From: Candidatus Saccharimonadota bacterium
GTDB lineage: Bacteria > Patescibacteriota > Saccharimonadia > Saccharimonadales > Saccharimonadaceae
Length of the DNA: 64,000 nucleotides
Direction: 5' to 3'
Assembly: GCA_009786195.1 (NCBI GenBank)
Contig: WQTP01000043.1
Coordinates: forward strand, 24,503-88,502
Shown: positions 1 to 64,000 of the stretch, piece after piece
Layout of the letters: every line of letters starts with the position of its first letter
Numbering within the stretch: position 1 is the stretch's first letter
Position numbers and translations under genes: made by a program
The notes under the pieces: model-generated
What the model saw: the letters and a program-made list of their open reading frames with translations, nothing else
Told to the model about the DNA's origin: nothing
Database searches by the model: none

Positions 1-240
1 CAAGCTGTCACGCGTGCATTGCAATATGCTTATCGCGATCGTCGCAATAAAAAGCGCGACTTGCGCAACCTATGGGTGACACGTATCAACGCCGCCGCCC
101 GCGAAAATGGTACGACCTATTCGAAATTGATGGCCGGTTTGAAAGCCAAAAATATCGCGCTTGATCGCAAGATTTTGGCCGACCTCGCTGTCCGCGAACC
201 CGAGGCCTTTACAGCAATTGCCAAAGTTGCGACGAAATAA
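1..240 (+). CDS. rplT: 50S ribosomal protein L20, 5' end cut by window edge
   Basis: Frame 1 is open from base 1. The translation ...[56 protein letters not shown] is a typical L20 C-terminal two-thirds. Confidence 0.9.
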
Positions 241-260
241 ATTTCCCGTGCTTTTATAGC

Positions 261-288
261 AAAAATAACCTCTTCTGAGGTTATTTTT
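261..288. terminator. Bidirectional rho-independent terminator between rplT (+) and rnpB (-)
   Basis: The stem ATAACCTC (265-272) / GAGGTTAT (277-284) has a TTCT loop. It is flanked by an A-run on the left and a T-run on the right, so it reads as hairpin plus U-tract on both strands. Confidence 0.75.
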
Positions 289-291
289 GTT

Positions 292-670
292 GCCAGATCA
301 CCGATAAGCCGGGTTCTGTCGTGAACGACCATCTATCTACTACGCCCATTGCTGGACACATCTAGCGGGTTAAAACGGTCAGCCGACGAGCCGCCGGTAC
401 TCCAACCTCCTTGCAGCCGACAGGGTTTACCTCCTCCGCACGTCACCGTGCGTCGCTGTGGGCTCTTACCCCACTCCTTTCACCCTTACCCCTCACCACT
501 TTTCGCAAAATCTCTCCTGTTGTAAAAAGTGGTGAGGGGCGGTATTGTTTCTGTGGCACTTTCCCTACGCTCGCGCGCGGTCGCCGTTAGCGACTGTCGT
601 TGCCCTATGCTGCCCGGACTTTCCTCTCGCGCAGCCGTAGCCACGCCAGTAGTCGTTTAGCGGTCTGGCT
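292..670 (-). ncRNA. rnpB: RNase P RNA, bacterial type A
   Basis: The reverse complement contains the universally conserved P4 strands GAGGAAAGTCCGGGC...AGCATAGGGCAAC and CACGACAGAACCCGGCTTATCGG. The latter is near-identical to the E. coli M1 RNA 3' region. P1 pairing is AGCCAGA (5') with TCTGGC (3'). Ends are approximate. Confidence 0.92.
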
Positions 671-675
671 ATAAT

Positions 676-684
676 ATTTTATCA
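676..684 (-). promoter_or_regulatory. Extended -10 promoter (TGATAAAAT) for rnpB
   Basis: TGnTAnAAT on the minus strand lies 6-7 nt upstream of the predicted 5' end of the RNase P P1 helix. Confidence 0.6.
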
Positions 685-687
685 TAT

Positions 688-1554
688 TTATTCATTTTCA
701 TCGAGTATTTTATTCACCAAACCATCTGCCATCCTATTGTACTCACGATGAATGTGACGAAAGTTGACGCGCTGAAATTGTGCTATCAGGCGAATAATAC
801 GATCGTGAATTGAACAAAACTCGCGATTTTTTACTGTAAATAAGCCATTCAGTTGATTAACCACCATTAAGCTATCACTGTAAAATTCCACGACTTTTAC
901 TCCCAACTCGATTGCTTTCTGCAAGGCTAATTCAACACCGATATATTCGGCCATGCCGCTATTGTTTTGACCAAGAAACTTTCCACCTTGTGCCACGATA
1001 CTGCCGTTTTTGTCCATGATGATAAACGCCGCTGCACTCGGTCCTGGATTACCTCGCGATCCACCATCGGAATAAATTGTAATTGTTGTATTTTTATCAT
1101 CGTTTTTTGAATTATCTAACGTTATCCCCGAATAGTCATTTTGTTTAGCATTCATACTTAACAGTGTTGCAGTAGAGTTTGTGATCATCATATGTTGTAT
1201 ATCTAACAACGATTTCCACACGTAGTGATCATATTCGTCATCCAGAGTAACACGCGACGCGTTTTCAGGCAGGCTAACTTCATAAATAATAAAAACGTAT
1301 TGTAATTCGCGATCATCAGGGTCAATGAAGCTAACTACATCACATAATCGAATAGATTCGGGAAAAATTCCAGCATGAATTTGCAGTGATCGTTTGAGCG
1401 CATCAATAGGTTGCTCACCGCGATGCAACGAACCGCCGGGTAATTCATACAAACCCGCGATCGAAGGTCGACCGCCATGCCGTCTAAGTAGCAAAATTCG
1501 TCGATGTCGCTCGACTATTGCTCGAATTACTACCTTCTGTCTCAAAATTTCCAC
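688..1554 (-). CDS. Fusion protein: N-terminal degenerate Nudix-fold domain plus C-terminal RNase HI domain
   Basis: The N-terminal Nudix-box-like GGSLHRGEQPIDALKRSLQIHAGI has RE replaced by RS and EE by IH. The C-terminal half carries the RNase H DEDD signature context: IYSDGGSRGNPG, AEYIGVELAL, FYSDSLMVV, REYNRMADGL. The start codon (GTG at 1554 or TTG three codons later) is uncertain. Confidence 0.75.
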   Translation of the reverse strand: MEILRQKVVIRAIVERHRRILLLRRHGGRPSIAGLYELPGGSLHRGEQPIDALKRSLQIHAGIFPESIRLCDVVSFIDPDDRELQYVFIIYEVSLPENASRVTLDDEYDHYVWKSLLDIQHMMITNSTATLLSMNAKQNDYSGITLDNSKNDDKNTTITIYSDGGSRGNPGPSAAAFIIMDKNGSIVAQGGKFLGQNNSGMAEYIGVELALQKAIELGVKVVEFYSDSLMVVNQLNGLFTVKNREFCSIHDRIIRLIAQFQRVNFRHIHREYNRMADGLVNKILDENE

Positions 1555-1715
1555 CCTTTCATAATATCAAGATGCCCCGGGACGCAGATAGAATTTCCTT
1601 GTACATACAAGGGGGTGTTCGCATGACACGACCACGGTCGCACCGCATATTGAACTCCCATTCTATAATTCGTTGGAAATCATATGCGTCCGTGGGACAT
1701 ATTTATTATAACAAA

Positions 1716-2393
1716 TTATGCACCGAAAATCATCACGAAGAATTTCAATATCGCATTAATAATCGCGCCCAGAACGTAACTCAGCGGTTGACTAAGGATC
1801 AAGACAACTGCGAAAACGACCAGTAGACCAGCGTTTTCAATCACCGCCATAGCACGTTGAACGCCGCTCGGCGCTACAGCGTACAACAAGCGCGAACCGT
1901 CCAGTGGTGGAATCGGTAAAATATTGAATGCAAAAAAGCCGAGGTTGACCATTATACCCGCTGTTAAAATCTGCGCCATAATACCACCCGCGTAATAAAG
2001 TTCTCCACCCTGCACTGCCAGAACACCGCTAAACCAGGCGATCATAAAACAGATAAAAGCTAACACTAGATTAGTTAGCGGCCCAACTATACCTATTAAA
2101 GCCGCACCCCATTCGCCACCTTTCACTCTGTCTGGTCGGAATGGCACAGGTTTAGCACCACCAAATACTGGCATACCATGGACAAAACCACCAGCAATTA
2201 CCATCATCACTGGTAGTAAAAGTGTCAGAAACGGATCGATGTGCTTGATCGGGTTTAGCGTTAAACGCCCTTGTTCTTGTGCCGTCGTATCACCCAGCCA
2301 ATATGCTGTTAGGCCGTGCATTAACTCGTGCAACACCATACTGAAAAAAACTACGGCAATCACAATCACAAGATAAACTATGTCAATATCCAT
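1716..2393 (-). CDS. Site-2 protease family (peptidase M50) zinc metalloprotease
   Basis: HELMHG (HExxH) lies in a TM helix and the second motif NILPIPPLDGSRLL is present. The protein is multi-pass hydrophobic. I place the start at ATG 2393 (MDIDIVYL...) because an extended -10 box, TGATAAAAT (2401-2409), sits 7 nt upstream. The ORF track extends to 2441. Confidence 0.8.
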   Translation of the reverse strand: MDIDIVYLVIVIAVVFFSMVLHELMHGLTAYWLGDTTAQEQGRLTLNPIKHIDPFLTLLLPVMMVIAGGFVHGMPVFGGAKPVPFRPDRVKGGEWGAALIGIVGPLTNLVLAFICFMIAWFSGVLAVQGGELYYAGGIMAQILTAGIMVNLGFFAFNILPIPPLDGSRLLYAVAPSGVQRAMAVIENAGLLVVFAVVLILSQPLSYVLGAIINAILKFFVMIFGA

Positions 2394-2498
2394 GCTAACT
2401 ATTTTATCATTTTCCTTGACACTACGCCACCTCTTGCACATCAGGGAAGTTTTTGTTATAATCCTTTATTAAGATTAATAGTTTAGGAGTTTTTGATT

Positions 2499-2738
2499 AT
2501 GGCAAGAGATGAAATCACTGGTAAACGCGCAATTAGTGGCAACAACGTTAGTTTTTCGATGCGCCACACCAAGCGCACGTTTAAACCGAATCTGCAAAAG
2601 AAAACTTTCGTCGTTAACGGCAAAAAAGTCCGCCTGACTGTCGCCAGTTCGACCATTCGCACACTGAAGAAAAAGGGGTTTTTGATGAATGGGACTGAGT
2701 TCAGCACTGAAGCTTCTACAAAGATCAAGAGTAAATGA
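2499..2738 (+). CDS. rpmB: 50S ribosomal protein L28
   Basis: MARDEITGKRAISGNNVSFSMRHTKRTFKPNLQKK... is canonical L28. AGGAG at 2485-2489 lies 9 nt before ATG 2499. Confidence 0.92.
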   Translation: MARDEITGKRAISGNNVSFSMRHTKRTFKPNLQKKTFVVNGKKVRLTVASSTIRTLKKKGFLMNGTEFSTEASTKIKSK

Positions 2739-2749
2739 ATTAGTTGATT

Positions 2750-3376
2750 TTACGATGTGCGGGTTAATTCATAGATAGTTAGAGCTTCTGGTAAAATCTT
2801 GGCCTTGAACGCGGTATTTTTTTCGTGTATGCTGGCGAGTTCTTTGACGAAGTTCTCGACTGATTCTTGTGTCACTTCGTACTTAATTTGCGTGTCGGCG
2901 TAATGTGTTGGAATAACAACTTTCGGCGAAATTTGACGTACGATTGTTGCTGCATCGCGCGCATCCAGTGTGTACCCACCGCCACCGACCGGTATGATAA
3001 CGACGTCTATCATGCCCAAATCTTCCAGACTTTCGTCATCTAGCGGCGCTGTTGTGTGACCAATTACGGCTATACGCACACCATCAATTTCAATACTATA
3101 CATCGTGGCATTCTTCGCTTGTTCATCCGCGCCAATGTGTGTTCGTACCGGTATGCCGCGTATTGACACGTCGTTACGCTCATATTCGCCAGGCATCTCA
3201 ATGATAAAGTTTTGTTCGTTGTGTTCGTTAGGTAAAAACTTTTTTTGGGTCATGAGAACCACAGCATCGGAATTTTTCATTTCCTTAACAGACACATTGT
3301 CGGTTGGATCAACTACAATTAAAACTTTCTTATTTTTTATAACGACACAGTTAGCGCCACGATATTCAACTTCCAT
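2750..3376 (-). CDS. MBL-fold (Lactamase_B_3-like) hydrolase-like protein
   Basis: Size and motifs (VIGHTTAP, VVIIPVGGGGYTLDARDAA, VVIPTHY) resemble UPF0173-type metallo-beta-lactamase-fold proteins. The HxHxDH motif is not evident. Confidence 0.45.
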   Translation of the reverse strand: MEVEYRGANCVVIKNKKVLIVVDPTDNVSVKEMKNSDAVVLMTQKKFLPNEHNEQNFIIEMPGEYERNDVSIRGIPVRTHIGADEQAKNATMYSIEIDGVRIAVIGHTTAPLDDESLEDLGMIDVVIIPVGGGGYTLDARDAATIVRQISPKVVIPTHYADTQIKYEVTQESVENFVKELASIHEKNTAFKAKILPEALTIYELTRTS

Positions 3377-4002
3377 TATTTTTCCTTTCTAGTTGTGTTA
3401 TTTACATCATTTTCATCTGGTAATATTTTGTTTTCGTCTATAACTATTGCATGTTTGGTGTTTAAAACATCATTAATAAATTGGTCGCGCACACTCAGAC
3501 GATAATAAAAATCATTGAATTCCAACGTTGTATACGCCAGGCTACCACCATTGTCACGTTCTAATGCTTTGACGATGTTCTTTAATTTAATCTGGCTAAT
3601 ATTATCGCCAGCAATTAGGATATCAACTTCGCTATCCGAACCATGAACCAATTTGCCGGTAAAAATAACTATTCTAACATCGCCGACGGACGCAAATTTT
3701 TTGGACCAAATAGTTGTCGAAACTTTAGTATCGCTGGCTACCGCCGCATCATTGGTGAATATAGCGCGCAACGGTTCATAAAATCTCTGCGCTACATCTA
3801 CCTCATAATAGAGTTTATTTTCGGACGAATCTGCACGAATTACGCCCACACTAACCAAGTTCGCCAGCTCACGTCGTACACTGTTAATTTGCTCACCGAT
3901 ATCGCGCGTAATTTCGCGCACGTAAAACGCTCGTCCCGGATTGTTCAGAAACAAGTTAAGAAGTTTGACCCTCGTTTTTGAACCAAATAATGCATCTATC
4001 AC
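3376..4002 (-). CDS. Winged-helix (ArsR/MarR-like) transcriptional regulator with C-terminal nucleotidyltransferase-like domain
   Basis: The N-terminus SKTRVKLLNLFLNNPGRAFYVREITRDIGEQINSVRRELANLVSVGVI is a typical wHTH. Its stop overlaps the start of the next gene. Confidence 0.5.
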   Translation of the reverse strand: MIDALFGSKTRVKLLNLFLNNPGRAFYVREITRDIGEQINSVRRELANLVSVGVIRADSSENKLYYEVDVAQRFYEPLRAIFTNDAAVASDTKVSTTIWSKKFASVGDVRIVIFTGKLVHGSDSEVDILIAGDNISQIKLKNIVKALERDNGGSLAYTTLEFNDFYYRLSVRDQFINDVLNTKHAIVIDENKILPDENDVNNTTRKEK

Positions 4003-4086
4003 TTCTTACCTCCTCTCCTCTGTTGACTATTTTATCACAATCCCGCTAATTTGAGCAAATTTTTTGTTCATTTAGAAACTTTTTAC

Positions 4087-4761
4087 CTATAGTATTTTTT
4101 CGATTTCTTTAATATTAGTTATGTTATGTGTCGCTAGGTTATTTTTAATTCTAATATTATCTGACTTAATCCAAATCGTATCAATACCAGCTTTCACGCC
4201 CAAGATAATATCTTTTTCGTAACCGTTTCCAATTAATACGCAATCCTCTGCCCTGAATTTTGATAGAATCGTAGTTAATGATTTCACATTTGGTTTTAGG
4301 TAATTTCCGTCCACGCAAATAACTTCGTCAAAAAACTTATCCAGACCAATTAATTTTAACTTACCAATTTGCACATATTTAAACCAATTCGTTAAAATAA
4401 TTAGTGTGTACTCTTTATTTTTTGAATAAGTCAGAATTTCACTTGCGCCATCAATTTCTCTCGCCGCCCCTATAGTTGCGTCAAAAAGAGCACGTATCAC
4501 CGTATCTATCGACAAATTATACTTTTTGACAAAAGGACATACCCCCCCCCGTAACAAATTTTTAGTCTCTCGCATAGTAACTACTTTACCACTAAAGTGT
4601 TTATCGAACGCTCTAAAGAAATTCATTATTTCACTAATCACTTCTGTCTTTTTCGACAAGTCCAACCCCAATAAATCCATGAAATCATCGTGACAGTCCA
4701 TCGTCTCGAAATCAAGGTCGACAAGAGTGTTGTCCAAGTCAAAAATTATAACTTTTTTCAT
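4087..4761 (-). CDS. HAD-superfamily hydrolase
   Basis: Motif I is IIFDLDNTLVD and a late GD/K motif region is present. The gene contains a G9 (plus-strand C9) tract at 4542-4550 encoding RGG, in frame. Confidence 0.7.
   Translation of the reverse strand: MKKVIIFDLDNTLVDLDFETMDCHDDFMDLLGLDLSKKTEVISEIMNFFRAFDKHFSGKVVTMRETKNLLRGGVCPFVKKYNLSIDTVIRALFDATIGAAREIDGASEILTYSKNKEYTLIILTNWFKYVQIGKLKLIGLDKFFDEVICVDGNYLKPNVKSLTTILSKFRAEDCVLIGNGYEKDIILGVKAGIDTIWIKSDNIRIKNNLATHNITNIKEIEKIL
4542..4550 (-). repeat. Homopolymer C9 (G9 on coding strand) inside HAD hydrolase gene
   Basis: Counted directly: a + 9 c at 4541-4550. Confidence 0.95.
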
Positions 4762-5649
4762 TTATGTGCTACTCCTCGTTGTTTTACCCGTTGTAATTAT
4801 TTCTGATAGGTAGTTTTCCGCATGAACCAACTCCAGCCATTTAATCTCTGGGTTGCGTCGAAACCAGGTCATTTGTTTTTTCACTAAGTGCCAATCATCA
4901 GTTTGAACAAGTATCATCGCCTCATCACACGAAATTTCGCCATTCAGCATGCGGTGTATAATCGGATAAATATTCGATTTCATGGATTCTAAATCAAAGG
5001 AATATTTTGTTGTTAGATTCTTCACCTCGTCGTACAACTCATCACAAAACATTTGTTCAGTGCGGATTTTGATACGCTCTTTTAATTCGTCTTGGTCTAT
5101 TGTGATCCCCACGACATGGGTGTCGGTGCGGATTTTTTGGCGATTATTTTTTACAACATTTTCCCGTTCAATAGCACGTATTAAGTAGCGTTTGTTCTTA
5201 TGGTTTTCCGGTAGTAGAATGTTGTTATTTTTACAATATTTTTGCAATTCTTCTATCGTCATTTTGTTCAATCTAACGCGCAAATCCGGGTTCGCGTCGT
5301 TATTGAATTCATAGTCAAAAATCACACTATCAATATATAGACCCGACCCACCCACCAGGAACGGGATTTTGCCGCGTGCTCTAATTTCTTCGATTTTAGC
5401 GTTAGCGTACTTTTGAAAATCCGCCACAGTAAAACGTTCATCTGGTTCGACTAAATCGATACCCCAGTGTTTGATTTTCTTTTGTTCGTTGGGGGTTGGT
5501 TTAGCTGTGCCAATATTCATACCTTTATAAATCGCGCGACTATCTGCCGAAATAATTTCACCGTTAAATTTTTTTGCTAATTTAATCGCCAAGTTTGTTT
5601 TGCCACTGGCTGTTGGGCCAACAATCACAATCAGAGGTCGGGAATCCAT
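4762..5649 (-). CDS. miaA: tRNA dimethylallyltransferase
   Basis: IVIVGPTASGKTNLAIKLAKKFNGEIISADSRAIYKGMNIGTAKP is the MiaA P-loop and substrate motif. Confidence 0.9.
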   Translation of the reverse strand: MDSRPLIVIVGPTASGKTNLAIKLAKKFNGEIISADSRAIYKGMNIGTAKPTPNEQKKIKHWGIDLVEPDERFTVADFQKYANAKIEEIRARGKIPFLVGGSGLYIDSVIFDYEFNNDANPDLRVRLNKMTIEELQKYCKNNNILLPENHKNKRYLIRAIERENVVKNNRQKIRTDTHVVGITIDQDELKERIKIRTEQMFCDELYDEVKNLTTKYSFDLESMKSNIYPIIHRMLNGEISCDEAMILVQTDDWHLVKKQMTWFRRNPEIKWLELVHAENYLSEIITTGKTTRSST

Positions 5650-5954
5650 CGTCGTTCCTCGAAATCCACTATTTTGAAATCCTTGATTGGTACGTTCTCG
5701 ATTTCTAAATCCTTCTTGTGACCCTCTTTGCCACCTGGGTAGCCGCTTGCCAGACCGCCAAACCGATTAACCACCCGCTGCCACGGCAAATCTGGGTCGC
5801 CGAAATGCGCCAGCCCGCCAACAATCCGCGCCGCGTATGCTTGCCCGCAAACAGCCGCGATATCACCGTAAGTCATTACACGACCGTACGGAATTTGCGC
5901 CACCACTGCATAAACTCGCTCGCGAAAATTCGGATCATTCATGTTAGACTCCAA
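5631..5954 (-). CDS. Alkyltransferase-like (ATL) protein: MGMT DNA-binding domain without the acceptor cysteine
   Basis: YGRVMTYGDIAAVCG...PWQRVVN is present. The canonical PCHRV active site reads PWQRV (Cys to Trp), which is the hallmark of ATL proteins. Confidence 0.75.
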   Translation of the reverse strand: MESNMNDPNFRERVYAVVAQIPYGRVMTYGDIAAVCGQAYAARIVGGLAHFGDPDLPWQRVVNRFGGLASGYPGGKEGHKKDLEIENVPIKDFKIVDFEERRWIPDL

Positions 5955-6543
5955 AGTAATCTGCTACCCCCCCCCAGTCAGCCACGCGCGTCACGCCAGG
6001 TGCGATTTCTACGTCACGATTCCAACCATAATCACCGAATAATATACTTTCAATGCCGCGTTCTGCCGCCGCGTTAGTGTGTTTGGGTTGGTCGTCAATA
6101 AAATACATCGCGCCAATTTCTTTGACAATATCACCCTTGTTCCGCTTGCCTGAATGTCGATCGGGGTTGTCGTAGTTGCCCGATAGGAAAATCTCTTCTA
6201 TCATTGGAAAATTTCGATTAATCCAAGTTGTTGTCGTATCTAGTATAAACAGCGGTCGCGAAGTCAGCACAACTATCTTGTAACGAGTGGTCAACTTGTC
6301 CAATGCGGATTGAGCACCACGCATTACGGACAGATTAGGATAAATTTCAGGATCGGCAAAAATCATTTGCGCTCTGCGTATCGTTTCGTCGACATCCACT
6401 CCCCACATTTTGGCCCACCAATCATCGTAATCGTCCAGTGTTAAATTACAGCCCAGATTTTTGTTACTATACTCAATAATTTTCGGCGCAAGGACCGTCA
6501 GCACGTCATCAATATCCACCGCGATAATCGGTTTGTTGCTCAT
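5944..6543 (-). CDS. HAD-like 5'(3')-deoxyribonucleotidase family protein
   Basis: The DxDxV motif IAVDIDDVLT is present, and size and architecture are NT5C-like. It has an ATGA-type overlap with thrS. A G9 tract at 5967-5975 is in frame (DWGGV). Confidence 0.5.
   Translation of the reverse strand: MSNKPIIAVDIDDVLTVLAPKIIEYSNKNLGCNLTLDDYDDWWAKMWGVDVDETIRRAQMIFADPEIYPNLSVMRGAQSALDKLTTRYKIVVLTSRPLFILDTTTTWINRNFPMIEEIFLSGNYDNPDRHSGKRNKGDIVKEIGAMYFIDDQPKHTNAAAERGIESILFGDYGWNRDVEIAPGVTRVADWGGVADYFGV
5967..5975 (-). repeat. Homopolymer C9 (G9 on coding strand)
   Basis: Counted directly: 4 c (5967-5970) + 5 c (5971-5975). Confidence 0.95.
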
Positions 6544-8327
6544 AATGATGATTTACTTACTCGGCTGCGGGCTTCGTTGGTAATAGACTTAATTATCTCT
6601 TCTGATGTGTAAACATGCTTAGCTGCGTTATTCGCTACCAAATCTGCACGAATGCGTAGTGGCAATTTCCCGCTTTCGACTTCTTTCTCGCCGATTACGA
6701 CCGAATATGGTACTTTCCAAGTTTCCGCCACACGGATTTTTTTACCAATTGAATTATTACTATCATCAATAGTCGTTCGTATGCCGTTTTCAAACGCTGC
6801 TTCGTTAAGTTTTGTTGCGAAATCTACAACGTTTTTGTTGTCATTAACAGTGATAATTCTCAATTGCTCCGGCGCACACCAAATTGGGAATTTGCCAGCG
6901 GTATGTTCGATATAAACAGATAGAAATCGTTCGATTGAACCCAACAAAGCGCAGTGGATCATCACCGGTCGCGCAATGTTTCCATTCTCGGTCGAATATT
7001 CCAATTCAAAGCGTTCAGGTTGAACAAAGTCGAGTTGCGCTGTAGCTAATTGATGCTCGCGACCAATAGCGTCGGTAGCCATAAAATCAATTTTCGGCCC
7101 GTAAAAAGCCGCTTCGCCTTCCTGTTCGTAGAAATCCAAACCCGCGGTCACTACTGCGTCCTTTAGTTGTTTTTGGGCACTTTCCCATAACTTCACGTCA
7201 CCAAGATAGGCGTCAGAATCATCGCGATATGACAAACGAACCCGCAATTTCATACCGACTGTTTTGTATAATTGATCAACCGCGTTCATTAGGATATTAA
7301 TTTCGGTCTCGATTTGATCCTGCCGACAGAAAATGTGACTATCGTCCTGCGTCAAAGCGCGCACGCGACTCAAACCGCCCAATTCACCTGATTTTTCATC
7401 GCGATAATCCGTTGTGGTTTCCAAATATCGTATCGGTAAATCGCGATACGACCGCGCTTGCGACGCGTAAATTCGCGTGTGGTGCGGACAGTTCATTGGT
7501 TTCATGGCGAACTTGTCGTCGGTTTCTTGTGATTCTACCAGAAAAAGTTCACCTCCAAATTTTGCCCAGTGACCAGATTTTTCGTACAGCGCTGTTTTAG
7601 TGATATGCGGCGTCCAGACTTTTTTAAAACCATAATGTTCGCGCAGTTCGTTAGAATAACGCGCCAACTCTTCGCGTAGTACCGTACCACGCGGCGTGAA
7701 CAGAGGTAGACCAGCCCCAACCATGTCGCTAATCACGAACAAATCCAACTCACGACCCAACTTGCGATGATCGCGTTCTTTTGCCTCTTCTTGTTGTTTC
7801 AGATATTTTTCCAACTCGACGCCCGTCGCGAACGCCACACCGTAGATTCGTTGCATCATGGTATTTTTTTCATCGCCACGCCAATATGCGCCAGCTACCT
7901 TGGTTAATTTAAAAGCATCCGCTGGAATCTCGCTCGTATTGGCTGCATGACCACCGCGACAGAGGTCAGTAAAATCGCCGTTGGTGTAAAACGTGATGGT
8001 CGCGCCCTCCCCCTTTAGGTCGTTTATTAGTTCCGTTTTGTATGGTTGCTCGGTTTCCTTTGCCCACCTCGCAGCTTCGTCCAACGATTTTTCCTCGCCA
8101 ATGAATTCTTGTTTTTCGGTTATAATTTTCTGCATTTCTTGTTCAATTTTCGGTAAATCATCCTCGGAAATTTTGATATCACCAAGATCGAAATCATAGT
8201 AAAAACCGTTTTCGATCACCGGACCGATACCCAATTTTACATTTTTCACCCCATAAATTCGCCGCACCGCCGCCGCTAGAACGTGCGCCAAACTGTGTCT
8301 GATGTTAGAAAGTTGTTCTTCGTTCAT
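6540..8327 (-). CDS. thrS: Threonine--tRNA ligase lacking the N-terminal TGS domain
   Basis: It starts at the editing-domain motif RHSLAHVLAAAV. Class II core motifs and a C-terminal anticodon-binding domain follow. The SD AAGGAGAG lies upstream. Confidence 0.92.
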   Translation of the reverse strand: MNEEQLSNIRHSLAHVLAAAVRRIYGVKNVKLGIGPVIENGFYYDFDLGDIKISEDDLPKIEQEMQKIITEKQEFIGEEKSLDEAARWAKETEQPYKTELINDLKGEGATITFYTNGDFTDLCRGGHAANTSEIPADAFKLTKVAGAYWRGDEKNTMMQRIYGVAFATGVELEKYLKQQEEAKERDHRKLGRELDLFVISDMVGAGLPLFTPRGTVLREELARYSNELREHYGFKKVWTPHITKTALYEKSGHWAKFGGELFLVESQETDDKFAMKPMNCPHHTRIYASQARSYRDLPIRYLETTTDYRDEKSGELGGLSRVRALTQDDSHIFCRQDQIETEINILMNAVDQLYKTVGMKLRVRLSYRDDSDAYLGDVKLWESAQKQLKDAVVTAGLDFYEQEGEAAFYGPKIDFMATDAIGREHQLATAQLDFVQPERFELEYSTENGNIARPVMIHCALLGSIERFLSVYIEHTAGKFPIWCAPEQLRIITVNDNKNVVDFATKLNEAAFENGIRTTIDDSNNSIGKKIRVAETWKVPYSVVIGEKEVESGKLPLRIRADLVANNAAKHVYTSEEIIKSITNEARSRVSKSSL

Positions 8328-8458
8328 ATTCTCTCCTTGCCTTGATAATTTGCTTGATTTTCTAATAAAGTAAAAGTATTTAACCCCGAGGGGTCGTCGT
8401 GTGTGTCAAGTGAAAAATCCGTCTCATGACATCTATTTTATCACTTTTTGAAAAAGTT

Positions 8459-8467
8459 TGGTATAAT
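8459..8467 (+). promoter_or_regulatory. Extended -10 promoter (TGGTATAAT) for tRNA-Val / ABC operon
   Basis: TGnTATAAT lies about 12 nt upstream of the tRNA 5' end. Confidence 0.6.
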
Positions 8468-8479
8468 ATTCTCGACTGG

Positions 8480-8556
8480 GGGTCGGTAGCTCAGTTGGCT
8501 AGAGCGCGTCCTTGACGTGGACGAGGTCCGGGGTTCAAGCCCCTGTCGACCCACCA
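8480..8556 (+). tRNA. tRNA-Val (anticodon GAC), CCA encoded
   Basis: Manual cloverleaf: GGGTCGG TA GCTC AGTTGGCTA GAGC G CGTCC TTGACGT GGACG AGGTC CGGGG TTCAAGC CCCTG TCGACCC A CCA. Confidence 0.9.
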
Positions 8557-8575
8557 AGTAGATTGGAGGGTTATC

Positions 8576-9331
8576 GTGATTATCATTAAAAACCTCACAA
8601 AAAAATTTGGTTCAAAGGTTGCGGTTGACAATATTTCTGTAGCGATTCCCGAAGGTAGAGTTATTGGTTTTCTTGGCCCAAACGGTGCGGGTAAAACGAC
8701 GACTATGAATATTATCTTGGGATTGGAAAAACCCACAGCTGGTGAGGTAAAAATTGACGGTAAGAATTACACTGAATTAAAAGATCCGCTACGAGTCGTG
8801 GGCGCTATAGTCGGTACGAATTTTCACAAAAATCGTTCTTTACGGGAACATTTGAGATTTTTGACGGTTGTGGCTGGTATTCCACGAAACCGCATTGATG
8901 AAGTTTTAGAATTGACTGGTTTAACTGATGTTGCAAAAAAACCAGTCGGAAAATTTAGTCTCGGTATGACACAGCGTGCAGGTATCGCTGCAGCGATTTT
9001 GGGTGAACCGAAATATCTCATCCTCGACGAGCCAGTCAGCGGTCTTGATCCAGAGGGAATCATTTGTGTACGCGAATTCTGCAAAGCTTACGCAGCGGCT
9101 GGGCACACTGTACTTATTTCGTCGCACTTGATGAGTGAGGTCGAACACACAGTTGACGGGGCGATTATTATTGGTCGTGGCAAGATTATTATGACTGGTA
9201 CGCTAAAAGAAATCTTAAGAAAAACCGAAACAAAAACTCTTGAGGCGGCGTTTATTAAGTTGACCGCCAAGGAGGTAGAATTTAGAGCTGGCGAACTACC
9301 TAAATTTAGCGAAGCTGAAGGGGGAAAATAA
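8576..9331 (+). CDS. ABC transporter ATP-binding protein (ABC-2 type)
   Basis: Walker A is GPNGAGKTT, the signature-like motif is FSLGMTQR and Walker B is LILDEP. It uses a GTG start with GGAGGG 6 nt upstream. Confidence 0.85.
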   Translation: MIIIKNLTKKFGSKVAVDNISVAIPEGRVIGFLGPNGAGKTTTMNIILGLEKPTAGEVKIDGKNYTELKDPLRVVGAIVGTNFHKNRSLREHLRFLTVVAGIPRNRIDEVLELTGLTDVAKKPVGKFSLGMTQRAGIAAAILGEPKYLILDEPVSGLDPEGIICVREFCKAYAAAGHTVLISSHLMSEVEHTVDGAIIIGRGKIIMTGTLKEILRKTETKTLEAAFIKLTAKEVEFRAGELPKFSEAEGGK

Positions 9332-9332
9332 T

Positions 9333-10169
9333 ATGTGGAAACTATTAAAATCTGAATTCATCAAAGCGCGCAGTCTCAGGTCGATTCGGCTTTTGTGTAT
9401 TTTTGGTATCTTGATTTTCGTTGCACTGGCGCTCGTATCAGTACAAAACTTGTTAAATGCGAAGTCACTTTCCGATATCAACACATACCAAGATGTTGCG
9501 CGGTATCATCGAGATACTGTGCAGGTTCTCTGGTCTTCTGTGAATGGTGCAATACCGATTATGTTCCAGATAATCGTTGGGATTTTGGCGGTCCTGCTCG
9601 TGACGAACGAATATGTGTCTGGTACAATTAAGAGTTCTTTGATGGCTACGCCACGTCGTTTTAAATTGTTCGTCGCCAAACTGATTTTCACGCTCGCTTT
9701 GATAGCAACACTAACCTTCGTTCTGCAAATTCTAGCGTTCGTTATTGTCTGGTGCTTTCAGAGTGGTCGAATAACTGAGGTTGGTTTATGGGCATCACTA
9801 ACGCAGGATTTCGCAACTAACTGTCTAGCACCAGTTTTGGCCGTTACACTCAGTAGTGCAATTTGGTTCGGTTTTGCTTGGATTATCAGAAATTCTACTG
9901 GTGCAATTTTATTAGGGATTAGTATGGTTCTAATCCTGACGGCTTTAATCAATATGGTATTTGGTTGGGAGCATGGACCCGAAATTAACAACTGGATGCC
10001 ACAAGGGTTTTTCGACCAGGTTTTTGATCCTAGTAGTTCTAGCGTCTGCTCGATCACGAAGAAAGAAGAGCCGTGCTCCGATTTTTTGCGCGGCGTTATT
10101 GGACTAGGTTCTTATACAATTTTAACATTAGCCGTTAGTGCGTTAATTTTTCAAAAAAGAGATGCTTGA
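9333..10169 (+). CDS. ABC-2 family transporter permease
   Basis: It starts 2 nt after the ATPase stop and has about 6 hydrophobic helices. Confidence 0.7.
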   Translation: MWKLLKSEFIKARSLRSIRLLCIFGILIFVALALVSVQNLLNAKSLSDINTYQDVARYHRDTVQVLWSSVNGAIPIMFQIIVGILAVLLVTNEYVSGTIKSSLMATPRRFKLFVAKLIFTLALIATLTFVLQILAFVIVWCFQSGRITEVGLWASLTQDFATNCLAPVLAVTLSSAIWFGFAWIIRNSTGAILLGISMVLILTALINMVFGWEHGPEINNWMPQGFFDQVFDPSSSSVCSITKKEEPCSDFLRGVIGLGSYTILTLAVSALIFQKRDA

Positions 10170-10171
10170 GA

Positions 10172-11110
10172 TTAAGTACGGATCGTGGTACCAGCGTTGC
10201 CTTCTAGGGCGGCTTGGGCTTGTTCGATTGATGTAATAATTGCAACGTTTTCAGGGCGGAATTGAACAAATTCCATGGCCGCTTGTACTTTGGGTAACAT
10301 TGAGCCAGGTGCAAATTCGCCCGCATCTATGTGTTGTTGTAATTCTGACAACGACACTTCGTTGAGTGGTGTTTCGTGATCGGTATTGTAACCGATGGCC
10401 ACCGCATCGACTGCCGTCAGAATCAACAATATGGATGCGTCGACTATTCGACCCAGCAGAGCCGCGGCAAAATCTTTATCGATTACCGCGTCAACGCCCT
10501 CTAAATCACCGTTGTCGTCAAATACCGGCACTCCGCCGCCGCCGGTCGCGATCACCAACACGCCGCTGTCCGCCAGACCGCGAACGACGCGTTTTTCGAC
10601 GATATTCACCGGTCGCGGACTAGGCACTACCCTTCGCCAACCGCGACCAGCATCTTCTTTGACCGTCCAGCCACGCTCGGTGGCCAATTTTTGCGCTGTC
10701 GCTTCGTCATAGAACGGGCCGATCGGTTTACTGGGGTCCAAGAACGCCGGGTCGTCACGGTTAACTACTGTTTGCGTAACGACCGTCGCGACGTCTTTGT
10801 CGATATTTCGAGCGCGCAGTTCATCACCAATCGCCTGTTGCAGCCAATAGCCAATTTGGCCCTGACTCATGGCGCCGTCGGTTTCCAGCGGCATGCTTGG
10901 CGCCGCGGCAGTTGCGCAATTTTCTTCGTGGAGCAAAATCGCACCGACCTGTGGTCCGTTACCATGACCGATTATCAGATCATGTCCAGCCTCAACCAAA
11001 CTAATCAACCTTTTCGCCGTCAGACTGGCAACTTTCTTTTGTTCTTCAGCCGTTGCCGCACCATCAATCTGGAGCGCGTTACCACCAAGAGCGATTACGA
11101 TTCTGCTCAC
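10172..11110 (-). CDS. arcC: Carbamate kinase
   Basis: RIVIALGGNAL..., GHGNGPQVG and a C-terminal GSMLPKV-type motif are present. I trim the ORF to GTG 11110 because the longer ORF would overlap the arcD stop. The segment is visibly GC-richer than the rest of the window. Confidence 0.88.
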   Translation of the reverse strand: MSRIVIALGGNALQIDGAATAEEQKKVASLTAKRLISLVEAGHDLIIGHGNGPQVGAILLHEENCATAAAPSMPLETDGAMSQGQIGYWLQQAIGDELRARNIDKDVATVVTQTVVNRDDPAFLDPSKPIGPFYDEATAQKLATERGWTVKEDAGRGWRRVVPSPRPVNIVEKRVVRGLADSGVLVIATGGGGVPVFDDNGDLEGVDAVIDKDFAAALLGRIVDASILLILTAVDAVAIGYNTDHETPLNEVSLSELQQHIDAGEFAPGSMLPKVQAAMEFVQFRPENVAIITSIEQAQAALEGNAGTTIRT

Positions 11111-11136
11111 TTGCTCGCCTTTATCCTTTCTAAATT

Positions 11137-12612
11137 TTAACCAACTAGCGTGGCGTAGCCACCCGTGGCCATCCAATACACGCCGTAAATCGCAATCGCA
11201 ATCAGCGCCACGGCTATAACACCCTCCCAAGTCTTGAATATGGTCTTAGAACCGTGATCCTTGCGTGCCCAGATATAAATAGGTAGGCCAACCGCATATA
11301 AAATTACCATGGTGAGGAGGTACTCCAAACCGCCCGCGTACAGTAGCCAGGCCGCATAGATTACCGCAACTAGGCCGACCGTAATGTTCCATCCGCGTCC
11401 AGCCGTGCCACGTTTTTCTTTCCACGATTCTTTGAGCTGAAACAGTGCAGAAAACAGATACGGTAGCAAGATCATCGACGCACACAAACTAAACATCAAA
11501 TTATACGGTCGATCGCTGATAAGGAACGAAAACACGAAAACTTGCGTCACGATAGTTGTGACCAGTAGTGACAGCCACGGCACGCCCTTTTTGCTTTCTT
11601 TGGCAAAAACTTTCGGGAATACGCTCCGCTTGGCCGCGCGATACGGTAGCTCCAGCGCGAACAATGTCCAAGCCAGCCACGCTCCGACCACCGACACAAT
11701 CACACCAATATTGATTAACACCGCGCCCCATTTACCAACGATAGATTCCAGCAAACCGCCCATCGCCGGTTCTGACAGATTCACCATGTCGCCAGATGTC
11801 ATTGCGCCAAACGACAGCACCGTGATCAAAACATACAGCGCCAACACCGTTACGAAACCAAGCGCCGTCGCTTTGCCGACATTTTTACTCTGGTCGGCGC
11901 GCCCACTTAGCACCACTGCGCCCTCGATGCCAATGAACACAAACACCGTTGCGAGCATCGTGCCCTTGACTTGATTTAGTAGTTCGCTCCATTGAACCGC
12001 ACCGTTTTTCATAGCTTCGCCCCACAGGTCGCCGCGGAAAATATTGAGTTTAAAAGCCGCGATCAGTGCAATAACAAAGATAACCAAAGGTACAAACTTC
12101 GCAACTGTCACGATAATATTCATGAAACTGGCGTTTTTGATACCGCTCATAATCAGCGCTGCAACCAGCCACAATCCGACGGAAGCGCCGATAACTGCCG
12201 CTAAGTTATATCCGTCACCGAATATGCTGAAAAAGTATCCCAGCGCGCTAAACGTCATGGTCGCATAAGCCACATTACCAATCCACGCCGAAATCCAGTA
12301 CCCCCACGCGCTGTTAAAACCCATGAATTTGCCAAAACCAGCTTCGGCATAACTATAAACTCCCGCCTCCAACTCTGGTCGTTTTTTGTTCAAATTGTAA
12401 AAACTGTACGCCAACGCGCCCATGCCGATACCAGCAATTACCCACGCGATGATAACAGCCATGATGCTAGAATCGATCGCCATCTCTTTCATTAAATTGA
12501 AAATGCCACTGCCGATAACACTACCCATCACCAGCGCCGATAGTGACAACAGCCCTAGGCGCGGCATTTTGAGCCGACCCCTAGCCCGTTTTATTATATT
12601 TTTTGTTGCCAT
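11137..12612 (-). CDS. arcD: Arginine/ornithine antiporter (APC superfamily)
   Basis: The protein is a 12-13 TM permease with LSALVMGSVIGSGIFNL and sits inside the arc operon. The start is set to ATG 12612 (MATKNI...), which is preceded by AAAGGGGTAAGG. The ORF track extends to 12669. Confidence 0.8.
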   Translation of the reverse strand: MATKNIIKRARGRLKMPRLGLLSLSALVMGSVIGSGIFNLMKEMAIDSSIMAVIIAWVIAGIGMGALAYSFYNLNKKRPELEAGVYSYAEAGFGKFMGFNSAWGYWISAWIGNVAYATMTFSALGYFFSIFGDGYNLAAVIGASVGLWLVAALIMSGIKNASFMNIIVTVAKFVPLVIFVIALIAAFKLNIFRGDLWGEAMKNGAVQWSELLNQVKGTMLATVFVFIGIEGAVVLSGRADQSKNVGKATALGFVTVLALYVLITVLSFGAMTSGDMVNLSEPAMGGLLESIVGKWGAVLINIGVIVSVVGAWLAWTLFALELPYRAAKRSVFPKVFAKESKKGVPWLSLLVTTIVTQVFVFSFLISDRPYNLMFSLCASMILLPYLFSALFQLKESWKEKRGTAGRGWNITVGLVAVIYAAWLLYAGGLEYLLTMVILYAVGLPIYIWARKDHGSKTIFKTWEGVIAVALIAIAIYGVYWMATGGYATLVG

Positions 12613-12702
12613 CCTTACCCCTTTCTTATAGTAAATTGTTTTTACCGATTGTTGTTTTTTTGACATCATTATGATCTGTTGTCTAGCGCCTCCCTTATAA
12701 AA

Positions 12703-13689
12703 TTATAACGTTAAAGCCATCAAGGCCTTGATCGTGTGCAAACGATTTTCTGACTGGTCGAAAACGATGCTGTGAGGGCTGCGGAAAACTTCGTCGGTCA
12801 CTTCCATTTCGCCAAGTCCGAACTTTTCGTAAACTTCGCGCCCAATGACTGTGTTTTGATCATGGAAGGCCGGTAGGCAGTGCAAAAATTTAACATTCGG
12901 ATTGTGCGTCGCCCGAACCACGTCCATGTTGACCTGGTAGTTACGCAGTTTTTCGATTCGATCGGCCATTTGATCTTCTTGGCCCATTGACATCCAAACG
13001 TCAGTGTAAAGGACGTCCGCTCCATCGACCGCCGCCATTAGATCACTGGTGATATTAATCGAACCACCACTGTTCTCGGCGAGTTGTTTGGCTTTTTCAA
13101 TCAATTCGGCCGGTGGCTGCAAAGAATCTGGGGTAGCTATCACATAATGTACACCCATTTTTGCCGCCCCGATCATCAGACTATTCGACACATTGTCGCT
13201 GCCGTCGCCAACAAACACCAGTTTCGACCCCTTTAATTTGCCCGTGTGTTCAATAATTGTCAGAAAGTCCGCCAGCACTTGCGTCGGATGAAATTCGTCA
13301 GTTAGACCATTCCAAACCGGTACGCCGGAGAATTCCGCTAGATCCTTGACTGTTTGATGGGCAAAACCGCGGAACTCAATACCGTCAAACATGCGCCCCA
13401 GAACTCGCGCTGTGTCTTCGGTCGATTCTTTCTTGCCGAATTGTGTTTCTCCCTGCCCCAGATACACCGCGTTAATGCCTAGGTCCGCAGCCGCCACTTC
13501 AAAAGCGCAACGCGTGCGCGTCGAGGTTTTTTCAAATAGTAGCGCAATTGATTTACCCTTGTGAGTTGCGTGCGGGATGTGGGCCTGTTTCGTGCGCTTC
13601 AGATCAGCCGCCGTATCTAATAATAACTGAATTTCCTCTGGCGAATAATCCATCAATGTCAAGAACGATCGTCCGCGCAGATCGCTCAT
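12703..13689 (-). CDS. arcB: Ornithine carbamoyltransferase (catabolic)
   Basis: The motifs FEKTSTRTRCAFE, HPTQ and HCLP are present. ATG 13689 overlaps the arcA TGA (ATGA). Confidence 0.92.
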   Translation of the reverse strand: MSDLRGRSFLTLMDYSPEEIQLLLDTAADLKRTKQAHIPHATHKGKSIALLFEKTSTRTRCAFEVAAADLGINAVYLGQGETQFGKKESTEDTARVLGRMFDGIEFRGFAHQTVKDLAEFSGVPVWNGLTDEFHPTQVLADFLTIIEHTGKLKGSKLVFVGDGSDNVSNSLMIGAAKMGVHYVIATPDSLQPPAELIEKAKQLAENSGGSINITSDLMAAVDGADVLYTDVWMSMGQEDQMADRIEKLRNYQVNMDVVRATHNPNVKFLHCLPAFHDQNTVIGREVYEKFGLGEMEVTDEVFRSPHSIVFDQSENRLHTIKALMALTL

Positions 13690-14945
13690 ATTTCCTCCCT
13701 GACTAGTGGCATGCTCATGCATCGTGGTCCGCCGCGTCCGCGTCCCAATTCGGCGCCGGGAATTTCTAGAACTTCCAGTCCATGTTCGCGCATGAGTTGG
13801 TTCGATACGTAGTTGCGGTCATATGTCACCACCACCCCAGGTGCGATCGCTAGGGTGTTGCTGCCATCGTTCCACTGCTCACGCTCGCTGGCAATCTGGT
13901 CACCACCGCCGGTTGGTATTAAATCAATATCATCGCGACCCATCACTTCGCGGATGACATCCATCAGATTTTCACGATACTCAATATTTATTTCACCATC
14001 GTCACGTCGCGAAAGAACAAAAATGTTCATTTCACCCAGTTTATCCATGATACTCGGAAAGATAGTAAATTTATTATAATCAACCACAGTAAGAACTGTA
14101 TCAAGGTGCATCAGTGCGTGACTTTTCGGAATTTCCAGCGCTACGACGCGTTTGAAATCGCTCTCGGCCAGTAGTTTTGTCGCCATCTGTTCGATCGCGC
14201 CCGGTTGCGTTCGCTGACTAAGGCCAATTGTTACGGTTTCTCGATTCCATACTTGTTCATCACCACCCTCAATCGACCACCTCTGATCGCGATCGTACCA
14301 AATCGGCACATCCTGATCCTTGAAACGCGGGTGATGTTCCAAAATGTATTTCATGAACAAACTCTCGCGCCGCCGCGCTGGAAAATGCATGTGATTGATC
14401 GTCATGCCATGACCAATTGCTGCTGCATAATCGCGCGAAAAATACAGATTCGGCATCGGATCTAGATAAAATGGATAGCCACTTTCACAAAATTTTTCGC
14501 CGCCACATTCCACCATGGCCTCTAAACTGGTCGAATTTTCGAAAGCGATTTTGATATCTTTTTTACGCACACCAGCCATAATTTGGCGCACCATCGAGTG
14601 CGTGTCCATCGACAACAAATAATCCCTTAGCGCCGAACTAACTCGTCTATCAGACTGTTTCGAACTGCGTAACATATCATCCACGAAATGTTCACGCACA
14701 GATTCGTCGGCCAGTGCTTCCGCAGTTAACGCATCATAATATAACACTTCAGCACCACGTTCTTTTAATAAATTTGCGAAACGATCATGTTCTTCTTGTG
14801 CCACTTTCAGATACGGAATATCGTCAAACAACAACTCCTGCAGGGTGTCTGGCGTCAAATTTTCCAACTCAGCACCCGGGCGACACAGTAGTACTGCCCG
14901 TAACTTGCCGATCTCACTCATCACGTTTATTGGTCTTTGTTCCAT
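13686..14945 (-). CDS. arcA: Arginine deiminase
   Basis: It is 419 aa, matches the ADI family throughout and ends in the C-terminal GGPRCMSMPL catalytic Cys motif. A strong SD, GGGGAGGGGG, lies upstream. Confidence 0.92.
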   Translation of the reverse strand: MEQRPINVMSEIGKLRAVLLCRPGAELENLTPDTLQELLFDDIPYLKVAQEEHDRFANLLKERGAEVLYYDALTAEALADESVREHFVDDMLRSSKQSDRRVSSALRDYLLSMDTHSMVRQIMAGVRKKDIKIAFENSTSLEAMVECGGEKFCESGYPFYLDPMPNLYFSRDYAAAIGHGMTINHMHFPARRRESLFMKYILEHHPRFKDQDVPIWYDRDQRWSIEGGDEQVWNRETVTIGLSQRTQPGAIEQMATKLLAESDFKRVVALEIPKSHALMHLDTVLTVVDYNKFTIFPSIMDKLGEMNIFVLSRRDDGEINIEYRENLMDVIREVMGRDDIDLIPTGGGDQIASEREQWNDGSNTLAIAPGVVVTYDRNYVSNQLMREHGLEVLEIPGAELGRGRGGPRCMSMPLVREEI

Positions 14946-15130
14946 TCTACCCCCTCCCCACTTGAGAATGTGTTAATGGTTATACTTATATTGTATAGCA
15001 AATAGGGAAAAAAGCAATAGTGAGTGATTTTTTCGAAATTTCAAAGAGATTATGTTTATTTTCCACAGTTTTTTAACAGTTTGAGTATGATAATCAGTCG
15101 TATTGTTTCAGTGTGTTTTCTCTCTGTTAT

Positions 15131-15160
15131 TCCACACTTTTCCAAAGTTTTCCACGGATT
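15131..15160 (+). promoter_or_regulatory. Three tandem 10-bp direct repeats (TCCACACTTT / TCCAAAGTTT / TCCACGGATT)
   Basis: Read directly. The helical-turn phasing is typical of direct-repeat binding by a regulator. A further copy, TCCACAGTTT, lies at 15062-15071. Confidence 0.4.
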
Positions 15161-15180
15161 TTTTGGACCATAATGACGAG

Positions 15181-15204
15181 ATTTATATCACTTATGATAT
15201 AAAT
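15181..15204. promoter_or_regulatory. Perfect 10-bp inverted repeat ATTTATATCA-N4-TGATATAAAT (candidate operator)
   Basis: Exact reverse complement, read directly. It lies 17 bp upstream of the -35 of the 15222 promoter and about 240 bp upstream of arcA. Confidence 0.45.
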
Positions 15205-15221
15205 TCACGTGAAACCTATCA

Positions 15222-15250
15222 TTGACACATTTGACAAGATTTGCTATAAT
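15222..15250 (+). promoter_or_regulatory. Consensus sigma-70 promoter (TTGACA - 17 nt - TATAAT)
   Basis: TTGACA at 15222-15227 and TATAAT at 15245-15250 are separated by exactly 17 nt. No annotated gene lies downstream on this strand. Confidence 0.7.
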
Positions 15251-15256
15251 GTTAAA

Positions 15257-15442
15257 CGCAATGAACAGAAGTTCAAGCAACAGAGGTCAAATGACTTCTA
15301 AGTTGTCCCAGTTCCACATTTACTACGAAAGTATCTAAGGAACGGTACAAAAACTAAATAGACCCTAACAGGCTAGAAGTTTACCCCACCCCACCGATTC
15401 GAAAGAATTAAAGAGGTGGGTTTTTAGAAAACATGGGGTAAA
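15257..15442 (+). ncRNA. Candidate orphan small RNA (or near-leaderless 25-codon micro-ORF transcript)
   Basis: It is bounded by the consensus promoter and by a hairpin plus T5. Internal alternative pairings are AGAAGT (15276-15281) / ACTTCT (15294-15299) versus ACTTCTA / TAGAAGT (15374-15380). An outer helix, TTTACCCCA (15380-15388) / TGGGGTAAA (15434-15442), encloses the terminator stem. I recognise no Rfam family. Confidence 0.35.
15389..15425 (+). terminator. Rho-independent terminator-like hairpin
   Basis: The stem CCCACC (15390-15395) / GGTGGG (15415-15420) contains an internal ATTC-GAAA-GAAT mini-hairpin and is followed by TTTTT (15421-15425). Confidence 0.55.
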
Positions 15443-15487
15443 ATTGAGTATCTTGTCATTTTTTCTTTATTGAAGGTATTTATTTAA

Positions 15488-17128
15488 TTATTTCTTTATC
15501 GCTTTTTCAGTTACATCAAACTTTTCTATGTATTTACCGAGCAAGAGGCGAAACTGGGCAGTGTAAGCGCTGGCGCTACTGTACGCGATAGCGTTAATCG
15601 GCATCAGAATCCACTGTAGAATCATCATAATTCCCTTTGATTTTTTATAGCGCTTGGGACGCGGTGGTAACATGGTGACGCTCACACAGACCGTAACCAT
15701 CAGACCGATAATAGCGATCTGTTGAATTTGCGCTACTACTAGGGGTAGATCATTAGCAATAATTGTACGATGAGCTGCTTCTGAATTAAGATAGAGTGGC
15801 ACCCATGCTCCGATAGCTACGATTGGAGCAATACACGCTTGTGTTAGGTGAGCTTCTAGTAATCGGAAGAAACGCGACCAACCAGTGAAAAAACCAACTT
15901 TTCTGTCTTTTTTTAGCAAATTATTTGCTACATAGGCTATATCGCTCGCACCATAGGCCCAGCGTCTTAGTTGGACAAATTGCGCTTTAAGGGTTTTACG
16001 ATAAGTCTTGGACAATACCGCATCCTGACCAACGCCAATGCGCAGTGGTATGACTTCGTAATCACCATCTAGATAGAAAAAAGATCGCCAATATTGATGC
16101 CCGTCCTCGACAATAGTGCGCGTTGACCAAAAGTTCATGCCGATCAATACTGACAGACCTTGCGCATGTGAAGCAAAATTTCTGAGCATATGTGGACGCA
16201 TTGTACTAATCATGTTCCAGAACGAGTTTGATACAGCGATTACCCGCATTGGTGCTGGTGCATCCCAAATATTATTGGTGAATAGAGCAATCGGTTGGAA
16301 AGCTACACGTTGACGGTTTGGTGTCATAATCCACTCATACGTTAAGTACGAAAAATACTTCGCGTGTGGTCGATTATCACAATCTAGTGTTGTAATAATT
16401 ACATCATCAGGATTGATTTTTTTATTCTTAATATATTCCGCAAAGTGCCGACCAGCAAAAGTAATGTTGGATCCCTTACCGATCACTTCGTCTGGTATAT
16501 TATCAGGATGCTCAATAGTTAAGAGATCAGCAAATTTGCCTTCGTAGTCCTTTCTAACAGAGGCCACGGTCTGCTTAGCCGCCTCTCCGCCACGCTGCTC
16601 ATAAGCGATTACTACGAACAAACGTTTCGGATCATAGTCACTCTCATAGAGCGTTGCTAGCGTCGAACCGAGGATATCATAACTTTCATTATAGAGCGCA
16701 ATAATCACGCCATGGTAAATCTGGCTAGGACGAGGAAATTCGTTTTTAGTTTCACACAAATGTTGTAAATTTAACACGTGCTGATGCAAACCAAATCTGC
16801 GCGAGTGTAAATCTTTCTGTCGTTTTTCGATAAATTTGGTTGGATTTTCTAATTCAGTTAACCATTTTGACCAATCAATTTTTTCAGTTTTTCTTAATAT
16901 TACTCTGCCCTGGATGGTGCGAAAAGCGATGCCAACTGCCCGCACGAACATAAATAATACTATGGTCAGCACGTAAACTGATGCCCAAATCGGGACTAGG
17001 ATGCTGAGGACTATTAGAATCACGATAGCACCGATTGATAATGCCCCAGGTAAAATTTCAAAAAAACGATATCTGCGCGTGCGTTTGCCGTTACGCTTTT
17101 TGAACAGAGGTATTTCAATGTCAGTCAT
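15488..17128 (-). CDS. Processive family-2 glycosyltransferase (cellulose/chitin/hyaluronan-synthase-like), multi-TM
   Basis: TTLDCDNRPH (the D,D,D context) and QLRRWAYG (the QxxRW motif) are present, flanked by N- and C-terminal TM helices. The start is set to ATG 17128, which overlaps the upstream stop (TAATG). Confidence 0.75.
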   Translation of the reverse strand: MTDIEIPLFKKRNGKRTRRYRFFEILPGALSIGAIVILIVLSILVPIWASVYVLTIVLFMFVRAVGIAFRTIQGRVILRKTEKIDWSKWLTELENPTKFIEKRQKDLHSRRFGLHQHVLNLQHLCETKNEFPRPSQIYHGVIIALYNESYDILGSTLATLYESDYDPKRLFVVIAYEQRGGEAAKQTVASVRKDYEGKFADLLTIEHPDNIPDEVIGKGSNITFAGRHFAEYIKNKKINPDDVIITTLDCDNRPHAKYFSYLTYEWIMTPNRQRVAFQPIALFTNNIWDAPAPMRVIAVSNSFWNMISTMRPHMLRNFASHAQGLSVLIGMNFWSTRTIVEDGHQYWRSFFYLDGDYEVIPLRIGVGQDAVLSKTYRKTLKAQFVQLRRWAYGASDIAYVANNLLKKDRKVGFFTGWSRFFRLLEAHLTQACIAPIVAIGAWVPLYLNSEAAHRTIIANDLPLVVAQIQQIAIIGLMVTVCVSVTMLPPRPKRYKKSKGIMMILQWILMPINAIAYSSASAYTAQFRLLLGKYIEKFDVTEKAIKK

Positions 17129-17499
17129 TACTGAATTCCTGCAATTTTGAGAATAGCCGCCATCAAAACCGTCGCGATGAACAAAATTACTATTGTTACC
17201 CACAAGAAGCTAAGTGCTAATTGGCGACCCTTGATATCTAAAATCTTTAAACTAATCAAACCATTAAGGAAAAATACCATAACACCAAAAATTATAAAAT
17301 TAAACAGGTAGAACCACTGGTCGCGGAAATATTTTTCAATCGAAAATGCATCAAAACGTATTGGAATTTGTAGTTGCCTAGAATATACGTTCATTGATAT
17401 CAAGATTACTAATACGACAACCTGAACTAGCATTAACACCCAGAGTGCAACGAAGGTGCGGCTCTTGGCGGCTTCTCGAAGGGTATTCTTGATTTTCAT
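17128..17499 (-). CDS. Small integral membrane protein (3-4 TM), function unknown, translationally coupled to the GT2 synthase
   Basis: The protein is a hydrophobic 123 aa. Its stop shares one base with the GT2 ATG. Confidence 0.55.
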   Translation of the reverse strand: MKIKNTLREAAKSRTFVALWVLMLVQVVVLVILISMNVYSRQLQIPIRFDAFSIEKYFRDQWFYLFNFIIFGVMVFFLNGLISLKILDIKGRQLALSFLWVTIVILFIATVLMAAILKIAGIQ

Positions 17500-17519
17500 A
17501 CTGCACTTTACTTTCTTTG

Positions 17520-17593
17520 TGGTGCGGATGCGGGGGGACGATCCCCGGTCTCAACCTTGGGAAGGTCGCATACTACCGTTGTACTACACCCGC
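17520..17593 (-). tRNA. tRNA-Gly (anticodon CCC), CCA encoded, atypical T-loop
   Basis: Minus-strand fold: GCGGGTG TA GTAC AACGGTA GTAT G CGACC TTCCCAA GGTTG AGAC CGGGG ATCGTCC CCCCG CATCCGC A CCA. The T-loop reads ATCGTCC instead of TTCRANN. Confidence 0.75.
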
Positions 17594-17594
17594 A

Positions 17595-17671
17595 TGGAGC
17601 CACCTCCGAGATTCGAACTCGGGACCCCCGCTTTACGAAAGCGGTGCTCTAGCCAGCTGAGCTAAGGTGGC
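17595..17671 (-). tRNA. tRNA-Thr (anticodon CGT), CCA encoded
   Basis: GCCACCT TA GCTC AGCTGGCTA GAGC A CCGCT TTCGTAA AGCGG GGGTC CCGAG TTCGAAT CTCGG AGGTGGC T CCA. Confidence 0.9.
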
Positions 17672-17738
17672 ATAAGAAGATTATAGCAAATTTGGCTCAA
17701 AACTAAAACGACTCCTTACGGGGCGTTCCGCTTTCAAG

Positions 17739-17816
17739 TGGCGGGCTCGACCGGATTCGAACCGGCGATCTCCTCCGTGACAGGGAGGCGTGATAGACCA
17801 GCTTCACTACGAGCCC
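17739..17816 (-). tRNA. tRNA-Asp (anticodon GTC), CCA encoded
   Basis: GGGCTCG TA GTGA AGCTGGTCTA TCAC G CCTCC CTGTCAC GGAGG AGATC GCCGG TTCGAAT CCGGT CGAGCCC G CCA. Confidence 0.9.
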
Positions 17817-17888
17817 ATTTTATGCGAATCTCCCGGATATTTTATCAAAGATTAACACCTGACGCAAGTTGTCTATTGGTATTTTTTG

Positions 17889-18983
17889 TTATTTTTCAGC
17901 ATCGTCGAATTTTGGTATTTTGATATATTCCTTGATTTTACCTGCCCTACGCAGTTCATTAAAGTCGTCGTTAAATCGTTTAAGGGTAACTTTGATCATT
18001 AAGTATTTAGTTGAATCATCCGTTTTTGAGTTAAGTTTCACGATATAATAACCATCAACACCTTGAATAATACCTGAAACCACACCGCTATTTAGCCCAC
18101 GTGCTACAACGATTAGACCGTTGGGGTCGGTATCACCGACTTGGGCACTGACACCACCACCAATTTCGCGCGTTATTTCATCATCACTCATCTCACGTGC
18201 TACTGTTCCAAAATCGTCGCCGGCCTTGAGACGTGTTTCGACTTCAGCAATCTTGTTTCTGGCTGCTGTATCAACTGCGAAAGCTACTTTCCGTTCAAGC
18301 AACTGATTTTGCAGTTCAGTACGATAATCACTCATCGTCCAACCATAAAAACGTTTTAATACATAGTTTTCAAAATCGCTCCGGGTCATAGTTTCACCAC
18401 TACTAGTCTTTAGATTAGCGTCGATTTCTGTATCAACTTCTTTGTTCGAAACTGTAATATCTTTGGATTTAGCAATTTTGGTAGCATAGGCCATTCGCTC
18501 AGCTTTGTTGAGTTCTTCACGTTTTAGATAATTGAGTTCCTGTTGGTCATTTTGGGTATCAAAATTAACTTTTTCATGATTCTCTTTGTAAAAGATGGCC
18601 GAGCGCACACGTCGCAAATAATCGGCATACGATACACTTTGACCATCAACATTAGCTACTGGCAAAGACAATATTTTGGCAGCGCTATAGAAAAAATCGC
18701 TAGTTGCTTGCTTTTGATATAACATGTACCACAACCAACCACCGAAGGAAATTATTGTAATAATTACAACAATGATAGTATTAACGATGATTTTGTGCTT
18801 GGTATATTGAAATGGATATTTGAATTTACGACCATCGGCTAAAATTTTTTCACGATGTTCACTCACAGTGTCATTAGTGATACGTGCGGGCGGTTCTTTT
18901 TTCCGATTACGTTTTAATTTGTCTGGTAATTTGTTGGTAATTTTTTGACCAACCATAGTAACTCTTTCTTTGACTTTGCTCAT
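17889..18983 (-). CDS. Membrane-anchored SurA/PrsA-like chaperone with parvulin-type PPIase domain
   Basis: An N-terminal TM anchor is followed by the C-terminal segment DDFGTVAREMSDDEITREIGGG...GVVSGIIQGVDGYYIVKL, which resembles a PPIC rotamase domain. Confidence 0.55.
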   Translation of the reverse strand: MSKVKERVTMVGQKITNKLPDKLKRNRKKEPPARITNDTVSEHREKILADGRKFKYPFQYTKHKIIVNTIIVVIITIISFGGWLWYMLYQKQATSDFFYSAAKILSLPVANVDGQSVSYADYLRRVRSAIFYKENHEKVNFDTQNDQQELNYLKREELNKAERMAYATKIAKSKDITVSNKEVDTEIDANLKTSSGETMTRSDFENYVLKRFYGWTMSDYRTELQNQLLERKVAFAVDTAARNKIAEVETRLKAGDDFGTVAREMSDDEITREIGGGVSAQVGDTDPNGLIVVARGLNSGVVSGIIQGVDGYYIVKLNSKTDDSTKYLMIKVTLKRFNDDFNELRRAGKIKEYIKIPKFDDAEK

Positions 18984-18985
18984 CT

Positions 18986-19519
18986 TTATTCCTCCCTACT
19001 AATAATTTCCGTGTTATCAAATTTATCTTTCTGTCCACCGCCAGCATTATGAACAGCATCCGACAGCGCATCGTAGACCCGCTCGCAGTGAGAGACTTTG
19101 TTAATAATCATATCGCCGACTATTGTTTGTAGAACAATAGTTCCAAAATTTAGAAACTCGCCGACGAAGCCAGGAATATTGTAGCTGATATTTTGAACTT
19201 TGGAAAGATTTAGATCAATAACACTTTTACCGAATAAACTTCTTTGCGAATTTTGACGAATTCGTTCGTTAGTAACAATAAAAATTGAAAAATACCAGAT
19301 CATCCAATGATAAAAAAGAATAATAAAACCCAAAACAAGACCGATCAACGAACCCCAGAGCAGTTTGACATTACTAGACCAAATTAAAAACGGAACTGAA
19401 CCCAGACAAAACGAAATCAGCAAACCATAAAAGCCCTTGCGCATAGCAATAATGTGCTGACGAAAAACGAATAACACCGTTTCGTCCGCATGTTGGCCAG
19501 AAAATTCTAATTTAGCCAT
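18986..19519 (-). CDS. Membrane protein with bacterial PH (bPH_2/YdbS-like) domain
   Basis: Two TM helices are followed by ...IVTNERIRQNSQRSLFGKSVIDLNLSKVQNISYNIPGFVGEFLNFGTIVLQT. The start is set to ATG 19519 (MAKLEF). The longer ORF would run through a 13-bp hairpin. Confidence 0.55.
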   Translation of the reverse strand: MAKLEFSGQHADETVLFVFRQHIIAMRKGFYGLLISFCLGSVPFLIWSSNVKLLWGSLIGLVLGFIILFYHWMIWYFSIFIVTNERIRQNSQRSLFGKSVIDLNLSKVQNISYNIPGFVGEFLNFGTIVLQTIVGDMIINKVSHCERVYDALSDAVHNAGGGQKDKFDNTEIISREE

Positions 19520-19629
19520 AAGAACATCATACCACAACGACGACCCAGGTACGAGTCGAACGTACAACCTTCTCCCACAGCACCTGTTTCGTAGAAACAA
19601 GTGCTGGGCTTCGCTTAGGATCCCTCACC

Positions 19630-19706
19630 TGGTACCCCGGGCCTGAGTCGAACAGGCAACCTTTTCCTTAGGACGGAACTGCTCTATCCAATTGAGCTAC
19701 CGGGGC
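19630..19706 (-). tRNA. tRNA-Arg (anticodon CCT), CCA encoded
   Basis: GCCCCGG TA GCTC AATTGGATA GAGC A GTTCC GTCCTAA GGAAA AGGTT GCCTG TTCGACT CAGGC CCGGGGT A CCA. There is one G.A mismatch at the top of the anticodon stem. Confidence 0.85.
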
Positions 19707-19721
19707 ACAGAAGGTGAGGGA

Positions 19722-19745
19722 CTCTATCCATTGAGCTACTGGGCC
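19722..19745 (-). repeat. tRNA 5'-half-like fragment (partial duplicate of the tRNA-Arg acceptor/D-arm)
   Basis: Minus-strand GGCCCAGTAGCTCAATGGATAGAG compares with GCCCCGGTAGCTCAATTGGATAGAG in tRNA-Arg. It overlaps the last codons and the stop of the phosphatase gene. Confidence 0.6.
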
Positions 19746-20170
19746 ATATTAGATATTTTACCAGTTTTCACTAGTTTGCGCACCCCTCTAAGGATCTCGT
19801 CGCGCTGTCGTCGTACGGTCTCCATATCTTGTGCTGGATAATTTTTCACCAGCCAAATCTGTACTCTAGCGTCGTTTTGTAGCCATTCTGGTAGTTCAGC
19901 GCGCGACACAAAACTAATAATCTGGCCAATTCCCCGCACTGACGCTGGTGTTATTTGGCGAAGTGGTGCTTTGGTCAGGTCCAGACCAACTTCGCGCATT
20001 ACTTTTGTGGCCCGTGTTTCTTCCTTGAATTCACCTAAGGTTTTTTCTGGATACATGCCAACAGAAGTACCGACCGATTTAGCGTTATTTGTGTCTGTTA
20101 AGTGATTAAAAAACGCTTGCGCAATCTGACTGCGCCCTAGGTTGTGCTGACAGATGAAAAGGATTCTCAT
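19736..20170 (-). CDS. Low-molecular-weight protein-tyrosine phosphatase / ArsC-like family protein
   Basis: The N-terminal CX5R(S) P-loop is ILFICQHNLGRSQIA. Confidence 0.75.
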   Translation of the reverse strand: MRILFICQHNLGRSQIAQAFFNHLTDTNNAKSVGTSVGMYPEKTLGEFKEETRATKVMREVGLDLTKAPLRQITPASVRGIGQIISFVSRAELPEWLQNDARVQIWLVKNYPAQDMETVRRQRDEILRGVRKLVKTGKISNMAQ

Positions 20171-20171
20171 T

Positions 20172-20825
20172 CTAATAATGTTTGCAATACATTATGTCAT
20201 CATTGCCGAGACTGTAATCACAGATTATCTCACCGTCAAACCATAATTTGATTTCGTTTTCAGCTTCGACTGGGTTCTCGCTAGCGTGAAACAGATTATG
20301 AATTGAACGACCCTCAATGTTAGCCACTAATGGGCTATCAACGCTAAAATCTCCGCGAATTGTGCCCATTTCAGCCATAAATGGTAGGGTTGGACCAGCT
20401 AATTTGCGCACCATATTAATAGCTTGGATACCTTCAACAACCATCGCTACGACTGGACCAGATTGCATGTATTGGATAAGACTAACTACCACACTATCGC
20501 CCAATTCTTTGTCATTATCAGTACCATAAGCATCTTTAGCAGTCAACGGCGAACCCTCAAGTCCTTTCTTGGCCTTGACGCCCAGACGAGCAACCCAAGC
20601 TTCATCGCTCGTTGGGTAGTGTTTTTTGATTAATTCTTCAGTTGGGATAATCATTTTCATCGCAACTACTTTGAGACCAGCTTTTTCAATTCGGCGAATG
20701 ATTTCGCCAATTAACCCACGCATTACCCCATCTGGTTTAATCATACAAAAAGTGCGTTGATGTTTAACACTAAAAACCGTTTTGTTTAGTTTTGCGTCAT
20801 AATCTTTGGTGGTATTTTTCGCCAC
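20172..20825 (-). CDS. ndk: Nucleoside diphosphate kinase, long form with N-terminal extension and internal insertion
   Basis: RTFCMIKPDGVMRGLIGEIIRRIEKAGLKVVAMKM and the catalytic-His context NLFHASEN are present. At 217 aa it is longer than the roughly 140-150 aa typical form. GTG start. Confidence 0.8.
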   Translation of the reverse strand: MAKNTTKDYDAKLNKTVFSVKHQRTFCMIKPDGVMRGLIGEIIRRIEKAGLKVVAMKMIIPTEELIKKHYPTSDEAWVARLGVKAKKGLEGSPLTAKDAYGTDNDKELGDSVVVSLIQYMQSGPVVAMVVEGIQAINMVRKLAGPTLPFMAEMGTIRGDFSVDSPLVANIEGRSIHNLFHASENPVEAENEIKLWFDGEIICDYSLGNDDIMYCKHY

Positions 20826-20918
20826 GTTAAATCCTTTCTATTAATTGAGAATATTGTACCAAAAGTTTTCGTGTATGTAAATCTGTTTGGGATGTCGCAA
20901 AATGTTATTTTAATAATA

Positions 20919-20947
20919 TTGTACGACATTGATGAACATGCTATAAT
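20919..20947 (+). promoter_or_regulatory. Promoter: TTGTAC - 17 nt - TGcTATAAT, positioned for a leaderless xer transcript
   Basis: The -10 box ends at 20947 and the ATG starts at 20954 (6-nt gap). There is no SD. Confidence 0.55.
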
Positions 20948-20953
20948 ACGGTT

Positions 20954-21919
20954 ATGACTATCCAAAAAAGACATTATTTATCCGATCTGATTATGGATTT
21001 TATTGAAGATGTTGAACTGAAACATCCTCACTCGCCCAACACTGCGCGTAATTATAATTTGTATTTAAATCGATTGGTGGATTTTGCTGGTAATATTTTA
21101 GTTGAGGAGATCGATGGTGAATTAATTCGAAAGTATCGATTGTGGCTCAATCGTTTCACTGATGATCACAATCGTCGTTTGAAACCTGTCACGCAAAATT
21201 ATCATTTGATCGCTTTGCGAGGGTTTTTAAAATATTGCAGTAAACGGGATATTGTAACTTATGATTCTAATAAAATTGAGTTGGCGACCAAGGAAAAAAG
21301 AACTACTGCTTCCTATTTGACGTTAGATGAAATGGCGCAACTTTTGGCAGCTGTTGAAATTAAAGATAAAAATTACTTACGTGATAAAGCAATTTTGAAC
21401 TTGCTTTTTTCCAGTGGTATGCGAGTCAGTGAGCTTTGTCAGCTGAATTGCAGTGATATTAATTTGAAACGTCGCGAATTTCAAGTTCTCGGCAAAGGTA
21501 ACAAAAATCGTCTGGTCTTTATTAGTCAAGCGGCCGCCGAGTCGTTACACGATTATTTGTACAGTCGTACCGACACTGCGATTCCTCTTTTTTTAAACGA
21601 GTCGCATAATATTGCAATTAATCATGATGATGAGAAAGTTCGTGATCAAAAGGGTGAGTATCGTCGTTTGACACCACGCTCAGTTCAGCGTATCGTTTCG
21701 CACTATGCTGCCAAAGCTGGCATTATTAAACACGTCTCACCACATACACTGCGACATTCTTTTGCTACTAATTTACTAGAAAATGGAGCTGATCTTCGAT
21801 CAATTCAAGTAATGCTCGGTCACGAAGATATTTCAACGACCCAGATTTACACTCACATGGCTAGCCCACATCTACGCAAAGTGCATGAACAGTTTCATCG
21901 TGATCCAAAGTTACTTTAG
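20954..21919 (+). CDS. Tyrosine recombinase, XerC/XerD-like
   Basis: The C-terminal catalytic region HTLRHSFATNLLENGADLRSIQVMLGHEDISTTQIYTH carries the R..HxxR..Y residues, and the N-terminus is a SAM-like core-binding domain. Confidence 0.85.
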   Translation: MTIQKRHYLSDLIMDFIEDVELKHPHSPNTARNYNLYLNRLVDFAGNILVEEIDGELIRKYRLWLNRFTDDHNRRLKPVTQNYHLIALRGFLKYCSKRDIVTYDSNKIELATKEKRTTASYLTLDEMAQLLAAVEIKDKNYLRDKAILNLLFSSGMRVSELCQLNCSDINLKRREFQVLGKGNKNRLVFISQAAAESLHDYLYSRTDTAIPLFLNESHNIAINHDDEKVRDQKGEYRRLTPRSVQRIVSHYAAKAGIIKHVSPHTLRHSFATNLLENGADLRSIQVMLGHEDISTTQIYTHMASPHLRKVHEQFHRDPKLL

Positions 21920-21924
21920 ATGTT

Positions 21925-21992
21925 TTGCCCGTCTGCCCGCCAAGCCCCAAATCTTTCCCCTCAACACGCAATTTTCGCCCGGTTAATCCCGG
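21925..21992 (+). repeat. Copy B of a ~50-65-nt intergenic repeat (core AATCTTTCCCCTCAACACGC)
   Basis: It aligns by eye to 37358-37425 in direct orientation, with about 83% identity over a 48-nt core. It starts 6 nt after the xer stop codon. Confidence 0.7.
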
Positions 21993-23206
21993 CAGTTATC
22001 CGCACCTGCTTTGTCCAAAATCGTCATATTTTTACAAATCTTTCCCGCAGAATCAACAGCGTAATCTGGCCACCATTGACCTTCATCACTACTATTGTCT
22101 GGGTTAAGACGAGCGCCCAGGCGTTTTAATGATTCACCAGCACGACCAGTCACATCGACAGCAGCTTGTACATTATTAAGATAAAGATCGTTGCCAGATG
22201 CATCTTTAGCTGATAAACGAAAGTGGGCATTTCGATAAATTGCTTGTAGGCGCAAGTAGTAATCGTATCGATCGGTATCGAACAAATAATTTGTACCCCC
22301 GCTACCGGGAACTTTTGGAATCGTAAATGAAATGCTGCAAGCGTAACCATCACTACTAACACCACTTTGACACCGTACTTGCATAAGAAACATCTTGGAG
22401 TCGGTCGCTGCATTTGGTTGATTTTTTGCTATCCAACTATCAAGATTATAAGCATCTGAAATTTTTCCGGCGCCAAAAGCATCCTCAGTTGTACTGGGTC
22501 GAAGTGTCACCGCGCGTGTATTCTCCACCAAATTATCAATCGTAAACGTGCCGATCGGAACAGCTACGAATTCTGCTCGCAAAACAGCTGGGGTCATTTT
22601 ACCCCATTGATTAATTGGCGGTAGATTATTGCCAGCTAGCAGTTCGGCACTTCCTTCATCATCTCGGCTGGTACTGTGCCATTGCAAACGAATCGTTTTT
22701 GCTGGTACAGACGTACCATCCGCACTGGAAAATCTAAGTGGAATAATGACTGATGTACTTCGACCTTCCGCGCTACCATTGCTATCCAGAGATCCTAGAT
22801 AATCGGGTGTCATCATAGTCATTTTAAGACAGAGATATTCTTCATTATTACCTCCATCGCCAACTTTAACACTCGATCCGGAAGCTGTCCGCTGCAAAGC
22901 GTGCATCAGTGAGCTAGTACCAGAAATTTCCGTACAAGTACTTTCCTCTATTGGTTTATCTAACATTCCACAACCCAGACCCCCCGACACGCAGTAACTA
23001 AGAATACGCTTGGCATCTTCGATACCAGCTTCGGCAGCTGCTTTGGCAGAAGCGGCCAATTCGTCATTAACTGTCTGGCGTGAAGCCATGACCATTACGC
23101 GCGAAAAACTAATTACCAGCACTGAAAACAGTAGAATAAATATGATAACCGTCAGAATTGATACTTGACCAGATTCTTTATTAGTACCTACCCCTACTTT
23201 GTTCAT
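21983..23206 (-). CDS. PilX-like pilus assembly protein (N-terminal PilX domain)
   Basis: The N-terminal hydrophobic segment GQVSILTVIIFILLFSVLVISF is followed by ...AASAKAAAEAGIEDAK. It is the last gene of the minor-pilin operon. Confidence 0.6.
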   Translation of the reverse strand: MNKVGVGTNKESGQVSILTVIIFILLFSVLVISFSRVMVMASRQTVNDELAASAKAAAEAGIEDAKRILSYCVSGGLGCGMLDKPIEESTCTEISGTSSLMHALQRTASGSSVKVGDGGNNEEYLCLKMTMMTPDYLGSLDSNGSAEGRSTSVIIPLRFSSADGTSVPAKTIRLQWHSTSRDDEGSAELLAGNNLPPINQWGKMTPAVLRAEFVAVPIGTFTIDNLVENTRAVTLRPSTTEDAFGAGKISDAYNLDSWIAKNQPNAATDSKMFLMQVRCQSGVSSDGYACSISFTIPKVPGSGGTNYLFDTDRYDYYLRLQAIYRNAHFRLSAKDASGNDLYLNNVQAAVDVTGRAGESLKRLGARLNPDNSSDEGQWWPDYAVDSAGKICKNMTILDKAGADNCRD

Positions 23207-23886
23207 TATTCTAACCTCCTATATGTTATTATATCAAACTCTGCGAATGCACAATATTGGTTTTTGCTGGCTTTAAATACACCCTCAACAACTTGACCAC
23301 ATTGCCAACGACCAATGCCCGCGTTGTAACGTGGTTGATCACTATGATCATCATCTTTGATCCCTTCGGCCGAAAAGACCGCCTGGATGCGCAACAACCC
23401 AGTAACACCACTCACTACTTCGAATTTTTGGACAACTACACCAGGTCCGAGTAGAGCACCGATATCTGGATCGTTACGACTCGGCATTTCGCTGCCATAA
23501 CAATATTTACCAGTACTATCAAGGATACGCACTAATCGCAACTTAGTGGTACTCAGATCAGTTTCTTCTGCGTACTGATTCATGGTCGAATCAACAGTAT
23601 TCCACAGATATGTGATGTTTCCAACACAAAATCGCTGTTGACTATTACTGATCGTAGCGTTATTTTTGGAAAATCGCACTTGATCAATAACATCAGCGTT
23701 AATTTGACGACCAGCTTGATTGATTTGACTGATCCAAATTCCCTTGTTATAAGTTTGCATAATACTCAACATCATCGATGTTAAAAACAAGATGATAAAA
23801 GCGACAAAGATTAACGACATTGACAGCTCAACTAGTGTAAAACCCTTTTCTTGATGTTGTTTGGTAATAATAAGTTGTCGTTTCAT
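23206..23886 (-). CDS. Minor type IV pilin (prepilin-type N-terminal cleavage/methylation domain)
   Basis: Class III signal: KG|FTLVELSMSLIFVAFIILF, with Glu at +5. Confidence 0.8.
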   Translation of the reverse strand: MKRQLIITKQHQEKGFTLVELSMSLIFVAFIILFLTSMMLSIMQTYNKGIWISQINQAGRQINADVIDQVRFSKNNATISNSQQRFCVGNITYLWNTVDSTMNQYAEETDLSTTKLRLVRILDSTGKYCYGSEMPSRNDPDIGALLGPGVVVQKFEVVSGVTGLLRIQAVFSAEGIKDDDHSDQPRYNAGIGRWQCGQVVEGVFKASKNQYCAFAEFDIITYRRLE

Positions 23887-23888
23887 AA

Positions 23889-25373
23889 TTATGGCCCCAA
23901 ATAAGTTATTCTTGCGTAACCGTTACCAGTTTGACCAATTTCAACACCGCCACTGGGATGCGGGATGCTACAAACACTACCATCCCCAGGACAAGTTATA
24001 TAATCTGTAAAATTAAAGTTAGTAGTATTAACGTAACCCGAACCGCCGCCGCCAGGTATACCAGCACCACCGCCGAACCAACCGCCACCGCCGCCAGTAG
24101 AGTTACCACTACTTCCATTTCCACCTTGCCCAAATGCCCCAGCGCCATTACCCGACCCGCCGCTACCACCACTACCGCTCGGGATACCGTTAACACAACC
24201 ACTAGTAACACCGCCGCCGCCCTCTGGGTTAGAACTAGGACCATCACCCTTTACGCCCACACCACCACTACAACCACCCCCAGCACCACCTGTTGCAGGT
24301 AATTTACCATTTTTACCAAGAGTTCCGGCGCCGCCGCCAGCGACAATTAGCACTTTGTCTCGATTACCACTTAAAGTATTCAGAGTACCACCTACTAACG
24401 CTATATGTGTAGCACCGCCACCACCGCCAGCACCCCAGCCGCTCGAGTGACCCGTACCACCACCATTCCAACCACCAGAGGTCGTCTCACCTGTAATAGC
24501 AGTACCACCACCCGCGCAGCCAATACTGACGTGTAGTACTAGTGTAATACCAGCATTGAGTTTAACTATTCCACGAGAATATCCGCCCAAACCTCCCGGA
24601 AAATTAACACCTCCGTCGCTTCCGGGTCCTCCTTGAGCACCCCAAACTTCCAATTTGTACCGACCGGTTCGAGCAACAACGTATTCTTGACTATTATTAT
24701 TTGGACAAGGATCATTCGGCGGTGTCCAGGGCACTTTAAGTAGTGCTGTAGTTTTGTCCAAAACATAGTCGTAAATACGAACAACTGTGGTGCTCTGACT
24801 ATCAACATTTGCCGCAGTACTACCGAGCGGCGTCCAACAAGCTTTAATATAGAAATCAATATATGGTTGTTGGTTGGTTTTCATGTCCTGTTTATAATAA
24901 ACTGCGTCAATCCAGACACCTTGACCAGTAACAGCTCGTTGAATGCGGTTCGTACCATTTATTTCTTCAATTAAGTTATCGATCACCGTAATGCCAGAAA
25001 CGCTGTTATCAATTTCAATATTTGGTTCAAGATAAAAACTACCCGGCACTGCGCTACTCGCATCACCGCCAGGATTCAGTTGGCAACGATTGGTGGCTTC
25101 GGTCGGTGCGCTACCGTCAACAACGTTACCGTCATAAGCTAAGTTCATAATCATCGCCCAATTAGTTTTGTCATTACGATAAACATAGTTCAGTAGATCC
25201 GTTTGAGTATTAATATCCGCTCGGGTTGCTGTTCGTTCTGCCGAATTCAGAATCGAGATCATCGAACGATTCATTGTCGCCATCACACCACCCACAATAA
25301 TACCGAGAACTGTGATTGCAATCAGCACTTCGACTAAAGTATCACCCCGTTGATGCTTGTTCATATGCCGCAT
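23889..25373 (-). CDS. Minor pilin-like protein with C-terminal ALK/LTK-type glycine-rich domain
   Basis: The N-terminus is QRG|DTLVEVLIAITVLGIIVGGV (Glu +5). The C-terminal ~250 aa run from RYKLEVWGAQGGPGSDGG..PGGLGGYSRG...GGGGATHIALVGG to ...GNGYARITY, the motif pattern of the Pfam Gly_rich (PF12810) family. Confidence 0.7.
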   Translation of the reverse strand: MRHMNKHQRGDTLVEVLIAITVLGIIVGGVMATMNRSMISILNSAERTATRADINTQTDLLNYVYRNDKTNWAMIMNLAYDGNVVDGSAPTEATNRCQLNPGGDASSAVPGSFYLEPNIEIDNSVSGITVIDNLIEEINGTNRIQRAVTGQGVWIDAVYYKQDMKTNQQPYIDFYIKACWTPLGSTAANVDSQSTTVVRIYDYVLDKTTALLKVPWTPPNDPCPNNNSQEYVVARTGRYKLEVWGAQGGPGSDGGVNFPGGLGGYSRGIVKLNAGITLVLHVSIGCAGGGTAITGETTSGGWNGGGTGHSSGWGAGGGGGATHIALVGGTLNTLSGNRDKVLIVAGGGAGTLGKNGKLPATGGAGGGCSGGVGVKGDGPSSNPEGGGGVTSGCVNGIPSGSGGSGGSGNGAGAFGQGGNGSSGNSTGGGGGWFGGGAGIPGGGGSGYVNTTNFNFTDYITCPGDGSVCSIPHPSGGVEIGQTGNGYARITYLGP

Positions 25374-26212
25374 AAACTCCTTAAACTTCCGACGGATGGT
25401 GAAGTTGGACTACCGAAATCATAATATGGATCAGCTGGAACAATCGATCGGGCAGCTACTGAGCTAGATCCGCTATCGATACAAATTGCTCCACCCTTAA
25501 ATCCAACTTGAACGTTTTTAATCATAATCGCTAATGGTTGATTAACTTTAGCAGTGGTCAGATTAAGAATCCCAGTACCACTAACTGGATTGGATGAAGC
25601 GAACGAGAAAATTAACACTGCACCGCTGATTGGACTGTGTAAAATAGCTAGTCCACTTGACTTGATAGGACTATCAATATCAGAAGTTGGAATCGTCCAA
25701 CTGGTAGCAAATTCACCACCCCACGCTAGTTGGATGTTTTTTGGTATGATTGCGGGATCACTTGTTTTAACCTCGTAAAGACTGGAACTATCACCAATAA
25801 CTGCTAATTCCATGCTGCGAAGTGCAGATTCATCACCCATATTAAAATACCGATTATCCGTATCCTCCACCAAAACTATATAACTAATTTTGATATTTTG
25901 ACTATTTGGTACAAATTCAATTAATTTACCAATCGCTAAACATTTACTGTTGCCAGTCACATTTACGCCCGGATCAATCGTTCCATCGATGGGACATTTA
26001 ACAACACCGTTAGTGCCCACCCGTTCGTTAATGTTAGTCCTAACTTCCTCATATTCAGCTTGAATCGTATTGCGTAATGTCGTCATCGTATCTTGGAATC
26101 GTTGTCGCGAGACCATTGTCCAAAGTCCAACAGTTAACAATATCAACGAGGCAGAAATAGCCAGGAATAATGCCACCTCAATAATCGTGAACCCCCGTTC
26201 TTTCATGCTCAC
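25361..26212 (-). CDS. Minor type IV pilin (prepilin-type N-terminal domain)
   Basis: MSMKERG|FTIIEVALFLAISASLILLTV. Confidence 0.8.
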   Translation of the reverse strand: MSMKERGFTIIEVALFLAISASLILLTVGLWTMVSRQRFQDTMTTLRNTIQAEYEEVRTNINERVGTNGVVKCPIDGTIDPGVNVTGNSKCLAIGKLIEFVPNSQNIKISYIVLVEDTDNRYFNMGDESALRSMELAVIGDSSSLYEVKTSDPAIIPKNIQLAWGGEFATSWTIPTSDIDSPIKSSGLAILHSPISGAVLIFSFASSNPVSGTGILNLTTAKVNQPLAIMIKNVQVGFKGGAICIDSGSSSVAARSIVPADPYYDFGSPTSPSVGSLRSLCGI

Positions 26213-26232
26213 ATTATATCATAAGCATAATA

Positions 26233-27057
26233 TCAGTACAAGAAATACTTTTCCACTAAATTAGTTAAGTTCGGCAAAAACAAAAAGATCAAAAAGGTCG
26301 CTAGGATGAGAAACGGTCCAAATGGAATTTTACTGTTTATGGTTAATTTTCGCTTGATAAGTAACGGTAGCATCGCTAATGTGCCGATTAGATTAGCGCC
26401 AGCCAAAACCAAAACTGCCCCTAGCCAATTGACTAACAGTCCAACTACTAGGCCGAACTTAACATCACCAAAACCAATCCATTTACCACGTGATATCAGA
26501 TATAATAAACCGTAAATACCTGCTACTGGCAACATCGCCAGACCGATCTGAGTCAAAAAATCAATCAACTCCAACTGTTCGATAAAGATGTTGCTAAAAA
26601 CGCTCAGTACTGTTGCCACGCCAACTAGCGGCCAGAGTAGTTTATTCGGTAATAATCGCCAACGTGCATCATAAACGAACAGTGCTGACATCAGCACCAC
26701 AATCACCAACCAAATACCGAACAGCGCGAGTTGTCCCCAGTCCAGATTATGACCAACTATAATTTCACCCAATGGCCAAAACAAATAAGAACTAACAAAC
26801 GCCGCCGCTACACTGATTTCGAGAATTAACGTTAACCAACCAATTGGTTTTCGACAGTAACGACATTTACCGCGCAACATTAACCATGACAAAATTGGTA
26901 TTAAATCACATACCGCTAGTTGATGTTTGCAGTGTTCACAAATACTTCGACTTTTTACCCAATCCATTTTCCGATGCATTCGCCAGGTTAGCGCACCAAC
27001 AAATGAACCGCACGCTGCACCAATTAGAGCCGCAAAAATTGCTATGGCTGCTGCCAT
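26233..27057 (-). CDS. pilD: Prepilin peptidase (A24 family)
   Basis: The N-terminal zinc-binding CEHC...CRYC, the catalytic Asp context GFGDVKF and a multi-TM architecture are present. The ATG directly abuts the pgi stop (TAAATG). Confidence 0.88.
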   Translation of the reverse strand: MAAAIAIFAALIGAACGSFVGALTWRMHRKMDWVKSRSICEHCKHQLAVCDLIPILSWLMLRGKCRYCRKPIGWLTLILEISVAAAFVSSYLFWPLGEIIVGHNLDWGQLALFGIWLVIVVLMSALFVYDARWRLLPNKLLWPLVGVATVLSVFSNIFIEQLELIDFLTQIGLAMLPVAGIYGLLYLISRGKWIGFGDVKFGLVVGLLVNWLGAVLVLAGANLIGTLAMLPLLIKRKLTINSKIPFGPFLILATFLIFLFLPNLTNLVEKYFLY

Positions 27058-28314
27058 TTAATTCCTTTGACCAAGCAGGCGGGACATATGATTTTTATAA
27101 GTTTCGACGCCAGGTTGATTAAATGGATTTACCCCCATAGTGTAAGCTGACAGAGCAATAGACATTTCCATAAAGTAAATAAAACAACCAATTTCATAGG
27201 CGTTTAGTTTGGGAATATCAATTAACATCACTGGGATGTCGTCTTCACCGTGCGCTAGTACTGTGGCTTCGTAGGCCTGTTGATTAATGAAGGATAGTGT
27301 TTTACCAGTCAAATAATCCAATTTATCTTCGTTGTTAGCGCCATCTTTGGGAATAATAATTTCAATTGGTGTTTCTTGAATGTTAACAAAAGTTTCAAAA
27401 AATTGGCGCTTGCCGTCCTGACAATACTGCCCCAGGGAATGAAGATCGGTCGTACAGATCATCGGATAAGGAAGAATACCCTGTCGGTTTTTACCTTCAC
27501 TCTCGCCAAATAATTGTTTCCACCACTCAGCTACACCGGAAAAACTCGGTTCAAAACAAGTTAAAATTTCGACACCCAAACCTTTGTTGTATAAAATATT
27601 ACGAATCGCAGCATAATCCATCGCGTCGGCTATCGATCGACCTTTAGCTTCTTTAGCACCATCCATAAGAGCGTTAATATCGACGCCAGCCACCGCAATT
27701 GGTAATAATCCAACAGCCGTTAGGACTGAATAACGACCAGCAATGTTATCTGGTACGACAAATCTTTCATAACCTTCCTTGACTGCAAAATCGTGAAGAG
27801 TTCCATCACTAGCGTCGGTTGTTACATAAATTCGACGATTAGCAATTGCTCCGTAACGTTCAATTAACTTTTCTCGTAAAATACGAAAAGCTAAAGCTGG
27901 TTCAAGTGTAGTACCAGATTTGGAAATAACATTAATTGACCAATTCTTACCTTCGAGTTTTTTGAGCACTTTACTTAGTCCAACTGATCCAAGACTGTCA
28001 CCAGCGAACAAAACATCAACTGAACGATCATCGCCAAGTAATTTAATCACCGCCCGAGCCCCCAAAAATGAGCCGCCGATGCCGACAACTACTAGAATAT
28101 CGCTATTTTCCCGAATTCGAGCAGCAGCTGCTTTGATTCGAGCGAATTCATCATGATCGTAATTTTCCGGTAAATCGCGCCAGCCGAGGAATTCGCTACC
28201 CTCACCCGTCCCATTCATAATTTTATCGCGGGCCGCTTCAACTTGCGGTCGGATGGTTTCCATTTCTTTGTCGCTAATGGACGATTTGGTGTATTGGCTA
28301 TCAAACTTAATCAT
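27058..28314 (-). CDS. pgi: Glucose-6-phosphate isomerase (short bacterial/archaeal-type)
   Basis: VVVGIGGSFLGARA and ISKSGTTLEP are SIS-domain motifs. 418 aa. Confidence 0.88.
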   Translation of the reverse strand: MIKFDSQYTKSSISDKEMETIRPQVEAARDKIMNGTGEGSEFLGWRDLPENYDHDEFARIKAAAARIRENSDILVVVGIGGSFLGARAVIKLLGDDRSVDVLFAGDSLGSVGLSKVLKKLEGKNWSINVISKSGTTLEPALAFRILREKLIERYGAIANRRIYVTTDASDGTLHDFAVKEGYERFVVPDNIAGRYSVLTAVGLLPIAVAGVDINALMDGAKEAKGRSIADAMDYAAIRNILYNKGLGVEILTCFEPSFSGVAEWWKQLFGESEGKNRQGILPYPMICTTDLHSLGQYCQDGKRQFFETFVNIQETPIEIIIPKDGANNEDKLDYLTGKTLSFINQQAYEATVLAHGEDDIPVMLIDIPKLNAYEIGCFIYFMEMSIALSAYTMGVNPFNQPGVETYKNHMSRLLGQRN

Positions 28315-28344
28315 AATGAAAACAGTATATCACACTTCTTTTTA

Positions 28345-28378
28345 GCAAAAAACCCGCTTCCACCAGGGAGCGGGTTTT
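28345..28378 (-). terminator. Strong rho-independent terminator after pilA
   Basis: On the minus strand, AAAACCCGCT-CCCTGGTGGA-AGCGGGTTTTTT follows the pilin stop. Confidence 0.8.
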
Positions 28379-28396
28379 GAACTAACTTTGATCGTT

Positions 28397-28948
28397 TTAG
28401 TTAGCAGTTTGGCAGTAATATTTACCTGCACCACCATTTTCAACTTGGACAACAACCGCAGCTGAGCGCGTTGCACCAGCTTTCAATTTTGTATGACCAT
28501 CACACGTTGCACCAGTGTAAACAATAATCGCATTGATGCTTGGATTAGTTGAAGTCGCAGTACCGGCAGCCGTTGTGGCGGCTGTGGCGGTGAATGTGTA
28601 CGGATAAGTAACGACCAACCCAGTGCCACTACCAGCTACGACGTTGATAAAGTCCACATTACCCGACACGGGGTCTAAGTACGCACCGAGATCAGTAGTA
28701 GCAACGGCAGTACCGTTGTACACGTTACCAGTACCAGGTATAGCATTCTTGTTGGCAATTGCGTTAACCACAGCTTGCACGGTGTCAGCAACATCGCGCT
28801 TGCGAGCGTCATCACGTTGATTCCTCTGCAACGCCGGGACCGCCAAGAACACAACCAGGAAGATTAATGCGGCGACCGCTAGCACTAATGCGACCTCAAT
28901 GATCGTAAAGCCCTTTGTTGCCTTTTTCTGCCTTCTAACTTTTGTCAT
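28397..28948 (-). CDS. pilA: Major type IV pilin
   Basis: The 13-aa basic leader MTKVRRQKKATKG| precedes FTIIEVALVLAVAALIFLVVFLAV. A C-terminal Cys...Cys D-region (TCDG...YYCQ) is present. The gene has its own upstream region and terminator. The ORF track start 28960 is a TTG; I prefer ATG 28948. Confidence 0.88.
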   Translation of the reverse strand: MTKVRRQKKATKGFTIIEVALVLAVAALIFLVVFLAVPALQRNQRDDARKRDVADTVQAVVNAIANKNAIPGTGNVYNGTAVATTDLGAYLDPVSGNVDFINVVAGSGTGLVVTYPYTFTATAATTAAGTATSTNPSINAIIVYTGATCDGHTKLKAGATRSAAVVVQVENGGAGKYYCQTAN

Positions 28949-29054
28949 ATCGTTACCCAACCCTTTCTTGATTAGTTGTTATAATTGACTAAGTTATTGT
29001 AACGCAGATAATAAAAAAACACAAGCACTTCCTACCGTAGTTTTCCACAGCCTA

Positions 29055-30251
29055 TTAACCAGACAAACTATAGATCGGCATCAGTACGGCAATCACAATA
29101 AAACCAATCATTGCTGCCATCACCACCATCAGAATTGGTTCGATGGTGGTCGAAATCGCTCGAATAGCATTATCGACTTCTTTTTCATAATAATCCGCAA
29201 CTTTACCGAGCATCGCATCGATACCACCAGATTGTTCGCCAATCTTAACCATTTGAGATACGAACGGCATAATGTATTCTTCGCCAGATAGCGCTTCGCT
29301 GAGCGCTTTACCGTTTTTGACTTTTTGGGCTGCTCGAAGAACTTCTTCTTTAACAACTGCATTATTGACTGCATCAGCACAAATCCTCAGAGCTTCGAGG
29401 AGTGATACACCCGACGATAATAGTGTTTCAGCAGTTCGTGATAATCGCGCCATGTAAAGTTTACGAAATAGCGGTGAAAATAGCGGCATGTTCAGTTTGA
29501 CAGTGTCCCAAGCTTTGCGACCACTCTCAGTATCAATCCAGCGTCTGAGTAGAATTACCGCACCAATTAGCATGGCGACCACAACATACCAATAATTAAT
29601 CACGAAATTAGCAATACCCACTAGAATCTGAGTGGTGAGTGGTAGTTCTTTATTCATATCGCGGTAGAGACTCTCAACCTGCGGCACTAGAGCAATTAAC
29701 ATAAAACCAACCACCGCGACGATAACCGCTAGAACAATCGCTGGGTAAACCATCGCACCTTTGATTTTGCTCAGCATATCAGCATCGTGTTCTTGTTGAT
29801 TTGCCAAACGTTCTAGTGATTTATCAAGCGTACCAGAAGTTTCACCAGCCCGCACTAGAGCAATGAAAACTTGGTTGAAAACTTTGGGATATTTAGCAAA
29901 ACTATCCGCTAATGATCGACCACCGTTGACATCTGCTAGTACTCCACCAACCATACCCTTCAAGGTTTTGTTGGCAGTTTGTTCTTCGACCGTCGAAAGT
30001 GATTGCGCCAGTGGTAGACCCGCATTGATCATCGTCGCCAGCTGACGCGAGAAAATAACTCGATCCTTGGATGAAACTCGCGAACCAAATGATTTTAGCA
30101 CACCAGCGTTGCTAGTGACGGTAATCTTGATCGGTACGATATGTTGTGTCATCAAAAGTTTCGCCGCTGCACCTTCAGAATCAGCCTGGATAGTACTTTT
30201 AATGATTTTATTCGTAGCAGTATCGCGAGCAGTATAGTTAAAGTTCAACAT
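29055..30251 (-). CDS. pilC: Type IV pilus platform protein (GspF/PilC family)
   Basis: It is 398 aa with two T2SSF repeats and three TM segments. Confidence 0.88.
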   Translation of the reverse strand: MLNFNYTARDTATNKIIKSTIQADSEGAAAKLLMTQHIVPIKITVTSNAGVLKSFGSRVSSKDRVIFSRQLATMINAGLPLAQSLSTVEEQTANKTLKGMVGGVLADVNGGRSLADSFAKYPKVFNQVFIALVRAGETSGTLDKSLERLANQQEHDADMLSKIKGAMVYPAIVLAVIVAVVGFMLIALVPQVESLYRDMNKELPLTTQILVGIANFVINYWYVVVAMLIGAVILLRRWIDTESGRKAWDTVKLNMPLFSPLFRKLYMARLSRTAETLLSSGVSLLEALRICADAVNNAVVKEEVLRAAQKVKNGKALSEALSGEEYIMPFVSQMVKIGEQSGGIDAMLGKVADYYEKEVDNAIRAISTTIEPILMVVMAAMIGFIVIAVLMPIYSLSG

Positions 30252-30254
30252 AAC

Positions 30255-31319
30255 TTAACCCCTCATGATCCTTTCGAATTCTGCTAGATCAACTGCGAAG
30301 TTTTTCGCTTCATCATAAGTAATTTGTCCCGATTGCACCATCTGAGCTAACGTGCGATCCATTGATTGCATACCCTCTTGAGCACTAGTTTGGATAACCG
30401 AATCAAGTTGATGCGTTTTTCCTTCACGAATAATATTACGTACCGCTGAATTAGCAATTAAAATTTCTGCAGCAGCAAGGCGCCCACCACCGATCGCTGG
30501 TATCAAGCGCTGCGAACAGATTGCCTGGAGAATATTAGCTAACTGAGCTTTGATCTGCGGTTGTTGATGCGGCGGGAAAACGTTAACCATGCGATCGATT
30601 GATTGAGATGCTGAGTTAGTGTGCAGAGTTGCGAAAACTAAGTGTCCCGTTTCCGCAATAGTAATCGCTGCTGAAATTGTTTCGAGATCACGCATTTCAC
30701 CGATCAGCACAACATCTGGATCTTCGCGCAACGCTGAACGAAGAGCGGCGTTAAACGAATAAGTATCATAGTGAACTTCACGCTGAACAATGACGCTTTT
30801 TCGCGATTTGTGGGTAAATTCAATCGGATCCTCAATAGTTATGATGTGTACCGCTTTTTCTGAATTAATTTTATCGACCAAAGCCGCTAAGGTGGTTGAT
30901 TTACCCGAACCAGTCGGTCCAGTCACTAATACTAAACCGCGCGGGTAATCAGCAAACTTTTCAACAACAGCCGGCAGCCCTAGTTCGACAACTGATGGCA
31001 TATCATTTGGGATTAAACGCAAAGCTGCCGCTAAGTTGCCACGTTCGTGAAAAGCGTTAACCCGAAATCGACCCAAATCACCAAAAGCGAAAGAAAAATC
31101 GAACTCTTTATCTTTGATTAAAATTTGTTGTTGATCCTGATCAAGAATAGAAAAAACCAATTTTTCGACCGTTTCGGCCGTTAAAACAGCGGTATTAGCG
31201 ATTGGACCAAGTGCACCATCGACTCGGAGCATTGGCGACAAACCAACCTGCAAGTGCAAGTCACTAGCACGTTGATTAATGACCTCTTGTAGTAATACCT
31301 CGATGCGTACGTTATCCAT
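30255..31319 (-). CDS. pilT: Type IV pilus retraction ATPase
   Basis: It is 354 aa with Walker A GPTGSGKSTT and the PilT signature ...SAVRNIIREGKTHQL. Confidence 0.9.
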   Translation of the reverse strand: MDNVRIEVLLQEVINQRASDLHLQVGLSPMLRVDGALGPIANTAVLTAETVEKLVFSILDQDQQQILIKDKEFDFSFAFGDLGRFRVNAFHERGNLAAALRLIPNDMPSVVELGLPAVVEKFADYPRGLVLVTGPTGSGKSTTLAALVDKINSEKAVHIITIEDPIEFTHKSRKSVIVQREVHYDTYSFNAALRSALREDPDVVLIGEMRDLETISAAITIAETGHLVFATLHTNSASQSIDRMVNVFPPHQQPQIKAQLANILQAICSQRLIPAIGGGRLAAAEILIANSAVRNIIREGKTHQLDSVIQTSAQEGMQSMDRTLAQMVQSGQITYDEAKNFAVDLAEFERIMRG

Positions 31320-31344
31320 TGTCCCTCCCTTTTCCTAGATAAAA

Positions 31345-31353
31345 TTTTATCAT
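31345..31353 (-). promoter_or_regulatory. Extended -10 (TGATAAAAT) internal promoter upstream of pilT
   Basis: It lies in the 54-nt pilB-pilT spacer, followed by the SD AAGGGAGGG. Confidence 0.5.
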
Positions 31354-31373
31354 AAGCGTTACCTTCTTGCAAC

Positions 31374-33158
31374 CTATGCCATATTGGACGCCACCCGATT
31401 AACTTCTTCGAGCGTAGTCATGCTATTTAAAGCCTTCAAATAACCATCAACATGCATTGGGATCATACCCTGAGCGATAGCTAAACGTTGAATCTGACTC
31501 GATGTAGCATGTTTGATAATCAATTGTTGGATTTCCTCAGTAATATTCATCACTTCGTAAAGTCCGAGCCGACCTTTATACCCACCTGGAGCTTGCGGTG
31601 ATTCCTTACCCCTAACCAGAGTAAAAGATGGAGCATCGACCAGCGGTAAACTATCATAACCGAGATCTTCAGACGCACTGGCCACTTCGGCCTCAGTTTT
31701 CGGCAATAGATAACCAACCACATCCCTGATTGAGGTACTTTCTACTTCGTTACTCTGATAAACTTCACGTTCAGCTGCCACGCGTCTAACCAAGCGCTGA
31801 CCGATAACTGTGTTAACTGTCGACGCGATCAAAAATGGTTCGATACCCATATCGATCAAACGTGGTAAAATACCAGCCGCTGAATTAGTGTGGAGTGTTG
31901 AGAAAACTAAGTGCCCGGTCAACGCCGCTTGCACCGCTAGATTAGCGGTTTCACCATCGCGAATTTCTCCAACTAGCACAACATCTGGATCTTGACGGAG
32001 AATTGACCGCAGACCACTGGCAAAAGTTAGGCCGACCGCAGTATTAACCTGAATCTGGTTAACACCATCCATCTTGTACTCAACCGGATCTTCTAGTGTG
32101 ACGATATTGATCTCATCGCTGAAAATTTCTTGAACTAACGCGTAAAGTGAAGTTGATTTACCCGAACCAGTCGGTCCAGAAGTTAACACCATACCATTAG
32201 GTTTTTTGACACCCTGACGAATTGTTCTGAGCGCCCGGCCGGCATAACCCATTTCCTCTAATTTGAAGGATGAACCAGATTTATCTAATAGACGGATAAC
32301 TACTTGTTCACCCCAAACAACTGGTGAAATAGCGATACGTAGGTCAACTTCTTTGTCACCAACCATAACTGTAAATTGACCATCTTGCGGTTTACGATGT
32401 TCGTCAATTTTGAGATTTGACAGAATTTTAATGCGTGAAATCAACGCTGGTTCGGTTGATTTTGGTAGCGACATAACTTCTCGCAGCACACCATCAATTC
32501 GACAACGAATTTTTAAACGATCCTCGAGAGGTTCGATGTGAATATCCGAAGCTCGCGCTCGCTGAGCGTACTCGAGCAACTGGGTGAGAATTTTGCTAAT
32601 TGGTGAATCCTGAATAAGTACTTTAACATCAGTACTCGATCCCTCTTCACCACCAGTTTTAGCGTTTTCTTCACCACTAGTTAGTTCGTCGACTCGGCTA
32701 ACATCCAGGTGATATTGTCCCAGCACATTATTAATACCAGCTTCCGAAGCAACATAAATTTTAATCGGACGACCAACAGCATTGGACAAGAAATCAGTAG
32801 CTTGGACATTACTAGCATCCAGTACTGCTACAGCCAAGCGCTTAGTACCGCTATCGTTGGTCTCACCCAAAGGAACTGCCATGAAGCGTTGGGCTACGTC
32901 AACTGGCAGTAGCGATAGCACTTTGTTATCAATGATTGCTTTAGACAGATTAACATACGGCGTCCCCGACGTATGAGCGATAGCTTCAGTTAGTTGCTCT
33001 TCGCTGACCGCTCCAGTTTTTGTCATATAGGCGAATAACGGCTCGCCGGCCTTTTTGGCTTCTTCATCCAAAGCGTTAAGTTGATCTAACTGAATAACCC
33101 CCAGCTCAATCAGGCGTTCCTCAATCTTTTTTTGGGTTTCCTCGGTCAGGACGGCCAT
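31374..33158 (-). CDS. pilB: Type IV pilus assembly ATPase (GspE/PilB family)
   Basis: It is 594 aa with an N-terminal GSPII_E_N domain, Walker A GPTGSGKST and Asp/His boxes. Confidence 0.9.
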   Translation of the reverse strand: MAVLTEETQKKIEERLIELGVIQLDQLNALDEEAKKAGEPLFAYMTKTGAVSEEQLTEAIAHTSGTPYVNLSKAIIDNKVLSLLPVDVAQRFMAVPLGETNDSGTKRLAVAVLDASNVQATDFLSNAVGRPIKIYVASEAGINNVLGQYHLDVSRVDELTSGEENAKTGGEEGSSTDVKVLIQDSPISKILTQLLEYAQRARASDIHIEPLEDRLKIRCRIDGVLREVMSLPKSTEPALISRIKILSNLKIDEHRKPQDGQFTVMVGDKEVDLRIAISPVVWGEQVVIRLLDKSGSSFKLEEMGYAGRALRTIRQGVKKPNGMVLTSGPTGSGKSTSLYALVQEIFSDEINIVTLEDPVEYKMDGVNQIQVNTAVGLTFASGLRSILRQDPDVVLVGEIRDGETANLAVQAALTGHLVFSTLHTNSAAGILPRLIDMGIEPFLIASTVNTVIGQRLVRRVAAEREVYQSNEVESTSIRDVVGYLLPKTEAEVASASEDLGYDSLPLVDAPSFTLVRGKESPQAPGGYKGRLGLYEVMNITEEIQQLIIKHATSSQIQRLAIAQGMIPMHVDGYLKALNSMTTLEEVNRVASNMA

Positions 33159-33161
33159 CGG

Positions 33162-33509
33162 TTACTCCGTAGTCGTAGTGAATGACGAGTTAATCGCACA
33201 TGAGTTAAAAACTGTGTTGATGTATTGTCGATCACCAGTGCTGATAGTTTCACCAGAATTGTTTTCGTCATTTTCATTCGTCATACTATTTTGATTGTTG
33301 TCACCACCAGTCTTTGGACACCAACTTGGTCGATTAGCATCGTAAAGAATAACATTGTTTTCTGGTGTTTGAATATCTGAGGTAATCGATGGCGCTACCC
33401 TAACCTTTTCGTCACTTGGGGGTGGTAAAATACTACCAATAATAAACCAACTAACAACCGCCACCACAACCACGATGATGATAACTAATGCCCAATCAGA
33501 TTTTTTCAC
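33162..33509 (-). CDS. Small single-pass membrane protein in the pilMNO operon (PilP-position protein, unknown fold)
   Basis: It has an N-terminal TM helix, a 4-nt overlap with the upstream gene and an Asn-rich periplasmic part. Confidence 0.45.
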   Translation of the reverse strand: MKKSDWALVIIIVVVVAVVSWFIIGSILPPPSDEKVRVAPSITSDIQTPENNVILYDANRPSWCPKTGGDNNQNSMTNENDENNSGETISTGDRQYINTVFNSCAINSSFTTTTE

Positions 33510-34264
33510 TGCGCTACCTCCTCACCACTAGCAGTTGCGTTCTCATCAACTGGTATAGTTTTCTCACCCCACTGCCAGTTTGCTTTTGGCACGAAGTAAG
33601 TTACTACCATAATCTTGACCGTTCGAGCATTATGTTCATCACTGTCAATTTCCAACGATTGAATGGTGATCGGATGTAAAGAATACTCTATCGACAACAG
33701 AGCTTTACTAATATCCGCGTCTGTGGCATTAATTAATTCAAAACTCACCATCATAGTAACCGCCTGTGGATCAATTGAACCACCAGTGTTAGTAATCCCC
33801 AAATTACTACAATCAACACCCGTCATAGTGGCTATCGCATCTTTGATGCCAGCCCCCAATCCTGAAGGTTTAAAAATCATATTTATAAAAGCATACTCAA
33901 CAGCCATTGAGTCGCATGATGATGGTAAAACATCAAAAACTATCTGCCATTTTTCTAGTTCTGGGTCAACTAATCCTTGAATTGATTTAACGTTAGTATT
34001 AGCGCTCAAAGCTTCGACATTTTCGCGCAGCAATGGGATGTTACTAATGCTGTCCTTCAGACTATTATTAGTCGCGCTCCATTCGGAATTAACTTTTAGT
34101 CGATAAGAAATACGTTGCCAAAAGTTGATTGACAACATCACACAAACAGTGACTATGGCGGCGGCGGCTGCCACGTAAATTATCATCTGTTTGTTAGTGG
34201 TAATGATTTGCTGGCGTTTTCTCACACCAGTTGCTGCGGCAGTGGTTGCTACTTTTTCACTCAT
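33506..34264 (-). CDS. PilO-like pilus alignment protein
   Basis: It is single-TM and coiled-coil-like, sits after pilN and has an ATGA overlap on both sides. The call rests on position and topology only. Confidence 0.5.
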   Translation of the reverse strand: MSEKVATTAAATGVRKRQQIITTNKQMIIYVAAAAAIVTVCVMLSINFWQRISYRLKVNSEWSATNNSLKDSISNIPLLRENVEALSANTNVKSIQGLVDPELEKWQIVFDVLPSSCDSMAVEYAFINMIFKPSGLGAGIKDAIATMTGVDCSNLGITNTGGSIDPQAVTMMVSFELINATDADISKALLSIEYSLHPITIQSLEIDSDEHNARTVKIMVVTYFVPKANWQWGEKTIPVDENATASGEEVAQ

Positions 34265-35094
34265 TGTCCACCCCCTTCGGCCGGTTCTCGGTTCTCTTTG
34301 TTTAGAGTTTCATCATCCAGCAGACTAGGGTCATTTTGACAACCCTCGCCGATTGTACCATAAGTCGCACTCCAAACTTTACAATTGTCAATCTCAACCG
34401 CTTGAATCCGATAATTAGTTTTAAACATAATTGAGTTGAACACCAGGGTGGCCTTGAATGGCCATTTGCCAGTGGTTTCATCCTGAACACCCCCAAGAAA
34501 ATCAAGTGTTGGTATCATTTCGGGAAACAGTTTCTGATCAGATTTAGTTTCACCTTCAATGACCGTACCAGAACCATCAGCTTGGTACTCTGAATATTTG
34601 ACCATAGCATAATAGAGACGGTTTCTCAACATCAAACGAGCCATCACTGTATCAACCTGACCACCCAGTTCAATTTCGATACCGCCAGACGCAGCTCCTG
34701 TTGTTAATATTTTGATAGTTCGCCAATCAGTCCAATGAAGTCCGTTAATCGGCATAGTACGCCCAAAAATAACATCTAAATAATCCATCAATCGAGATAG
34801 TTGTGGTTGATTTTCTTTGATAGTGTTAATCTGATTTAAACTGTTTTGGACTGATAAATAATCAGTTAGCTGATTTTTGACTTTTTCGCGCTCAATAGTT
34901 TCAATGTTTTTATTAACTTCACCGATTAAAATATTTTTTTGAATTACTAATCCACCCATAAAAAGACCCAATAGGACCACTATAGCACCCGCTCCGATAC
35001 TCACAAAAATACAAATCGTCATCACTAAACTACGCATGTGTTTAGCATGAAGTAATTCTTTTTTGACATCTGGCAGTAAATTTAACTGTAGCAT
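34261..35094 (-). CDS. pilN: PilN-like fimbrial assembly protein
   Basis: The N-terminal MLQLNLLPD motif (INLLP signature) is followed by one TM helix. Confidence 0.7.
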   Translation of the reverse strand: MLQLNLLPDVKKELLHAKHMRSLVMTICIFVSIGAGAIVVLLGLFMGGLVIQKNILIGEVNKNIETIEREKVKNQLTDYLSVQNSLNQINTIKENQPQLSRLMDYLDVIFGRTMPINGLHWTDWRTIKILTTGAASGGIEIELGGQVDTVMARLMLRNRLYYAMVKYSEYQADGSGTVIEGETKSDQKLFPEMIPTLDFLGGVQDETTGKWPFKATLVFNSIMFKTNYRIQAVEIDNCKVWSATYGTIGEGCQNDPSLLDDETLNKENREPAEGGGQ

Positions 35095-36140
35095 TAGACG
35101 CCCAGCCTTTCTGCCAAACCGACAGCTACTGCGAATTGTGATGAAACTGATGCTAATTTGGCTTGTTGATCAGCTGGTACATTGACATGTTGCCAAGGTG
35201 TTGCTACTTGTCCTGGCACGCCAGTTCGTTGACTGATTGTATCAATAAGTCCCGGTAAAATTGCCGCGTAGCCACTGGTTAAAATCGCACCAACACCAAC
35301 ACCAGTATATTTAGTGGCAAAGAATTTCAAGGATTTCTGAATTTCAGCAACTAATTGTTCCATCGTAGAATTTACCGCGTGCAATAGTTGCCCTTCTAAA
35401 CGATCTGGGACCACGCCAAATTTGAGTAGTAATTGTTGGGCTTGTTGTTCCTCAATATTCAAGTTTTGTTTGGCCATTTTGACCATTGTTTGAAAACCAA
35501 CTGGTATCGAGCGGATTAGTCGTGGTGCAGTACCAAGGGTCATAACTAAATCAGTCGAATTATCACCAACATCGAGAATTAGTCGTCCGTCCTGAACACC
35601 ATCTGGCAATAGTGACCGTGTTAACGCCAGTGAATCTGGTTCAATCGCAATTACGTTTAGTCCCAACCCCTCTAACAAATCGAGGCGCGCTTCAGTGAAA
35701 GTATTTGGTACACTAGCGACTAAAACTTCAACTTTTTGGTTATCGTTGGGTGATTCACCAATAATCGCCCAATCGATCTTAGCTTCGTCGGCCTTCATTG
35801 GTACATAGTTTTCAGCCTGATATTTAATTGTCGCGTTCAGCTCAGCTTTGGAGGCCACATTAGGAATTTCCACTACTGTTGCGAAAGTTCTTTGGGATGG
35901 GATACCAATAGCCACATCCTTAGTATGAATACCAGCCTGAGCAATCACGTTAGTAATCGCTTCACCTAAAAGTCGTTGATCTTTTTCGGCTGTTGATTCA
36001 CTCAACCGAACATCTATTGGTTGCACACCAAATTGTTTAATATTCCAACCGTGACCACCGTGCGAGAGTTCTACCACCCTAAGCGCCGTCGTTCCTATAT
36101 CTAAGGAAAAGAAACTGCCCACCATCTTATTTAAACTCAT
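35094..36140 (-). CDS. pilM: Type IV pilus assembly protein PilM (actin-like ATPase fold)
   Basis: FSLDIGTTALRVVEL, DVGDNSTDL and GGYAAILPGL-type motifs are present. 348 aa. Confidence 0.85.
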   Translation of the reverse strand: MSLNKMVGSFFSLDIGTTALRVVELSHGGHGWNIKQFGVQPIDVRLSESTAEKDQRLLGEAITNVIAQAGIHTKDVAIGIPSQRTFATVVEIPNVASKAELNATIKYQAENYVPMKADEAKIDWAIIGESPNDNQKVEVLVASVPNTFTEARLDLLEGLGLNVIAIEPDSLALTRSLLPDGVQDGRLILDVGDNSTDLVMTLGTAPRLIRSIPVGFQTMVKMAKQNLNIEEQQAQQLLLKFGVVPDRLEGQLLHAVNSTMEQLVAEIQKSLKFFATKYTGVGVGAILTSGYAAILPGLIDTISQRTGVPGQVATPWQHVNVPADQQAKLASVSSQFAVAVGLAERLGV

Positions 36141-36147
36141 ATAGTAG

Positions 36148-36177
36148 ATTATAGCATAGGCGTTTTGAGGTCGTCAA
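36148..36177 (-). promoter_or_regulatory. pilM promoter: TTGACG - 18 nt - TGCTATAAT, with the ATG 7 nt downstream (leaderless)
   Basis: Read on the minus strand. There is no SD between the -10 box and the ATG at 36140. Confidence 0.6.
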
Positions 36178-36207
36178 GGCATTTTTTCACATTAGATAAT
36201 TTATTAA

Positions 36208-36216
36208 TGATACAAT
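36208..36216 (+). promoter_or_regulatory. Extended -10 (TGATACAAT) for ychF, with the ATG 6 nt downstream (leaderless)
   Basis: TACAAT is at 36211-36216 and the ATG at 36223. Confidence 0.6.
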
Positions 36217-36222
36217 AAATAT

Positions 36223-37347
36223 ATGAACTCACTGAGGATTGGTCTTGTTGGGTTACCCAACGTTGGTAAATCTACATTATTTAATGCTTTGACTAATGCG
36301 TCAGTTTTAGCAGCTAATTACCCGTTCGCAACTATCGAGCCAAACACTGGTATCGTGCCCGTACCGGACGAACGGTTAGAGATATTAGCACGTCTCTATA
36401 GGACAGATAAGGTTATTCCCGCTACCGTGGAATTCGTCGATGTGGCCGGTTTGGTTGAGGGCGCGAGTAAGGGTGAAGGTCTTGGCAACAAATTCTTGGC
36501 TAACATTCGCGAATGTCACGCGATTTGTCACGTGGTGCGAGCGTTTGACTCGGATAAAGTTCAGCGCGCTGATGGTAAAAATTACACTGGTAATGTTGTT
36601 GAATTCGCCAAGAACGATATTGAAATTATTAACACTGAGCTGGCACTAGCTGACATCGCAACAATCGAAAATCATTTGCCCAAAGTATTAAAAGAAATCA
36701 AAACTGATGTTAAAATCCGCGACATCGCTGATTATCTCACGTTCATTCAAAATGAGTTGATGGCTGGCCGCACGCCAAAAGAATGGGATACTGAAAAACT
36801 CCACGGTTTGGATCTCTTGACCGCCAAACCAGTGATTTATTTGTTTAATGTTGATGAGAATGGGTTGACTAATAAGAAATTACAAAGTGAACTTCGCGAA
36901 ATTGTTTATGCGGAATCGGAATTTGCTGCCGCGCGACTCGCGGAAAATATTGTTTTTATCTGCGCCGAACTTGAGAGTCAACTTCGCACTTTGTCCACCA
37001 TCGAAGCCCAAGAATTATTGACTGATTACGGTGTTAACGAGTCAGGTCTCGTTCTTTTAGCTCACGCCGCTTATAATGTTCTTGGTTTGCAATCATTCCT
37101 CACTGCTGGTGAAAAAGAAGTTCGCGCTTGGACAATTCGTCGTGGTGCTACTGCTCCTCAGGCTGCTGGTGTTATCCACACTGATTTTGAACGTGGTTTC
37201 ATCGCCGCTCAAGTCGTCGACTATCACGATTTAGTCGCTGCCGGTTCTGAGTTTGAAGCGCGAAAACTTGGTAAAATCCGCACTGAAGGAAAAACTTATG
37301 TCATGCAACCTGATGACATAGTTGAGTTTCGGTTTAATGTTACTTAA
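36223..37347 (+). CDS. ychF: Redox-regulated ribosome-binding ATPase YchF
   Basis: GLVGLPNVGKSTLFNALT is present, along with a C-terminal TGS-like domain ...GKTYVMQPDDIVEFRFNV. Confidence 0.9.
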   Translation: MNSLRIGLVGLPNVGKSTLFNALTNASVLAANYPFATIEPNTGIVPVPDERLEILARLYRTDKVIPATVEFVDVAGLVEGASKGEGLGNKFLANIRECHAICHVVRAFDSDKVQRADGKNYTGNVVEFAKNDIEIINTELALADIATIENHLPKVLKEIKTDVKIRDIADYLTFIQNELMAGRTPKEWDTEKLHGLDLLTAKPVIYLFNVDENGLTNKKLQSELREIVYAESEFAAARLAENIVFICAELESQLRTLSTIEAQELLTDYGVNESGLVLLAHAAYNVLGLQSFLTAGEKEVRAWTIRRGATAPQAAGVIHTDFERGFIAAQVVDYHDLVAAGSEFEARKLGKIRTEGKTYVMQPDDIVEFRFNVT

Positions 37348-37357
37348 CTTTATAAAA

Positions 37358-37425
37358 GTCCCGCTGGGCCCGCCTTAGCCCCGAATCTCTCCCCTCAACA
37401 CGCGATTCCAGCCCGTCGTTACGGG
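37358..37425 (+). repeat. Copy A of the ~50-65-nt intergenic repeat (core AATCTCTCCCCTCAACACGC)
   Basis: See 21925-21992. It starts 11 nt after the ychF stop. Confidence 0.7.
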
Positions 37426-37482
37426 TGTAATCGCTCTCTCCTCGTCGTAACTGCGGACGGTTTCGGAGAGAGATTCGGGGCT
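37377..37482. other. Long hairpin: perfect 15-bp arms AGCCCCGAATCTCTC / GAGAGATTCGGGGCT enclosing 76 nt
   Basis: Read directly. The left arm is part of repeat copy A. The loop contains the mini-hairpin CCCGT-CGTT-ACGGG. No U-tract follows. Confidence 0.6.
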
Positions 37483-37571
37483 TGGCTCGTTTGGGGTGAA
37501 ATTGAGTTTTGAGAATCGGGCAAATCAGGGTTTTATAAACCAAGTCCACAATTTGTGCTAAACTAATACAT

Positions 37572-38585
37572 ATGAAGAATCTTTTAAAGATTTACTGGTT
37601 CGCCGCCGTTGCGACCATTGCAATTTGGATTTTAGTCGGTTGGCAATTAGGGCTAACTGCGCTGTTCACGGTGTTCGTACTAACAATGCTCGAAGTTACT
37701 TTTAGCGCTGATAACGCTATTATTAATAGTCGTATCGTTACTACATTATCGCCGATTTGGCAAAAGTTATTCCTCACTTTGGGTATTTTTACAGCAGTTT
37801 TTGTAGTTAGGTTCGTTCTACCAATCGTCATGATTATGTTAACTAGCGGTTTTAGTTTTGGTGAAGTTATTACTTTAATTAACAACAGTTCCCCACTAGA
37901 TTACTCTGTTCATCTACATGGCGCTGAATTATTGATCAATGCTTTTGGCGGAACATTTTTGATATTAGTCGCACTGAATTATTTCATGGATCATCATAAA
38001 GAAATTCATTGGTTCAAGCGGATTGAGCGTCGTCTAGCACAGTTAGGTCAGTTTGAAAATTTGATGGTTCTGATCATGCTTATTATCGTAACAATCACCT
38101 TTTTCACTGTTGATCCCATGTATCACACAGCTGTGTCAATAGCTATGATTTTCGCAATTATTCTGCATATTGGATTACAGCTACTGGGTACAATTACCAA
38201 GTATCGACAGAAAAAAGAAACTGTTGCTACTAAATACAAAACTGGTTTAGTCGCTCTGTCAGCTTTTATTTATTTGGAAATTTTGGATGCCAGTTTTTCA
38301 CTAGATAGTGTGATCGGCGCTTTCGCTATGACCAACGATATTTGGTTAATTATGGCAGGTCTTGGTGCTGGTGCACTTTGGGTGCGAGGTATGACGATTC
38401 ACTTGGTGCGTCATAGCACGCTGACACGATTTAAATTTTTGGAACATGGTGCACACTGGGCTATTGCCTTTCTTGGCGGTGTGATGTTAGCTAAATTGTA
38501 TGGTGTTGAATTATCCGAATGGTTAGTCGGTAGTGTAGGACTCATTCTGATTAGTTTGGCAATTTGGTGGAGCGTTCGGCGCTAA
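37572..38585 (+). CDS. DUF475 (TerC-related) integral membrane protein
   Basis: LEVTFSADNAIINS and EILDASFSLDSVIGAFAMT are the paired DUF475 motifs. TGCTAAACT (37556-37564) lies 7 nt upstream of the ATG. Confidence 0.7.
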   Translation: MKNLLKIYWFAAVATIAIWILVGWQLGLTALFTVFVLTMLEVTFSADNAIINSRIVTTLSPIWQKLFLTLGIFTAVFVVRFVLPIVMIMLTSGFSFGEVITLINNSSPLDYSVHLHGAELLINAFGGTFLILVALNYFMDHHKEIHWFKRIERRLAQLGQFENLMVLIMLIIVTITFFTVDPMYHTAVSIAMIFAIILHIGLQLLGTITKYRQKKETVATKYKTGLVALSAFIYLEILDASFSLDSVIGAFAMTNDIWLIMAGLGAGALWVRGMTIHLVRHSTLTRFKFLEHGAHWAIAFLGGVMLAKLYGVELSEWLVGSVGLILISLAIWWSVRR

Positions 38586-39297
38586 TTTTGAGTAAGTAAA
38601 ATCGTTCTTTGTTTCCCGTTGCACCAGCAATTTCACTATCTTTTTTACCGCTGATGAGAAAGTATTGACGCGCCCAGATTTCAAAATCACGCAAAATTCG
38701 ACGACGTTCAGTATCATTTTTGATCACACCAGCATTTTTGACTCGCGCAGTAGTCTCAAATTGCGGTTTAACCATGGTCAAGATTTTAGTTTTAGCACCA
38801 GCCAAATTTTTCGCCACATGTGGCAAAATCTCACGTAGTGAAATGAACGATACGTCGGCTAAAATAATATCGATTTTTTCTTCCGTTATAAAGTCACGAA
38901 TATCCGTCTTTTCGTGCAATTCGATTCGCGGATCGCGACGCAATTTCGGATGTAATTGATCTGTACCAACATCAACAGCGATGACCTTTTTAGCACCGCG
39001 ACTGAGTGCAAACTGAGTAAATCCGCCGGTGCTTGAACCAATATCCAAAACAACTTTATCGCGAAAATCCACGCCCAATTTGTCTGCGACCGACTTTAAT
39101 TTCAGCGCTGCCCGCGACACGAATTGTTCATCACCTAATAATTCGATTTTTGCATCATGCGTTATAAAATATCCCGGTTTTGTAACCGTGCGCCCACCAA
39201 CCTGAACCTGTCCCAACCGAATATAACTCTCCGCCTGCGACCGCGTGGTTACTAAACCACGCGTGACTAATGCTTGGTCAAGTCGAGATCTTATCAC
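38551..39297 (-). CDS. tlyA: TlyA-family 16S/23S rRNA (cytidine-2'-O)-methyltransferase
   Basis: An N-terminal S4 domain (RLDQALVTRGLVTTRSQAESYIRLGQVQV) is followed by an FtsJ-like SAM motif, VLDIGSSTGGFT. Confidence 0.85.
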   Translation of the reverse strand: MIRSRLDQALVTRGLVTTRSQAESYIRLGQVQVGGRTVTKPGYFITHDAKIELLGDEQFVSRAALKLKSVADKLGVDFRDKVVLDIGSSTGGFTQFALSRGAKKVIAVDVGTDQLHPKLRRDPRIELHEKTDIRDFITEEKIDIILADVSFISLREILPHVAKNLAGAKTKILTMVKPQFETTARVKNAGVIKNDTERRRILRDFEIWARQYFLISGKKDSEIAGATGNKERFYLLKISAERSTKLPN

Positions 39298-39300
39298 AAT

Positions 39301-39864
39301 CTAATCCTTCGCACGTTCAACGTAACTACCATCGCGAGTATCAATTTTTAGTGTATCGCCGGTTTTAATAAACGCTGGAACTTTGACGATGATACCAGTT
39401 TCCATTCGCGCATTTTTTAATACGCTCGATGTAGTATCACCTTTGACCACATTTTCGGTATATTCCACCATCAGCGGCACGGTCGTCGGTAAATCGACCG
39501 AAATAACTCGTCCATCAAAGAATTGCAACTGAACTTCGCCACCTCCCTTGATAAATTTCGACACATCTTCGGCCGACCCGAGCGGCAACTCGAATTGATC
39601 GAAACTGGTTGGATTCATGAAAAAAACAGTGGTGTTGTCTGAATACAAATATTGCACAGTTTGGTTGGTCACTTCGGCCGCCTCGATTTTGTCCTGACCC
39701 TTAAAAGTTTTTGGTAAAACTGCACCAGTAATCAGATTTTTGAGTTTAACATTAACAATTGAACCACCCCGCCCCATAACTTTTTGAGAATATTCAACCA
39801 CACGATATGGTTGGTCATCAATTGAAACAACCGTGTTTTTCTTGAGATCAGTTGGACTAAACAT
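39301..39864 (-). CDS. efp: Elongation factor P
   Basis: It is 187 aa with an EF-P three-domain pattern, MFSPTDLKKNTVVSIDDQPYRVVEY.... Confidence 0.88.
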   Translation of the reverse strand: MFSPTDLKKNTVVSIDDQPYRVVEYSQKVMGRGGSIVNVKLKNLITGAVLPKTFKGQDKIEAAEVTNQTVQYLYSDNTTVFFMNPTSFDQFELPLGSAEDVSKFIKGGGEVQLQFFDGRVISVDLPTTVPLMVEYTENVVKGDTTSSVLKNARMETGIIVKVPAFIKTGDTLKIDTRDGSYVERAKD

Positions 39865-39873
39865 TATCGATTC

Positions 39874-40080
39874 CTAATTGGCAACAAATGGTAACAATGC
39901 TAGATGCCTTGCCCGCTTGATCGCTACCGCCAATTGACGTTGGGATTTAGCACTTAAACCGGTACGCGCTCGCGCATCGATCTGACCATAACTGTCGATA
40001 TAGTGGCGCAGAGTATCCACATCTTTATAATCAAAATATCGCGGTGAAATTTTCTTGGTTTTTTTAATCATATGGTTCAT
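39874..40080 (-). CDS. rpsR: 30S ribosomal protein S18
   Basis: ...[49 protein letters not shown]. Confidence 0.92.
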
Positions 40081-40112
40081 TATCCTTTCAATTAAAATTC
40101 TAATTCTTGATT

Positions 40113-40565
40113 CTAGAATGGTATGTCAGTCAGATCGATCGGTTCGTCACTGACATCATCGATTGGTGCTTCGTCCATACCGTCTGATTTTTTGGATTTA
40201 GCAGTGGTCACTGGAACATCCGAACCACCACCGCGACCATCGCTGATGAAACTGAACTCTTCGACGATAACGTCGATAGTGCTGCGTTTTTTACCGGTTT
40301 CTTTATCGTCCCAACTGCGCTGTTGCAAACGTCCGCTGACCAACAGTTGACGTCCTTTACCGACATATTTGGCGATAGTTTCGCCACGCGTACCCCAGGC
40401 GGTACAGTTGATGAATGATGTTTCCTCTTGACGCTGACCACTCTGATCATTCCAAGTACGATTAACCGCTAACGAAAAACTAGTTACACTCTGTCCCGAT
40501 GGTGTAGTGCGCGTTTCTGGGTCAGCTGTCAAATTACCGAGCAAGATTACTTTGTTAAATGCCAT
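40113..40565 (-). CDS. ssb: Single-stranded DNA-binding protein
   Basis: [17 protein letters not shown] begins an OB fold and the acidic tail ends in DIPF. Confidence 0.92.
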
Positions 40566-40579
40566 ATTTCCTCCTTAGT

Positions 40580-40966
40580 CTACTCCTCTTCGATTTCAGT
40601 TTCAGTTTCTTCGTTTTCGTTATGACGTAATTTTTCTTCAGCTAAAACAGCTTTTACCCTGGAATCAACTTTTGTTAACAAATAACGCAACACATCCCCG
40701 GTAATGTTCAGCGCTTCACTGATTTTATTCGGCGCAGCAGCTGGCAAATCAAGTGTATAAACTCGATAAATTGCATGTGTTTCGCCAGCAATTTTATAAG
40801 CTAACTCACGACGACCCCAATCGTCCTCGGTAGTAATTTTACCACTAGCATCAGCGATGATTTTCGCCACAGTTTTCAGTGACGTTTCTATCTTAGCCTC
40901 GAGTTCAGATCGAAACAACACGACCAACTCGTACTCACTTCCTTTAATAGTTTTCTCTGGCACCAA
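40580..40966 (-). CDS. rpsF: 30S ribosomal protein S6
   Basis: YELVVLFRSE...DWGRRELAYKI is present, in the classical rpsF-ssb-rpsR order. Confidence 0.9.
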   Translation of the reverse strand: MVPEKTIKGSEYELVVLFRSELEAKIETSLKTVAKIIADASGKITTEDDWGRRELAYKIAGETHAIYRVYTLDLPAAAPNKISEALNITGDVLRYLLTKVDSRVKAVLAEEKLRHNENEETETEIEEE

Positions 40967-41070
40967 GACCTCCTTTGGATTATACCTAAAACCCTTGTGC
41001 CACGGCTTTAGGAGGTTAATATTACTGATTTATTGTAACAGATCGGGGAGAATTGCGCAAGTGGTGTAAT

Positions 41071-41781
41071 CTACCGCACCGACCCCAGACCAGTATCATA
41101 ATTATCCCGATAAACCGAGTTACGTACTTCTTTTTTGGCATTATCGATAATCGTTTGACTACCCGGAATTTGTGCTTTGAACAGATTGATCACGTTGTTT
41201 AGCAACCCTGCGAAATTACCGTTCAGTTTATCACAAGTCGTTGTCCACAGTTTGGTTGCTGATTTTTCACTCACGTTACCTTGCTCATCTCTGACATATT
41301 CAAATACCTCAAAGAAAATCAGTTGGCCCGTGGCGCAAATACCTTGATGTGGTTCTTCGGTAGGATTTTCTCGCATAAAACCTGCTCGATTTAGAGCCGC
41401 CAGAAAATCATCAAACGCTATCTTTGTGTTACTTAGCTGTTCGTCATGAATTACTGATCCGTCATAACCATGATAGGTGGTGATTCGTCGTTGGTTAGCC
41501 GAAATCGTCATAACGATTGAATAATGATTCTCGTTAGCATTGACCGGACCACGAGTGCTCATGCGTACTGCTACCTGCTCGTTCGGTTCATTTAACAGTT
41601 TCTGTCCAGCACTAACTTCGCGCGGATTCGAACCGCCACCCAGCAGTAATTGACCAACCCAAACCACACCACAAACCACCACTGTTATTGCGACAATAAC
41701 CAGCAGAACTGCGCCTAATCTGGTTGGTTGTCCACGTCTCATTATACATTTAATCTTAGCATATTGACGTTTGTTTTTCAA
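41071..41781 (-). CDS. Membrane-anchored hypothetical protein
   Basis: It has one N-terminal TM helix (LGAVLLVIVAITVVVCGVVWV) and no motif I recognise. Confidence 0.5.
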   Translation of the reverse strand: MKNKRQYAKIKCIMRRGQPTRLGAVLLVIVAITVVVCGVVWVGQLLLGGGSNPREVSAGQKLLNEPNEQVAVRMSTRGPVNANENHYSIVMTISANQRRITTYHGYDGSVIHDEQLSNTKIAFDDFLAALNRAGFMRENPTEEPHQGICATGQLIFFEVFEYVRDEQGNVSEKSATKLWTTTCDKLNGNFAGLLNNVINLFKAQIPGSQTIIDNAKKEVRNSVYRDNYDTGLGSVR

Positions 41782-41790
41782 AGTTTATTA

Positions 41791-44142
41791 TCATAGTTCC
41801 GCCCAATTTTCGCCTGATTTAATATCAACCTTTAACCGCACGCCAAGCTTGGGATAAATATTCTCCATAATTTGTTTCAACCCCGCTCCGACCGTTTCGA
41901 CATCCGCCGGCGCACATTCCACCAAAATACTATCGTGAATCTGGAGAATTTGTTCGCAGATATCGCCCATTTCATCTTCGACGCGCAACATCGCCATTTT
42001 CATCAAATCCGCTTCTGTTCCTTGAATTGGCATGTTAGCCGCAGCACGTTTGGCAGCTTCACGCAATAAATAATTACCTGACTTAACATCTGGTGTTAAA
42101 CGACGGCGACCAAACAAAGTTTCGACGTAACCGCGCTCCTCGGCCTTTTCAACAGTATCATCGATAAAATCGCGAATTGGTTGACGCATGCGAAAATAGC
42201 GCGCGATGAATTCTTTGGCTTTTGAAAAGTCCATCCCAGTCGCCGCCGCTAATCCGTGCGGACTCATACCATACAAAACACCGAAGTTGATCACCTTAGC
42301 ATGACGCCGCATCTCTGGCGTGACGTCATCAAAAGCCACTCCGTAGGCCTCAGCCGCGGTTTTAGTGTGCACGTCAACCGTATCGTCCTGGAAATCCTCA
42401 ATCAAATTCGTGTCGCCGCTGAGCGCCGCCGCTAATCGTAATTCAAATTGAGAATAATCAGCACTAACTAAAACCTTGTCCTCGCTGGCCACAAACGCTC
42501 GGCGAATTTCGCGTCCCAATTCGGTTCGGGTCGGGATATTCTGCAAATTCGGATTGGATGACGATAATCGCCCTGTCGCAGTTACATCTTGGCGAAAATC
42601 AGTATGTAATTTACCGTCCGCCGCCACTAGATTCGGCAACGCATCAACATAGGTATTTTTTAATTTAAGAACTTCGCGCACATCGATTATTTTATCAATA
42701 ATTGGATGTTTACCGTGCAGTTTATCCAATTCACCACGTCCGGTCGAAAAATATCCCCGCATCGATTTTTTGATGCCCGTCGTTGGTAGTTTGAGTTTTT
42801 TGAACAGCACATCAGACAATTGTGGTGCTGAGCTGACATTAAATTCCTGACCAACCACATCCCAAATTTCGCGTTCTAATTTGGCGATTTTCCCGGCGAA
42901 TTCGGCGCTTAGTTTACCCAAAATTTCCACGTCGATTTTGACACCACGCGCCTCGATTTTCGCCAACAAATTCTGCATCGGAAAGTCCAGCTCGCGCGCC
43001 AATTTGGCCAATTTTGGCATGTCGGTCAATCGCTTGGCCTGGTCGGTTGCGACGATTCTTAGCTGCTCGAGATTAGCGACTTTTTCCACCCGCCCCAAGA
43101 GAAATCCGGCGATTCGTGTGTCGAATTTTATTTCCGGCAAAGGTTTCTTTTCGGCCAATAATTTCTCGGCTAAAATTTTACCATCATTGACCACGATTCG
43201 ACCGTCGCTCTCGGTAAAGAAAATTCCCGGCGCGTCCTCAAATTCCGGTTCTGACGCCACCGTGTCATCGCGCATGTAATCCGGCAACCGCCGCAGCAGC
43301 GACGTGAATTCCAATTTTTCCAGCGCCGCGCGCAATTTCGCCGCATCGAAATTTTTGACATCAACCGCGTCCAAATCCAATTTTAACGGCGCATCGCACC
43401 AAATTTTCGCTAGTTCGCGGGACATGTAGGCGCTGTCCCGCCCGGCCGCCAATTTCGTGCGCCAGGCCGGTTTTATTTTGTCCAAATTGTCGTAAATCGC
43501 GTCGAGCGACCCGTACTCTTGTAACAGAATCAACGCAGTTTTTTCGCCAATGCCCGGCACGCCCGGAATGTTGTCGGATGTGTCACCTTTCAAACTTTTC
43601 AGATCCAAAAACTGTTCGACTTTTAATCCATATTTCTTTTCAAAGGCCGCTACATCGAATTTTTCGAGGTTCGCCAAACCTTTTTTCAATGCATACAGTT
43701 CAGTATCGTGATCAACGACCTGTAACATGTCGAGATCCGAACTAATCATCACCGTGTGGATGTCGACCGCGTTGGCCTGCGCCGACAGTGTGCCCATGAT
43801 GTCATCGGCTTCGTAATCGTCCATTTCATACATCGTCCAGCCAAAAGCGTCGAGTAGCTCGGCGAGCAACGGAATCTGCGCGTAAAAATCCGGCGGCGCC
43901 GGCTTGCGATTGGCTTTGTATTCAGGATAAATTTCCAACCGACGACGAATGTTGGTTTTCGATTTATCCCACGCCACTGCCACATAATCCGGTTGAATTC
44001 GTTTCAGTAGCTCCAGCGCCATCGCCGCAAAACCATACACCCCACCCGTCGGTGTGCCGTCCTTGGTCGTCAGATTCGGCATGGCGTAATAACCGCGATA
44101 GAAAATCGACTTGCCATCAATCAGCGCGAACCTCTTGTTCAT
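41791..44142 (-). CDS. polA: DNA polymerase I (5'-nuclease plus polymerase domains; short middle domain)
   Basis: The N-terminus is a FEN-like domain. The polymerase motifs are DYSQFELRLAA (A), RRHAKVINFGVLYG (B) and QIHDSILVE (C). 783 aa. Confidence 0.92.
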   Translation of the reverse strand: MNKRFALIDGKSIFYRGYYAMPNLTTKDGTPTGGVYGFAAMALELLKRIQPDYVAVAWDKSKTNIRRRLEIYPEYKANRKPAPPDFYAQIPLLAELLDAFGWTMYEMDDYEADDIMGTLSAQANAVDIHTVMISSDLDMLQVVDHDTELYALKKGLANLEKFDVAAFEKKYGLKVEQFLDLKSLKGDTSDNIPGVPGIGEKTALILLQEYGSLDAIYDNLDKIKPAWRTKLAAGRDSAYMSRELAKIWCDAPLKLDLDAVDVKNFDAAKLRAALEKLEFTSLLRRLPDYMRDDTVASEPEFEDAPGIFFTESDGRIVVNDGKILAEKLLAEKKPLPEIKFDTRIAGFLLGRVEKVANLEQLRIVATDQAKRLTDMPKLAKLARELDFPMQNLLAKIEARGVKIDVEILGKLSAEFAGKIAKLEREIWDVVGQEFNVSSAPQLSDVLFKKLKLPTTGIKKSMRGYFSTGRGELDKLHGKHPIIDKIIDVREVLKLKNTYVDALPNLVAADGKLHTDFRQDVTATGRLSSSNPNLQNIPTRTELGREIRRAFVASEDKVLVSADYSQFELRLAAALSGDTNLIEDFQDDTVDVHTKTAAEAYGVAFDDVTPEMRRHAKVINFGVLYGMSPHGLAAATGMDFSKAKEFIARYFRMRQPIRDFIDDTVEKAEERGYVETLFGRRRLTPDVKSGNYLLREAAKRAAANMPIQGTEADLMKMAMLRVEDEMGDICEQILQIHDSILVECAPADVETVGAGLKQIMENIYPKLGVRLKVDIKSGENWAEL

Positions 44143-44176
44143 GCATCTATTGTATCACGTCCAGAGGACAGCCGGT

Positions 44177-44631
44177 TTACGAAAGCAACTTTTTAAGATT
44201 ATCAGCGAATTCACTTTTCAGGAGATTTTCTAAGAATTTCGATTTGTTATCCGGTATTTCGTCGAGCGAATACCATTTCCAACCAAGGCATTTTTCGGGT
44301 TCCATTACCTTTGGTTCACCCCCCCCCGCGCGTAATCAGCGGCGATGGCGATTGTGATGTAATGGCGGTCGTCATCCAGCATCACGTCGTTGGTTACACC
44401 CAAAAAACGCGCGTTGGTAATTTTAATACCAGTTTCTTCCATAACTTCGCGTTCGGCACACTCTTCCCAGGTTTCGCCGAATTCTAAATGACCGCCTGGT
44501 GCGGCAAACATGTTCGCCTGGTGCGCACCAATGCGTTCGCCCATCAATAATTTGCTATCCTTTATGATGTAAACGCCGATACCGACTCCTGGGCGTTTTG
44601 ATTTACTGGACATGTTACTATTTATCTCCAA
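44177..44631 (-). pseudogene. Nudix hydrolase interrupted by a frameshift in a G9 homopolymer (or assembly error)
   Basis: The Nudix box is GGHLEFGETWEECAEREVMEETG. The ORF stops 4 codons after the G9 tract (plus-strand C9, 44319-44327). Adding 1 G or removing 2 G continues the frame as GEPKVMEPEKCLGWKWYSLDEIPDNK...LLS* to 44177, giving a normal ~151-aa Nudix protein. Confidence 0.75.
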
Positions 44632-45199
44632 AATTGCTAATTATGTTGTCTACTTGGGCAAACATGCTGTCAAAATCGCTATCGTTCAACACATAATAAT
44701 CAGCAAAGGCAATCGGCCCGCCTTTTTCTAGGTTTTCGATTTCTGACATATCACGCACTATAACATCTTTCAGCGCATATTGTCGTCGCGCATCCACTCG
44801 GTTTATTGCGCGCTGGTAACGCATTTTTTTCGGCACCACCACAGCAATGGTCAGAAGATCATCGCCAAATTCTTCACGCAAAAATTTATCCTCGCTCCAA
44901 CTGTACAGTCCATCCAGTATTACTGTTTCGGCGCCGCCTGCCAGCAACTCATGTGCTTTGGCCGCTGCGCGTTTCGCCAACACCGCCGGTCCTTCCAAGC
45001 GCCGCATATCTTCGCGCACGAATTTTTCGTCTTTTACTACATCCAGACCACGCTTAGCTACTTCTTCGTAAACCATACCACCAAAATAAACTTTCGGCCA
45101 GTTGAATTTTTCAATCAAATATTCTACGACCACACTCTTGCCGCTGCCAGTCATGCCGACCAGAGCGATAATTTTTGGTGAATTATTGGAGGTACTCAT
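44618..45199 (-). CDS. P-loop nucleotide kinase-like protein (dephospho-CoA kinase / dNMP kinase-like)
   Basis: Walker A is [15 protein letters not shown]. The protein is 193 aa. The family assignment is tentative. Confidence 0.5.
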
Positions 45200-46277
45200 A
45201 TAATTTCCTGGTATCCTTGTTTTTACGTAATTTATTTAAGGCTTTGGCTTCGATTTGGCGGATGCGTTCGCGAGTGACGGCGAATTCGGCACCGACTTCT
45301 TCCAGCGTGTGCGGACGGTCGCCATCGAGGCCAAAACGCATTTTGATAATCTTCTTTTCCCGATCATTCAGGCCGTTAACCACATCTAGAACCTGCTCGC
45401 GCAGTAGTTCCGTGCTGGCGGCGTCTTCGGGTTTGATAGCTGAATCGTCCTCAACAAAGTTGCCAAGCTCGGAACTATCATCGTCATCACTACCACCGAT
45501 CGTAGCGTCCAGACTCTGGATTTCTTGTTTGATTTTGAAAACATATTTTATTTTTTCGGACGTGTCGTCCATCGCTTCGGCCAGCTCGTCGATAGTCGGT
45601 TCGCGGTTGAGTTCCTGGGTCAGACGACGCTGGACGCGCAACAATTTGTTGATCGTTTCAACCATGTGCACCGGAATGCGGATAGTGCGAGCCTGGTCGG
45701 CGATGGCGCGGGTGATAGCTTGGCGGATCCACCATGTCGCGTAGGTACTGAATTTGAAACCTTTGTCCGGATCGAATTTTTCGACCGCCCGCATCAGACC
45801 AGTGTTACCTTCCTGAATTAAATCAAGAAAATCCAAACCGCGGTTGCTGTAACGTTTGGCGATCGACACCACCAAACGCATGTTGGCCTCGGCCATTTGG
45901 TCTTTGGGTCGTTTCAGTTTCTTGGCTTTGATGCGCAACTTATCACGCTGATGTCTTAGTTCGGTTTTCTTTTCGTTGGTCAAATCTGGTTTTTTCAACC
46001 GCTCGATCAATTTAGTCAGTTTTTCTTCTGTCTTGGCCAAAGGTCCAGCGTTTTCAACGATCCGCGCCGCTAGTTCGTTTTCTTCATCTTGAGTTAATAG
46101 TGGAATTCGCCCGATCTCGCGCAGATAAACTCGCACTGAATCGTCGGTCATTTCTTCGAGATCAGTTGGTTCAATCACTGCGTCGTCAGCTAAATCCTCG
46201 TCAGCCAAATCTTCAATATCTGGCTCATCCACAAAATCAAGCTCATCGTTCATCAGCTCATCATCTAGATCACTCAT
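45183..46277 (-). CDS. rpoD: RNA polymerase primary sigma factor
   Basis: Region 2 is [29 protein letters not shown] and region 4 is ...[24 protein letters not shown]. The start is set to ATG 46277 (MSDLDD), 8 nt downstream of TGCTACAAT (46286-46294). Confidence 0.92.
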
Positions 46278-46316
46278 TCGATAATATTGTAGCACGAAGT
46301 CTCTGGAAAGTAAAAG

Positions 46317-47549
46317 TTAAGCCGTTTTTCGTTTGAATAACCCTTTGAGCGAAAGTTTTTTGCTGTATTCCACCGCACCAGTTTGAAACAATCGTGCAGC
46401 GATGATAAACACAGTAACAGCCGTAGTTGTTAAAATCGCAATACCAATAATGACTTCCCAAACATTAAGATTACCCACCGCATTCCTGAGCATTAATGGC
46501 ACTGGTGCTGTGAATGGGAAAAAAGTGATAAACGAAATCGCCGAATTAGTTGTATTAGTGATCATCATTGGTGCAATATACAGTGGTGCAAAAATCAAAA
46601 GGATTGGAATAGCAAAAAATTGATTAGCTTCTTTGGCAGTTGGCATGGCTGCACCAATAGCCACTAATAATCCGCTGAATAACATTAAGCTAGATGTAAA
46701 AATCAGAAAACTTACTAAGATTCGCGCTGGATCCAGGGGAATTTGCGACAAGTCAAACGACGGTAAATTCAAGTGATTTTTAAGCACCAGATACGCTGCT
46801 ATCACAAAACCAAGGACTACCGCCATCTGAATAACAATCAACGTCAAAAAAGCAAAGATTTTACCAACGATCAATGTTCGTGCTCGAATTGTTGTTAGAA
46901 TAATCTCGCTGACACGATTTTCTTTTTCTTCAACTACAGCGTTCATCATTTGTCCACCAAATGTGGCAATTATCAGATAAAACAGAACCAGAAAGATACC
47001 TGGCGCAATCATTTCCATCATTGGATTATAATTTTCGCCATTGCGAAAAGTTTGTACTTCAAAATTAACTTGGTTGGTTAGAATCGCTATAGTTTCCGCG
47101 TTGGTTTGTGCTAATGTTGAAGCTTGCAACAGCGATTGAGCAACTGCTTGATATCTGCTATTCTCAAAAATACCGACACTTTGAGCGTAAATTTCTACGT
47201 GATTTTTAGCTAAATCTTTCGGATAATAAAAATATGCGTCGAGCTGACCAGATGTAACTTTTTTGATACCATCAGCTCTGTTTGAAATTGTTTTAGCACC
47301 AACTTGTTCAATGGTTTCTGGTGAAATTATATTACTATCGTCGGTCAGGGCAATTGAGAATTTTTCCTTAACCAAGTCCGCACTGGCTGTTTCGCTCTGA
47401 TTTCCCGCATAATAAGTTAACCCGAATATCCCAGCAATCAATATTGGGAAGGCTAAAACGCCAGCCCAAAAACTCTTCTTTTTGAGAGTTCTAACTACTT
47501 CAAAACGATAAACTGTCGCGAAGTTGTGGCCAAAAAATCGACGTCTCAT
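46317..47549 (-). CDS. ABC-2 type transporter permease (NatB-like)
   Basis: It has an N-terminal TM helix, a large extracytoplasmic loop and 5 C-terminal TM helices. It overlaps the ATPase gene by 4 nt. Confidence 0.7.
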   Translation of the reverse strand: MRRRFFGHNFATVYRFEVVRTLKKKSFWAGVLAFPILIAGIFGLTYYAGNQSETASADLVKEKFSIALTDDSNIISPETIEQVGAKTISNRADGIKKVTSGQLDAYFYYPKDLAKNHVEIYAQSVGIFENSRYQAVAQSLLQASTLAQTNAETIAILTNQVNFEVQTFRNGENYNPMMEMIAPGIFLVLFYLIIATFGGQMMNAVVEEKENRVSEIILTTIRARTLIVGKIFAFLTLIVIQMAVVLGFVIAAYLVLKNHLNLPSFDLSQIPLDPARILVSFLIFTSSLMLFSGLLVAIGAAMPTAKEANQFFAIPILLIFAPLYIAPMMITNTTNSAISFITFFPFTAPVPLMLRNAVGNLNVWEVIIGIAILTTTAVTVFIIAARLFQTGAVEYSKKLSLKGLFKRKTA

Positions 47550-48346
47550 TTATTCCCCTTTCGCCTGTTTCTTTTATCTGAACTTTTCATTTCGTTCAAC
47601 GAAAAACGTTCTCCAATTTCATCTGTATCGCCGTAAATTTGAATGAAAATTTCTTCAATATGAGCACCATCATATTTTTTACGCACCGCTGCGACTGTGC
47701 CGTATTCTTTCGCCGCACCGTCCTTGAGCAACAGAACGCGATCGCACAATCGTTCAATTTCGTCCATCTGATGCGATACCATCATGATCGTCGCGCCGCG
47801 CTTCCTAAGATCCGCAATCATATCCATGAGTAGACGACGATTTACGGGATCGAAACCTTTGGTTGGTTCATCGAGAATCAACAGTTCGGGATCGCCCATA
47901 ATGGTGATACCGAGTTGAACTTTTTGTTGTTGACCGCCGGAAAGTTTATCTAGTCGCATCTGTTGATATCCCGTGAGACCAACTTTTGCCAAATATTCCA
48001 GAGCAAATTGGTAAGCATCATCGCGCAACATGCCCTTTAACTGACCAAAATAAACCATTGTGTCAATCACACTTTCTTTTTTATATAACCCACGTTCTTC
48101 CGGTAAGTAACCAATTCTGGTTTTCCCCGCAACATCATAAGGTTGATTATTAATCAGCAGCTCGCCGTGCGTCGGTTCATAGATACCCAGCAGCGCTCTA
48201 AGAGTTGTGGTTTTGCCGCTGCCGTTACTACCCAAAAAACCAAAAGTTTCACCGCGATGAACTTCGAATGATAAATCGCGAATAACCGTTTTGTTACCAA
48301 AACGCATTGCGAAATTTTTGACTTCGATAATATTTTTAGTCGTCAT
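47546..48346 (-). CDS. ABC transporter ATP-binding protein (NatA-like)
   Basis: GSNGSGKTT, LSGGQQQKV and LILDEPTKGFD. Confidence 0.85.
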   Translation of the reverse strand: MTTKNIIEVKNFAMRFGNKTVIRDLSFEVHRGETFGFLGSNGSGKTTTLRALLGIYEPTHGELLINNQPYDVAGKTRIGYLPEERGLYKKESVIDTMVYFGQLKGMLRDDAYQFALEYLAKVGLTGYQQMRLDKLSGGQQQKVQLGITIMGDPELLILDEPTKGFDPVNRRLLMDMIADLRKRGATIMMVSHQMDEIERLCDRVLLLKDGAAKEYGTVAAVRKKYDGAHIEEIFIQIYGDTDEIGERFSLNEMKSSDKRNRRKGNK

Positions 48347-48347
48347 A

Positions 48348-51047
48348 CTAATTTATTTTATCATAACGTCGCTTCACGATCATCCCCACCCCGCTACAAA
48401 CTAACAAACCAACAATTAGAGTTAGTTCAATCGCAGAATTTCTAGTGAATCCAGTATTCGGTGGTCCAGGTATGACGGGAGGAGTTGATTTATTGATAAT
48501 ATTCCACCTAGTGTTAGGGTTGCTGGCGACAGTCAGGTCAACGCTTGGGCTTAATTGTGATCCTGGAATAGTTATGGTTATAGCATCAGTATTAGTTGTG
48601 ATTGGGGTGCCGCTGAATATCACTGAGATGGTTGTGTCACCGGACATTACTACGGATTCTACTGTAGCAGTCAGACCATTTGGGATATTAGTGAACCAAC
48701 TAGTGATATCGGTAGTGGCCGGGATATCCCGCATTCTAATACCAGCACCAATAGCAATATTGGTCAGAGTAATAACAGCAGTTTGAGGCTCTAGGATAGT
48801 TTCTACTTGACCACTTACTACTACTTCGGATATTGTAGCCATAGCCGTTGTGATATTCCATTTAGTATTTGGATTGGATTCAACAGTCAGATTAGCACCA
48901 GATGACAACACGGACGCCGGGATAGTTATATCCATAGCGTCAGAAGAAGTGGTCGTAGGAATTCCGCTGAAAGTTACTGGGATAGAAATTGATCCGGCAG
49001 GAACGGTGGTGGTAACTGTGGCAATTAGCCCAGCAGGGATATTTGTGAACCAGGCAGACACGTCAGTGCCAGCCGGGATGCTGTTCGTTTTGACGCCGCC
49101 GAGCGTAATAGTGACAGTTTTGGGAACTAAATCCACATCTGTCCAACCAATGACGGTTATGTTAGATACTTCGGCGGAATCCGGACCGGAGTAAAACACT
49201 ACACTACCCTTTTCTGTACTGGTTGTTGGCGTCCATTCGGTGTTATTCGGAAACGTCACTAACTTACTAGGTACTTGCGCTCCGCAATCGGGCGTTGGGG
49301 TAGCCACCGCACATGAAGTACCATCGGTGCGATACCAGTTAAGACCAGCATAGATGCCGGTGGGGGCGGTGATGTTGCGGGTGTCGGCGTTGTAGGTTGG
49401 GATCACTTGGCTGGCAGTGATATTGTCAACTATTGGGTAATCATCAGGCGTGCCAGTAGGACCGATCTTTGTAGTATAAGGAGCATAAAAGTTTTGGGTT
49501 TTAACTATCGTCGGACCTATCATAAAAGTAGCTGTACGAGTAGCATAGTCAGAGAAAGTGTGGGTAAACATGTCGCTGAGGTTGATACCACTACTGGTGT
49601 CGAGAGAGTCGAACAGGCCAGCGGGGATGGTGGCGATGGTGGAGTTCCCAGCGTACATCGTGAAAGTACCTCTAAACATCTCGCTAAAGTCGATACCGCT
49701 ACTGGTATCGAGAGCATCAAATAGGCCGGCCGGGATGGTGGCGGTGGTGGAGTTATAGGCGTAGTTAGGGAAGGTATAGCTAAACATACTGTAAAAATAA
49801 GTACCGCTACTGGTATCGAGAGCATCAAATAGGCCGGCCGGGATGGTGGCGGTGGTGGAGTTATAGGCGCAGTCCCAGAAAGTGCCTTGGAACATCTCGC
49901 TAAAGTCGATACCACTACTAGTATCAAGAGAATCAAACAGATCGGCTGGGATGGTGGCGGTGGTGGAGTTGTAAGCGTACTGACTGAAAGTACCGCCAAA
50001 CATGCCGTAAAAGTCGATACCACTACTGGTATCAAGAGAATCAAACAGATCGGCTGGGATGGTGGCGGTGGTGGAGTTATAGGCGTAGCTATAGAAGGTA
50101 TAGTTAAACATGTAGCTGAGGTTGATACCACTACTAGTATCAATAGAGTCGAACAGATCGGCTGGGATGGTGGCGGTGGTAGAGTTCATAGCGTAGCCAG
50201 AGAAAGTCCTGTAAAACATGTAGCTGAGGTTGATACCACTACTGGTGTCGAGAAAATCAAACAGGCCGGCTGGGATGGCGGCAATAGTAGAGTTTTGGGC
50301 GTAGCCAGAGAAAGTCCTGTAAAACATGCCGTAAAAGTTAGAGTCGCCAGTTGTGCTAATATTGGCGAATATATTACTTGGGATCTCGGTAGTATTAGTA
50401 ATGTAATCGAATACGTAGGCAAAACGATAGCTTGAACCCTTGGTGCGCATTAGGTTAGTGAAGGGTGTATCGATAGATTTGAATATATATCTATTTGAGT
50501 AGTCATTTGCACCGTTAGCGCTGTTACCGAAGCCAAAGGCGTTGAACCAGCCGTTGGCAGTGACAACTGGGCGAATGGTGATTTGGTATTGCCCTGCTGT
50601 CGCATAGGTGTGCGAGATACCCGCAGAGGTAGCACTGCCGGTCCCGGAAACCGTTTGCTCAGCGCCACCATCTCCCCAATTTATTATCCAATTATAGACG
50701 TGGTTTGATGCGCCGTTGACATAACCAGAGGTTGGTATGGCAAACACCCTACCTGTGCCAGTCGTTGCGCCTGTACTGTTTAACCGTGTATCAATCGTAA
50801 ACGCAAAGCACTCCGGATTACCAGCGCAGTTGGTGATAGTTAATGGATCAGCCGCCAAAACTGCTCCTACTGGCTGTGGATTATTAAATTGTCCTAAAAT
50901 ACTAACCATGCTCGCAACCAACAACGTTACCACAGTAAATATCGCTCCGCCTTTTCGCACAGCCCGAATCCTAAAACTCGGTTGCTTGTTAACTTGGCGG
51001 CGGTGCACAATCCGTTTGCACCTACTAATAATTTTTGATCTTGTCAT
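48348..51047 (-). CDS. Large cell-surface repeat protein: PKD-like segment, 8 x 36-aa BspA/DUF285-like repeats, two ~110-aa Ig-like repeats, PPNTG sorting-like signal
   Basis: The signal/TM segment is GAIFTVVTLLVASMVSIL and the PKD-like motif is NWGDGG...SHTYATAGQYQITI. The repeat unit is IPAxLFDxLDTSSGIxxxxMFxxTFxxYAxNSTTAT. The C-terminus reads PPNTG, then a hydrophobic stretch, then KRRYDKIN. The ORF track start is 51074; ATG 51047 (MTRSK) is also possible. Confidence 0.75.
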   Translation of the reverse strand: MTRSKIISRCKRIVHRRQVNKQPSFRIRAVRKGGAIFTVVTLLVASMVSILGQFNNPQPVGAVLAADPLTITNCAGNPECFAFTIDTRLNSTGATTGTGRVFAIPTSGYVNGASNHVYNWIINWGDGGAEQTVSGTGSATSAGISHTYATAGQYQITIRPVVTANGWFNAFGFGNSANGANDYSNRYIFKSIDTPFTNLMRTKGSSYRFAYVFDYITNTTEIPSNIFANISTTGDSNFYGMFYRTFSGYAQNSTIAAIPAGLFDFLDTSSGINLSYMFYRTFSGYAMNSTTATIPADLFDSIDTSSGINLSYMFNYTFYSYAYNSTTATIPADLFDSLDTSSGIDFYGMFGGTFSQYAYNSTTATIPADLFDSLDTSSGIDFSEMFQGTFWDCAYNSTTATIPAGLFDALDTSSGTYFYSMFSYTFPNYAYNSTTATIPAGLFDALDTSSGIDFSEMFRGTFTMYAGNSTIATIPAGLFDSLDTSSGINLSDMFTHTFSDYATRTATFMIGPTIVKTQNFYAPYTTKIGPTGTPDDYPIVDNITASQVIPTYNADTRNITAPTGIYAGLNWYRTDGTSCAVATPTPDCGAQVPSKLVTFPNNTEWTPTTSTEKGSVVFYSGPDSAEVSNITVIGWTDVDLVPKTVTITLGGVKTNSIPAGTDVSAWFTNIPAGLIATVTTTVPAGSISIPVTFSGIPTTTSSDAMDITIPASVLSSGANLTVESNPNTKWNITTAMATISEVVVSGQVETILEPQTAVITLTNIAIGAGIRMRDIPATTDITSWFTNIPNGLTATVESVVMSGDTTISVIFSGTPITTNTDAITITIPGSQLSPSVDLTVASNPNTRWNIINKSTPPVIPGPPNTGFTRNSAIELTLIVGLLVCSGVGMIVKRRYDKIN
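49530..50384 (-). repeat. Tandem ~108-bp coding repeats (8 units) within the surface protein gene
   Basis: For example, ATAGGCCGGCCGGGATGGTGGCGGTGGTGGAGTTATAGGCG recurs at 49721 and 49829 (108-bp period). Confidence 0.85.
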
Positions 51048-51130
51048 TACACACCCTTCCCAGCAACCAACCACACTAGGCTACCAATATTCGTACTTTA
51101 AATTTAAACATAACCATTTAATCACACCAC

Positions 51131-52897
51131 TTATTGAATGTCAATTCCACGCTGTTGTTTGCGCCAGAGTTTTGCATAAAGTTTACCATTTTTTAGAAGT
51201 TCATCGTGCGTACCGTCCTCAATAATCTGACCGTCGTCAATCACGATAATTCGATCCATATCAGAAAGTGTTGATAATCGATGCGCCACCACCATAGCGG
51301 TTTTACCGCGCAGGATATCTTTGAAACTGTCCTTGATAATCTGTTCGCTCTCGCTATCGAGTGCGCTGGTCGCTTCGTCCAGGATCATTACTGGCGCATC
51401 CTGTAACAGCGCCCGCGCAATCGCCACGCGCTGTTTTTGCCCACCAGACAACTTAACACCACGCTCGCCTACGATACTGTCCATACCCCTAGTTAACTTA
51501 TCGACAAACTCGGTGGCATGAGCGCGTCGCAACACTTTCATGATTTCCTCTTCGGTTGCTTCGGGTTTTGCCAGGATAACATTATCACGAATCGATCGAT
51601 GTAACAGCAGCGGTTCTTGCGGCACATAGGCAATTTGGGCGTGTAAATCGGTTTGTCGAACATCGCGCACATCAATATCATCGATTTTCACGCTTCCAGC
51701 GGCGACATCATTAAAACGCAGAATAAGTTTTGCCAGTGTTGATTTACCAGCACCGCTAAGTCCCACCACACCCAATTTTTGTCCGCGCGGAATTTTTAGC
51801 GACAGGCCGCGAAATACTTCTGTACCCCCCCCCACTTCATCGCGATAAGTAAAATCAACATCCTTCAGCTCAATCGCACCCTGCACATGGTCAAATTTTA
51901 TCGGTTTTTTCGGATCTACGATTTTGTTTTCACGATTCAAAATTTCAAACGCTGGTACAATTTGATCAACCAAATCGTCGTGTTCATAAGTGTTTTCTTC
52001 CAATGTGTAAATCGCCATTAAAATCGTGTTGGCATAGGTCGCTACCAACACCGCCGTGGTCAAATCAATCTGTCCGGCCTTTGCCAATCCCACCACCATC
52101 AACATCAGAACGAGGAAGAACGACACCGAAATCATTTCTCGACCTGCCGCAAAAAGTGATTGGAAATTATATCGTCGACTGAACGCTTTCGCCTCAATCA
52201 GAGCATGATTCTCAACTTGTTTAATAATCGCACGCTCCCGGCCCGAAGCTCGAACTGCCACCACATTAGAAATCGCATCCGAAAATACTCCTGAGTGTTT
52301 CTTGTAAAGTTCCCGAGTATATGTGCGCATTTTATCCAACCTGCCCGATGACCACAATATCCAGATCGTCTGAACTGTTCCCAAAACCAGCACCCCTATA
52401 CCGAGTATCCAATTGAAAAAGAAAATCACAATTATCGGAAAGAAAATCCCGAAAATCGTAATCAGGTATTGTTGGCGCCAGGCTCGCACTAACTTTATTG
52501 TGCCGTCAAGAAATTGACGCGTGGCCGTGGTTAAATACCCCGACATGTTTGAATTGAAATACTCAATATCGGTGGTGATGAGCTTAGAAAAATATTCCTT
52601 AGTCAGCATAGTATATGTAGGTTGTTCACCTTTCGTACTGATGAATCGCACTAATGGCGAAATCACACCAATCGTGAATGAACCACCGACGAACCACCAA
52701 ACCGCTATGACCGCTCCATCGTAATTTCCATCGGCCAAACGAGTAATTATCTGCGCTAACGCCACCGGCATGATGACCAATTTGGCGATTTGCGAAATCA
52801 ACCTAAGGATAAAAGAAATTCGCACGTAGATATTTTTACCGTAACTCCGCCACAAAAGTTTATAAACTTTACTGTAGTTTTTTAATCCTCGAAACAT
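51131..52897 (-). CDS. ABC exporter, fused permease/ATPase (MsbA/type I exporter-like)
   Basis: A 6-TM N-terminal half is followed by GLSGAGKST, LSGGQKQRV and MILDEATSALD. The start is set to ATG 52897, sharing one base with the dnaG stop (TAATG). A G9 tract at 51825-51833 is in frame (VGGGT). Confidence 0.85.
   Translation of the reverse strand: MFRGLKNYSKVYKLLWRSYGKNIYVRISFILRLISQIAKLVIMPVALAQIITRLADGNYDGAVIAVWWFVGGSFTIGVISPLVRFISTKGEQPTYTMLTKEYFSKLITTDIEYFNSNMSGYLTTATRQFLDGTIKLVRAWRQQYLITIFGIFFPIIVIFFFNWILGIGVLVLGTVQTIWILWSSGRLDKMRTYTRELYKKHSGVFSDAISNVVAVRASGRERAIIKQVENHALIEAKAFSRRYNFQSLFAAGREMISVSFFLVLMLMVVGLAKAGQIDLTTAVLVATYANTILMAIYTLEENTYEHDDLVDQIVPAFEILNRENKIVDPKKPIKFDHVQGAIELKDVDFTYRDEVGGGTEVFRGLSLKIPRGQKLGVVGLSGAGKSTLAKLILRFNDVAAGSVKIDDIDVRDVRQTDLHAQIAYVPQEPLLLHRSIRDNVILAKPEATEEEIMKVLRRAHATEFVDKLTRGMDSIVGERGVKLSGGQKQRVAIARALLQDAPVMILDEATSALDSESEQIIKDSFKDILRGKTAMVVAHRLSTLSDMDRIIVIDDGQIIEDGTHDELLKNGKLYAKLWRKQQRGIDIQ
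51825..51833 (-). repeat. Homopolymer C9 (G9 on coding strand)
   Basis: Counted directly: 6 c (51825-51830) + 3 c (51831-51833). Confidence 0.95.
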
Positions 52898-54681
52898 TAT
52901 TCTTGACTCTCTTTCCGAGTATCCCAAACTGCAAAAAGTCCGACAAAATCATCACGGGATGAAGTTTTCTCGAGTAAGTTTAGATCGCGTTTCAGACCGT
53001 TCACTGCACCGTTTAAAATTTCCACACGTTCGTTGTCTCCCGAGTCCAACACGGTCGCTAGTTCTGTATTTAAACTCTCGAATTTAGAGCGGAGTTTCAA
53101 CTTTTCCAATTCCAACACGTTCGACAACAGCAAAATTCGTTCTTCTGTATTACCACTAAGTTCCTGCGACGCGATAATTTCCAACTCGGCCATTTTGTCC
53201 GCCATTTCGCTCGTGATTTCCACTTTTTCATCCAACAAATAATATTTTAATTTAGCAAAAGTTTCGGTCAAATACTCATCGCGCAAATTATTTAGGATGC
53301 TGCGCAATCGCGCAACTTTGAGTGTAATCGCAAAAATTTGATTAAGGAAATATTGCTCGTCGCGACGTGAATATTCACGACGTGGAGTTTTGATTTCTCG
53401 TTTGATTTTTGGTAATTTTTTCTCTGTTACGTTTGAATACATTTTTTGTTCAAGGATATGTAAACTGGCACCTGTCAGGTCACTCAGTTGTTTCAAATAA
53501 AATTCAATTTCGACCGGATCGTGCAGACCTCTAATTAGCTTCAAAGCTTGGCTCGTCAACGTCTTTTTACCATCAGCCGTGGTCAAATCTTCGCGCGCAG
53601 CGTATTGATTAATAACCCATTCAACCGCCGGCACATGTTTATCAATTACCGTCCGCCATTTATTGACGCCGAGCTGGATTAATTCGTCCGGATCTTTGGC
53701 CATATCAAATGAAATCACTGAAAGTTTTAATTCCAGCGGTTCAGACAGCACAATCGCCCGCTCGGTTGCCGCTACACCAGCACGATCGCCATCAAAACAT
53801 AATCTAACGTTGCGACTCAAACGACTCAGCGCCCTTAAATGGTCGCGGGTCAATGCCGTCCCGGCACAAGCTACCACGTTTTTTATCCCCGCTTGGTGCG
53901 AACTAATTACATCTAAATTACCTTCTACTAAAACCGTGAAATCTTCCGCCCGAATGGCATTTTTTGCGAAATTTAATCCGAAAACTTGACGACCTTTGTC
54001 ATACAAAATCGTCGCCGGCGTGTTGAGATATTTCGGTTCGCCATCACCGATAATTCGACCCGTAAATCCAACCGTCTGCCCCTGACCATCACGCAGCGGA
54101 ATCATCATACGAGAACGAAACATTTCACCACCCCGACCGCCAATCAAACCAGCTCCGCGAATTTCTGTTTCGGTATATTTCTTTTCAATCAACAACTGTT
54201 TCAGCTGAGATTTTTCTGGTGCATAACCAATCCCCCACTCCATAACAGTTTCACGCGTTAAATGACGTTTGTCCGAAATATATTTCGAAGCTTCTTGGGA
54301 TTTAACCATTTCGCGCTGAAAATAATTTAGCGCGATATTGTTCATTGATAAAATTCGTTCTTTTCGTTTATTGATATCGCGCGGTGCTCGTTCGTCGTAT
54401 TGGGATAAATCGACACCAGCTTTGCGCGCCAGCAGTTCCAGCGCTCCGCGAAAATCCAGACCCTCGACCTCCATGACGAAACTAAACACATCACCACCTT
54501 TATTAGAGGAAAAATCGTGCCAAATATCGCGTTCGGGTGTCACGAAAAACGACGGTGTTTTTTCGTTAGTAAAAGGACTCAGGCCCCGCCAATAACGACC
54601 CGCGCGTTTCAATTGAACATACTCGCCAATCACATCTTCGATGGCCAGTTTCGCCCGCACCTCTTCTTTTGCGTCCTGCAT
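52897..54681 (-). CDS. dnaG: DNA primase with degenerate zinc-binding domain
   Basis: NEKTPSFFV and a TOPRIM region (VLVEGNLDVIS, CFDGDRAG) are present. The canonical CPFH...CFGC ligands read SPFT...DFSS. TATAAT lies 7 nt upstream of the ATG. Confidence 0.88.
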   Translation of the reverse strand: MQDAKEEVRAKLAIEDVIGEYVQLKRAGRYWRGLSPFTNEKTPSFFVTPERDIWHDFSSNKGGDVFSFVMEVEGLDFRGALELLARKAGVDLSQYDERAPRDINKRKERILSMNNIALNYFQREMVKSQEASKYISDKRHLTRETVMEWGIGYAPEKSQLKQLLIEKKYTETEIRGAGLIGGRGGEMFRSRMMIPLRDGQGQTVGFTGRIIGDGEPKYLNTPATILYDKGRQVFGLNFAKNAIRAEDFTVLVEGNLDVISSHQAGIKNVVACAGTALTRDHLRALSRLSRNVRLCFDGDRAGVAATERAIVLSEPLELKLSVISFDMAKDPDELIQLGVNKWRTVIDKHVPAVEWVINQYAAREDLTTADGKKTLTSQALKLIRGLHDPVEIEFYLKQLSDLTGASLHILEQKMYSNVTEKKLPKIKREIKTPRREYSRRDEQYFLNQIFAITLKVARLRSILNNLRDEYLTETFAKLKYYLLDEKVEITSEMADKMAELEIIASQELSGNTEERILLLSNVLELEKLKLRSKFESLNTELATVLDSGDNERVEILNGAVNGLKRDLNLLEKTSSRDDFVGLFAVWDTRKESQE

Positions 54682-54769
54682 ACTATATATTATATAACAT
54701 TTTGGTAACTTTTCTCTGAGTACTCTCTAAAACTATCAAAGATGTGTTGTTTATGGTAAAATTTTGAAT

Positions 54770-55375
54770 ATGAATTCGAATGATCCGAATATTATCTCTG
54801 GTCAGTCCAACACACCAGTCAACCCCGAGTCATATCTCGACGCGATATCCAACTCTCAACCGATAAAAAATCGTTTTTTGTCGGGTAAAATATTAGCCGT
54901 CCTGATTGGTGCGCTAATTATACTAACTCTTATTATTATTGGTGTAATCTCTAACAATATGCGTCAAACTGCTCAAGATAAGGTCGTATCCCTGAACAGT
55001 AAACTCAGCGACCTACAAAGTGTTGTTCGATACGGTCAGTCTAACTTACCCAACAATTCAGAGATTATCAAAGTTGTAGCTGAAACTAATTTGATCATTT
55101 TGTCACGACAGAACGAACTCGCCGAAATTTATACTTTGTCTGATGATACTACTCCGGCTGCTAATGGGGAATCAATTACGGCCGATTTGGATGATGCCAA
55201 GGCTCGTGGAAATCTGGATAGTGTTTATGTCACAGTACTGCGTGATCAGTTGTTGTCTGTTTGTAACCAACTGGAAATTTTGTACGATTCGGCTAAAACT
55301 AATACTCAAAAGATTACTCTGGCCAAAGCTTACGCTGATTTTCAAGAGCTCGCCAATCGTTTACCGACCTCATGA
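54770..55375 (+). CDS. Membrane-anchored hypothetical protein
   Basis: It has one TM helix (ILAVLIGALIILTLIIIGVI) and a coiled-coil-like C-terminal part. The start is set to ATG 54770, 7 nt after TGGTAAAAT (54754-54762). The ORF track TTG is at 54764. Confidence 0.5.
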   Translation: MNSNDPNIISGQSNTPVNPESYLDAISNSQPIKNRFLSGKILAVLIGALIILTLIIIGVISNNMRQTAQDKVVSLNSKLSDLQSVVRYGQSNLPNNSEIIKVVAETNLIILSRQNELAEIYTLSDDTTPAANGESITADLDDAKARGNLDSVYVTVLRDQLLSVCNQLEILYDSAKTNTQKITLAKAYADFQELANRLPTS

Positions 55376-55699
55376 TTATTCATTCACCAGGTTAAAGCTA
55401 TGCCTGATTAAATCTCTGATTTCGTCGTCACTTAGTTGTCCACTAAGGACCAGTGTGTTCCAGTGTTTTTTATTCAAATGATATCCCGGCGAAACTGATT
55501 CGTATTTTTCGCGTAATAGTTCCGACAAATTCGGATCACACTTTAAACTAATCCGCAGCGGTTTCGACCCTTCGGCAATCAACGCAAACATTTTATCATT
55601 CGCCGCTCGATAAACAGCGGTCGTTTCATCAAACGGATAATCCAATCGCGCATTCGGCATCGACAAAATATATTCTTCGACTTCTTTATGATTTTGCAT
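55376..55699 (-). CDS. MmcQ/YjbR family DNA-binding protein
   Basis: It is 107 aa and has ...PGYHLNKKHWNTLVL, typical of the YjbR fold family. Confidence 0.65.
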   Translation of the reverse strand: MQNHKEVEEYILSMPNARLDYPFDETTAVYRAANDKMFALIAEGSKPLRISLKCDPNLSELLREKYESVSPGYHLNKKHWNTLVLSGQLSDDEIRDLIRHSFNLVNE

Positions 55700-56600
55700 A
55701 TTCGATTCCCGCTTTTAGGATTTCTTTGCGTAACCAAGGACGCTCAGCCACCGCGATTCCCTGTTCATTAAATTGTACACCCGTTAACTTTGTCATTATT
55801 TCGGAAATCGATTTATCGTTGGTCACAAACTGACTTTTGCATCCAGAAATGTCAATCAAGTTCAGTAGCCATTTTTCTTTACCCAAGATTTTTAATACAT
55901 CAGTCCGTCGCCGTTGCCAAAAGTCCGCCCCATCCCACACTGCCAACTGAGCGGTATTTATTGGCTCGGCAAACGACGGGATTATTAGCTCCTTGGTGTC
56001 ATTTTTTATCGAGTCCGCCAAATCGCGCTCGATGTCGACCGACACGCCCGAAAAATACCACTCTCTCAAATCACCATCAAAATTCGCCCTGTTCAAGCAA
56101 TCATCATACGCCACCCGATCACGCTCCGTCGTCACGCCGGCCTGGAAATCCAACGTTTGATCCAAAATTGCACAAACTATCAATCGCGCCGAAAGTTCGC
56201 TCATTTGTTCCAACTGGTCAGCGTCGCGCCACTTTTCCCAAATCAACGTGGCCGCCGCGCCAATTGGTTCAATCTGCATTCCATTACCAATTCGCTCGCG
56301 CCAATATTCTTCATAACCAGGATGATGATCGACGATTTCTGTGACATTGTCCGCCCATGATGGAAAATAACTCGGTTCCGAAGCGTCTACTATTATATAA
56401 GTATCGCCGGGTTTTCGTTCGTCTGGATTCGTAATATTAAATGACCATGTCCGCATCTCGCTGGGAATGCTGGCATTAAATGGCGCCCGCGACATAGCCG
56501 TGGCCGGCTCACCGATTTTGTTCAACAATTCGGCATAGGCGACCATCGCCGCCAGCCCGTCAATATCAATATAAACATCTGTAACACAGACGTTTTTCAT
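55686..56600 (-). CDS. DHH-family phosphoesterase (NrnA / family II pyrophosphatase-like)
   Basis: Motif I is YIDIDGLA and the DHH motif is IVDHHPG. The protein is 304 aa. Its substrate cannot be assigned from sequence. Confidence 0.6.
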   Translation of the reverse strand: MKNVCVTDVYIDIDGLAAMVAYAELLNKIGEPATAMSRAPFNASIPSEMRTWSFNITNPDERKPGDTYIIVDASEPSYFPSWADNVTEIVDHHPGYEEYWRERIGNGMQIEPIGAAATLIWEKWRDADQLEQMSELSARLIVCAILDQTLDFQAGVTTERDRVAYDDCLNRANFDGDLREWYFSGVSVDIERDLADSIKNDTKELIIPSFAEPINTAQLAVWDGADFWQRRRTDVLKILGKEKWLLNLIDISGCKSQFVTNDKSISEIMTKLTGVQFNEQGIAVAERPWLRKEILKAGIEYAKS

Positions 56601-57133
56601 CGTTTGACCTTGCCCAAATAGATTTTGAGTTCGGCGATTGAACCTTCGATATCTTCGATTGCTCGATGCGTGTCGGGTTTGACGAATTTGGCGCCAAATT
56701 TGTTTTCAAAAACGATTTTCCACGCTGATACATCCAACATCCGATAATGCAACTTCTTGTCCAATCGCGACCACTCTCGCTCAATAAATTTTCGATCCTG
56801 ATGAATCGAATTCCCCGCCAGATAAATCGGTTCGTCTGTTTTGAAATTCTGTTTCAGGAAATTCAGTATTTCATTTTCGACCGCGCGCGGTGATTTACCA
56901 TTCAACAAACTCTCGGCGGCCAGCGTTTCGCGCACCGCCGAATTTTGTTCCCAGAATTCACCAACCATGCGTCGTCGCATCAACCGCGGACTCACTTTGA
57001 CCGCCGCCGCATAACGCGCCACCTCCACGAAATTCCAATCCGTCGCAATCGCCGCCACCTCAACAATCCGATCCCGAGCCGGATCCAACCCCGTCATCTC
57101 TAAATCAATCCACAAAAGTTGCGCCTTTTTCAT
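56597..57133 (-). CDS. orn: Oligoribonuclease (DEDDh 3'-5' exonuclease)
   Basis: LLWIDLEMTGLDPARDRIVEVA and the C-terminal HRAIEDIEGSIAEL are present. Confidence 0.85.
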   Translation of the reverse strand: MKKAQLLWIDLEMTGLDPARDRIVEVAAIATDWNFVEVARYAAAVKVSPRLMRRRMVGEFWEQNSAVRETLAAESLLNGKSPRAVENEILNFLKQNFKTDEPIYLAGNSIHQDRKFIEREWSRLDKKLHYRMLDVSAWKIVFENKFGAKFVKPDTHRAIEDIEGSIAELKIYLGKVKR

Positions 57134-57152
57134 ATTTCTATTCTAGCACATT

Positions 57153-60041
57153 TCACGAACATCCCGACGTTGAACCGCACAGTTCGCAGATGTGGCAGGA
57201 GCCGGCGGGGCGCATTTTGACGCCGCAGTTCATGCAGATTGGGGCGTCGCTGTCGCTAATATTGTTCAATTCCGCTGTTGAATGTGGTGTGCTAGCACCG
57301 ATTTTAACCTCGACTAGGTCGCCGACTTTTTCTAGTTTTTCTGGTGCATCATCAATTTTCATTTCTAAACTACCCGCACCGTTTTCTTTGCTACCGGATT
57401 CATCACTTAAGTTTTTGTCAGATTCTAGCGGCGCTGGTGTATATTCACCAGTTTCAATAGCTCGTTGACGTTCTTCGGTTGTGTAGATTCCGTAACTAGC
57501 ACGCGTGTCAAATGGTAAGTAATCCAGCGCTAAACGTCGGAAAATATAATCTATCGGACTTTGGGCAAATCGTATATCTGGGTCATTCGTGATACCCGCT
57601 GGATCAAAACGTGTATTGATAAATTTCTTAACATAAGTTTCTAGCGGTACGCCATATTGCAAACTAACTGAAATAGCCGTCGCGAAAGCGTCCATTAATC
57701 CCGCTAACGTTGAACCTTGTTTACTAACACTGACGAAGATTTCGCCCACACCGTTGTTTGGGTACGAGCCAGCGGTTAAGTAACCCTCCGCACCACCTAC
57801 CTCAAATTTATAGATTCGTGCTGGACGAGTTTGGGGTAATTTATGACGCACTGCGTGTCGCTCTTTGATTGAATTTTCTTTGGTTTCTGCCTCGTTTTCG
57901 TCCGTTTTATTTTTCTTTTTGCCATCCGAAAGAGGTTGACCAACTTTACAATTATCTCGATAAATCGCGATCGCTTTGAGCCCCATTTTCCAACCTTCTA
58001 GATAAACCTTTTCAACATCCTTAACAGTAGCTGACTCTGGCATGTTGACTGTTTTACTAATCGCACCACTGAGAAACGGCTGCACCGCCGCCATCATACG
58101 CAGGTGACCCATGGGTTCAATCGCTCGATCACCGACCGCACAATCGAACACGTCGTAATGTTCTAGTTTAAGTTCGGGCGCGCCGACAACATTTCCGTTC
58201 TTGGCGATATAACTAACGATTTTTTTGATTTGATCGTCATCGTAGCCCAAGGTTTCTAATGCTCGCGGGATTGTTTGATTAACGATTTGCATCGATCCAC
58301 CACCAACCAATTTTTTGAATTTAACCAAGGAAAAGTCCGGCTCAATTCCCGTCGTGTCACAATCCATCATAAAACCAATCGTACCTGTCGGTGCGAGTAA
58401 ACTGGCCTGTGAATTGCGCCAACCGTACTCTGCACCTAATTTAATACCATCTTCCCACTCGCGATTAGCCGCAAAGATAATATCTTCAGCGTTGATGTGA
58501 AAATCTTTATCTATAATATCGTCAGTTTTCGCCATCGACGCGGCTGCGTGCTGACGCATCACCGCGGTGTGAGCGGCGACGTTCTTGGCATAACCATCAT
58601 AAGGTCCAACCGTCGCTGCCATTTCCGCACTGCGCCGATAAGCGGCCGCCGTCATCAGGCTGGTAATCGCCGCCGCCACATTTTGCCCTTCTGGACTATC
58701 GTATGGTAAACCAATCGCCATGAGCAACGCGCCAAGATTCGCGTATCCAATACCAAGTTGTCGAAACTTGCGCGTGTTAGTGGTAATTTTCTCGGTTGGA
58801 AAATCGCCAAAAGTAACCGACAAATCCATCGCTGTAAAGATTATCTCAACAGCCGCGATAAATTGATCAACGTTGAATTTACCGTTGTTACCCAAAAACT
58901 TCAACAGATTAATCGACGCTAAATTGCACGAACTGTTATCAATCGACATGTATTCTGAACAAGGATTACTAGCGGTAATTTTGCCATCATTCGGGATAGT
59001 GTGCCAAGCATTAATTGTATTATCATATTGAATACCAGGATCAGCACATGCCCAAGCCGCCTGTGCTAATTTACCAAATAATTCACGTGCATCAACAGTT
59101 TCAATTACACTACCATCGCGACGAGCGCGCAGGCCAAACGGTGCACCGGCCTCAACTGCATGCATAAACTCATCACTCACGCGTACGCTGTTATTAGCGT
59201 TTTGATATTGCACACTATAAGTATCACGACCATCAACATCCATGTCAAAACCAGCATCACGCAGTGCGCGAATCTTATCTTCTTCGCGAACTTTGGTCTC
59301 GATAAAAGCTTCAATGTCGGGATGATCGATATCTAACACCACCATCTTGGCCGCTCGCCTGGTCGCGCCACCACTGGCGATTGTACCCGCCGAAGCATCA
59401 GCACCACGCATGAATGATACTGGACCTGATGCTTTGCCACCTGAACTCAAGCCCTCTTTAGCACCACGAATCCGACTCAAGTTAACGCCAGAGCCCGAAC
59501 CACGTTTGAAAATTTTACCTTCTTCGACGTACCAATTGAGAATCGCATCCATATCATCTTCGACACCCAAAATGAAACAGCCTGAAACTTGTTGCGGCGC
59601 ATCAGTACCAACATTAAACCAAACTGGCGAATTAAAACTAAACATCTGATGCAGTAACATCCACTTTAGTTCTTTTTGAAAAATCTCTGCGTCTCTCGCG
59701 GTGGCAAAATAATTGTCCTTTTTACCCTGGGCGACATACTTATTAGCAACTCTATCAATCAATTGTTTAAGGGAGTTCTCGCGATCATTAGTTCCTAATT
59801 TACCACGAAAATATTTACTGGTTACAATTTGGGTAGCATTCAACGACCAAAAATCCGGAAATTCAACACCTTTTTGTTCAAAAGAAACGCTGCCGTCGCG
59901 CCAATTGGTCATTACAACATCGCGTTTTTCCCATTTTACTTCGTCGTACGGATCAACGTTTGGTTTAGAAAAAACATAATCAAACTGTAATTTTTTCTCA
60001 CCAGTTCGCTGCGCACCTAACGATCTACCCCTCTGAGCCAT
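57153..60041 (-). CDS. nrdJ: Class II (adenosylcobalamin-dependent) ribonucleotide reductase
   Basis: It is 962 aa with the active-site context ASNPCSEYMS and a C-terminal Cys-rich tail, CMNCGVKMRPAGSCHICELCGSTSGCS. The SD AAGGGGGT lies upstream. Confidence 0.88.
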   Translation of the reverse strand: MAQRGRSLGAQRTGEKKLQFDYVFSKPNVDPYDEVKWEKRDVVMTNWRDGSVSFEQKGVEFPDFWSLNATQIVTSKYFRGKLGTNDRENSLKQLIDRVANKYVAQGKKDNYFATARDAEIFQKELKWMLLHQMFSFNSPVWFNVGTDAPQQVSGCFILGVEDDMDAILNWYVEEGKIFKRGSGSGVNLSRIRGAKEGLSSGGKASGPVSFMRGADASAGTIASGGATRRAAKMVVLDIDHPDIEAFIETKVREEDKIRALRDAGFDMDVDGRDTYSVQYQNANNSVRVSDEFMHAVEAGAPFGLRARRDGSVIETVDARELFGKLAQAAWACADPGIQYDNTINAWHTIPNDGKITASNPCSEYMSIDNSSCNLASINLLKFLGNNGKFNVDQFIAAVEIIFTAMDLSVTFGDFPTEKITTNTRKFRQLGIGYANLGALLMAIGLPYDSPEGQNVAAAITSLMTAAAYRRSAEMAATVGPYDGYAKNVAAHTAVMRQHAAASMAKTDDIIDKDFHINAEDIIFAANREWEDGIKLGAEYGWRNSQASLLAPTGTIGFMMDCDTTGIEPDFSLVKFKKLVGGGSMQIVNQTIPRALETLGYDDDQIKKIVSYIAKNGNVVGAPELKLEHYDVFDCAVGDRAIEPMGHLRMMAAVQPFLSGAISKTVNMPESATVKDVEKVYLEGWKMGLKAIAIYRDNCKVGQPLSDGKKKNKTDENEAETKENSIKERHAVRHKLPQTRPARIYKFEVGGAEGYLTAGSYPNNGVGEIFVSVSKQGSTLAGLMDAFATAISVSLQYGVPLETYVKKFINTRFDPAGITNDPDIRFAQSPIDYIFRRLALDYLPFDTRASYGIYTTEERQRAIETGEYTPAPLESDKNLSDESGSKENGAGSLEMKIDDAPEKLEKVGDLVEVKIGASTPHSTAELNNISDSDAPICMNCGVKMRPAGSCHICELCGSTSGCS

Positions 60042-60085
60042 GATTACCCCCTTGAACTCTTATTATTTATTTCAGTGCTGCCCAA

Positions 60086-60101
60086 ACACTATATCTATTG
60101 T
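60086..60101. promoter_or_regulatory. NrdR box A (ACACTATATCTATTGT)
   Basis: It matches the palindromic NrdR consensus acaCwAtATaTwGtgt at 14 of 16 positions. It overlaps the minus-strand extended -10 TGCTACAAT (60097-60105). Confidence 0.6.
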
Positions 60102-60118
60102 AGCACGTTCAAAAAACA

Positions 60119-60134
60119 ACGCTATATGTAGTTT
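60119..60134. promoter_or_regulatory. NrdR box B (ACGCTATATGTAGTTT)
   Basis: It matches the consensus at 13 of 16 positions and lies 33 bp from box A, the tandem arrangement typical of NrdR operators. Confidence 0.5.
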
Positions 60135-60151
60135 TTACTACATTTACAACT

Positions 60152-60415
60152 TTACGCCGCTAATTCCGGTGCAATTTGAGCCAGCGCGAGTGGCGGATTA
60201 ACTACCGCTAAATAAGCCGTCGCTAGCGTACCTACCGCAAAAATCGTCTCGTTCTTGGCTGTGGCTGCAAAAGATTCATCCTCTAACTCCGCCATGAAAA
60301 TCCCCAACTGCGCCAGATTTCGCTGTCTTGCTTCTGCTTCTGCTTTTTCTCTTAAAAACGCCTCGTGCGAGGTTGGTGTCTCGTCAGTTCTCACCAGATA
60401 TTCCGGTTGTATCAT
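60152..60415 (-). CDS. Hypothetical 87-aa protein
   Basis: The ORF has the SD GTGAGGTAAG and a near-consensus promoter upstream. I recognise no motif. Confidence 0.5.
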   Translation of the reverse strand: MIQPEYLVRTDETPTSHEAFLREKAEAEARQRNLAQLGIFMAELEDESFAATAKNETIFAVGTLATAYLAVVNPPLALAQIAPELAA

Positions 60416-60439
60416 GACTTACCTCACTTTACAACTATG

Positions 60440-60467
60440 ATTATATCAAATATTTCAATTTTGTCAA
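60440..60467 (-). promoter_or_regulatory. Near-consensus promoter: TTGACA - 16 nt - TATAAT
   Basis: On the minus strand, TTGACA is at 60467-60462 and TATAAT at 60445-60440. Confidence 0.65.
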
Positions 60468-60504
60468 GTTTCAGTTACAATACCAACGATACATACTCAC
60501 ATAG

Positions 60505-61284
60505 TTAGGTTCGACTCAAAAACTCTGGGGTTAGGCAGTATAACATAGTAGTAAGGTAATGACCGAAAGTAGTAGTTCTAACTCTTGGCTCTACGCCAGC
60601 TCTCTTTAGGTCGTCGATGTATTGTTGTTGATAAACCGTTGGAATTACCTCATCATTGGCCGATTGAACAACACTAACCGTTTTTCCGCGCAAATCGTTA
60701 GCGTACTCGCTCGGCGCTAGATTTTTCCAGGCGATAGTCACGTCCTCCGCTGTGATGCCCTGCTGTTCGAAATCATCGCGAATATGACTAGTGCGAATAC
60801 CATTCCACATGCTGTTCGCTAAACTATCGGCAGTCAACACTAACTGAGCACTATCAAAATCAGGGAATTCGCGAGCTACCATCGCCAGCGCCACATTACC
60901 CAATGAAAGACCGATGAAAGATATCTTTTCATATTCATCACGGATCTTGAATAAGTGATGGGCGATCTTGTTTTTTATATTTTCAAATGAATCAATGGTA
61001 GTTTGTAGGTTGTTAGATAGAATATCGTCATGAAATGTGAGAGCTAAAACAGCTCGCCCCCCCCCTGCAATACGTCTCGCTAGAGCATTAGGAAAAACAG
61101 ATCCGCCATGCCAAGGTCCGAACACAACAGCCAGGTCAGTCGCATCACCATTGATTAGCTGCTGTCGAACGATAGCTTGTTCTGGCGAATATGAAGGGTC
61201 AAGTCCTCTACTCTCACCTGAGGCCCGCCTGGCCATTATCCTGTCTAGCATGCCAGAATTATACACTATATCTTGGTTTGGCAC
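60505..61284 (-). CDS. Alpha/beta-fold hydrolase
   Basis: The nucleophile elbow is GLSLGN (GxSxG). A G9 tract at 61057-61065 is in frame (AGGGR). Confidence 0.6.
   Translation of the reverse strand: MPNQDIVYNSGMLDRIMARRASGESRGLDPSYSPEQAIVRQQLINGDATDLAVVFGPWHGGSVFPNALARRIAGGGRAVLALTFHDDILSNNLQTTIDSFENIKNKIAHHLFKIRDEYEKISFIGLSLGNVALAMVAREFPDFDSAQLVLTADSLANSMWNGIRTSHIRDDFEQQGITAEDVTIAWKNLAPSEYANDLRGKTVSVVQSANDEVIPTVYQQQYIDDLKRAGVEPRVRTTTFGHYLTTMLYCLTPEFLSRT
61057..61065 (-). repeat. Homopolymer C9 (G9 on coding strand)
   Basis: Counted directly: 4 c (61057-61060) + 5 c (61061-61065). Confidence 0.95.
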
Positions 61285-61371
61285 ACATAACCAAATGGGG
61301 ACTATCCAATAACACTATGATCACTATGTTAATATGATATTAGTTTAATAATCAACGAGGGGAATAATTAG

Positions 61372-63102
61372 TTACATTTTTTCCGGCGCAACGATCCCTA
61401 GAACACCCAAACCGTTACGTAAAATATCAGCGTACGCAGCTACTAAACACGTCCGAATACCCGCCCGCGGGTCACCTTCGACGCGCGAATTTTCGTAGAA
61501 ACGATTGAAAATCTGTGCTAATTCGTACATATAAGTACAAATCACGTGTGGTGCTAATTCATCCACCGCCGTTGTTAGAATCTCTGGCCATTCGGTTAAT
61601 TTAACCAAGAGTGGACGTTCGTATTCGTCAAAATCTTGATTTTCGGACAAAGAATTCTGTTTATCAAAACCAATTTTTCTCAATATTGATCGCGCTCGAG
61701 CGTGTGAATATTGCAAATACGGACCACTGTTGCCCTGCGCATTCACGGACGTTTCTGGTTCGAAAATAATATCCGGACCCAGACGATTCTTGAGCAACGC
61801 ATAACGTACCGCGCCGAGCACCGTGTCTTGATTTATCGCACCTTGTGCTTCTTTTTGATAATTTTCGACCATATCCAAAACATCTTCAGCTTTCAAAAAA
61901 TTCCCCAAACGACTGGCCATTTTGACCGCGCCCGCCAACTTCATCATACCGTGCGTGATATGTTCGGTCCGCGCGGCCAGTTCGGGTTCGAATTGTTCGA
62001 TACTTTTGATAACTACTTTCATGTAATCAATGATGTCGACGCCGGTGATGATAAACGATTTATCAAAGTGATAATCCTGCCATTTTGTTAGACTGAGTCC
62101 CACGTCCTTTGCTTCGTACGTCGGCAATCCTTCACTGTTGATAAACACGCGAGTGTGTAATCCGTACGGTTCACCGTCAAAGATAATCGCACCGTTACTT
62201 TCTTTAAAAACGCTTTTTTTGGTTTGTTCCTGAACGGTTTTTAAACCCAAGGGCGCGGTGGCACTTTCAGGATAATATTTTTCGAATTGCACGTCGATGC
62301 GATCATAAAAATTATCAAAGTATTCATATGACCAAGACCGACACGTCCAATAAATCCTAGCAAACGGTGTATCGTGTTCGTCCATATCGAAAAGTTGGTA
62401 AATTCGTTTGTTAATATCGGCGATTTCGGTTTTAGTTTCGTCGTTTTCGTATGCTTTGTTACCGTCGACGTACGAACTGGCCACCCATTGCATGCGTTCG
62501 CCGATCGGTAAATCGGTCGGTAGATTTTCGGGATTTTCGCCACCCAATTTGGTGATAATACCCCATATGCACTTGGCCACATGCATACCAACATCACCGC
62601 CGAAATTAACCCGATGAACTTCGCCGCCGGCTAATTCGATTAATCGCGAAATCGCATCACCAACAATCGAAGTATAGAGATGTCCAACGTGCAAAACTTT
62701 GAATGGATTAGGATCGGAAAATTCAGTCACGACAATTTGATTTTTATAAGTTTCGGGACGACCATAATCGTTCGGCGTCGCCAGCATCGTGTTCAATTCG
62801 TGCGTCAAATACGCGTCGGACAATCGCATATTAATAAATCCCGCCCCAGCGACTTCGACACTGGTGAAATCATCGTGATTTTTTAGTTCTGCGGCGATTT
62901 GTTCAGCAATTTCGCGGGGCCGTCCTGCGACGGCTTTGCCGTCGGAGGCTGCCGGATTTTTACCCAAACGTCCCGCCAGTGTTAGTGCCACATTAGTTGC
63001 TAAATCGCCAAATTTCGCCTCGGGACGCGACAAAACCACCCCCGTGTTTAGGTCAAATAAATCTTTCACCACTTTGGTGATAATTTCCAAAATTCTCTCC
63101 AT
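61372..63102 (-). CDS. argS: Arginine--tRNA ligase
   Basis: The HIGH-type motif is PFKVLHVGHLYTS and a C-terminal DALR anticodon-binding region is present. The start is set to ATG 63102 (MERILE), 7 nt after TGCTACAAT (63110-63118), which overlaps the ORF-track start at 63111. Confidence 0.9.
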   Translation of the reverse strand: MERILEIITKVVKDLFDLNTGVVLSRPEAKFGDLATNVALTLAGRLGKNPAASDGKAVAGRPREIAEQIAAELKNHDDFTSVEVAGAGFINMRLSDAYLTHELNTMLATPNDYGRPETYKNQIVVTEFSDPNPFKVLHVGHLYTSIVGDAISRLIELAGGEVHRVNFGGDVGMHVAKCIWGIITKLGGENPENLPTDLPIGERMQWVASSYVDGNKAYENDETKTEIADINKRIYQLFDMDEHDTPFARIYWTCRSWSYEYFDNFYDRIDVQFEKYYPESATAPLGLKTVQEQTKKSVFKESNGAIIFDGEPYGLHTRVFINSEGLPTYEAKDVGLSLTKWQDYHFDKSFIITGVDIIDYMKVVIKSIEQFEPELAARTEHITHGMMKLAGAVKMASRLGNFLKAEDVLDMVENYQKEAQGAINQDTVLGAVRYALLKNRLGPDIIFEPETSVNAQGNSGPYLQYSHARARSILRKIGFDKQNSLSENQDFDEYERPLLVKLTEWPEILTTAVDELAPHVICTYMYELAQIFNRFYENSRVEGDPRAGIRTCLVAAYADILRNGLGVLGIVAPEKM

Positions 63103-63322
63103 TATAAACATTGTAGCACAACATCACACCTATGTTCAGCGAAGTTTATTAGTACAAACCTTCGACTGTCTAAGTTTTTTAGTCTCTCAATAATTTCTAC
63201 CAACGCGATAAAATGTAGTGAATCGTCAATTTCTTTCCCATAATTTAATGTGCTTTCTGTTTTTTATAACGTTTTTCAAAAAAGTTATTGACCTTCAAGT
63301 TACTTGATAGTTTATATTATGC

Positions 63323-63378
63323 TGTGATGGAAAGTGGTGACGGCTTACTACTGCAAGGTCAACCCACTTTCCATCACA
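63323..63378 (+). promoter_or_regulatory. 5'-proximal 15-bp perfect hairpin (TGTGATGGAAAGTGG / CCACTTTCCATCACA, 26-nt loop) in the leader of the Gre-like gene
   Basis: Read directly. It begins just downstream of a TTGACC (63288-63293) / TATATTAT promoter-like region. A second small hairpin, CCGT-AAGAAC-ACGG, follows. Confidence 0.5.
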
Positions 63379-63420
63379 ATTTTAACTATCCGTAAGAACA
63401 CGGAAGAGAGGAGCGAGAGG

Positions 63421-63660
63421 ATGAAGGGAGAAAAATATTTAACTAAACAGAAACTGCTGGAAATGCAAGTTGAGTTAAATTATTTAACAGAGTGTTGCGA
63501 TCCTAAAATAGAAAAACTATTAGATAGAACTCGTTCCGTAAATTGTTTAAGTTGGAGTCGTATTAGAAACGAACAAGTTTTGATCAAAAAAAGAATTGTT
63601 GAATTAACCACCCAAATAAGAAACGCTTCAATCACTGAAGACGTTATGGTGACTCAATAA
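63421..63660 (+). CDS. Small GreA/GreB N-terminal-domain-like coiled-coil protein (no C-terminal domain)
   Basis: The SD GAGAGGAGCGAGAGG precedes ATG 63421. YLTKQKLLEMQVELNYL...RIVELTTQIRNASI parallels the GreA N-terminal coiled coil. The acidic tip residues are not evident. Confidence 0.4.
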   Translation: MKGEKYLTKQKLLEMQVELNYLTECCDPKIEKLLDRTRSVNCLSWSRIRNEQVLIKKRIVELTTQIRNASITEDVMVTQ

Positions 63661-63692
63661 TACTAACTGATGTCAGATCCAAGTTCAAATCT

Positions 63693-64000
63693 TCAGGTGA
63701 TAGCTACGCAAACTTGTGCTAAATATTGAGATGGATCTTTGATACAAATTTCATCATGTAGATATATAACATATACAGCCCCAGAGGTGGTAAGTGAATT
63801 ATCTTTGATATAATTTGTCATTCTCTCTGGCAAATCTCCAAATTGACTATAATATCCACGTGAAAAACCAACTACATAGCGCCCTGCTGGACGACTATCG
63901 TGACCAGTTGGATCAGCCGAAAAGAATCGTTGAGGTTCTCCGGGTTTTTTCATGAATTCATCCCAATTTTCGTGCATTCCGCCAATCGGAAAATCGAGGT
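63693..64000 (-). CDS. GyrI-like (SOUL/AraC effector-binding-like) small-molecule-binding domain protein, 5' end beyond window
   Basis: The frame stays open to base 64000 (..LDFPIGGMHENWDEF..). The C-terminus is ...GAVYVIYLHDEICIKDPSQYLAQVCVAI. Confidence 0.5.
   Translation of the reverse strand, partial: LDFPIGGMHENWDEFMKKPGEPQRFFSADPTGHDSRPAGRYVVGFSRGYYSQFGDLPERMTNYIKDNSLTTSGAVYVIYLHDEICIKDPSQYLAQVCVAIT

Follow-up and report, generated by a model that had tools for sequence, protein, structure and literature searches.

The systems closest to the one described here are those of Campylobacter jejuni, whose polyG/C contingency loci were reportedly described by Parkhill in 2000. The genome of C. 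jejuni NCTC11168 measures about 1.6 Mb, and switching in a phasome of the Campylobacter type proceeds at 1e-4 to 1e-3 per division. Homopolymers also act as switches in promoter spacers, as in porA (poly-G) and opc/fetA (poly-C) of Neisseria meningitidis and vlp (poly-A) of Mycoplasma hyorhinis, the optimum for the –35/–10 spacer being 17 nt. Poly-A tracts inside genes, with transcriptional slippage, are found in the insect endosymbionts Buchnera and Blochmannia. For C. jejuni NCTC11168, 29 tracts of 7 or more are given (PMC4965091). The modal length of the polyG/C tracts of C. jejuni is 9, with an insertion bias at G8/G9 and a deletion bias at G10/G11 (Bayliss et al. 2012, PMC3401435), and in every measurement made in the absence of mismatch repair (MMR), G/C runs of at least 9 nt have been hypermutable (PMC3401435). 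G runs followed by T (GnT) are slippage hot spots at which slippage-linked T-to-G changes lengthen the run (Horton et al. 2025, PMC12344412). A report of poly-G switches for the phylum of the present organism was not found in the searchable literature.

The DNA analysed here, called the window, is a 64-kb stretch of a 772-kb Saccharibacteria MAG, the nearest relatives of which are MAGs from termite gut. Its plus strand carries five C9 runs, all within minus-strand open reading frames (ORFs) and hence G9 on the sense strand (Table 1). Scanning the window for C or G runs of 7 or 8 gave none, and the plus strand lacks any G run of 7 or more, which includes the G9 that the first-pass annotation had noted as absent. 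The recount also reproduced exactly the five sites and coordinates of that annotation, and the frames it had assigned (RGG, WGG, GGG and GGG, with the Nudix gene out of frame) were the same on rechecking. Its estimate that 0.1–0.2 such runs would arise by chance at about 44% GC agrees with 100 dinucleotide-preserving shuffles of the window (43.8% GC), in which C9 matches averaged 0.15 and never exceeded 2, compared with the five observed.

Table 1. Poly-G tracts of the window with the genes that hold them, and promoter-spacer tracts elsewhere in the genome (contig:position)
Feature	Position	Strand	Description
G9 tract	4542..4550	-	In frame, codons R-G-G(-V), at about residues 71–73 of the HAD hydrolase
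HAD-superfamily hydrolase, 224 aa	4087..4761	-	Pfam HAD_2, 8.5e-13
G9 tract	5967..5975	-	In frame, W-G-G; NT5C stop 8 codons downstream
NT5C-type 5'(3')-deoxyribonucleotidase, 199 aa	5944..6543	-	Complete against the Pfam profile (positions 1–172 of 180)
G9 tract	44319..44327	-	Breaks the Nudix frame; stop 4 codons past the tract
NUDT1/NUDT15/MutT-like Nudix hydrolase gene	44177..44613	-	Frame-shifted at the tract; Pfam NUDIX 2.5e-15 on the 5' part
G9 tract	51825..51833	-	In frame, V-G-G-G-T, in a variable loop directly before the Walker A region of the ABC ATPase domain
MsbA-like ABC exporter (permease and ATPase), 598 aa	51131..52927	-	Orthologues in relatives, lacking the tract
G9 tract	61057..61065	-	In frame, A-G-G-G-R, between the HGG oxyanion strand and the strand that follows
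Alpha/beta-hydrolase-like protein, 259 aa	60505..61284	-	HGG and G-L-S-L-G motifs
Promoter-spacer tracts	C1:1993, C3:3183, C26:3086, C36:27089, C37:19134		

A count of G/C runs over the whole genome, which the first-pass annotation had suggested, confirms the enrichment. Runs of 6, 7, 8, 9, 10 and 11 nt occur 56, 8, 4, 48, 8 and 3 times. There are 59 runs of at least 9 nt (range 9–11) against 0.5 expected from geometric extrapolation of lengths 3–6, an excess of about 120-fold that falls precisely at the length known to be hypermutable, and 48 of them are exactly 9 nt long. All 59, including the five of the window, are longer than the 7–8 nt from which slippage becomes frequent in G/C runs. 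Runs of 7–8 nt are at background level, and the A/T runs lack a second mode. The narrow maximum at 9 would follow from biases at G8/G9 and G10/G11 such as those measured in C. jejuni. When genes were assigned with a crude custom gene caller, tracts of at least 8 nt proved enriched both between genes (22 of 63, with 8.6% of the DNA intergenic, p = 5e-9) and near the start of genes, where 18 of the 41 genic tracts fall within the first 12% of the reading frame (p = 3e-7). That G is on the coding strand, as the first-pass annotation noted, is a rule for the window only: among tracts of at least 8 nt the same caller finds 27 sense poly-G and 14 sense poly-C tracts within genes of the whole genome.

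As in C. jejuni, these are G/C mononucleotide tracts with a modal length of nine, present by the dozen in a small genome without MutS and MutL, mostly intragenic, and found in both ON and OFF frames. The density is about fourfold higher here (59 per 0.77 Mb as compared to 29 tracts of 7 or more per roughly 1.6 Mb). Other differences are that many tracts lie in promoters, and that the genes are mostly hypothetical or metabolic instead of serving capsule, LOS or flagellar modification. Those outside the window include a glycosyltransferase and a DGR-type reverse transcriptase. The host is an uncultured, ultrasmall patescibacterial epibiont and not a proteobacterial pathogen.

Across 31 genomes of the order, MutL_C gave no match and MutS_V a single marginal one; control genomes do match. 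Many relatives that equally lack MMR are free of tracts, so loss of MMR alone is insufficient to explain them. The nucleotide 3' of the tract is T in 45 of the 59 cases (76%), in every coding orientation. This resembles the GnT hot spots, as do the overlapping ends of contigs C28 and C35, whose sole difference is G9TGT versus G11T. The described hot spots, however, concern short runs (G3–G5) and substitutions in Pseudomonas and Salmonella, and growth to 9-nt tracts by this route may be proposed by extension. A G-rich site followed by T would then lengthen through replication slippage and T-to-G misincorporation. Past about 8 nt the bulge would evade polymerase proofreading and, without MMR, the run could move quickly to an equilibrium at about 9–10 nt, below which insertions and above which deletions would prevail, as measured in C. 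jejuni. Tracts would persist where they are tolerated or useful, which means the spacers of promoters and the first codons, the loops and the ends of genes that are for the most part accessory. A +1 or –1 slip within a gene would cause a frameshift and with it a heritable, reversible ON/OFF state, and a slip in a promoter would alter the –35/–10 spacing.

The five C9 runs are real DNA and belong, as ordinary members, to a set of about 59 G/C tracts in an MMR-less genome. We consider it somewhat more likely than not that this set is slippage-prone and able to switch genes. The sequence shows the excess, lengths, placement, frame states and derived nature of the tracts and the lack of MMR genes, while their hypermutability, reversibility and any adaptive use are inferred. 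Change of tract length by replication slippage, with Campylobacter-like gene switching, is the most likely mechanism.

All five window tracts lie inside ORFs, so any slip would shift the frame. Their relative positions of 0.28–0.95 are internal or 3'-terminal and never 5'-proximal, and none of the five is intergenic or preceded by a TTGAC-like box. What they encode is accessory: enzymes for house-cleaning of nucleotides, one exporter and one hydrolase. Roles such as contingency loci typically have, at the surface, in host interaction, in modification or in defence, were not recognized among the five. The HAD nucleotidase, NT5C, ABC exporter and alpha/beta hydrolase genes are in frame and the Nudix gene is broken. 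The best NCBIfam match of the HAD hydrolase is TIGR02254 (YjjG noncanonical pyrimidine nucleotidase, 7.6e-22), below its cut-off at 77.9 versus 159.9 bits, and an orthologue was not found in the five nearest tract-rich relatives. The NT5C tract also lies 25 nt upstream of the start codon (ATG) of the gene that follows, which encodes an MGMT-type DNA-binding protein (5631–5942). The alpha/beta-hydrolase-like protein has no Pfam matches, only a weak match to an RcgR-family lactone hydrolase, and no orthologue was found in the five relatives. Altogether, three window genes are without orthologues in these relatives and therefore probably dispensable. Orthologues of the ABC exporter are present in relatives and lack the tract; that of the sister species reads N-G-G-T (AATGGCGGA), 3 nt shorter than the VGGGT found here.

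The Nudix gene is OFF at G9 and would regain a single frame of 145 aa at G10 (or G7). Its PDB matches are Nudix hydrolase 1 (4.4e-32) and NUDT15 (7e-29), and intact homologues of 141–145 aa exist at 64–73% identity. At the tract site, each of the nine homologues in the alignment has two residues fewer (ADYA--NGEP versus ADYARGGGEP). Outside the window a DGR-type reverse transcriptase, an AAT-like gene and two hypothetical genes are likewise broken at tracts, which makes four more OFF candidates; ON and OFF frames both occur among otherwise intact genes. Only about 5 of some 45 genic tracts are in the OFF state, which counts against switching; most tracts are in frame, including at least 17 in ORF interiors. 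The earlier proposal of phase variation as in Campylobacter and Neisseria stands in part. It is favoured by the excess of tracts, the lack of MutS and MutL, the enrichment in promoters and 5' regions elsewhere and one OFF gene with intact homologues, but not by the window tracts, given their location and the enzymes and transporter they affect.

Elsewhere in the genome a promoter form of the tract is found, TTGACA-N9-G9-TAnnnT. The G run occupies the 3' half of the –35/–10 spacer (TTGACW-N-G8-14-TAnnnT) in this genome and in four relatives. Promoters of the type TTGACW-N-G(8 or more)-TAnnnT number 5, 9, 6, 1 and 2 in five related genomes, compared to 0–1 for a reversed-pattern control. The placement of the run and the spacer lengths of 14–19 nt, scattered about the 17-nt optimum, are reminiscent of porA, opc and vlp. 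Differences are that this type is not represented among the five window tracts and that the downstream genes encode unrelated hypothetical proteins, not one surface-protein family. In the sister species a tract-bearing promoter cassette is repeated before successive genes.

A non-adaptive origin is the main alternative, which we regard as quite possible though short of an even chance. Here the hypermutable tracts would represent the equilibrium of insertion-biased slippage in an MMR-less symbiont of small population size, slightly deleterious and brought to fixation by drift where loops of dispensable genes tolerate them, and the frameshift in the Nudix gene would mark the onset of decay and not a switch. 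This would cover the five window genes and perhaps most intragenic tracts. It agrees with the probable dispensability of three window genes and with the tracts being derived insertions in loops and termini; the alignments of the ABC exporter and the Nudix protein show derived expansions in tolerant loops. The positions are not conserved, as tracts are absent from orthologous sites of the sister species. Derived expansion and turnover speak for the slippage reading as well. Pfam matches are missing in 7 of 11 tract genes as compared to 13 of 51 neighbours. Tracts also lie within or beside housekeeping genes (PurL, PurM, PyrF and the end of rplC; upstream of frr, murD and hrcA), where OFF-switching would harm, and a rule of 3' T that holds in all coding orientations is what a mutational and not a selected feature would give. 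Buchnera and Blochmannia offer a parallel, being small-population symbionts with reduced genomes and many intragenic homopolymers, some out of frame. Their tracts, however, are A/T, driven by AT bias and rescued at the RNA level, whereas here the excess is in G/C runs only. Tolerance alone is a less likely source of the enrichment in promoter spacers, at a fixed place by the –10 box in five genomes, and in first codons. The repeated cassette of the sister species and the presence of a defence/diversification gene (the DGR reverse transcriptase) among the OFF genes also argue against a purely non-adaptive origin.

Gene switching could also be carried a step further, to a self-reinforcing ‘phasome’, which we think rather unlikely. 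Tracts would arise continuously at G-rich sites followed by T, turn over within species-level time and bring some 8% of the genes under stochastic control, including promoter cassettes, the DGR reverse transcriptase and enzymes that sanitize the nucleotide pool. The NUDT15/MutT-like Nudix gene, when switched OFF, would raise the T-to-G changes that lengthen tracts and so act as a phase-variable mutator.

That the tracts are stable functional sequence is improbable. In this case G9 would be kept for encoded Gly-Gly-Gly or Pro-Pro-Pro linkers, as a G-rich promoter or SD-like element, or as a protein-binding site, and would not change unusually in length. The agreement of all assemblies on length and the mostly intact frames fit this idea, as do the –10 hexamers adjoining G runs and one tract in an SD-like position 7 nt upstream of the rplD start. 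However, the same length and the 3' T recur whatever the context or orientation, coding or not, and positions are not conserved across species. Frame breaks fall exactly at tracts, the promoter spacers vary in length, and G/C runs of this size have been hypermutable wherever measured in MMR-less cells (PMC3401435).

The compared assemblies (the GTDB MAG, ENA MEGAHIT contigs and Logan contigs, the latter carrying the run name SRR6219231) are 100% identical over about 59 kb that include 15 tracts, and probably all derive from the same reads. Close relatives were not found in the metagenome collection. Of 86 contig ends, 9 fall no more than 100 nt from a tract (p = 4e-8), among them a G11 at base 1 of contig C7, and in 47 kb of the sister genome the only two N's are at the 3' edge of tracts. 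With the C28/C35 pair, these are indirect signs that lengths may be heterogeneous. In the sister species the mode is 9, followed by 10; lengths reach 17 in relatives, and the feature recurs elsewhere in the genus and in at least seven families of the order. Although the uniform length of 48 of the 59 tracts, the contigs ending at tracts and the probably shared read source would fit a sequencing or assembly artefact (the calling ceiling raised by the first-pass annotation, a polishing error or a two-colour poly-G signal), this is very improbable and already largely refuted by the lengths of 8, 10 and 11 here and up to 17 in relatives, the concordance of three different assemblers, the unique sequence on both flanks of the tracts, the long ORFs that most of them leave in frame, the alignment of tract codons with G-rich codons of orthologues, and the recurrence across the order.

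Patescibacteria, the Saccharibacteria among them, live as obligate epibionts, and their minimal genomes encode few regulators; to our knowledge, little has been reported on the ways in which they vary their interplay with hosts and phages. The switching mechanism that we favour is itself textbook; what is new is the host group, the extent over a whole genome and the involvement of genes that do not act at the surface. With about 60 slippage-prone tracts in 0.77 Mb, the density lies above that of Campylobacter. For annotation, frameshifts at G9–G10 tracts should not be ‘corrected’ or counted as assembly errors; if the switching reading is true, many genes of these MAGs that look like pseudogenes would represent OFF states. 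The patchy spread over relatives with the same repair deficiency, combined with the rule of a 3' T, provides a test case for the origin of homopolymer attractors, and even if the tracts are only mutational load they would still quantify the cost of losing MMR. If true, reversible and heritable variation of tracts would be a low-cost stand-in for regulation, and the phasome, should it exist, would be a second-order evolvability system by which an ultrasmall epibiont keeps pace with its bacterial host.

The five C9 runs that the first-pass annotation had placed on the plus strand of the window were recovered at their positions, each within a minus-strand ORF and hence read as G9 in the sense direction, and the description of them, including a Nudix tract that is out of frame, was correct throughout. 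Beyond these five, no G or C run of at least 7 nt occurs in the whole window (43.8% GC). The expectation that chance would supply well under one such run per window is borne out by dinucleotide-preserving shuffles, which gave a mean of 0.15 and a maximum of 2 G9/C9 runs against five observed. The strong excess extends to the 772-kb genome containing the window, G000 (43 contigs, 88% complete). Here G/C run counts drop geometrically between 3 and 8 nt, by a factor of 0.19 per base, with 8 runs of 7 nt (10.8 expected) and 4 of 8 nt (2.1 expected). There are then 48 runs of 9 nt, 8 of 10 nt and 3 of 11 nt, making 59 tracts of at least 9 nt where 0.5 are expected. The counts of A/T runs fall monotonically with length, to just two of 9 nt. 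The tract density in the window, one per 12.8 kb, is in line with the genome average, and its five tracts exemplify a feature of the whole genome and are no local oddity.

Tracts and associated features in the window and in contigs (C) of the surrounding genome G000 and of its sister species G001
Feature	Position	Run	Gene or context
Window tract	4542-4550	C9, + strand (sense G9, minus-strand ORF)	HAD hydrolase, R-G-G
Window tract	5967-5975	C9, + strand (sense G9, minus-strand ORF)	NT5C nucleotidase, W-G-G, stop 8 codons later
Window tract	44319-44327	C9, + strand (sense G9, minus-strand ORF)	Nudix gene, frame ends 4 codons past tract
Window tract	51825-51833	C9, + strand (sense G9, minus-strand ORF)	MsbA-like ABC exporter, V-G-G-G-T
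Window tract	61057-61065	C9, + strand (sense G9, minus-strand ORF)	alpha/beta-hydrolase-like protein, A-G-G-G-R
Promoter-spacer tract	C1:1993	G9	promoter 1978-2007
Promoter-spacer tract	C3:3183	G9	promoter 3168-3198
Promoter-spacer tract	C26:3086	G9	promoter 3080-3109
Promoter-spacer tract	C36:27089	G9	promoter 27083-27112
Promoter-spacer tract	C37:19134	G9	promoter 19128-19157
Promoter-spacer tracts	G001:C2:18452-22562 and other sites		
Tract at inverted repeat	C34:22444	G9	ahead of hrcA
Tract at gene junction	C4:385	G9	rplC/rplD
OFF candidate	C19:8686	G9	DGR-type reverse transcriptase
OFF candidate	C27:6747	G10	AAT-like gene
OFF candidate	C21:1516	G10	hypothetical gene
OFF candidate	C10:1222	G8	hypothetical gene
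Diversity-generating retroelement (DGR)	C19:7115-9370		outside window
DGR template repeat	C19:7115-7227		113 nt
DGR variable repeat	C19:7474-7586		113 nt

No 16S rRNA gene was located in this MAG, whose taxonomy is based on PolA relatives. The nearest (61-82% identity) belong to Candidatus Saccharibacteria MAGs with the isolate names Th196P4bin6, Emb289P3bin132 and others, which we take to be termite-gut MAGs.

A homopolymer-calling ceiling at nine, considered in the first-pass annotation, is contradicted by lengths of 10 and 11 in this genome and of up to 17 in relatives. Exact-protein look-ups identified only two additional assemblies of this population, ENA ERZ27257346 (k141 names, MEGAHIT-style) and Logan SRR6219231; two further look-ups returned no records. 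Over about 59 kb with 15 tracts, the contigs of both assemblies match the MAG at 100% identity. At least 17 tracts located in ORF interiors keep the frame, and G-rich codons of homologues align with the tract codons. On this evidence the tracts are very unlikely to be an artefact. One scan of metagenome contigs for close relatives, with a holB-like protein adjoining six tracts as query, found none.

Signs of heterogeneity at the tracts are weak. Of 86 contig ends, nine fall no more than 100 nt from a tract (p = 4e-8). About 47 kb of the sister-species genome contain just two N's, and these sit exactly at the 3' edge of G10 and G9 tracts (L060:1498, L075:1509), a hint of conflict there between reads or sub-assemblies. 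Illumina errors after poly-G could also account for both observations. Eighteen pairs of contig ends, including C28/C35 and C23/C37, overlap by 55-93 nt and are joinable; the ENA assembly links C24-C27-C43, the last being the contig of the window, and C32-C16.

Most tract genes of the genome are ON, with the frame intact at the tract. The Nudix gene of the window (44177-44613) is OFF; lengthening the tract to G10 or shortening it to G7 would yield a 145-aa protein like the full-length homologues; solved relatives of the product are Nudix hydrolase 1 and NUDT15. The truncated product of this population is present in the database, where a 100%-identical full-length form was not found. Nucleotide house-cleaning enzymes are encoded by three of the five window tract genes (a YjjG-like HAD nucleotidase, an NT5C deoxynucleotidase and the NUDT1/NUDT15-like Nudix protein; 4087-6543 and 44177-44613), which adjoin a MGMT-type DNA-binding protein and miaA. 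Among the OFF candidates elsewhere in the genome is the reverse transcriptase of a diversity-generating retroelement, which has an IGNLTSQ motif and matches Pfam RVT_1 (3.7e-19) and the PADLOC RT model (1.2e-48). It is split by its G9, and G10 would restore a single 378-aa frame. The template and variable repeats of this element differ at 15 positions, all of them A on the coding strand. A 240-aa gene ends in the variable repeat, and its homologue in the sister species is located behind a poly-G promoter. The rplC gene was rejected as an OFF gene; its G9 forms the last codons and natural 3' end, 7 nt 5' of the rplD start in a Shine-Dalgarno-like position.

The assignment of tracts of at least 8 nt to genes relied on a crude, self-trained caller (91% coding). 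Of 63 such tracts, 22 were intergenic against 8.6% expected (p = 5e-9), and the first 12% of the ORF held 18 of the 41 genic tracts (p = 3e-7). Several lie at codons 6-18 of hypothetical proteins with the sense T-P-P, as confirmed by the gene calls of the ENA contigs. A separate class occupies the promoter spacer immediately 5' of the -10 hexamer, in the arrangement TTGACAAA-N6-G9-TA(A/G)ACT at five sites of this genome. The pattern TTGACW-N-G(8 or more)-TAnnnT has 5, 9, 6, 1 and 2 matches in five related genomes versus 0-1 for a reversed-pattern control; in such promoters, TTGACW-N-G(8-14)-TAnnnT with spacers of 14-19 nt, the G run takes the 3' half of the spacer. The sister species carries a promoter cassette of about 55 nt with a tract, CAAATTCACGAAATTATTATAAAACCCCTTGACTTTTTGC-G9/10-TACACT, which recurs ahead of successive unrelated hypothetical genes and is followed by a common leader, AATGYGGTGGGAGAGGAG. 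The tract ahead of hrcA lies directly 5' of a CIRCE-like inverted repeat, TTAGCACTC-N9-GAGTGCTAT. All five tracts of the window fall into a third class, coding tracts with an internal or 3'-terminal position.

Slippage in such repeats is a textbook mechanism. MutS_V and MutL_C domains were not found in the 31 genomes of the order that were searched, except for one marginal MutS_V match in G002, whereas control genomes did match. Pfam matches of the PolA encoded in the window (41791-44142) are the 5'-3' exonuclease and polymerase domains only, with no 3'-5' exonuclease domain. In Campylobacter jejuni, which also lacks mismatch repair, polyG/C tracts have a modal length of nine, and insertions dominate at G8/G9 and deletions at G10/G11, at 1e-4 to 4e-3 per division (PMC3401435). 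An insertion/deletion bias of this type would create a length attractor at 9-10, which would be why length 9 is enriched and lengths 7-8 are not. Frame preservation (6 + 3 = 9) was rejected as the cause of the peak, since intergenic tracts have the same mode and the commoner precursors G4 and G5 would yield 7 and 8.

Immediately 3' of the G run, 45 of the 59 tracts have a T and 26 have TA, alike in intergenic, sense-G and sense-C contexts; between G4 and G9 the share of 3' T climbs with run length (42% at G4, 52% at G5, 61% at G6). This rule may fit the GnT hot spot, at which a G is put in at the 3' T of the run through transient slippage (PMC12344412). The overlapping ends C28:1-87 and C35:27433-27519 resemble it in differing by exactly one base, G11T versus G9TGT. 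We infer that runs could have grown to 9 nt by the GnT route.

Of the genomes of 31 near relatives, 9 are rich in tracts and 15 are free of them, and across 251 genomes sampled from the order tract-rich genomes occur in at least 7 families. Because tract-rich, tract-poor and tract-free relatives coexist in a patchy distribution, the lack of mismatch repair is necessary at most. The Y-family polymerase IMS/DinB occurs in 221 of the 251 genomes but not in this genome or its genus. It is missing from 7/9 tract-rich versus 5/22 tract-poor genomes in the near sample (Fisher p = 0.012, kinship uncorrected) and from 3/8 tract-rich versus 27/243 other genomes order-wide (p = 0.057). Several tract-rich genomes have the enzyme, and its loss is neither a sufficient nor a necessary cause but a weak lead only. 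A DnaQ-like exonuclease was discarded as a correlate, being present in every genome searched.

Ancestral states of the window tract sites can be read from the ABC exporter and from distant Nudix homologues only, as orthologues of the HAD, alpha/beta-hydrolase and Nudix genes were not found in five relatives. In the sister species, whose exporter is 69% identical, the V-G-G-G-T site reads N-G-G-T (AATGGCGGA), and the tract is a 3-nt expansion within a variable loop ahead of Walker A. Nine homologues were aligned to the Nudix protein, seven at 64-73% identity, and each of them is shorter by two residues where the tract lies. The G9 runs in the frr and hrcA promoters of G000 are absent from both promoters in four relatives. 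Pfam domains are lacking in 7/11 tract genes versus 13/51 neighbours (p = 0.03), and 10 of 20 further tract genes scanned had no match at E up to 0.001. These comparisons mark the tracts as young, derived and set in tolerant places.

With high confidence, the tracts are genuine repeats prone to slippage. That the set acts at least partly as stochastic switches is somewhat favoured, given the promoter-spacer architecture that is fixed across species, the class of tracts in 5' codons, a poly-C tract at the 5' end of a glycosyltransferase gene and the OFF state of the DGR reverse transcriptase. Against switching stand the tracts inside PurL, PurM and PyrF and beside frr, murD, hrcA and rplD, as well as the rapid turnover of tract positions. 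The objection is strongest for the window five, whose tracts are internal and whose genes encode enzymes and a transporter; that these were selected as switches has an even chance at best. Full-text literature searches found no report of phase variation, homopolymers or contingency loci in Saccharibacteria, Patescibacteria or the CPR. What this genome adds is a genome-wide census with a sharp mode at nine and a 3'-T rule, together with tracts in non-surface genes and a patchy phylogenetic distribution.

What the first reader, a model, noticed from the sequence alone, without database searches (positions are those of the whole stretch)
23889..25373. Minor pilin fused to an ALK/LTK-type glycine-rich domain: candidate pilus-tip recognition module
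**Seen in the sequence.**
- The ORF starts with a class III (prepilin) signal, QRG|DTLVEVLIAITVLGIIVGGV, with the conserved Glu at +5 but an unusual Asp at +1.
- A ~230-aa globular part follows.
- A ~250-aa glycine-rich module then runs from YVVARTGRYKLEVWGAQGGPGSDGG..PGGLGGYSRG through GGGGATHIALVGG and multiple GGxGG blocks to GNGYARITY.

**From established knowledge.** That ordered motif series is the pattern of the Pfam Gly_rich family (PF12810), whose fold is known from the ligand-binding domain of ALK/LTK receptors.

**Inference.**
- Placing such a module on a pilin scaffold, inside a minor-pilin operon with PilX, would put it at the pilus tip.
- In an episymbiont that attaches to a host bacterium through type IV pili, this protein is a plausible host-recognition determinant.
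- I am not aware of a characterised pilin with this domain.
Basis: partly seen in the sequence, partly recalled or inferred. Interest (0 to 1): 0.72.

Follow-up and report, generated by a model that had tools for sequence, protein, structure and literature searches.

The report
Pilus subunit carrying ALK-type glycine-rich domain
A Saccharibacteria type IV pilus operon encodes a minor pilin with an ALK/LTK-type glycine-rich domain grafted onto its C-terminus, a fold that phages also use on tail fibres, so it is a plausible but untested surface-binding module of a kind of "modular pilin" that is already known.

Summary

**What it is**
- It passes Pfam thresholds for N_methyl and for ALK_LTK_GRD (E 4.5e-23, near full length).
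- An AlphaFold model gives ALK/LTK structures as its 21 best PDB matches.
- Twelve glycine motifs keep their order across 83 homologues, so this is not low complexity.
- The pilin part (about 200 aa) belongs to a family with at least 1,203 detected members. Asp at +1 is present in 121 of 121 intact N-termini.
- It occupies the slot called pilZ1 in the T4P-1 locus of Nanosynbacter lyticus TM7x.

**What varies**
- Most relatives are stand-alone pilins of 170-240 aa.
- In some Saccharibacteria the same slot carries this domain, Ig-like repeats or other modules. One contig holds two tandem paralogues with different modules.

**What remains inference**
- Tip display and binding to a host bacterium are not tested.
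- In TM7x, host tethering was assigned to the other pilus, T4P-2.

**Novelty**
- The pilin-PF12810 architecture is already listed in a 2021 catalogue and recurs in Firmicutes-type pilins from gut metagenomes.
- I found no characterised example. This is a new member of a known kind, of moderate interest.

The parts
23889..25373 (-). Whole ORF, 494 aa: bimodular minor pilin (pilZ1-slot pilin plus glycine-rich domain). Stop codon at 23889-23891.
   Evidence: identical to NCBI MCL2280988.1 from M4
25344..25373 (-). Leader peptide, aa 1-10 (MRHMNKHQRG), ending in Gly-1. The alternative start M4 at 25364 overlaps the upstream stop as ATGA.
   Evidence: N_methyl and TIGR02532 above cut-off
24765..25343 (-). 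Pilin module, aa 11-203: Asp+1, Glu+5, alpha1 helix to about aa 67, five-stranded beta-sheet, invariant Cys97 and Cys179.
   Evidence: AF2 models (scaffold-only pLDDT 88.6); alignments A2 and A4; Asp+1 in 121/121
24693..24764 (-). Flexible Pro-rich linker, aa 204-227 (DKTTALLKVPWTPPNDPCPNNNSQ). This is the point where homology to alternative-module relatives stops.
   Evidence: pLDDT below 50 at 203-220; 14-19% identity to relatives; homology break
23892..24692 (-). ALK/LTK-type glycine-rich domain (TNF-like plus glycine-rich part), aa 228-494, 34% Gly, pI 7.6.
   Evidence: PF12810 83 bits; Foldseek top 21 PDB hits are ALK/LTK; bacterial profile finds 7LIR at E 3e-7; motif order; composition
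25361..26212 (-). Upstream minor pilin, 283 aa (ERG|FTIIE), in the pilV1 position.
   Evidence: gene order as in TM7x
23206..23886 (-). Downstream minor pilin, 226 aa (EKG|FTLVE), in the pilW1 position.
21983..23206 (-). PilX-like subunit, 407 aa, no Glu5 (G|QVSIL), in the pilX1 position; the likely cap of the minor-pilin complex.
   Evidence: PilX_N 20.2 bits, below the 25.5 cut-off; sequence
26233..27057 (-). Prepilin peptidase PilD.
   Evidence: A24_N_bact 85 bits and Peptidase_A24 37.6 bits
28397..28960 (-). Candidate major pilin, 187 aa (TKG|FTIIE), in the pilA1 position.
29055..36140 (-). Assembly machinery: PilC (29055-30251), PilT (30255-31319), PilB (31374-33158), three small ORFs without Pfam hits (33162-35094; by position the PilO/PilN-type alignment proteins), PilM (35094-36140).

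Best explanation
The gene encodes a bimodular type IV minor pilin.

**Anatomy**
- The N-terminal module of about 200 aa is the conserved Asp+1 core minor pilin of the Saccharibacterial T4P-1 locus. It occupies the slot named pilZ1 in Nanosynbacter lyticus TM7x. IMG calls some homologues PilV.
- A flexible Pro-rich linker of about 25 aa follows.
- The C-terminal module is an ALK/LTK-type domain combining a TNF-like part and a glycine-rich part.

**Proposed mechanism (inferred)**
1. PilD cleaves after Gly10.
2. The alpha1 helix assembles with the neighbouring PilV1-like and PilW1-like pilins and the PilX1-like subunit that lacks Glu5. Together they form the complex that primes the pilus and stays at its tip.
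3. The glycine-rich domain then projects from the tip as a rigid scaffold whose non-glycine loops bind a surface ligand, most likely on the host bacterium's envelope. Phages use the same fold this way on tail fibres.

**Evolution**
The slot behaves as a cassette position. Relatives carry no module, this domain, Ig-like repeats or other modules.

**Shown versus inferred**
Domain identities, operon context, grafting onto a conserved scaffold and module exchange are shown. Cleavage, incorporation into the pilus, tip location and the ligand are inferred.
For: **Pilin features**
- Pfam and NCBIfam hits above cut-off; Gly-1, Glu+5 and a hydrophobic alpha1 helix.
- PilD, PilA, PilC, PilT, PilB and PilM lie in the same operon.
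- The genes are tightly coupled: an ATGA overlap upstream and a 2-nt gap downstream.

**Glycine-rich domain**
- PF12810 at 83 bits.
- The 21 best PDB matches by fold are all ALK/LTK, probability 1.0.
- A profile of bacterial copies alone finds ALK homologue 7LIR at E 3e-7.
- Motif order is conserved.

**Same syntenic slot, different C-termini**
- 219 aa stand-alone (L029).
- 479 and 494 aa with the glycine-rich domain (L003 and the window).
- 825 and 847 aa with Ig/Y_Y_Y-like repeats (L001, L030).
- Homology between paralogues stops exactly where the scaffold ends.
- One contig holds two tandem paralogues with different modules.
- GRD-type and Ig-type forms co-occur in one sample, SRR6219231.

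**Divergence**
Non-glycine identity to the three GRD-bearing orthologues is 58-67% in the scaffold and 21-41% in the domain.

**The fold is used outside the cell and on virions**
- Four PHROG families match at E 8e-22 to 4e-7.
- 57 viral models match at E <= 1e-3, including a virion structural protein and a putative short tail fibre.
- The Bxb1 tail tip chain 9d93_Qb matches at E 3.7e-3.
- The Pam3 gp24 tail fibre has TNF-like plus glycine-rich domains proposed to recognise the host receptor (PMC9608196).

**Background from papers**
- Modular pilins are expected at pilus tips (PMC8179133).
- T4P-1 genes are essential in two Saccharibacteria.
Against: - No experiment bears on cleavage, assembly, location or ligand.
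- In TM7x the host-binding defect mapped to T4P-2 (PilA2, PilX2), not to T4P-1. A T4P-1 module may therefore serve traction or another contact.
- The pilin module could not be typed as GspH, I, J or K-like. Foldseek gave no PDB hit at E <= 1e-3, and the profile search found only N-terminal helices.
- Asp at +1 is unusual, and its effect on PilD processing or N-methylation is unknown.
- The two Firmicutes-type pilin-GRD genes I examined sit away from pilus machinery, so the fusion does not by itself prove pilus display.
- The divergence comparison rests on only three orthologues.
- The relative orientation of the two modules is undefined (pTM 0.59, disordered linker).
Confidence: 0.55

Rival explanations
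1. The domain is displayed on the T4P-1 pilus but is not a host-specificity determinant. It gives general adhesion or traction for twitching, for example on gut surfaces, on polysaccharide, or between cells of the same species.
For: The locus matches TM7x T4P-1, the twitching pilus, while host tethering was assigned to T4P-2. The alternative modules in the same slot are generic Ig-like repeats, with a sub-threshold ricin-lectin hit in one. The domain is near neutral with no obvious specificity feature.
Against: The module differs between co-occurring relatives and between tandem paralogues. That pattern is more typical of specificity determinants. Phage proteins with the same fold are proposed receptor binders. 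Saccharibacteria outside clade G1 are reported to have only locus one, so that pilus would also have to mediate host contact there.
Confidence: 0.2
2. The pilin-type N-terminus serves only as a membrane anchor or export signal. The protein stays at the cell surface as a pseudopilin-like anchor and is never polymerised into the filament.
For: In the two Firmicutes-type cases examined, pilin-GRD genes are orphans away from pilus genes. Asp at +1 is atypical. Fold search could not match the scaffold to any solved pilin.
Against: The scaffold occupies a fixed slot between two other minor pilins and downstream of PilD across distant Saccharimonadales. Glu+5 is invariant. The genes are translationally coupled. 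Most family members are plain pilins of 170-240 aa with nothing to anchor.
Confidence: 0.13
3. The glycine-rich domain has a mechanical or structural role, such as a rigid cap, a retraction stop or a spacer, rather than binding a ligand.
For: Polyglycine-II bundles are rigid, compact scaffolds (literature). No ligand is known for any bacterial member.
Against: Unrelated folds replace it in the same slot, and it is absent in most relatives. A structural requirement of the pilus is therefore unlikely. Non-glycine positions diverge fast.
Confidence: 0.08
4. It is an artefact: Gly-rich low complexity, or two genes fused by misassembly or frameshift.
For: The region is 34% glycine. The closest solved homologues share only 17-22% identity.
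Against: The Pfam score is far above threshold with full-length coverage. Motif order is conserved in 83 homologues. AF2 is confident over most of the domain. The same fusion is found in independent assemblies: P0002, P0003, P0005, and three contigs carrying P0001.
Confidence: 0.01

Closest known systems
Modular type IV pilins: Streptococcus sanguinis PilB (vWA module) and PilC (lectin module) (Raynaud et al. 2021, PMC8179133; PMC9934059)
   Same: A small pilin module with a class III signal peptide, a short linker and a bulky functional module at the C-terminus. Display at the pilus tip is proposed. The pilin-PF12810 architecture is itself listed in that paper's Dataset S1.
   Different: The module here is a TNF-like plus glycine-rich domain, not vWA or lectin. 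The scaffold is a Saccharibacteria-specific Asp+1 pilin. Nothing has been tested experimentally.
ETEC CofB and Vibrio cholerae TcpB, tip-located minor pilins with extra C-terminal domains (from established knowledge; CofB is discussed in PMC8179133)
   Same: A minor pilin carrying additional beta-rich domains after a flexible linker, thought to initiate assembly and sit at the tip, where it contacts a partner.
   Different: Those belong to type IVb pili and act as trimers with their own folds. Here the locus is a IVa-like system with four minor pilins, which implies one copy per tip.
ALK/LTK ligand-binding domain (TNF-like plus glycine-rich; PDB 7LS0, 7N00, 7NWZ, 7NX1, 7LIR)
   Same: Homologous domain: PF12810 above cut-off, the 21 best fold matches, and a profile hit to 7LIR.
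   Different: Identity is 17-22% and TM-scores are modest (0.30-0.46 normalised to the target). There is no EGF-like domain, no kinase and no ALKAL-type ligand, so the ligand cannot be carried over.
Phage receptor-binding proteins with polyglycine-II domains: Pam3 gp24, Salmonella phage S16 gp38, mycobacteriophage Bxb1 gp33 'brush' (PMC9608196; PMC13243192)
   Same: An extracellular glycine-rich bundle at the distal end of a filamentous organelle that contacts a bacterial envelope. [quoted passage not shown] Many phage proteins share the fold.
   Different: The match to the solved Bxb1 chain is weak (E 3.7e-3), and Pam3 and S16 were not among the 50 PDB matches listed. The phage proteins are trimers or need chaperones. 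tblastn of the domain against the phage genome collection found nothing.
TM7x PilX2 and PilY1-type tip adhesins (PMC12206443)
   Same: A large non-pilin-like domain associated with a minor-pilin set in Saccharibacteria and proposed as the adhesin.
   Different: PilX2 is a seven-bladed beta-propeller on T4P-2. This protein is in the T4P-1 locus, in the pilZ1 slot, and carries a different fold.

Membership tests
Type IV pilin / prepilin (class III signal peptide) | Short basic leader ending in Gly-1, followed by a hydrophobic stretch with Glu at +5 | tested here: met
   MRHMNKHQRG|DTLVEVLIAITVLG. PF07963 scores 26.3 bits (cut-off 21.2) and TIGR02532 19.5 (cut-off 16.3). Gly10 and Glu15 are invariant in 23 homologues.
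Type IV pilin / prepilin (class III signal peptide) | Typical +1 residue (Phe, Met or another hydrophobic residue) that is N-methylated | tested here: not met
   The +1 residue is Asp, as in 121 of 121 family members. From established knowledge, +1 substitutions in P. aeruginosa PilA are tolerated for cleavage. The effect here is unknown.
Type IV pilin / prepilin (class III signal peptide) | Lollipop fold: a long N-terminal alpha1 helix packed against an antiparallel beta-sheet | tested here: met
   AF2 gives helix 10-67 and strands 113-201 at pLDDT 88.6. However, no solved pilin matched at E <= 1e-3.
Type IV pilin / prepilin (class III signal peptide) | Cleavage by a co-encoded prepilin peptidase and incorporation into a filament | not testable with these tools
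   PilD is encoded two genes upstream. Processing and assembly need experiments.
ALK_LTK_GRD (PF12810) | Profile match above the curated threshold over most of the model | tested here: met
   83 bits against 24.5, covering profile positions 6-243 of 243.
ALK_LTK_GRD (PF12810) | Fold similarity to solved ALK/LTK TNF-like plus glycine-rich domains | tested here: met
   The 21 best Foldseek PDB hits are all ALK/LTK, E 7e-7 to 1.3e-4, probability 1.0, TM-score 0.30-0.46 normalised to the target.
ALK_LTK_GRD (PF12810) | Lattice of polyglycine-II helices | not testable with these tools
Indirect support: 34% Gly, nine runs of three or more Gly, and pLDDT 88-96 over much of the domain where DSSP assigns little secondary structure.
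Modular pilins (sense of Raynaud et al. 2021) | N-terminal pilin module, linker, then a separable module not specific to pilus biology | tested here: met
   Stand-alone scaffold homologues end where the linker begins. The module is exchanged in relatives. The architecture is listed in Dataset S1.
Core minor-pilin tip complex (GspH/I/J/K or FimU/PilV/PilW/PilX type) | One of four adjacent minor-pilin genes, the last lacking Glu5 | tested here: met
   The order is 283-aa, 494-aa and 226-aa pilins, all with Glu5, then a 407-aa PilX_N-like subunit without Glu5. The order is the same in TM7x.
Core minor-pilin tip complex (GspH/I/J/K or FimU/PilV/PilW/PilX type) | Assignable by sequence or fold to one of the four classes | tested here: inconclusive
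   Only weak hits driven by the N-terminal helix (PilV TIGR02523 at 16 bits against a cut-off of 52). There is no significant fold match. IMG names two homologues PilV.
Phage polyglycine-II receptor-binding domains (S16 gp38, Pam3 gp24, Bxb1 gp33) | Detectable fold or sequence relationship to a solved member | tested here: inconclusive
   Bxb1 9d93_Qb matches at E 3.7e-3, probability 0.80. Pam3 and S16 are not among the 50 matches listed. Matches to uncharacterised phage GRD proteins are strong.

The most novel reading that the evidence does not exclude
The pilZ1 slot of the Saccharibacterial T4P-1 operon is a host-range cassette. Lineages graft and exchange receptor-binding modules (the glycine-rich domain, Ig-like repeats, other folds) onto one conserved Asp+1 tip pilin, and sometimes keep two versions in tandem. 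This would parallel how phages swap tail-fibre tips. The glycine-rich module would be the same TNF-like plus polyglycine-II device that phages use to recognise bacterial envelopes, so an episymbiont and phages would share a host-recognition toolkit.
Probability: 0.25. Interest if true: 0.75.

Novelty: new member of a known kind. Interest (0 to 1): 0.5.

Why it matters
**Open question it touches.** How ultrasmall episymbionts pick and hold their host bacteria is unresolved. Only one candidate pilus adhesin, TM7x PilX2, has genetic support.

**What this adds.** It gives a concrete, variable candidate on the other, essential pilus. It also identifies a defined position in a conserved operon where modules are exchanged. 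That position could be mined across genomes and tested by module swaps in the genetically tractable strains.

**Wider relevance.**
- It places the ALK/LTK glycine-rich domain among bacterial and phage surface proteins: 3,761 cluster representatives match, and many are giant proteins with several copies.
- This bears on what the fold did before animals used it as a cytokine receptor.

**Limits.** The architecture is already catalogued, the organism is uncultured, and no function is demonstrated.

Tried and rejected
- **Typing the pilin module.** A scaffold-only AF2 model (pLDDT 88.6) gave no PDB hit at E <= 1e-3; the best were leviviral coat proteins. A profile search of PDB sequences found only N-terminal helices of geopilin and PilA. 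No class could be assigned.
- **Single-sequence search of the PDB** with the full protein missed ALK. A profile of bacterial copies was needed.
- **tblastn of the domain against the phage genome collection** found nothing at 1e-5. The BLAST low-complexity filter, which the tool applies, may contribute. PHROG profiles and fold search did find phage relatives.
- **Diversity-generating retroelement or phase variation.** There is no template/variable repeat pair in the window and no long tandem repeat in the gene, only short codon-level repeats. Rejected.
- **DNA-binding competence pilin.** The domain has pI 7.6 with 11 K+R against 10 D+E. Not supported.
- **Mobile island.** The Xer-like integrase next to the operon is conserved in synteny in all relatives examined. 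It is probably chromosomal XerC/D.
- **Census of long forms.** Searches with the 211-aa scaffold listed nothing longer than 418 aa and omitted P0001-P0010, although these contain the scaffold. The frequency of modular forms therefore cannot be estimated from them.
- **Environment and taxonomy.** There is no rRNA in the window. The closest species representatives are two Candidatus Saccharibacteria MAGs, isolates Emb289P3bin132 and Th196P4bin6. From memory, that naming is from a higher-termite gut MAG study; I did not verify this.
Full report
**1. The observation**

Window 23889-25373 holds an uninterrupted 494-aa ORF on the minus strand. The plus-strand frame is full of stops.

- The product begins MRHMNKHQRG|DTLVEVLIAITVLGIIVGGV.
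- Pfam N_methyl scores 26.3 bits against a cut-off of 21.2. TIGR02532 scores 19.5 against 16.3.
- PF12810 ALK_LTK_GRD scores 83 bits against a cut-off of 24.5 (E 4.5e-23). It covers aa 235-492 and profile positions 6-243 of 243.
- The protein is identical from M4 to NCBI MCL2280988.1, annotated only as a prepilin-type N-terminal cleavage/methylation domain protein of Candidatus Saccharibacteria.
- M4's ATG overlaps the upstream gene's TGA as ATGA. The next gene starts 2 nt after the stop.

**2. Is the glycine-rich part a real domain?**

Yes, on four independent lines.

- Across 83 homologues, twelve motifs keep their order, from G.YKLE.WGAQGG to GNGYA.IT.
- An AlphaFold2 model built on 89 sequences has mean pLDDT 80, and much of the domain scores 88-96.
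- The model's 21 best PDB matches are all ALK or LTK ligand-binding domains. E-values run from 7e-7 to 1.3e-4, probability is 1.0, and TM-scores normalised to the target are 0.30-0.46.
- A profile made only of bacterial copies finds the C. elegans ALK homologue 7LIR at E 3e-7. A single-sequence search had missed it.

The domain is 34% Gly and near neutral, with pI 7.6.

The family is large. 3,761 cluster representatives match at E <= 1e-3 and 1,317 at E <= 1e-10. Many are giant proteins with up to 10 copies.

**3. The pilin part**

- The model shows an alpha1 helix to about aa 67 and a five-stranded sheet ending near aa 201.
- Searching with aa 1-211 returns only stand-alone pilins of 143-240 aa. 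They end at RIYD, exactly where the query's linker starts.
- A profile search finds 1,203 relatives at E <= 1e-5. Of the 120 best, 116 are 169-240 aa.
- Asp at +1 is present in 121 of 121 intact N-termini. Gly-1, Thr+2 and Glu+5 are invariant in the 23-sequence alignment, and Cys179 is too; Cys97 is near-invariant there and invariant among the ten closest relatives.
- The class of minor pilin could not be settled. No solved structure matched by fold. Profile hits were confined to the N-terminal helix. The PilV model scored 16 bits against a cut-off of 52. IMG labels two homologues PilV.

**4. Context**

The whole cluster is on the minus strand.

| Position | Gene | Evidence |
|---|---|---|
| 35094-36140 | PilM | |
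| 33162-35094 | three small ORFs with no Pfam hit | |
| 31374-33158 | PilB | |
| 30255-31319 | PilT | |
| 29055-30251 | PilC | |
| 28397-28960 | 187-aa pilin, candidate major pilin | |
| 27058-28314 | phosphoglucose isomerase | |
| 26233-27057 | PilD | |
| 25361-26212 | 283-aa pilin | |
| 23889-25373 | this gene | |
| 23206-23886 | 226-aa pilin | |
| 21983-23206 | 407-aa PilX_N-like subunit without Glu5 | |

- No other class III signal occurs in the window.
- The order matches T4P locus one of Nanosynbacter lyticus TM7x: pilC1-pilA1-pilD-pilV1-pilZ1-pilW1-pilX1 (supplement of PMC12206443). This gene therefore sits in the pilZ1 slot.
- A primer that anneals just downstream of TM7x pilV1 encodes N-R-G-D-T-I in one frame. 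This suggests that TM7x pilZ1 shares the G|DT start. That is my inference from the primer sequence.
- In TM7x, the locus-one pilins that were targeted could not be deleted, and T4P-1 is described as the pilus used for twitching motility.
- Host-binding defects mapped to T4P-2, specifically PilA2 and PilX2.
- In Southlakia epibionticum, most T4P genes are class I essential (PMC10633639).

**5. Module exchange**

The same syntenic slot carries different C-termini in different relatives. In every case it lies between a pilin of about 285 aa and one of about 225 aa, with Xer, NDK and SurA-like genes beyond.

| Locus | Slot product |
|---|---|
| L029 | 219 aa, stand-alone |
| L010, a distant Saccharimonadales | 213 aa, stand-alone |
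| L003 and the window | 479 and 494 aa, glycine-rich domain |
| L001 and L030 | 825 and 847 aa, Ig/Y_Y_Y-like repeats, plus an extra signal-anchored helical protein |

- Alignment shows high conservation up to about aa 206 and none after it.
- On contig L032, the GRD-type P0005 is followed directly by P0008. P0008 shares 58% identity over the scaffold and nothing beyond it.
- Sample SRR6219231 contains both the window's GRD type and the Ig type.
- Further variants of 300-418 aa exist.
- Against the three GRD-bearing orthologues, non-glycine identity is 58-67% in the scaffold, 14-19% in the linker (all residues) and 21-41% in the domain.
- I found no retroelement-type repeat or phase-variation tract.

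**6. What the domain is likely to do**

No bacterial member has a known function. The contexts in which it occurs are all extracytoplasmic.

- *Firmicutes-type pilins.* Thirty of the 120 best full-length matches have class III signals, but the first ten are the Saccharibacterial scaffold relatives themselves. Twenty of the other 110 match the motif, and two more (P0097, AFTLIE; P0114, GYFLAE) were missed by it. A further 18 of 136 representatives also have such signals. Their pilin modules did not appear in scaffold searches, so these fusions appear independent.
- *Other anchors.* There are signal-anchored proteins, and one protein with a Por-secretion tail.
- *A PilY1 fusion* is listed in Dataset S2 of PMC8179133.
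- *Phage proteins.*
  - Four PHROG families match at E 8e-22 to 4e-7.
  - 57 viral models match by fold, the best at 2e-15. They include a virion structural protein and a putative short tail fibre.
  - The Bxb1 tail-tip chain 9d93_Qb matches weakly. PMC13243192 describes polyglycine bundles in Bxb1 gp33 and gp29 in that entry. I did not establish which protein chain Qb is.
  - The solved Pam3 tail fibre gp24 joins a TNF-like domain to a glycine-rich domain with 39% Gly. It has a conserved stem and variable distal tips, proposed to bind the host receptor (PMC9608196).

By analogy, the module is best read as a rigid display scaffold for a surface ligand. The ALK cytokine ligand cannot be transferred to this protein.

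**7. Mechanism and rivals**

*Most likely mechanism, with the inferred steps marked.*
1. PilD cleaves at G10|D11 (inferred).
2. The pilin module joins the four-subunit minor-pilin complex that primes the pilus and caps it (inferred from operon composition and established knowledge of GspHIJK and FimU-PilVWX complexes).
3. The domain hangs from the tip on a flexible linker and binds an envelope component of the host bacterium (inferred).

*Rivals.*
- General adhesion or traction rather than host specificity. This is favoured by the T4P-1 assignment.
- A surface anchor that never enters the filament. This is favoured by the orphan Firmicutes-type genes, and disfavoured by the conserved slot, the invariant Glu5 and the mostly plain relatives.
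- A purely structural role. This is disfavoured because the module is optional and is replaced by unrelated folds.
- An artefact. This is refuted by the results in sections 1 and 2.

**8. Comparison and novelty**

It works like, and qualifies as, a modular pilin in the sense of Raynaud et al. 2021.

- Their Dataset S1 already lists IPR012902-PF12810 (two proteins) and a three-copy form (one protein), without comment.
- I found no paper that characterises a pilin with this domain.
- It is therefore a new member of a known kind.
- The new elements are the identification of the scaffold as the Asp+1 pilZ1-slot pilin, the evidence that this slot exchanges modules, and the link to phage receptor-binding folds.

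**9. Verdict**

- Confidence that this is a genuine pilin-GRD fusion is about 0.95.
- Confidence that it is a pilus-displayed binding module is about 0.55.
- Confidence that it determines host specificity is about 0.25-0.35.
- Interest is 0.5.

Noticed in passing
window 21943-21981 and 37377-37415: A 39-nt direct repeat (85% identical; a 31-nt degenerate consensus derived from the two copies is expected 0 times by chance). Each copy lies 25-30 nt downstream of a plus-strand gene: the Xer-like integrase and the YchF GTPase. Together the two copies bracket the whole T4P cluster. The repeat is absent from the 32 related loci. Its function is unknown; it could be a terminator, a REP-like element or a small RNA.
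   Followed up: partly
window 49543-50354, inside ORF 48348-51074 (-): Six tandem copies of a 108-nt unit (70-78% identical to the reference copy) inside a 908-aa ORF with no Pfam hit. This would encode a 36-aa repeat protein.
   Followed up: no
window 25341-25343 (codon 11) and homologues P0126-P0383: Asp at pilin position +1 is present in 121 of 121 intact N-termini of this minor-pilin family, including distant Saccharimonadales. It defines the family, but its role in cleavage, methylation or subunit packing is unexplained.
   Followed up: partly
window 27058-28314 (-): A phosphoglucose isomerase gene sits between the major pilin and pilD. It is also there in L003 and L030 but not in L001 or L029, so it is a lineage-variable insertion in the pilus operon.
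   Followed up: no
L032 194-1615 and 1678-3231: Two tandem paralogues of the same pilin scaffold (58% identical over about 205 aa) carry unrelated C-terminal modules. One is the glycine-rich domain. The other is a 300-aa region with no Pfam hit.
   Followed up: yes
L001 10511-11410; L030 9579-10433: Loci with the Ig-repeat version of the pilin carry an extra gene of 284-299 aa directly downstream. It encodes a signal-anchored, mostly helical protein that is not a pilin, and it is absent from the GRD-type and stand-alone loci examined. It may be an accessory factor or chaperone.
   Followed up: partly
L012 (DATLCF010000001.1, titled Nevskiaceae bacterium): This 562-kb contig has the Saccharibacteria-type synteny: PilC, PilA, PilD, a pilin, a 149-aa G|DTLVE pilin, a pilin, a PilX-like gene, Xer, NDK, then two further ORFs in the positions that bPH-like and SurA-like genes occupy in the other loci (these two were not scanned). 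The taxonomic label of the MAG is probably wrong.
   Followed up: no
L027 8001-14837: A Firmicute-like contig from a human gut metagenome (the contig also encodes SpoVS) carries three adjacent paralogues with Flg_new repeats plus glycine-rich domains. One has PF21722 Gly_rich_2. The cluster is far from any pilus machinery, and the first gene has a pilin-type N-terminus.
   Followed up: partly
tool behaviour: Searches with the 211-aa scaffold listed no protein longer than 418 aa and omitted P0001-P0010, although these contain the scaffold at 47-100% identity. Hits much longer than the query seem to be lost, so counts of modular forms from these searches are lower bounds.
   Followed up: no
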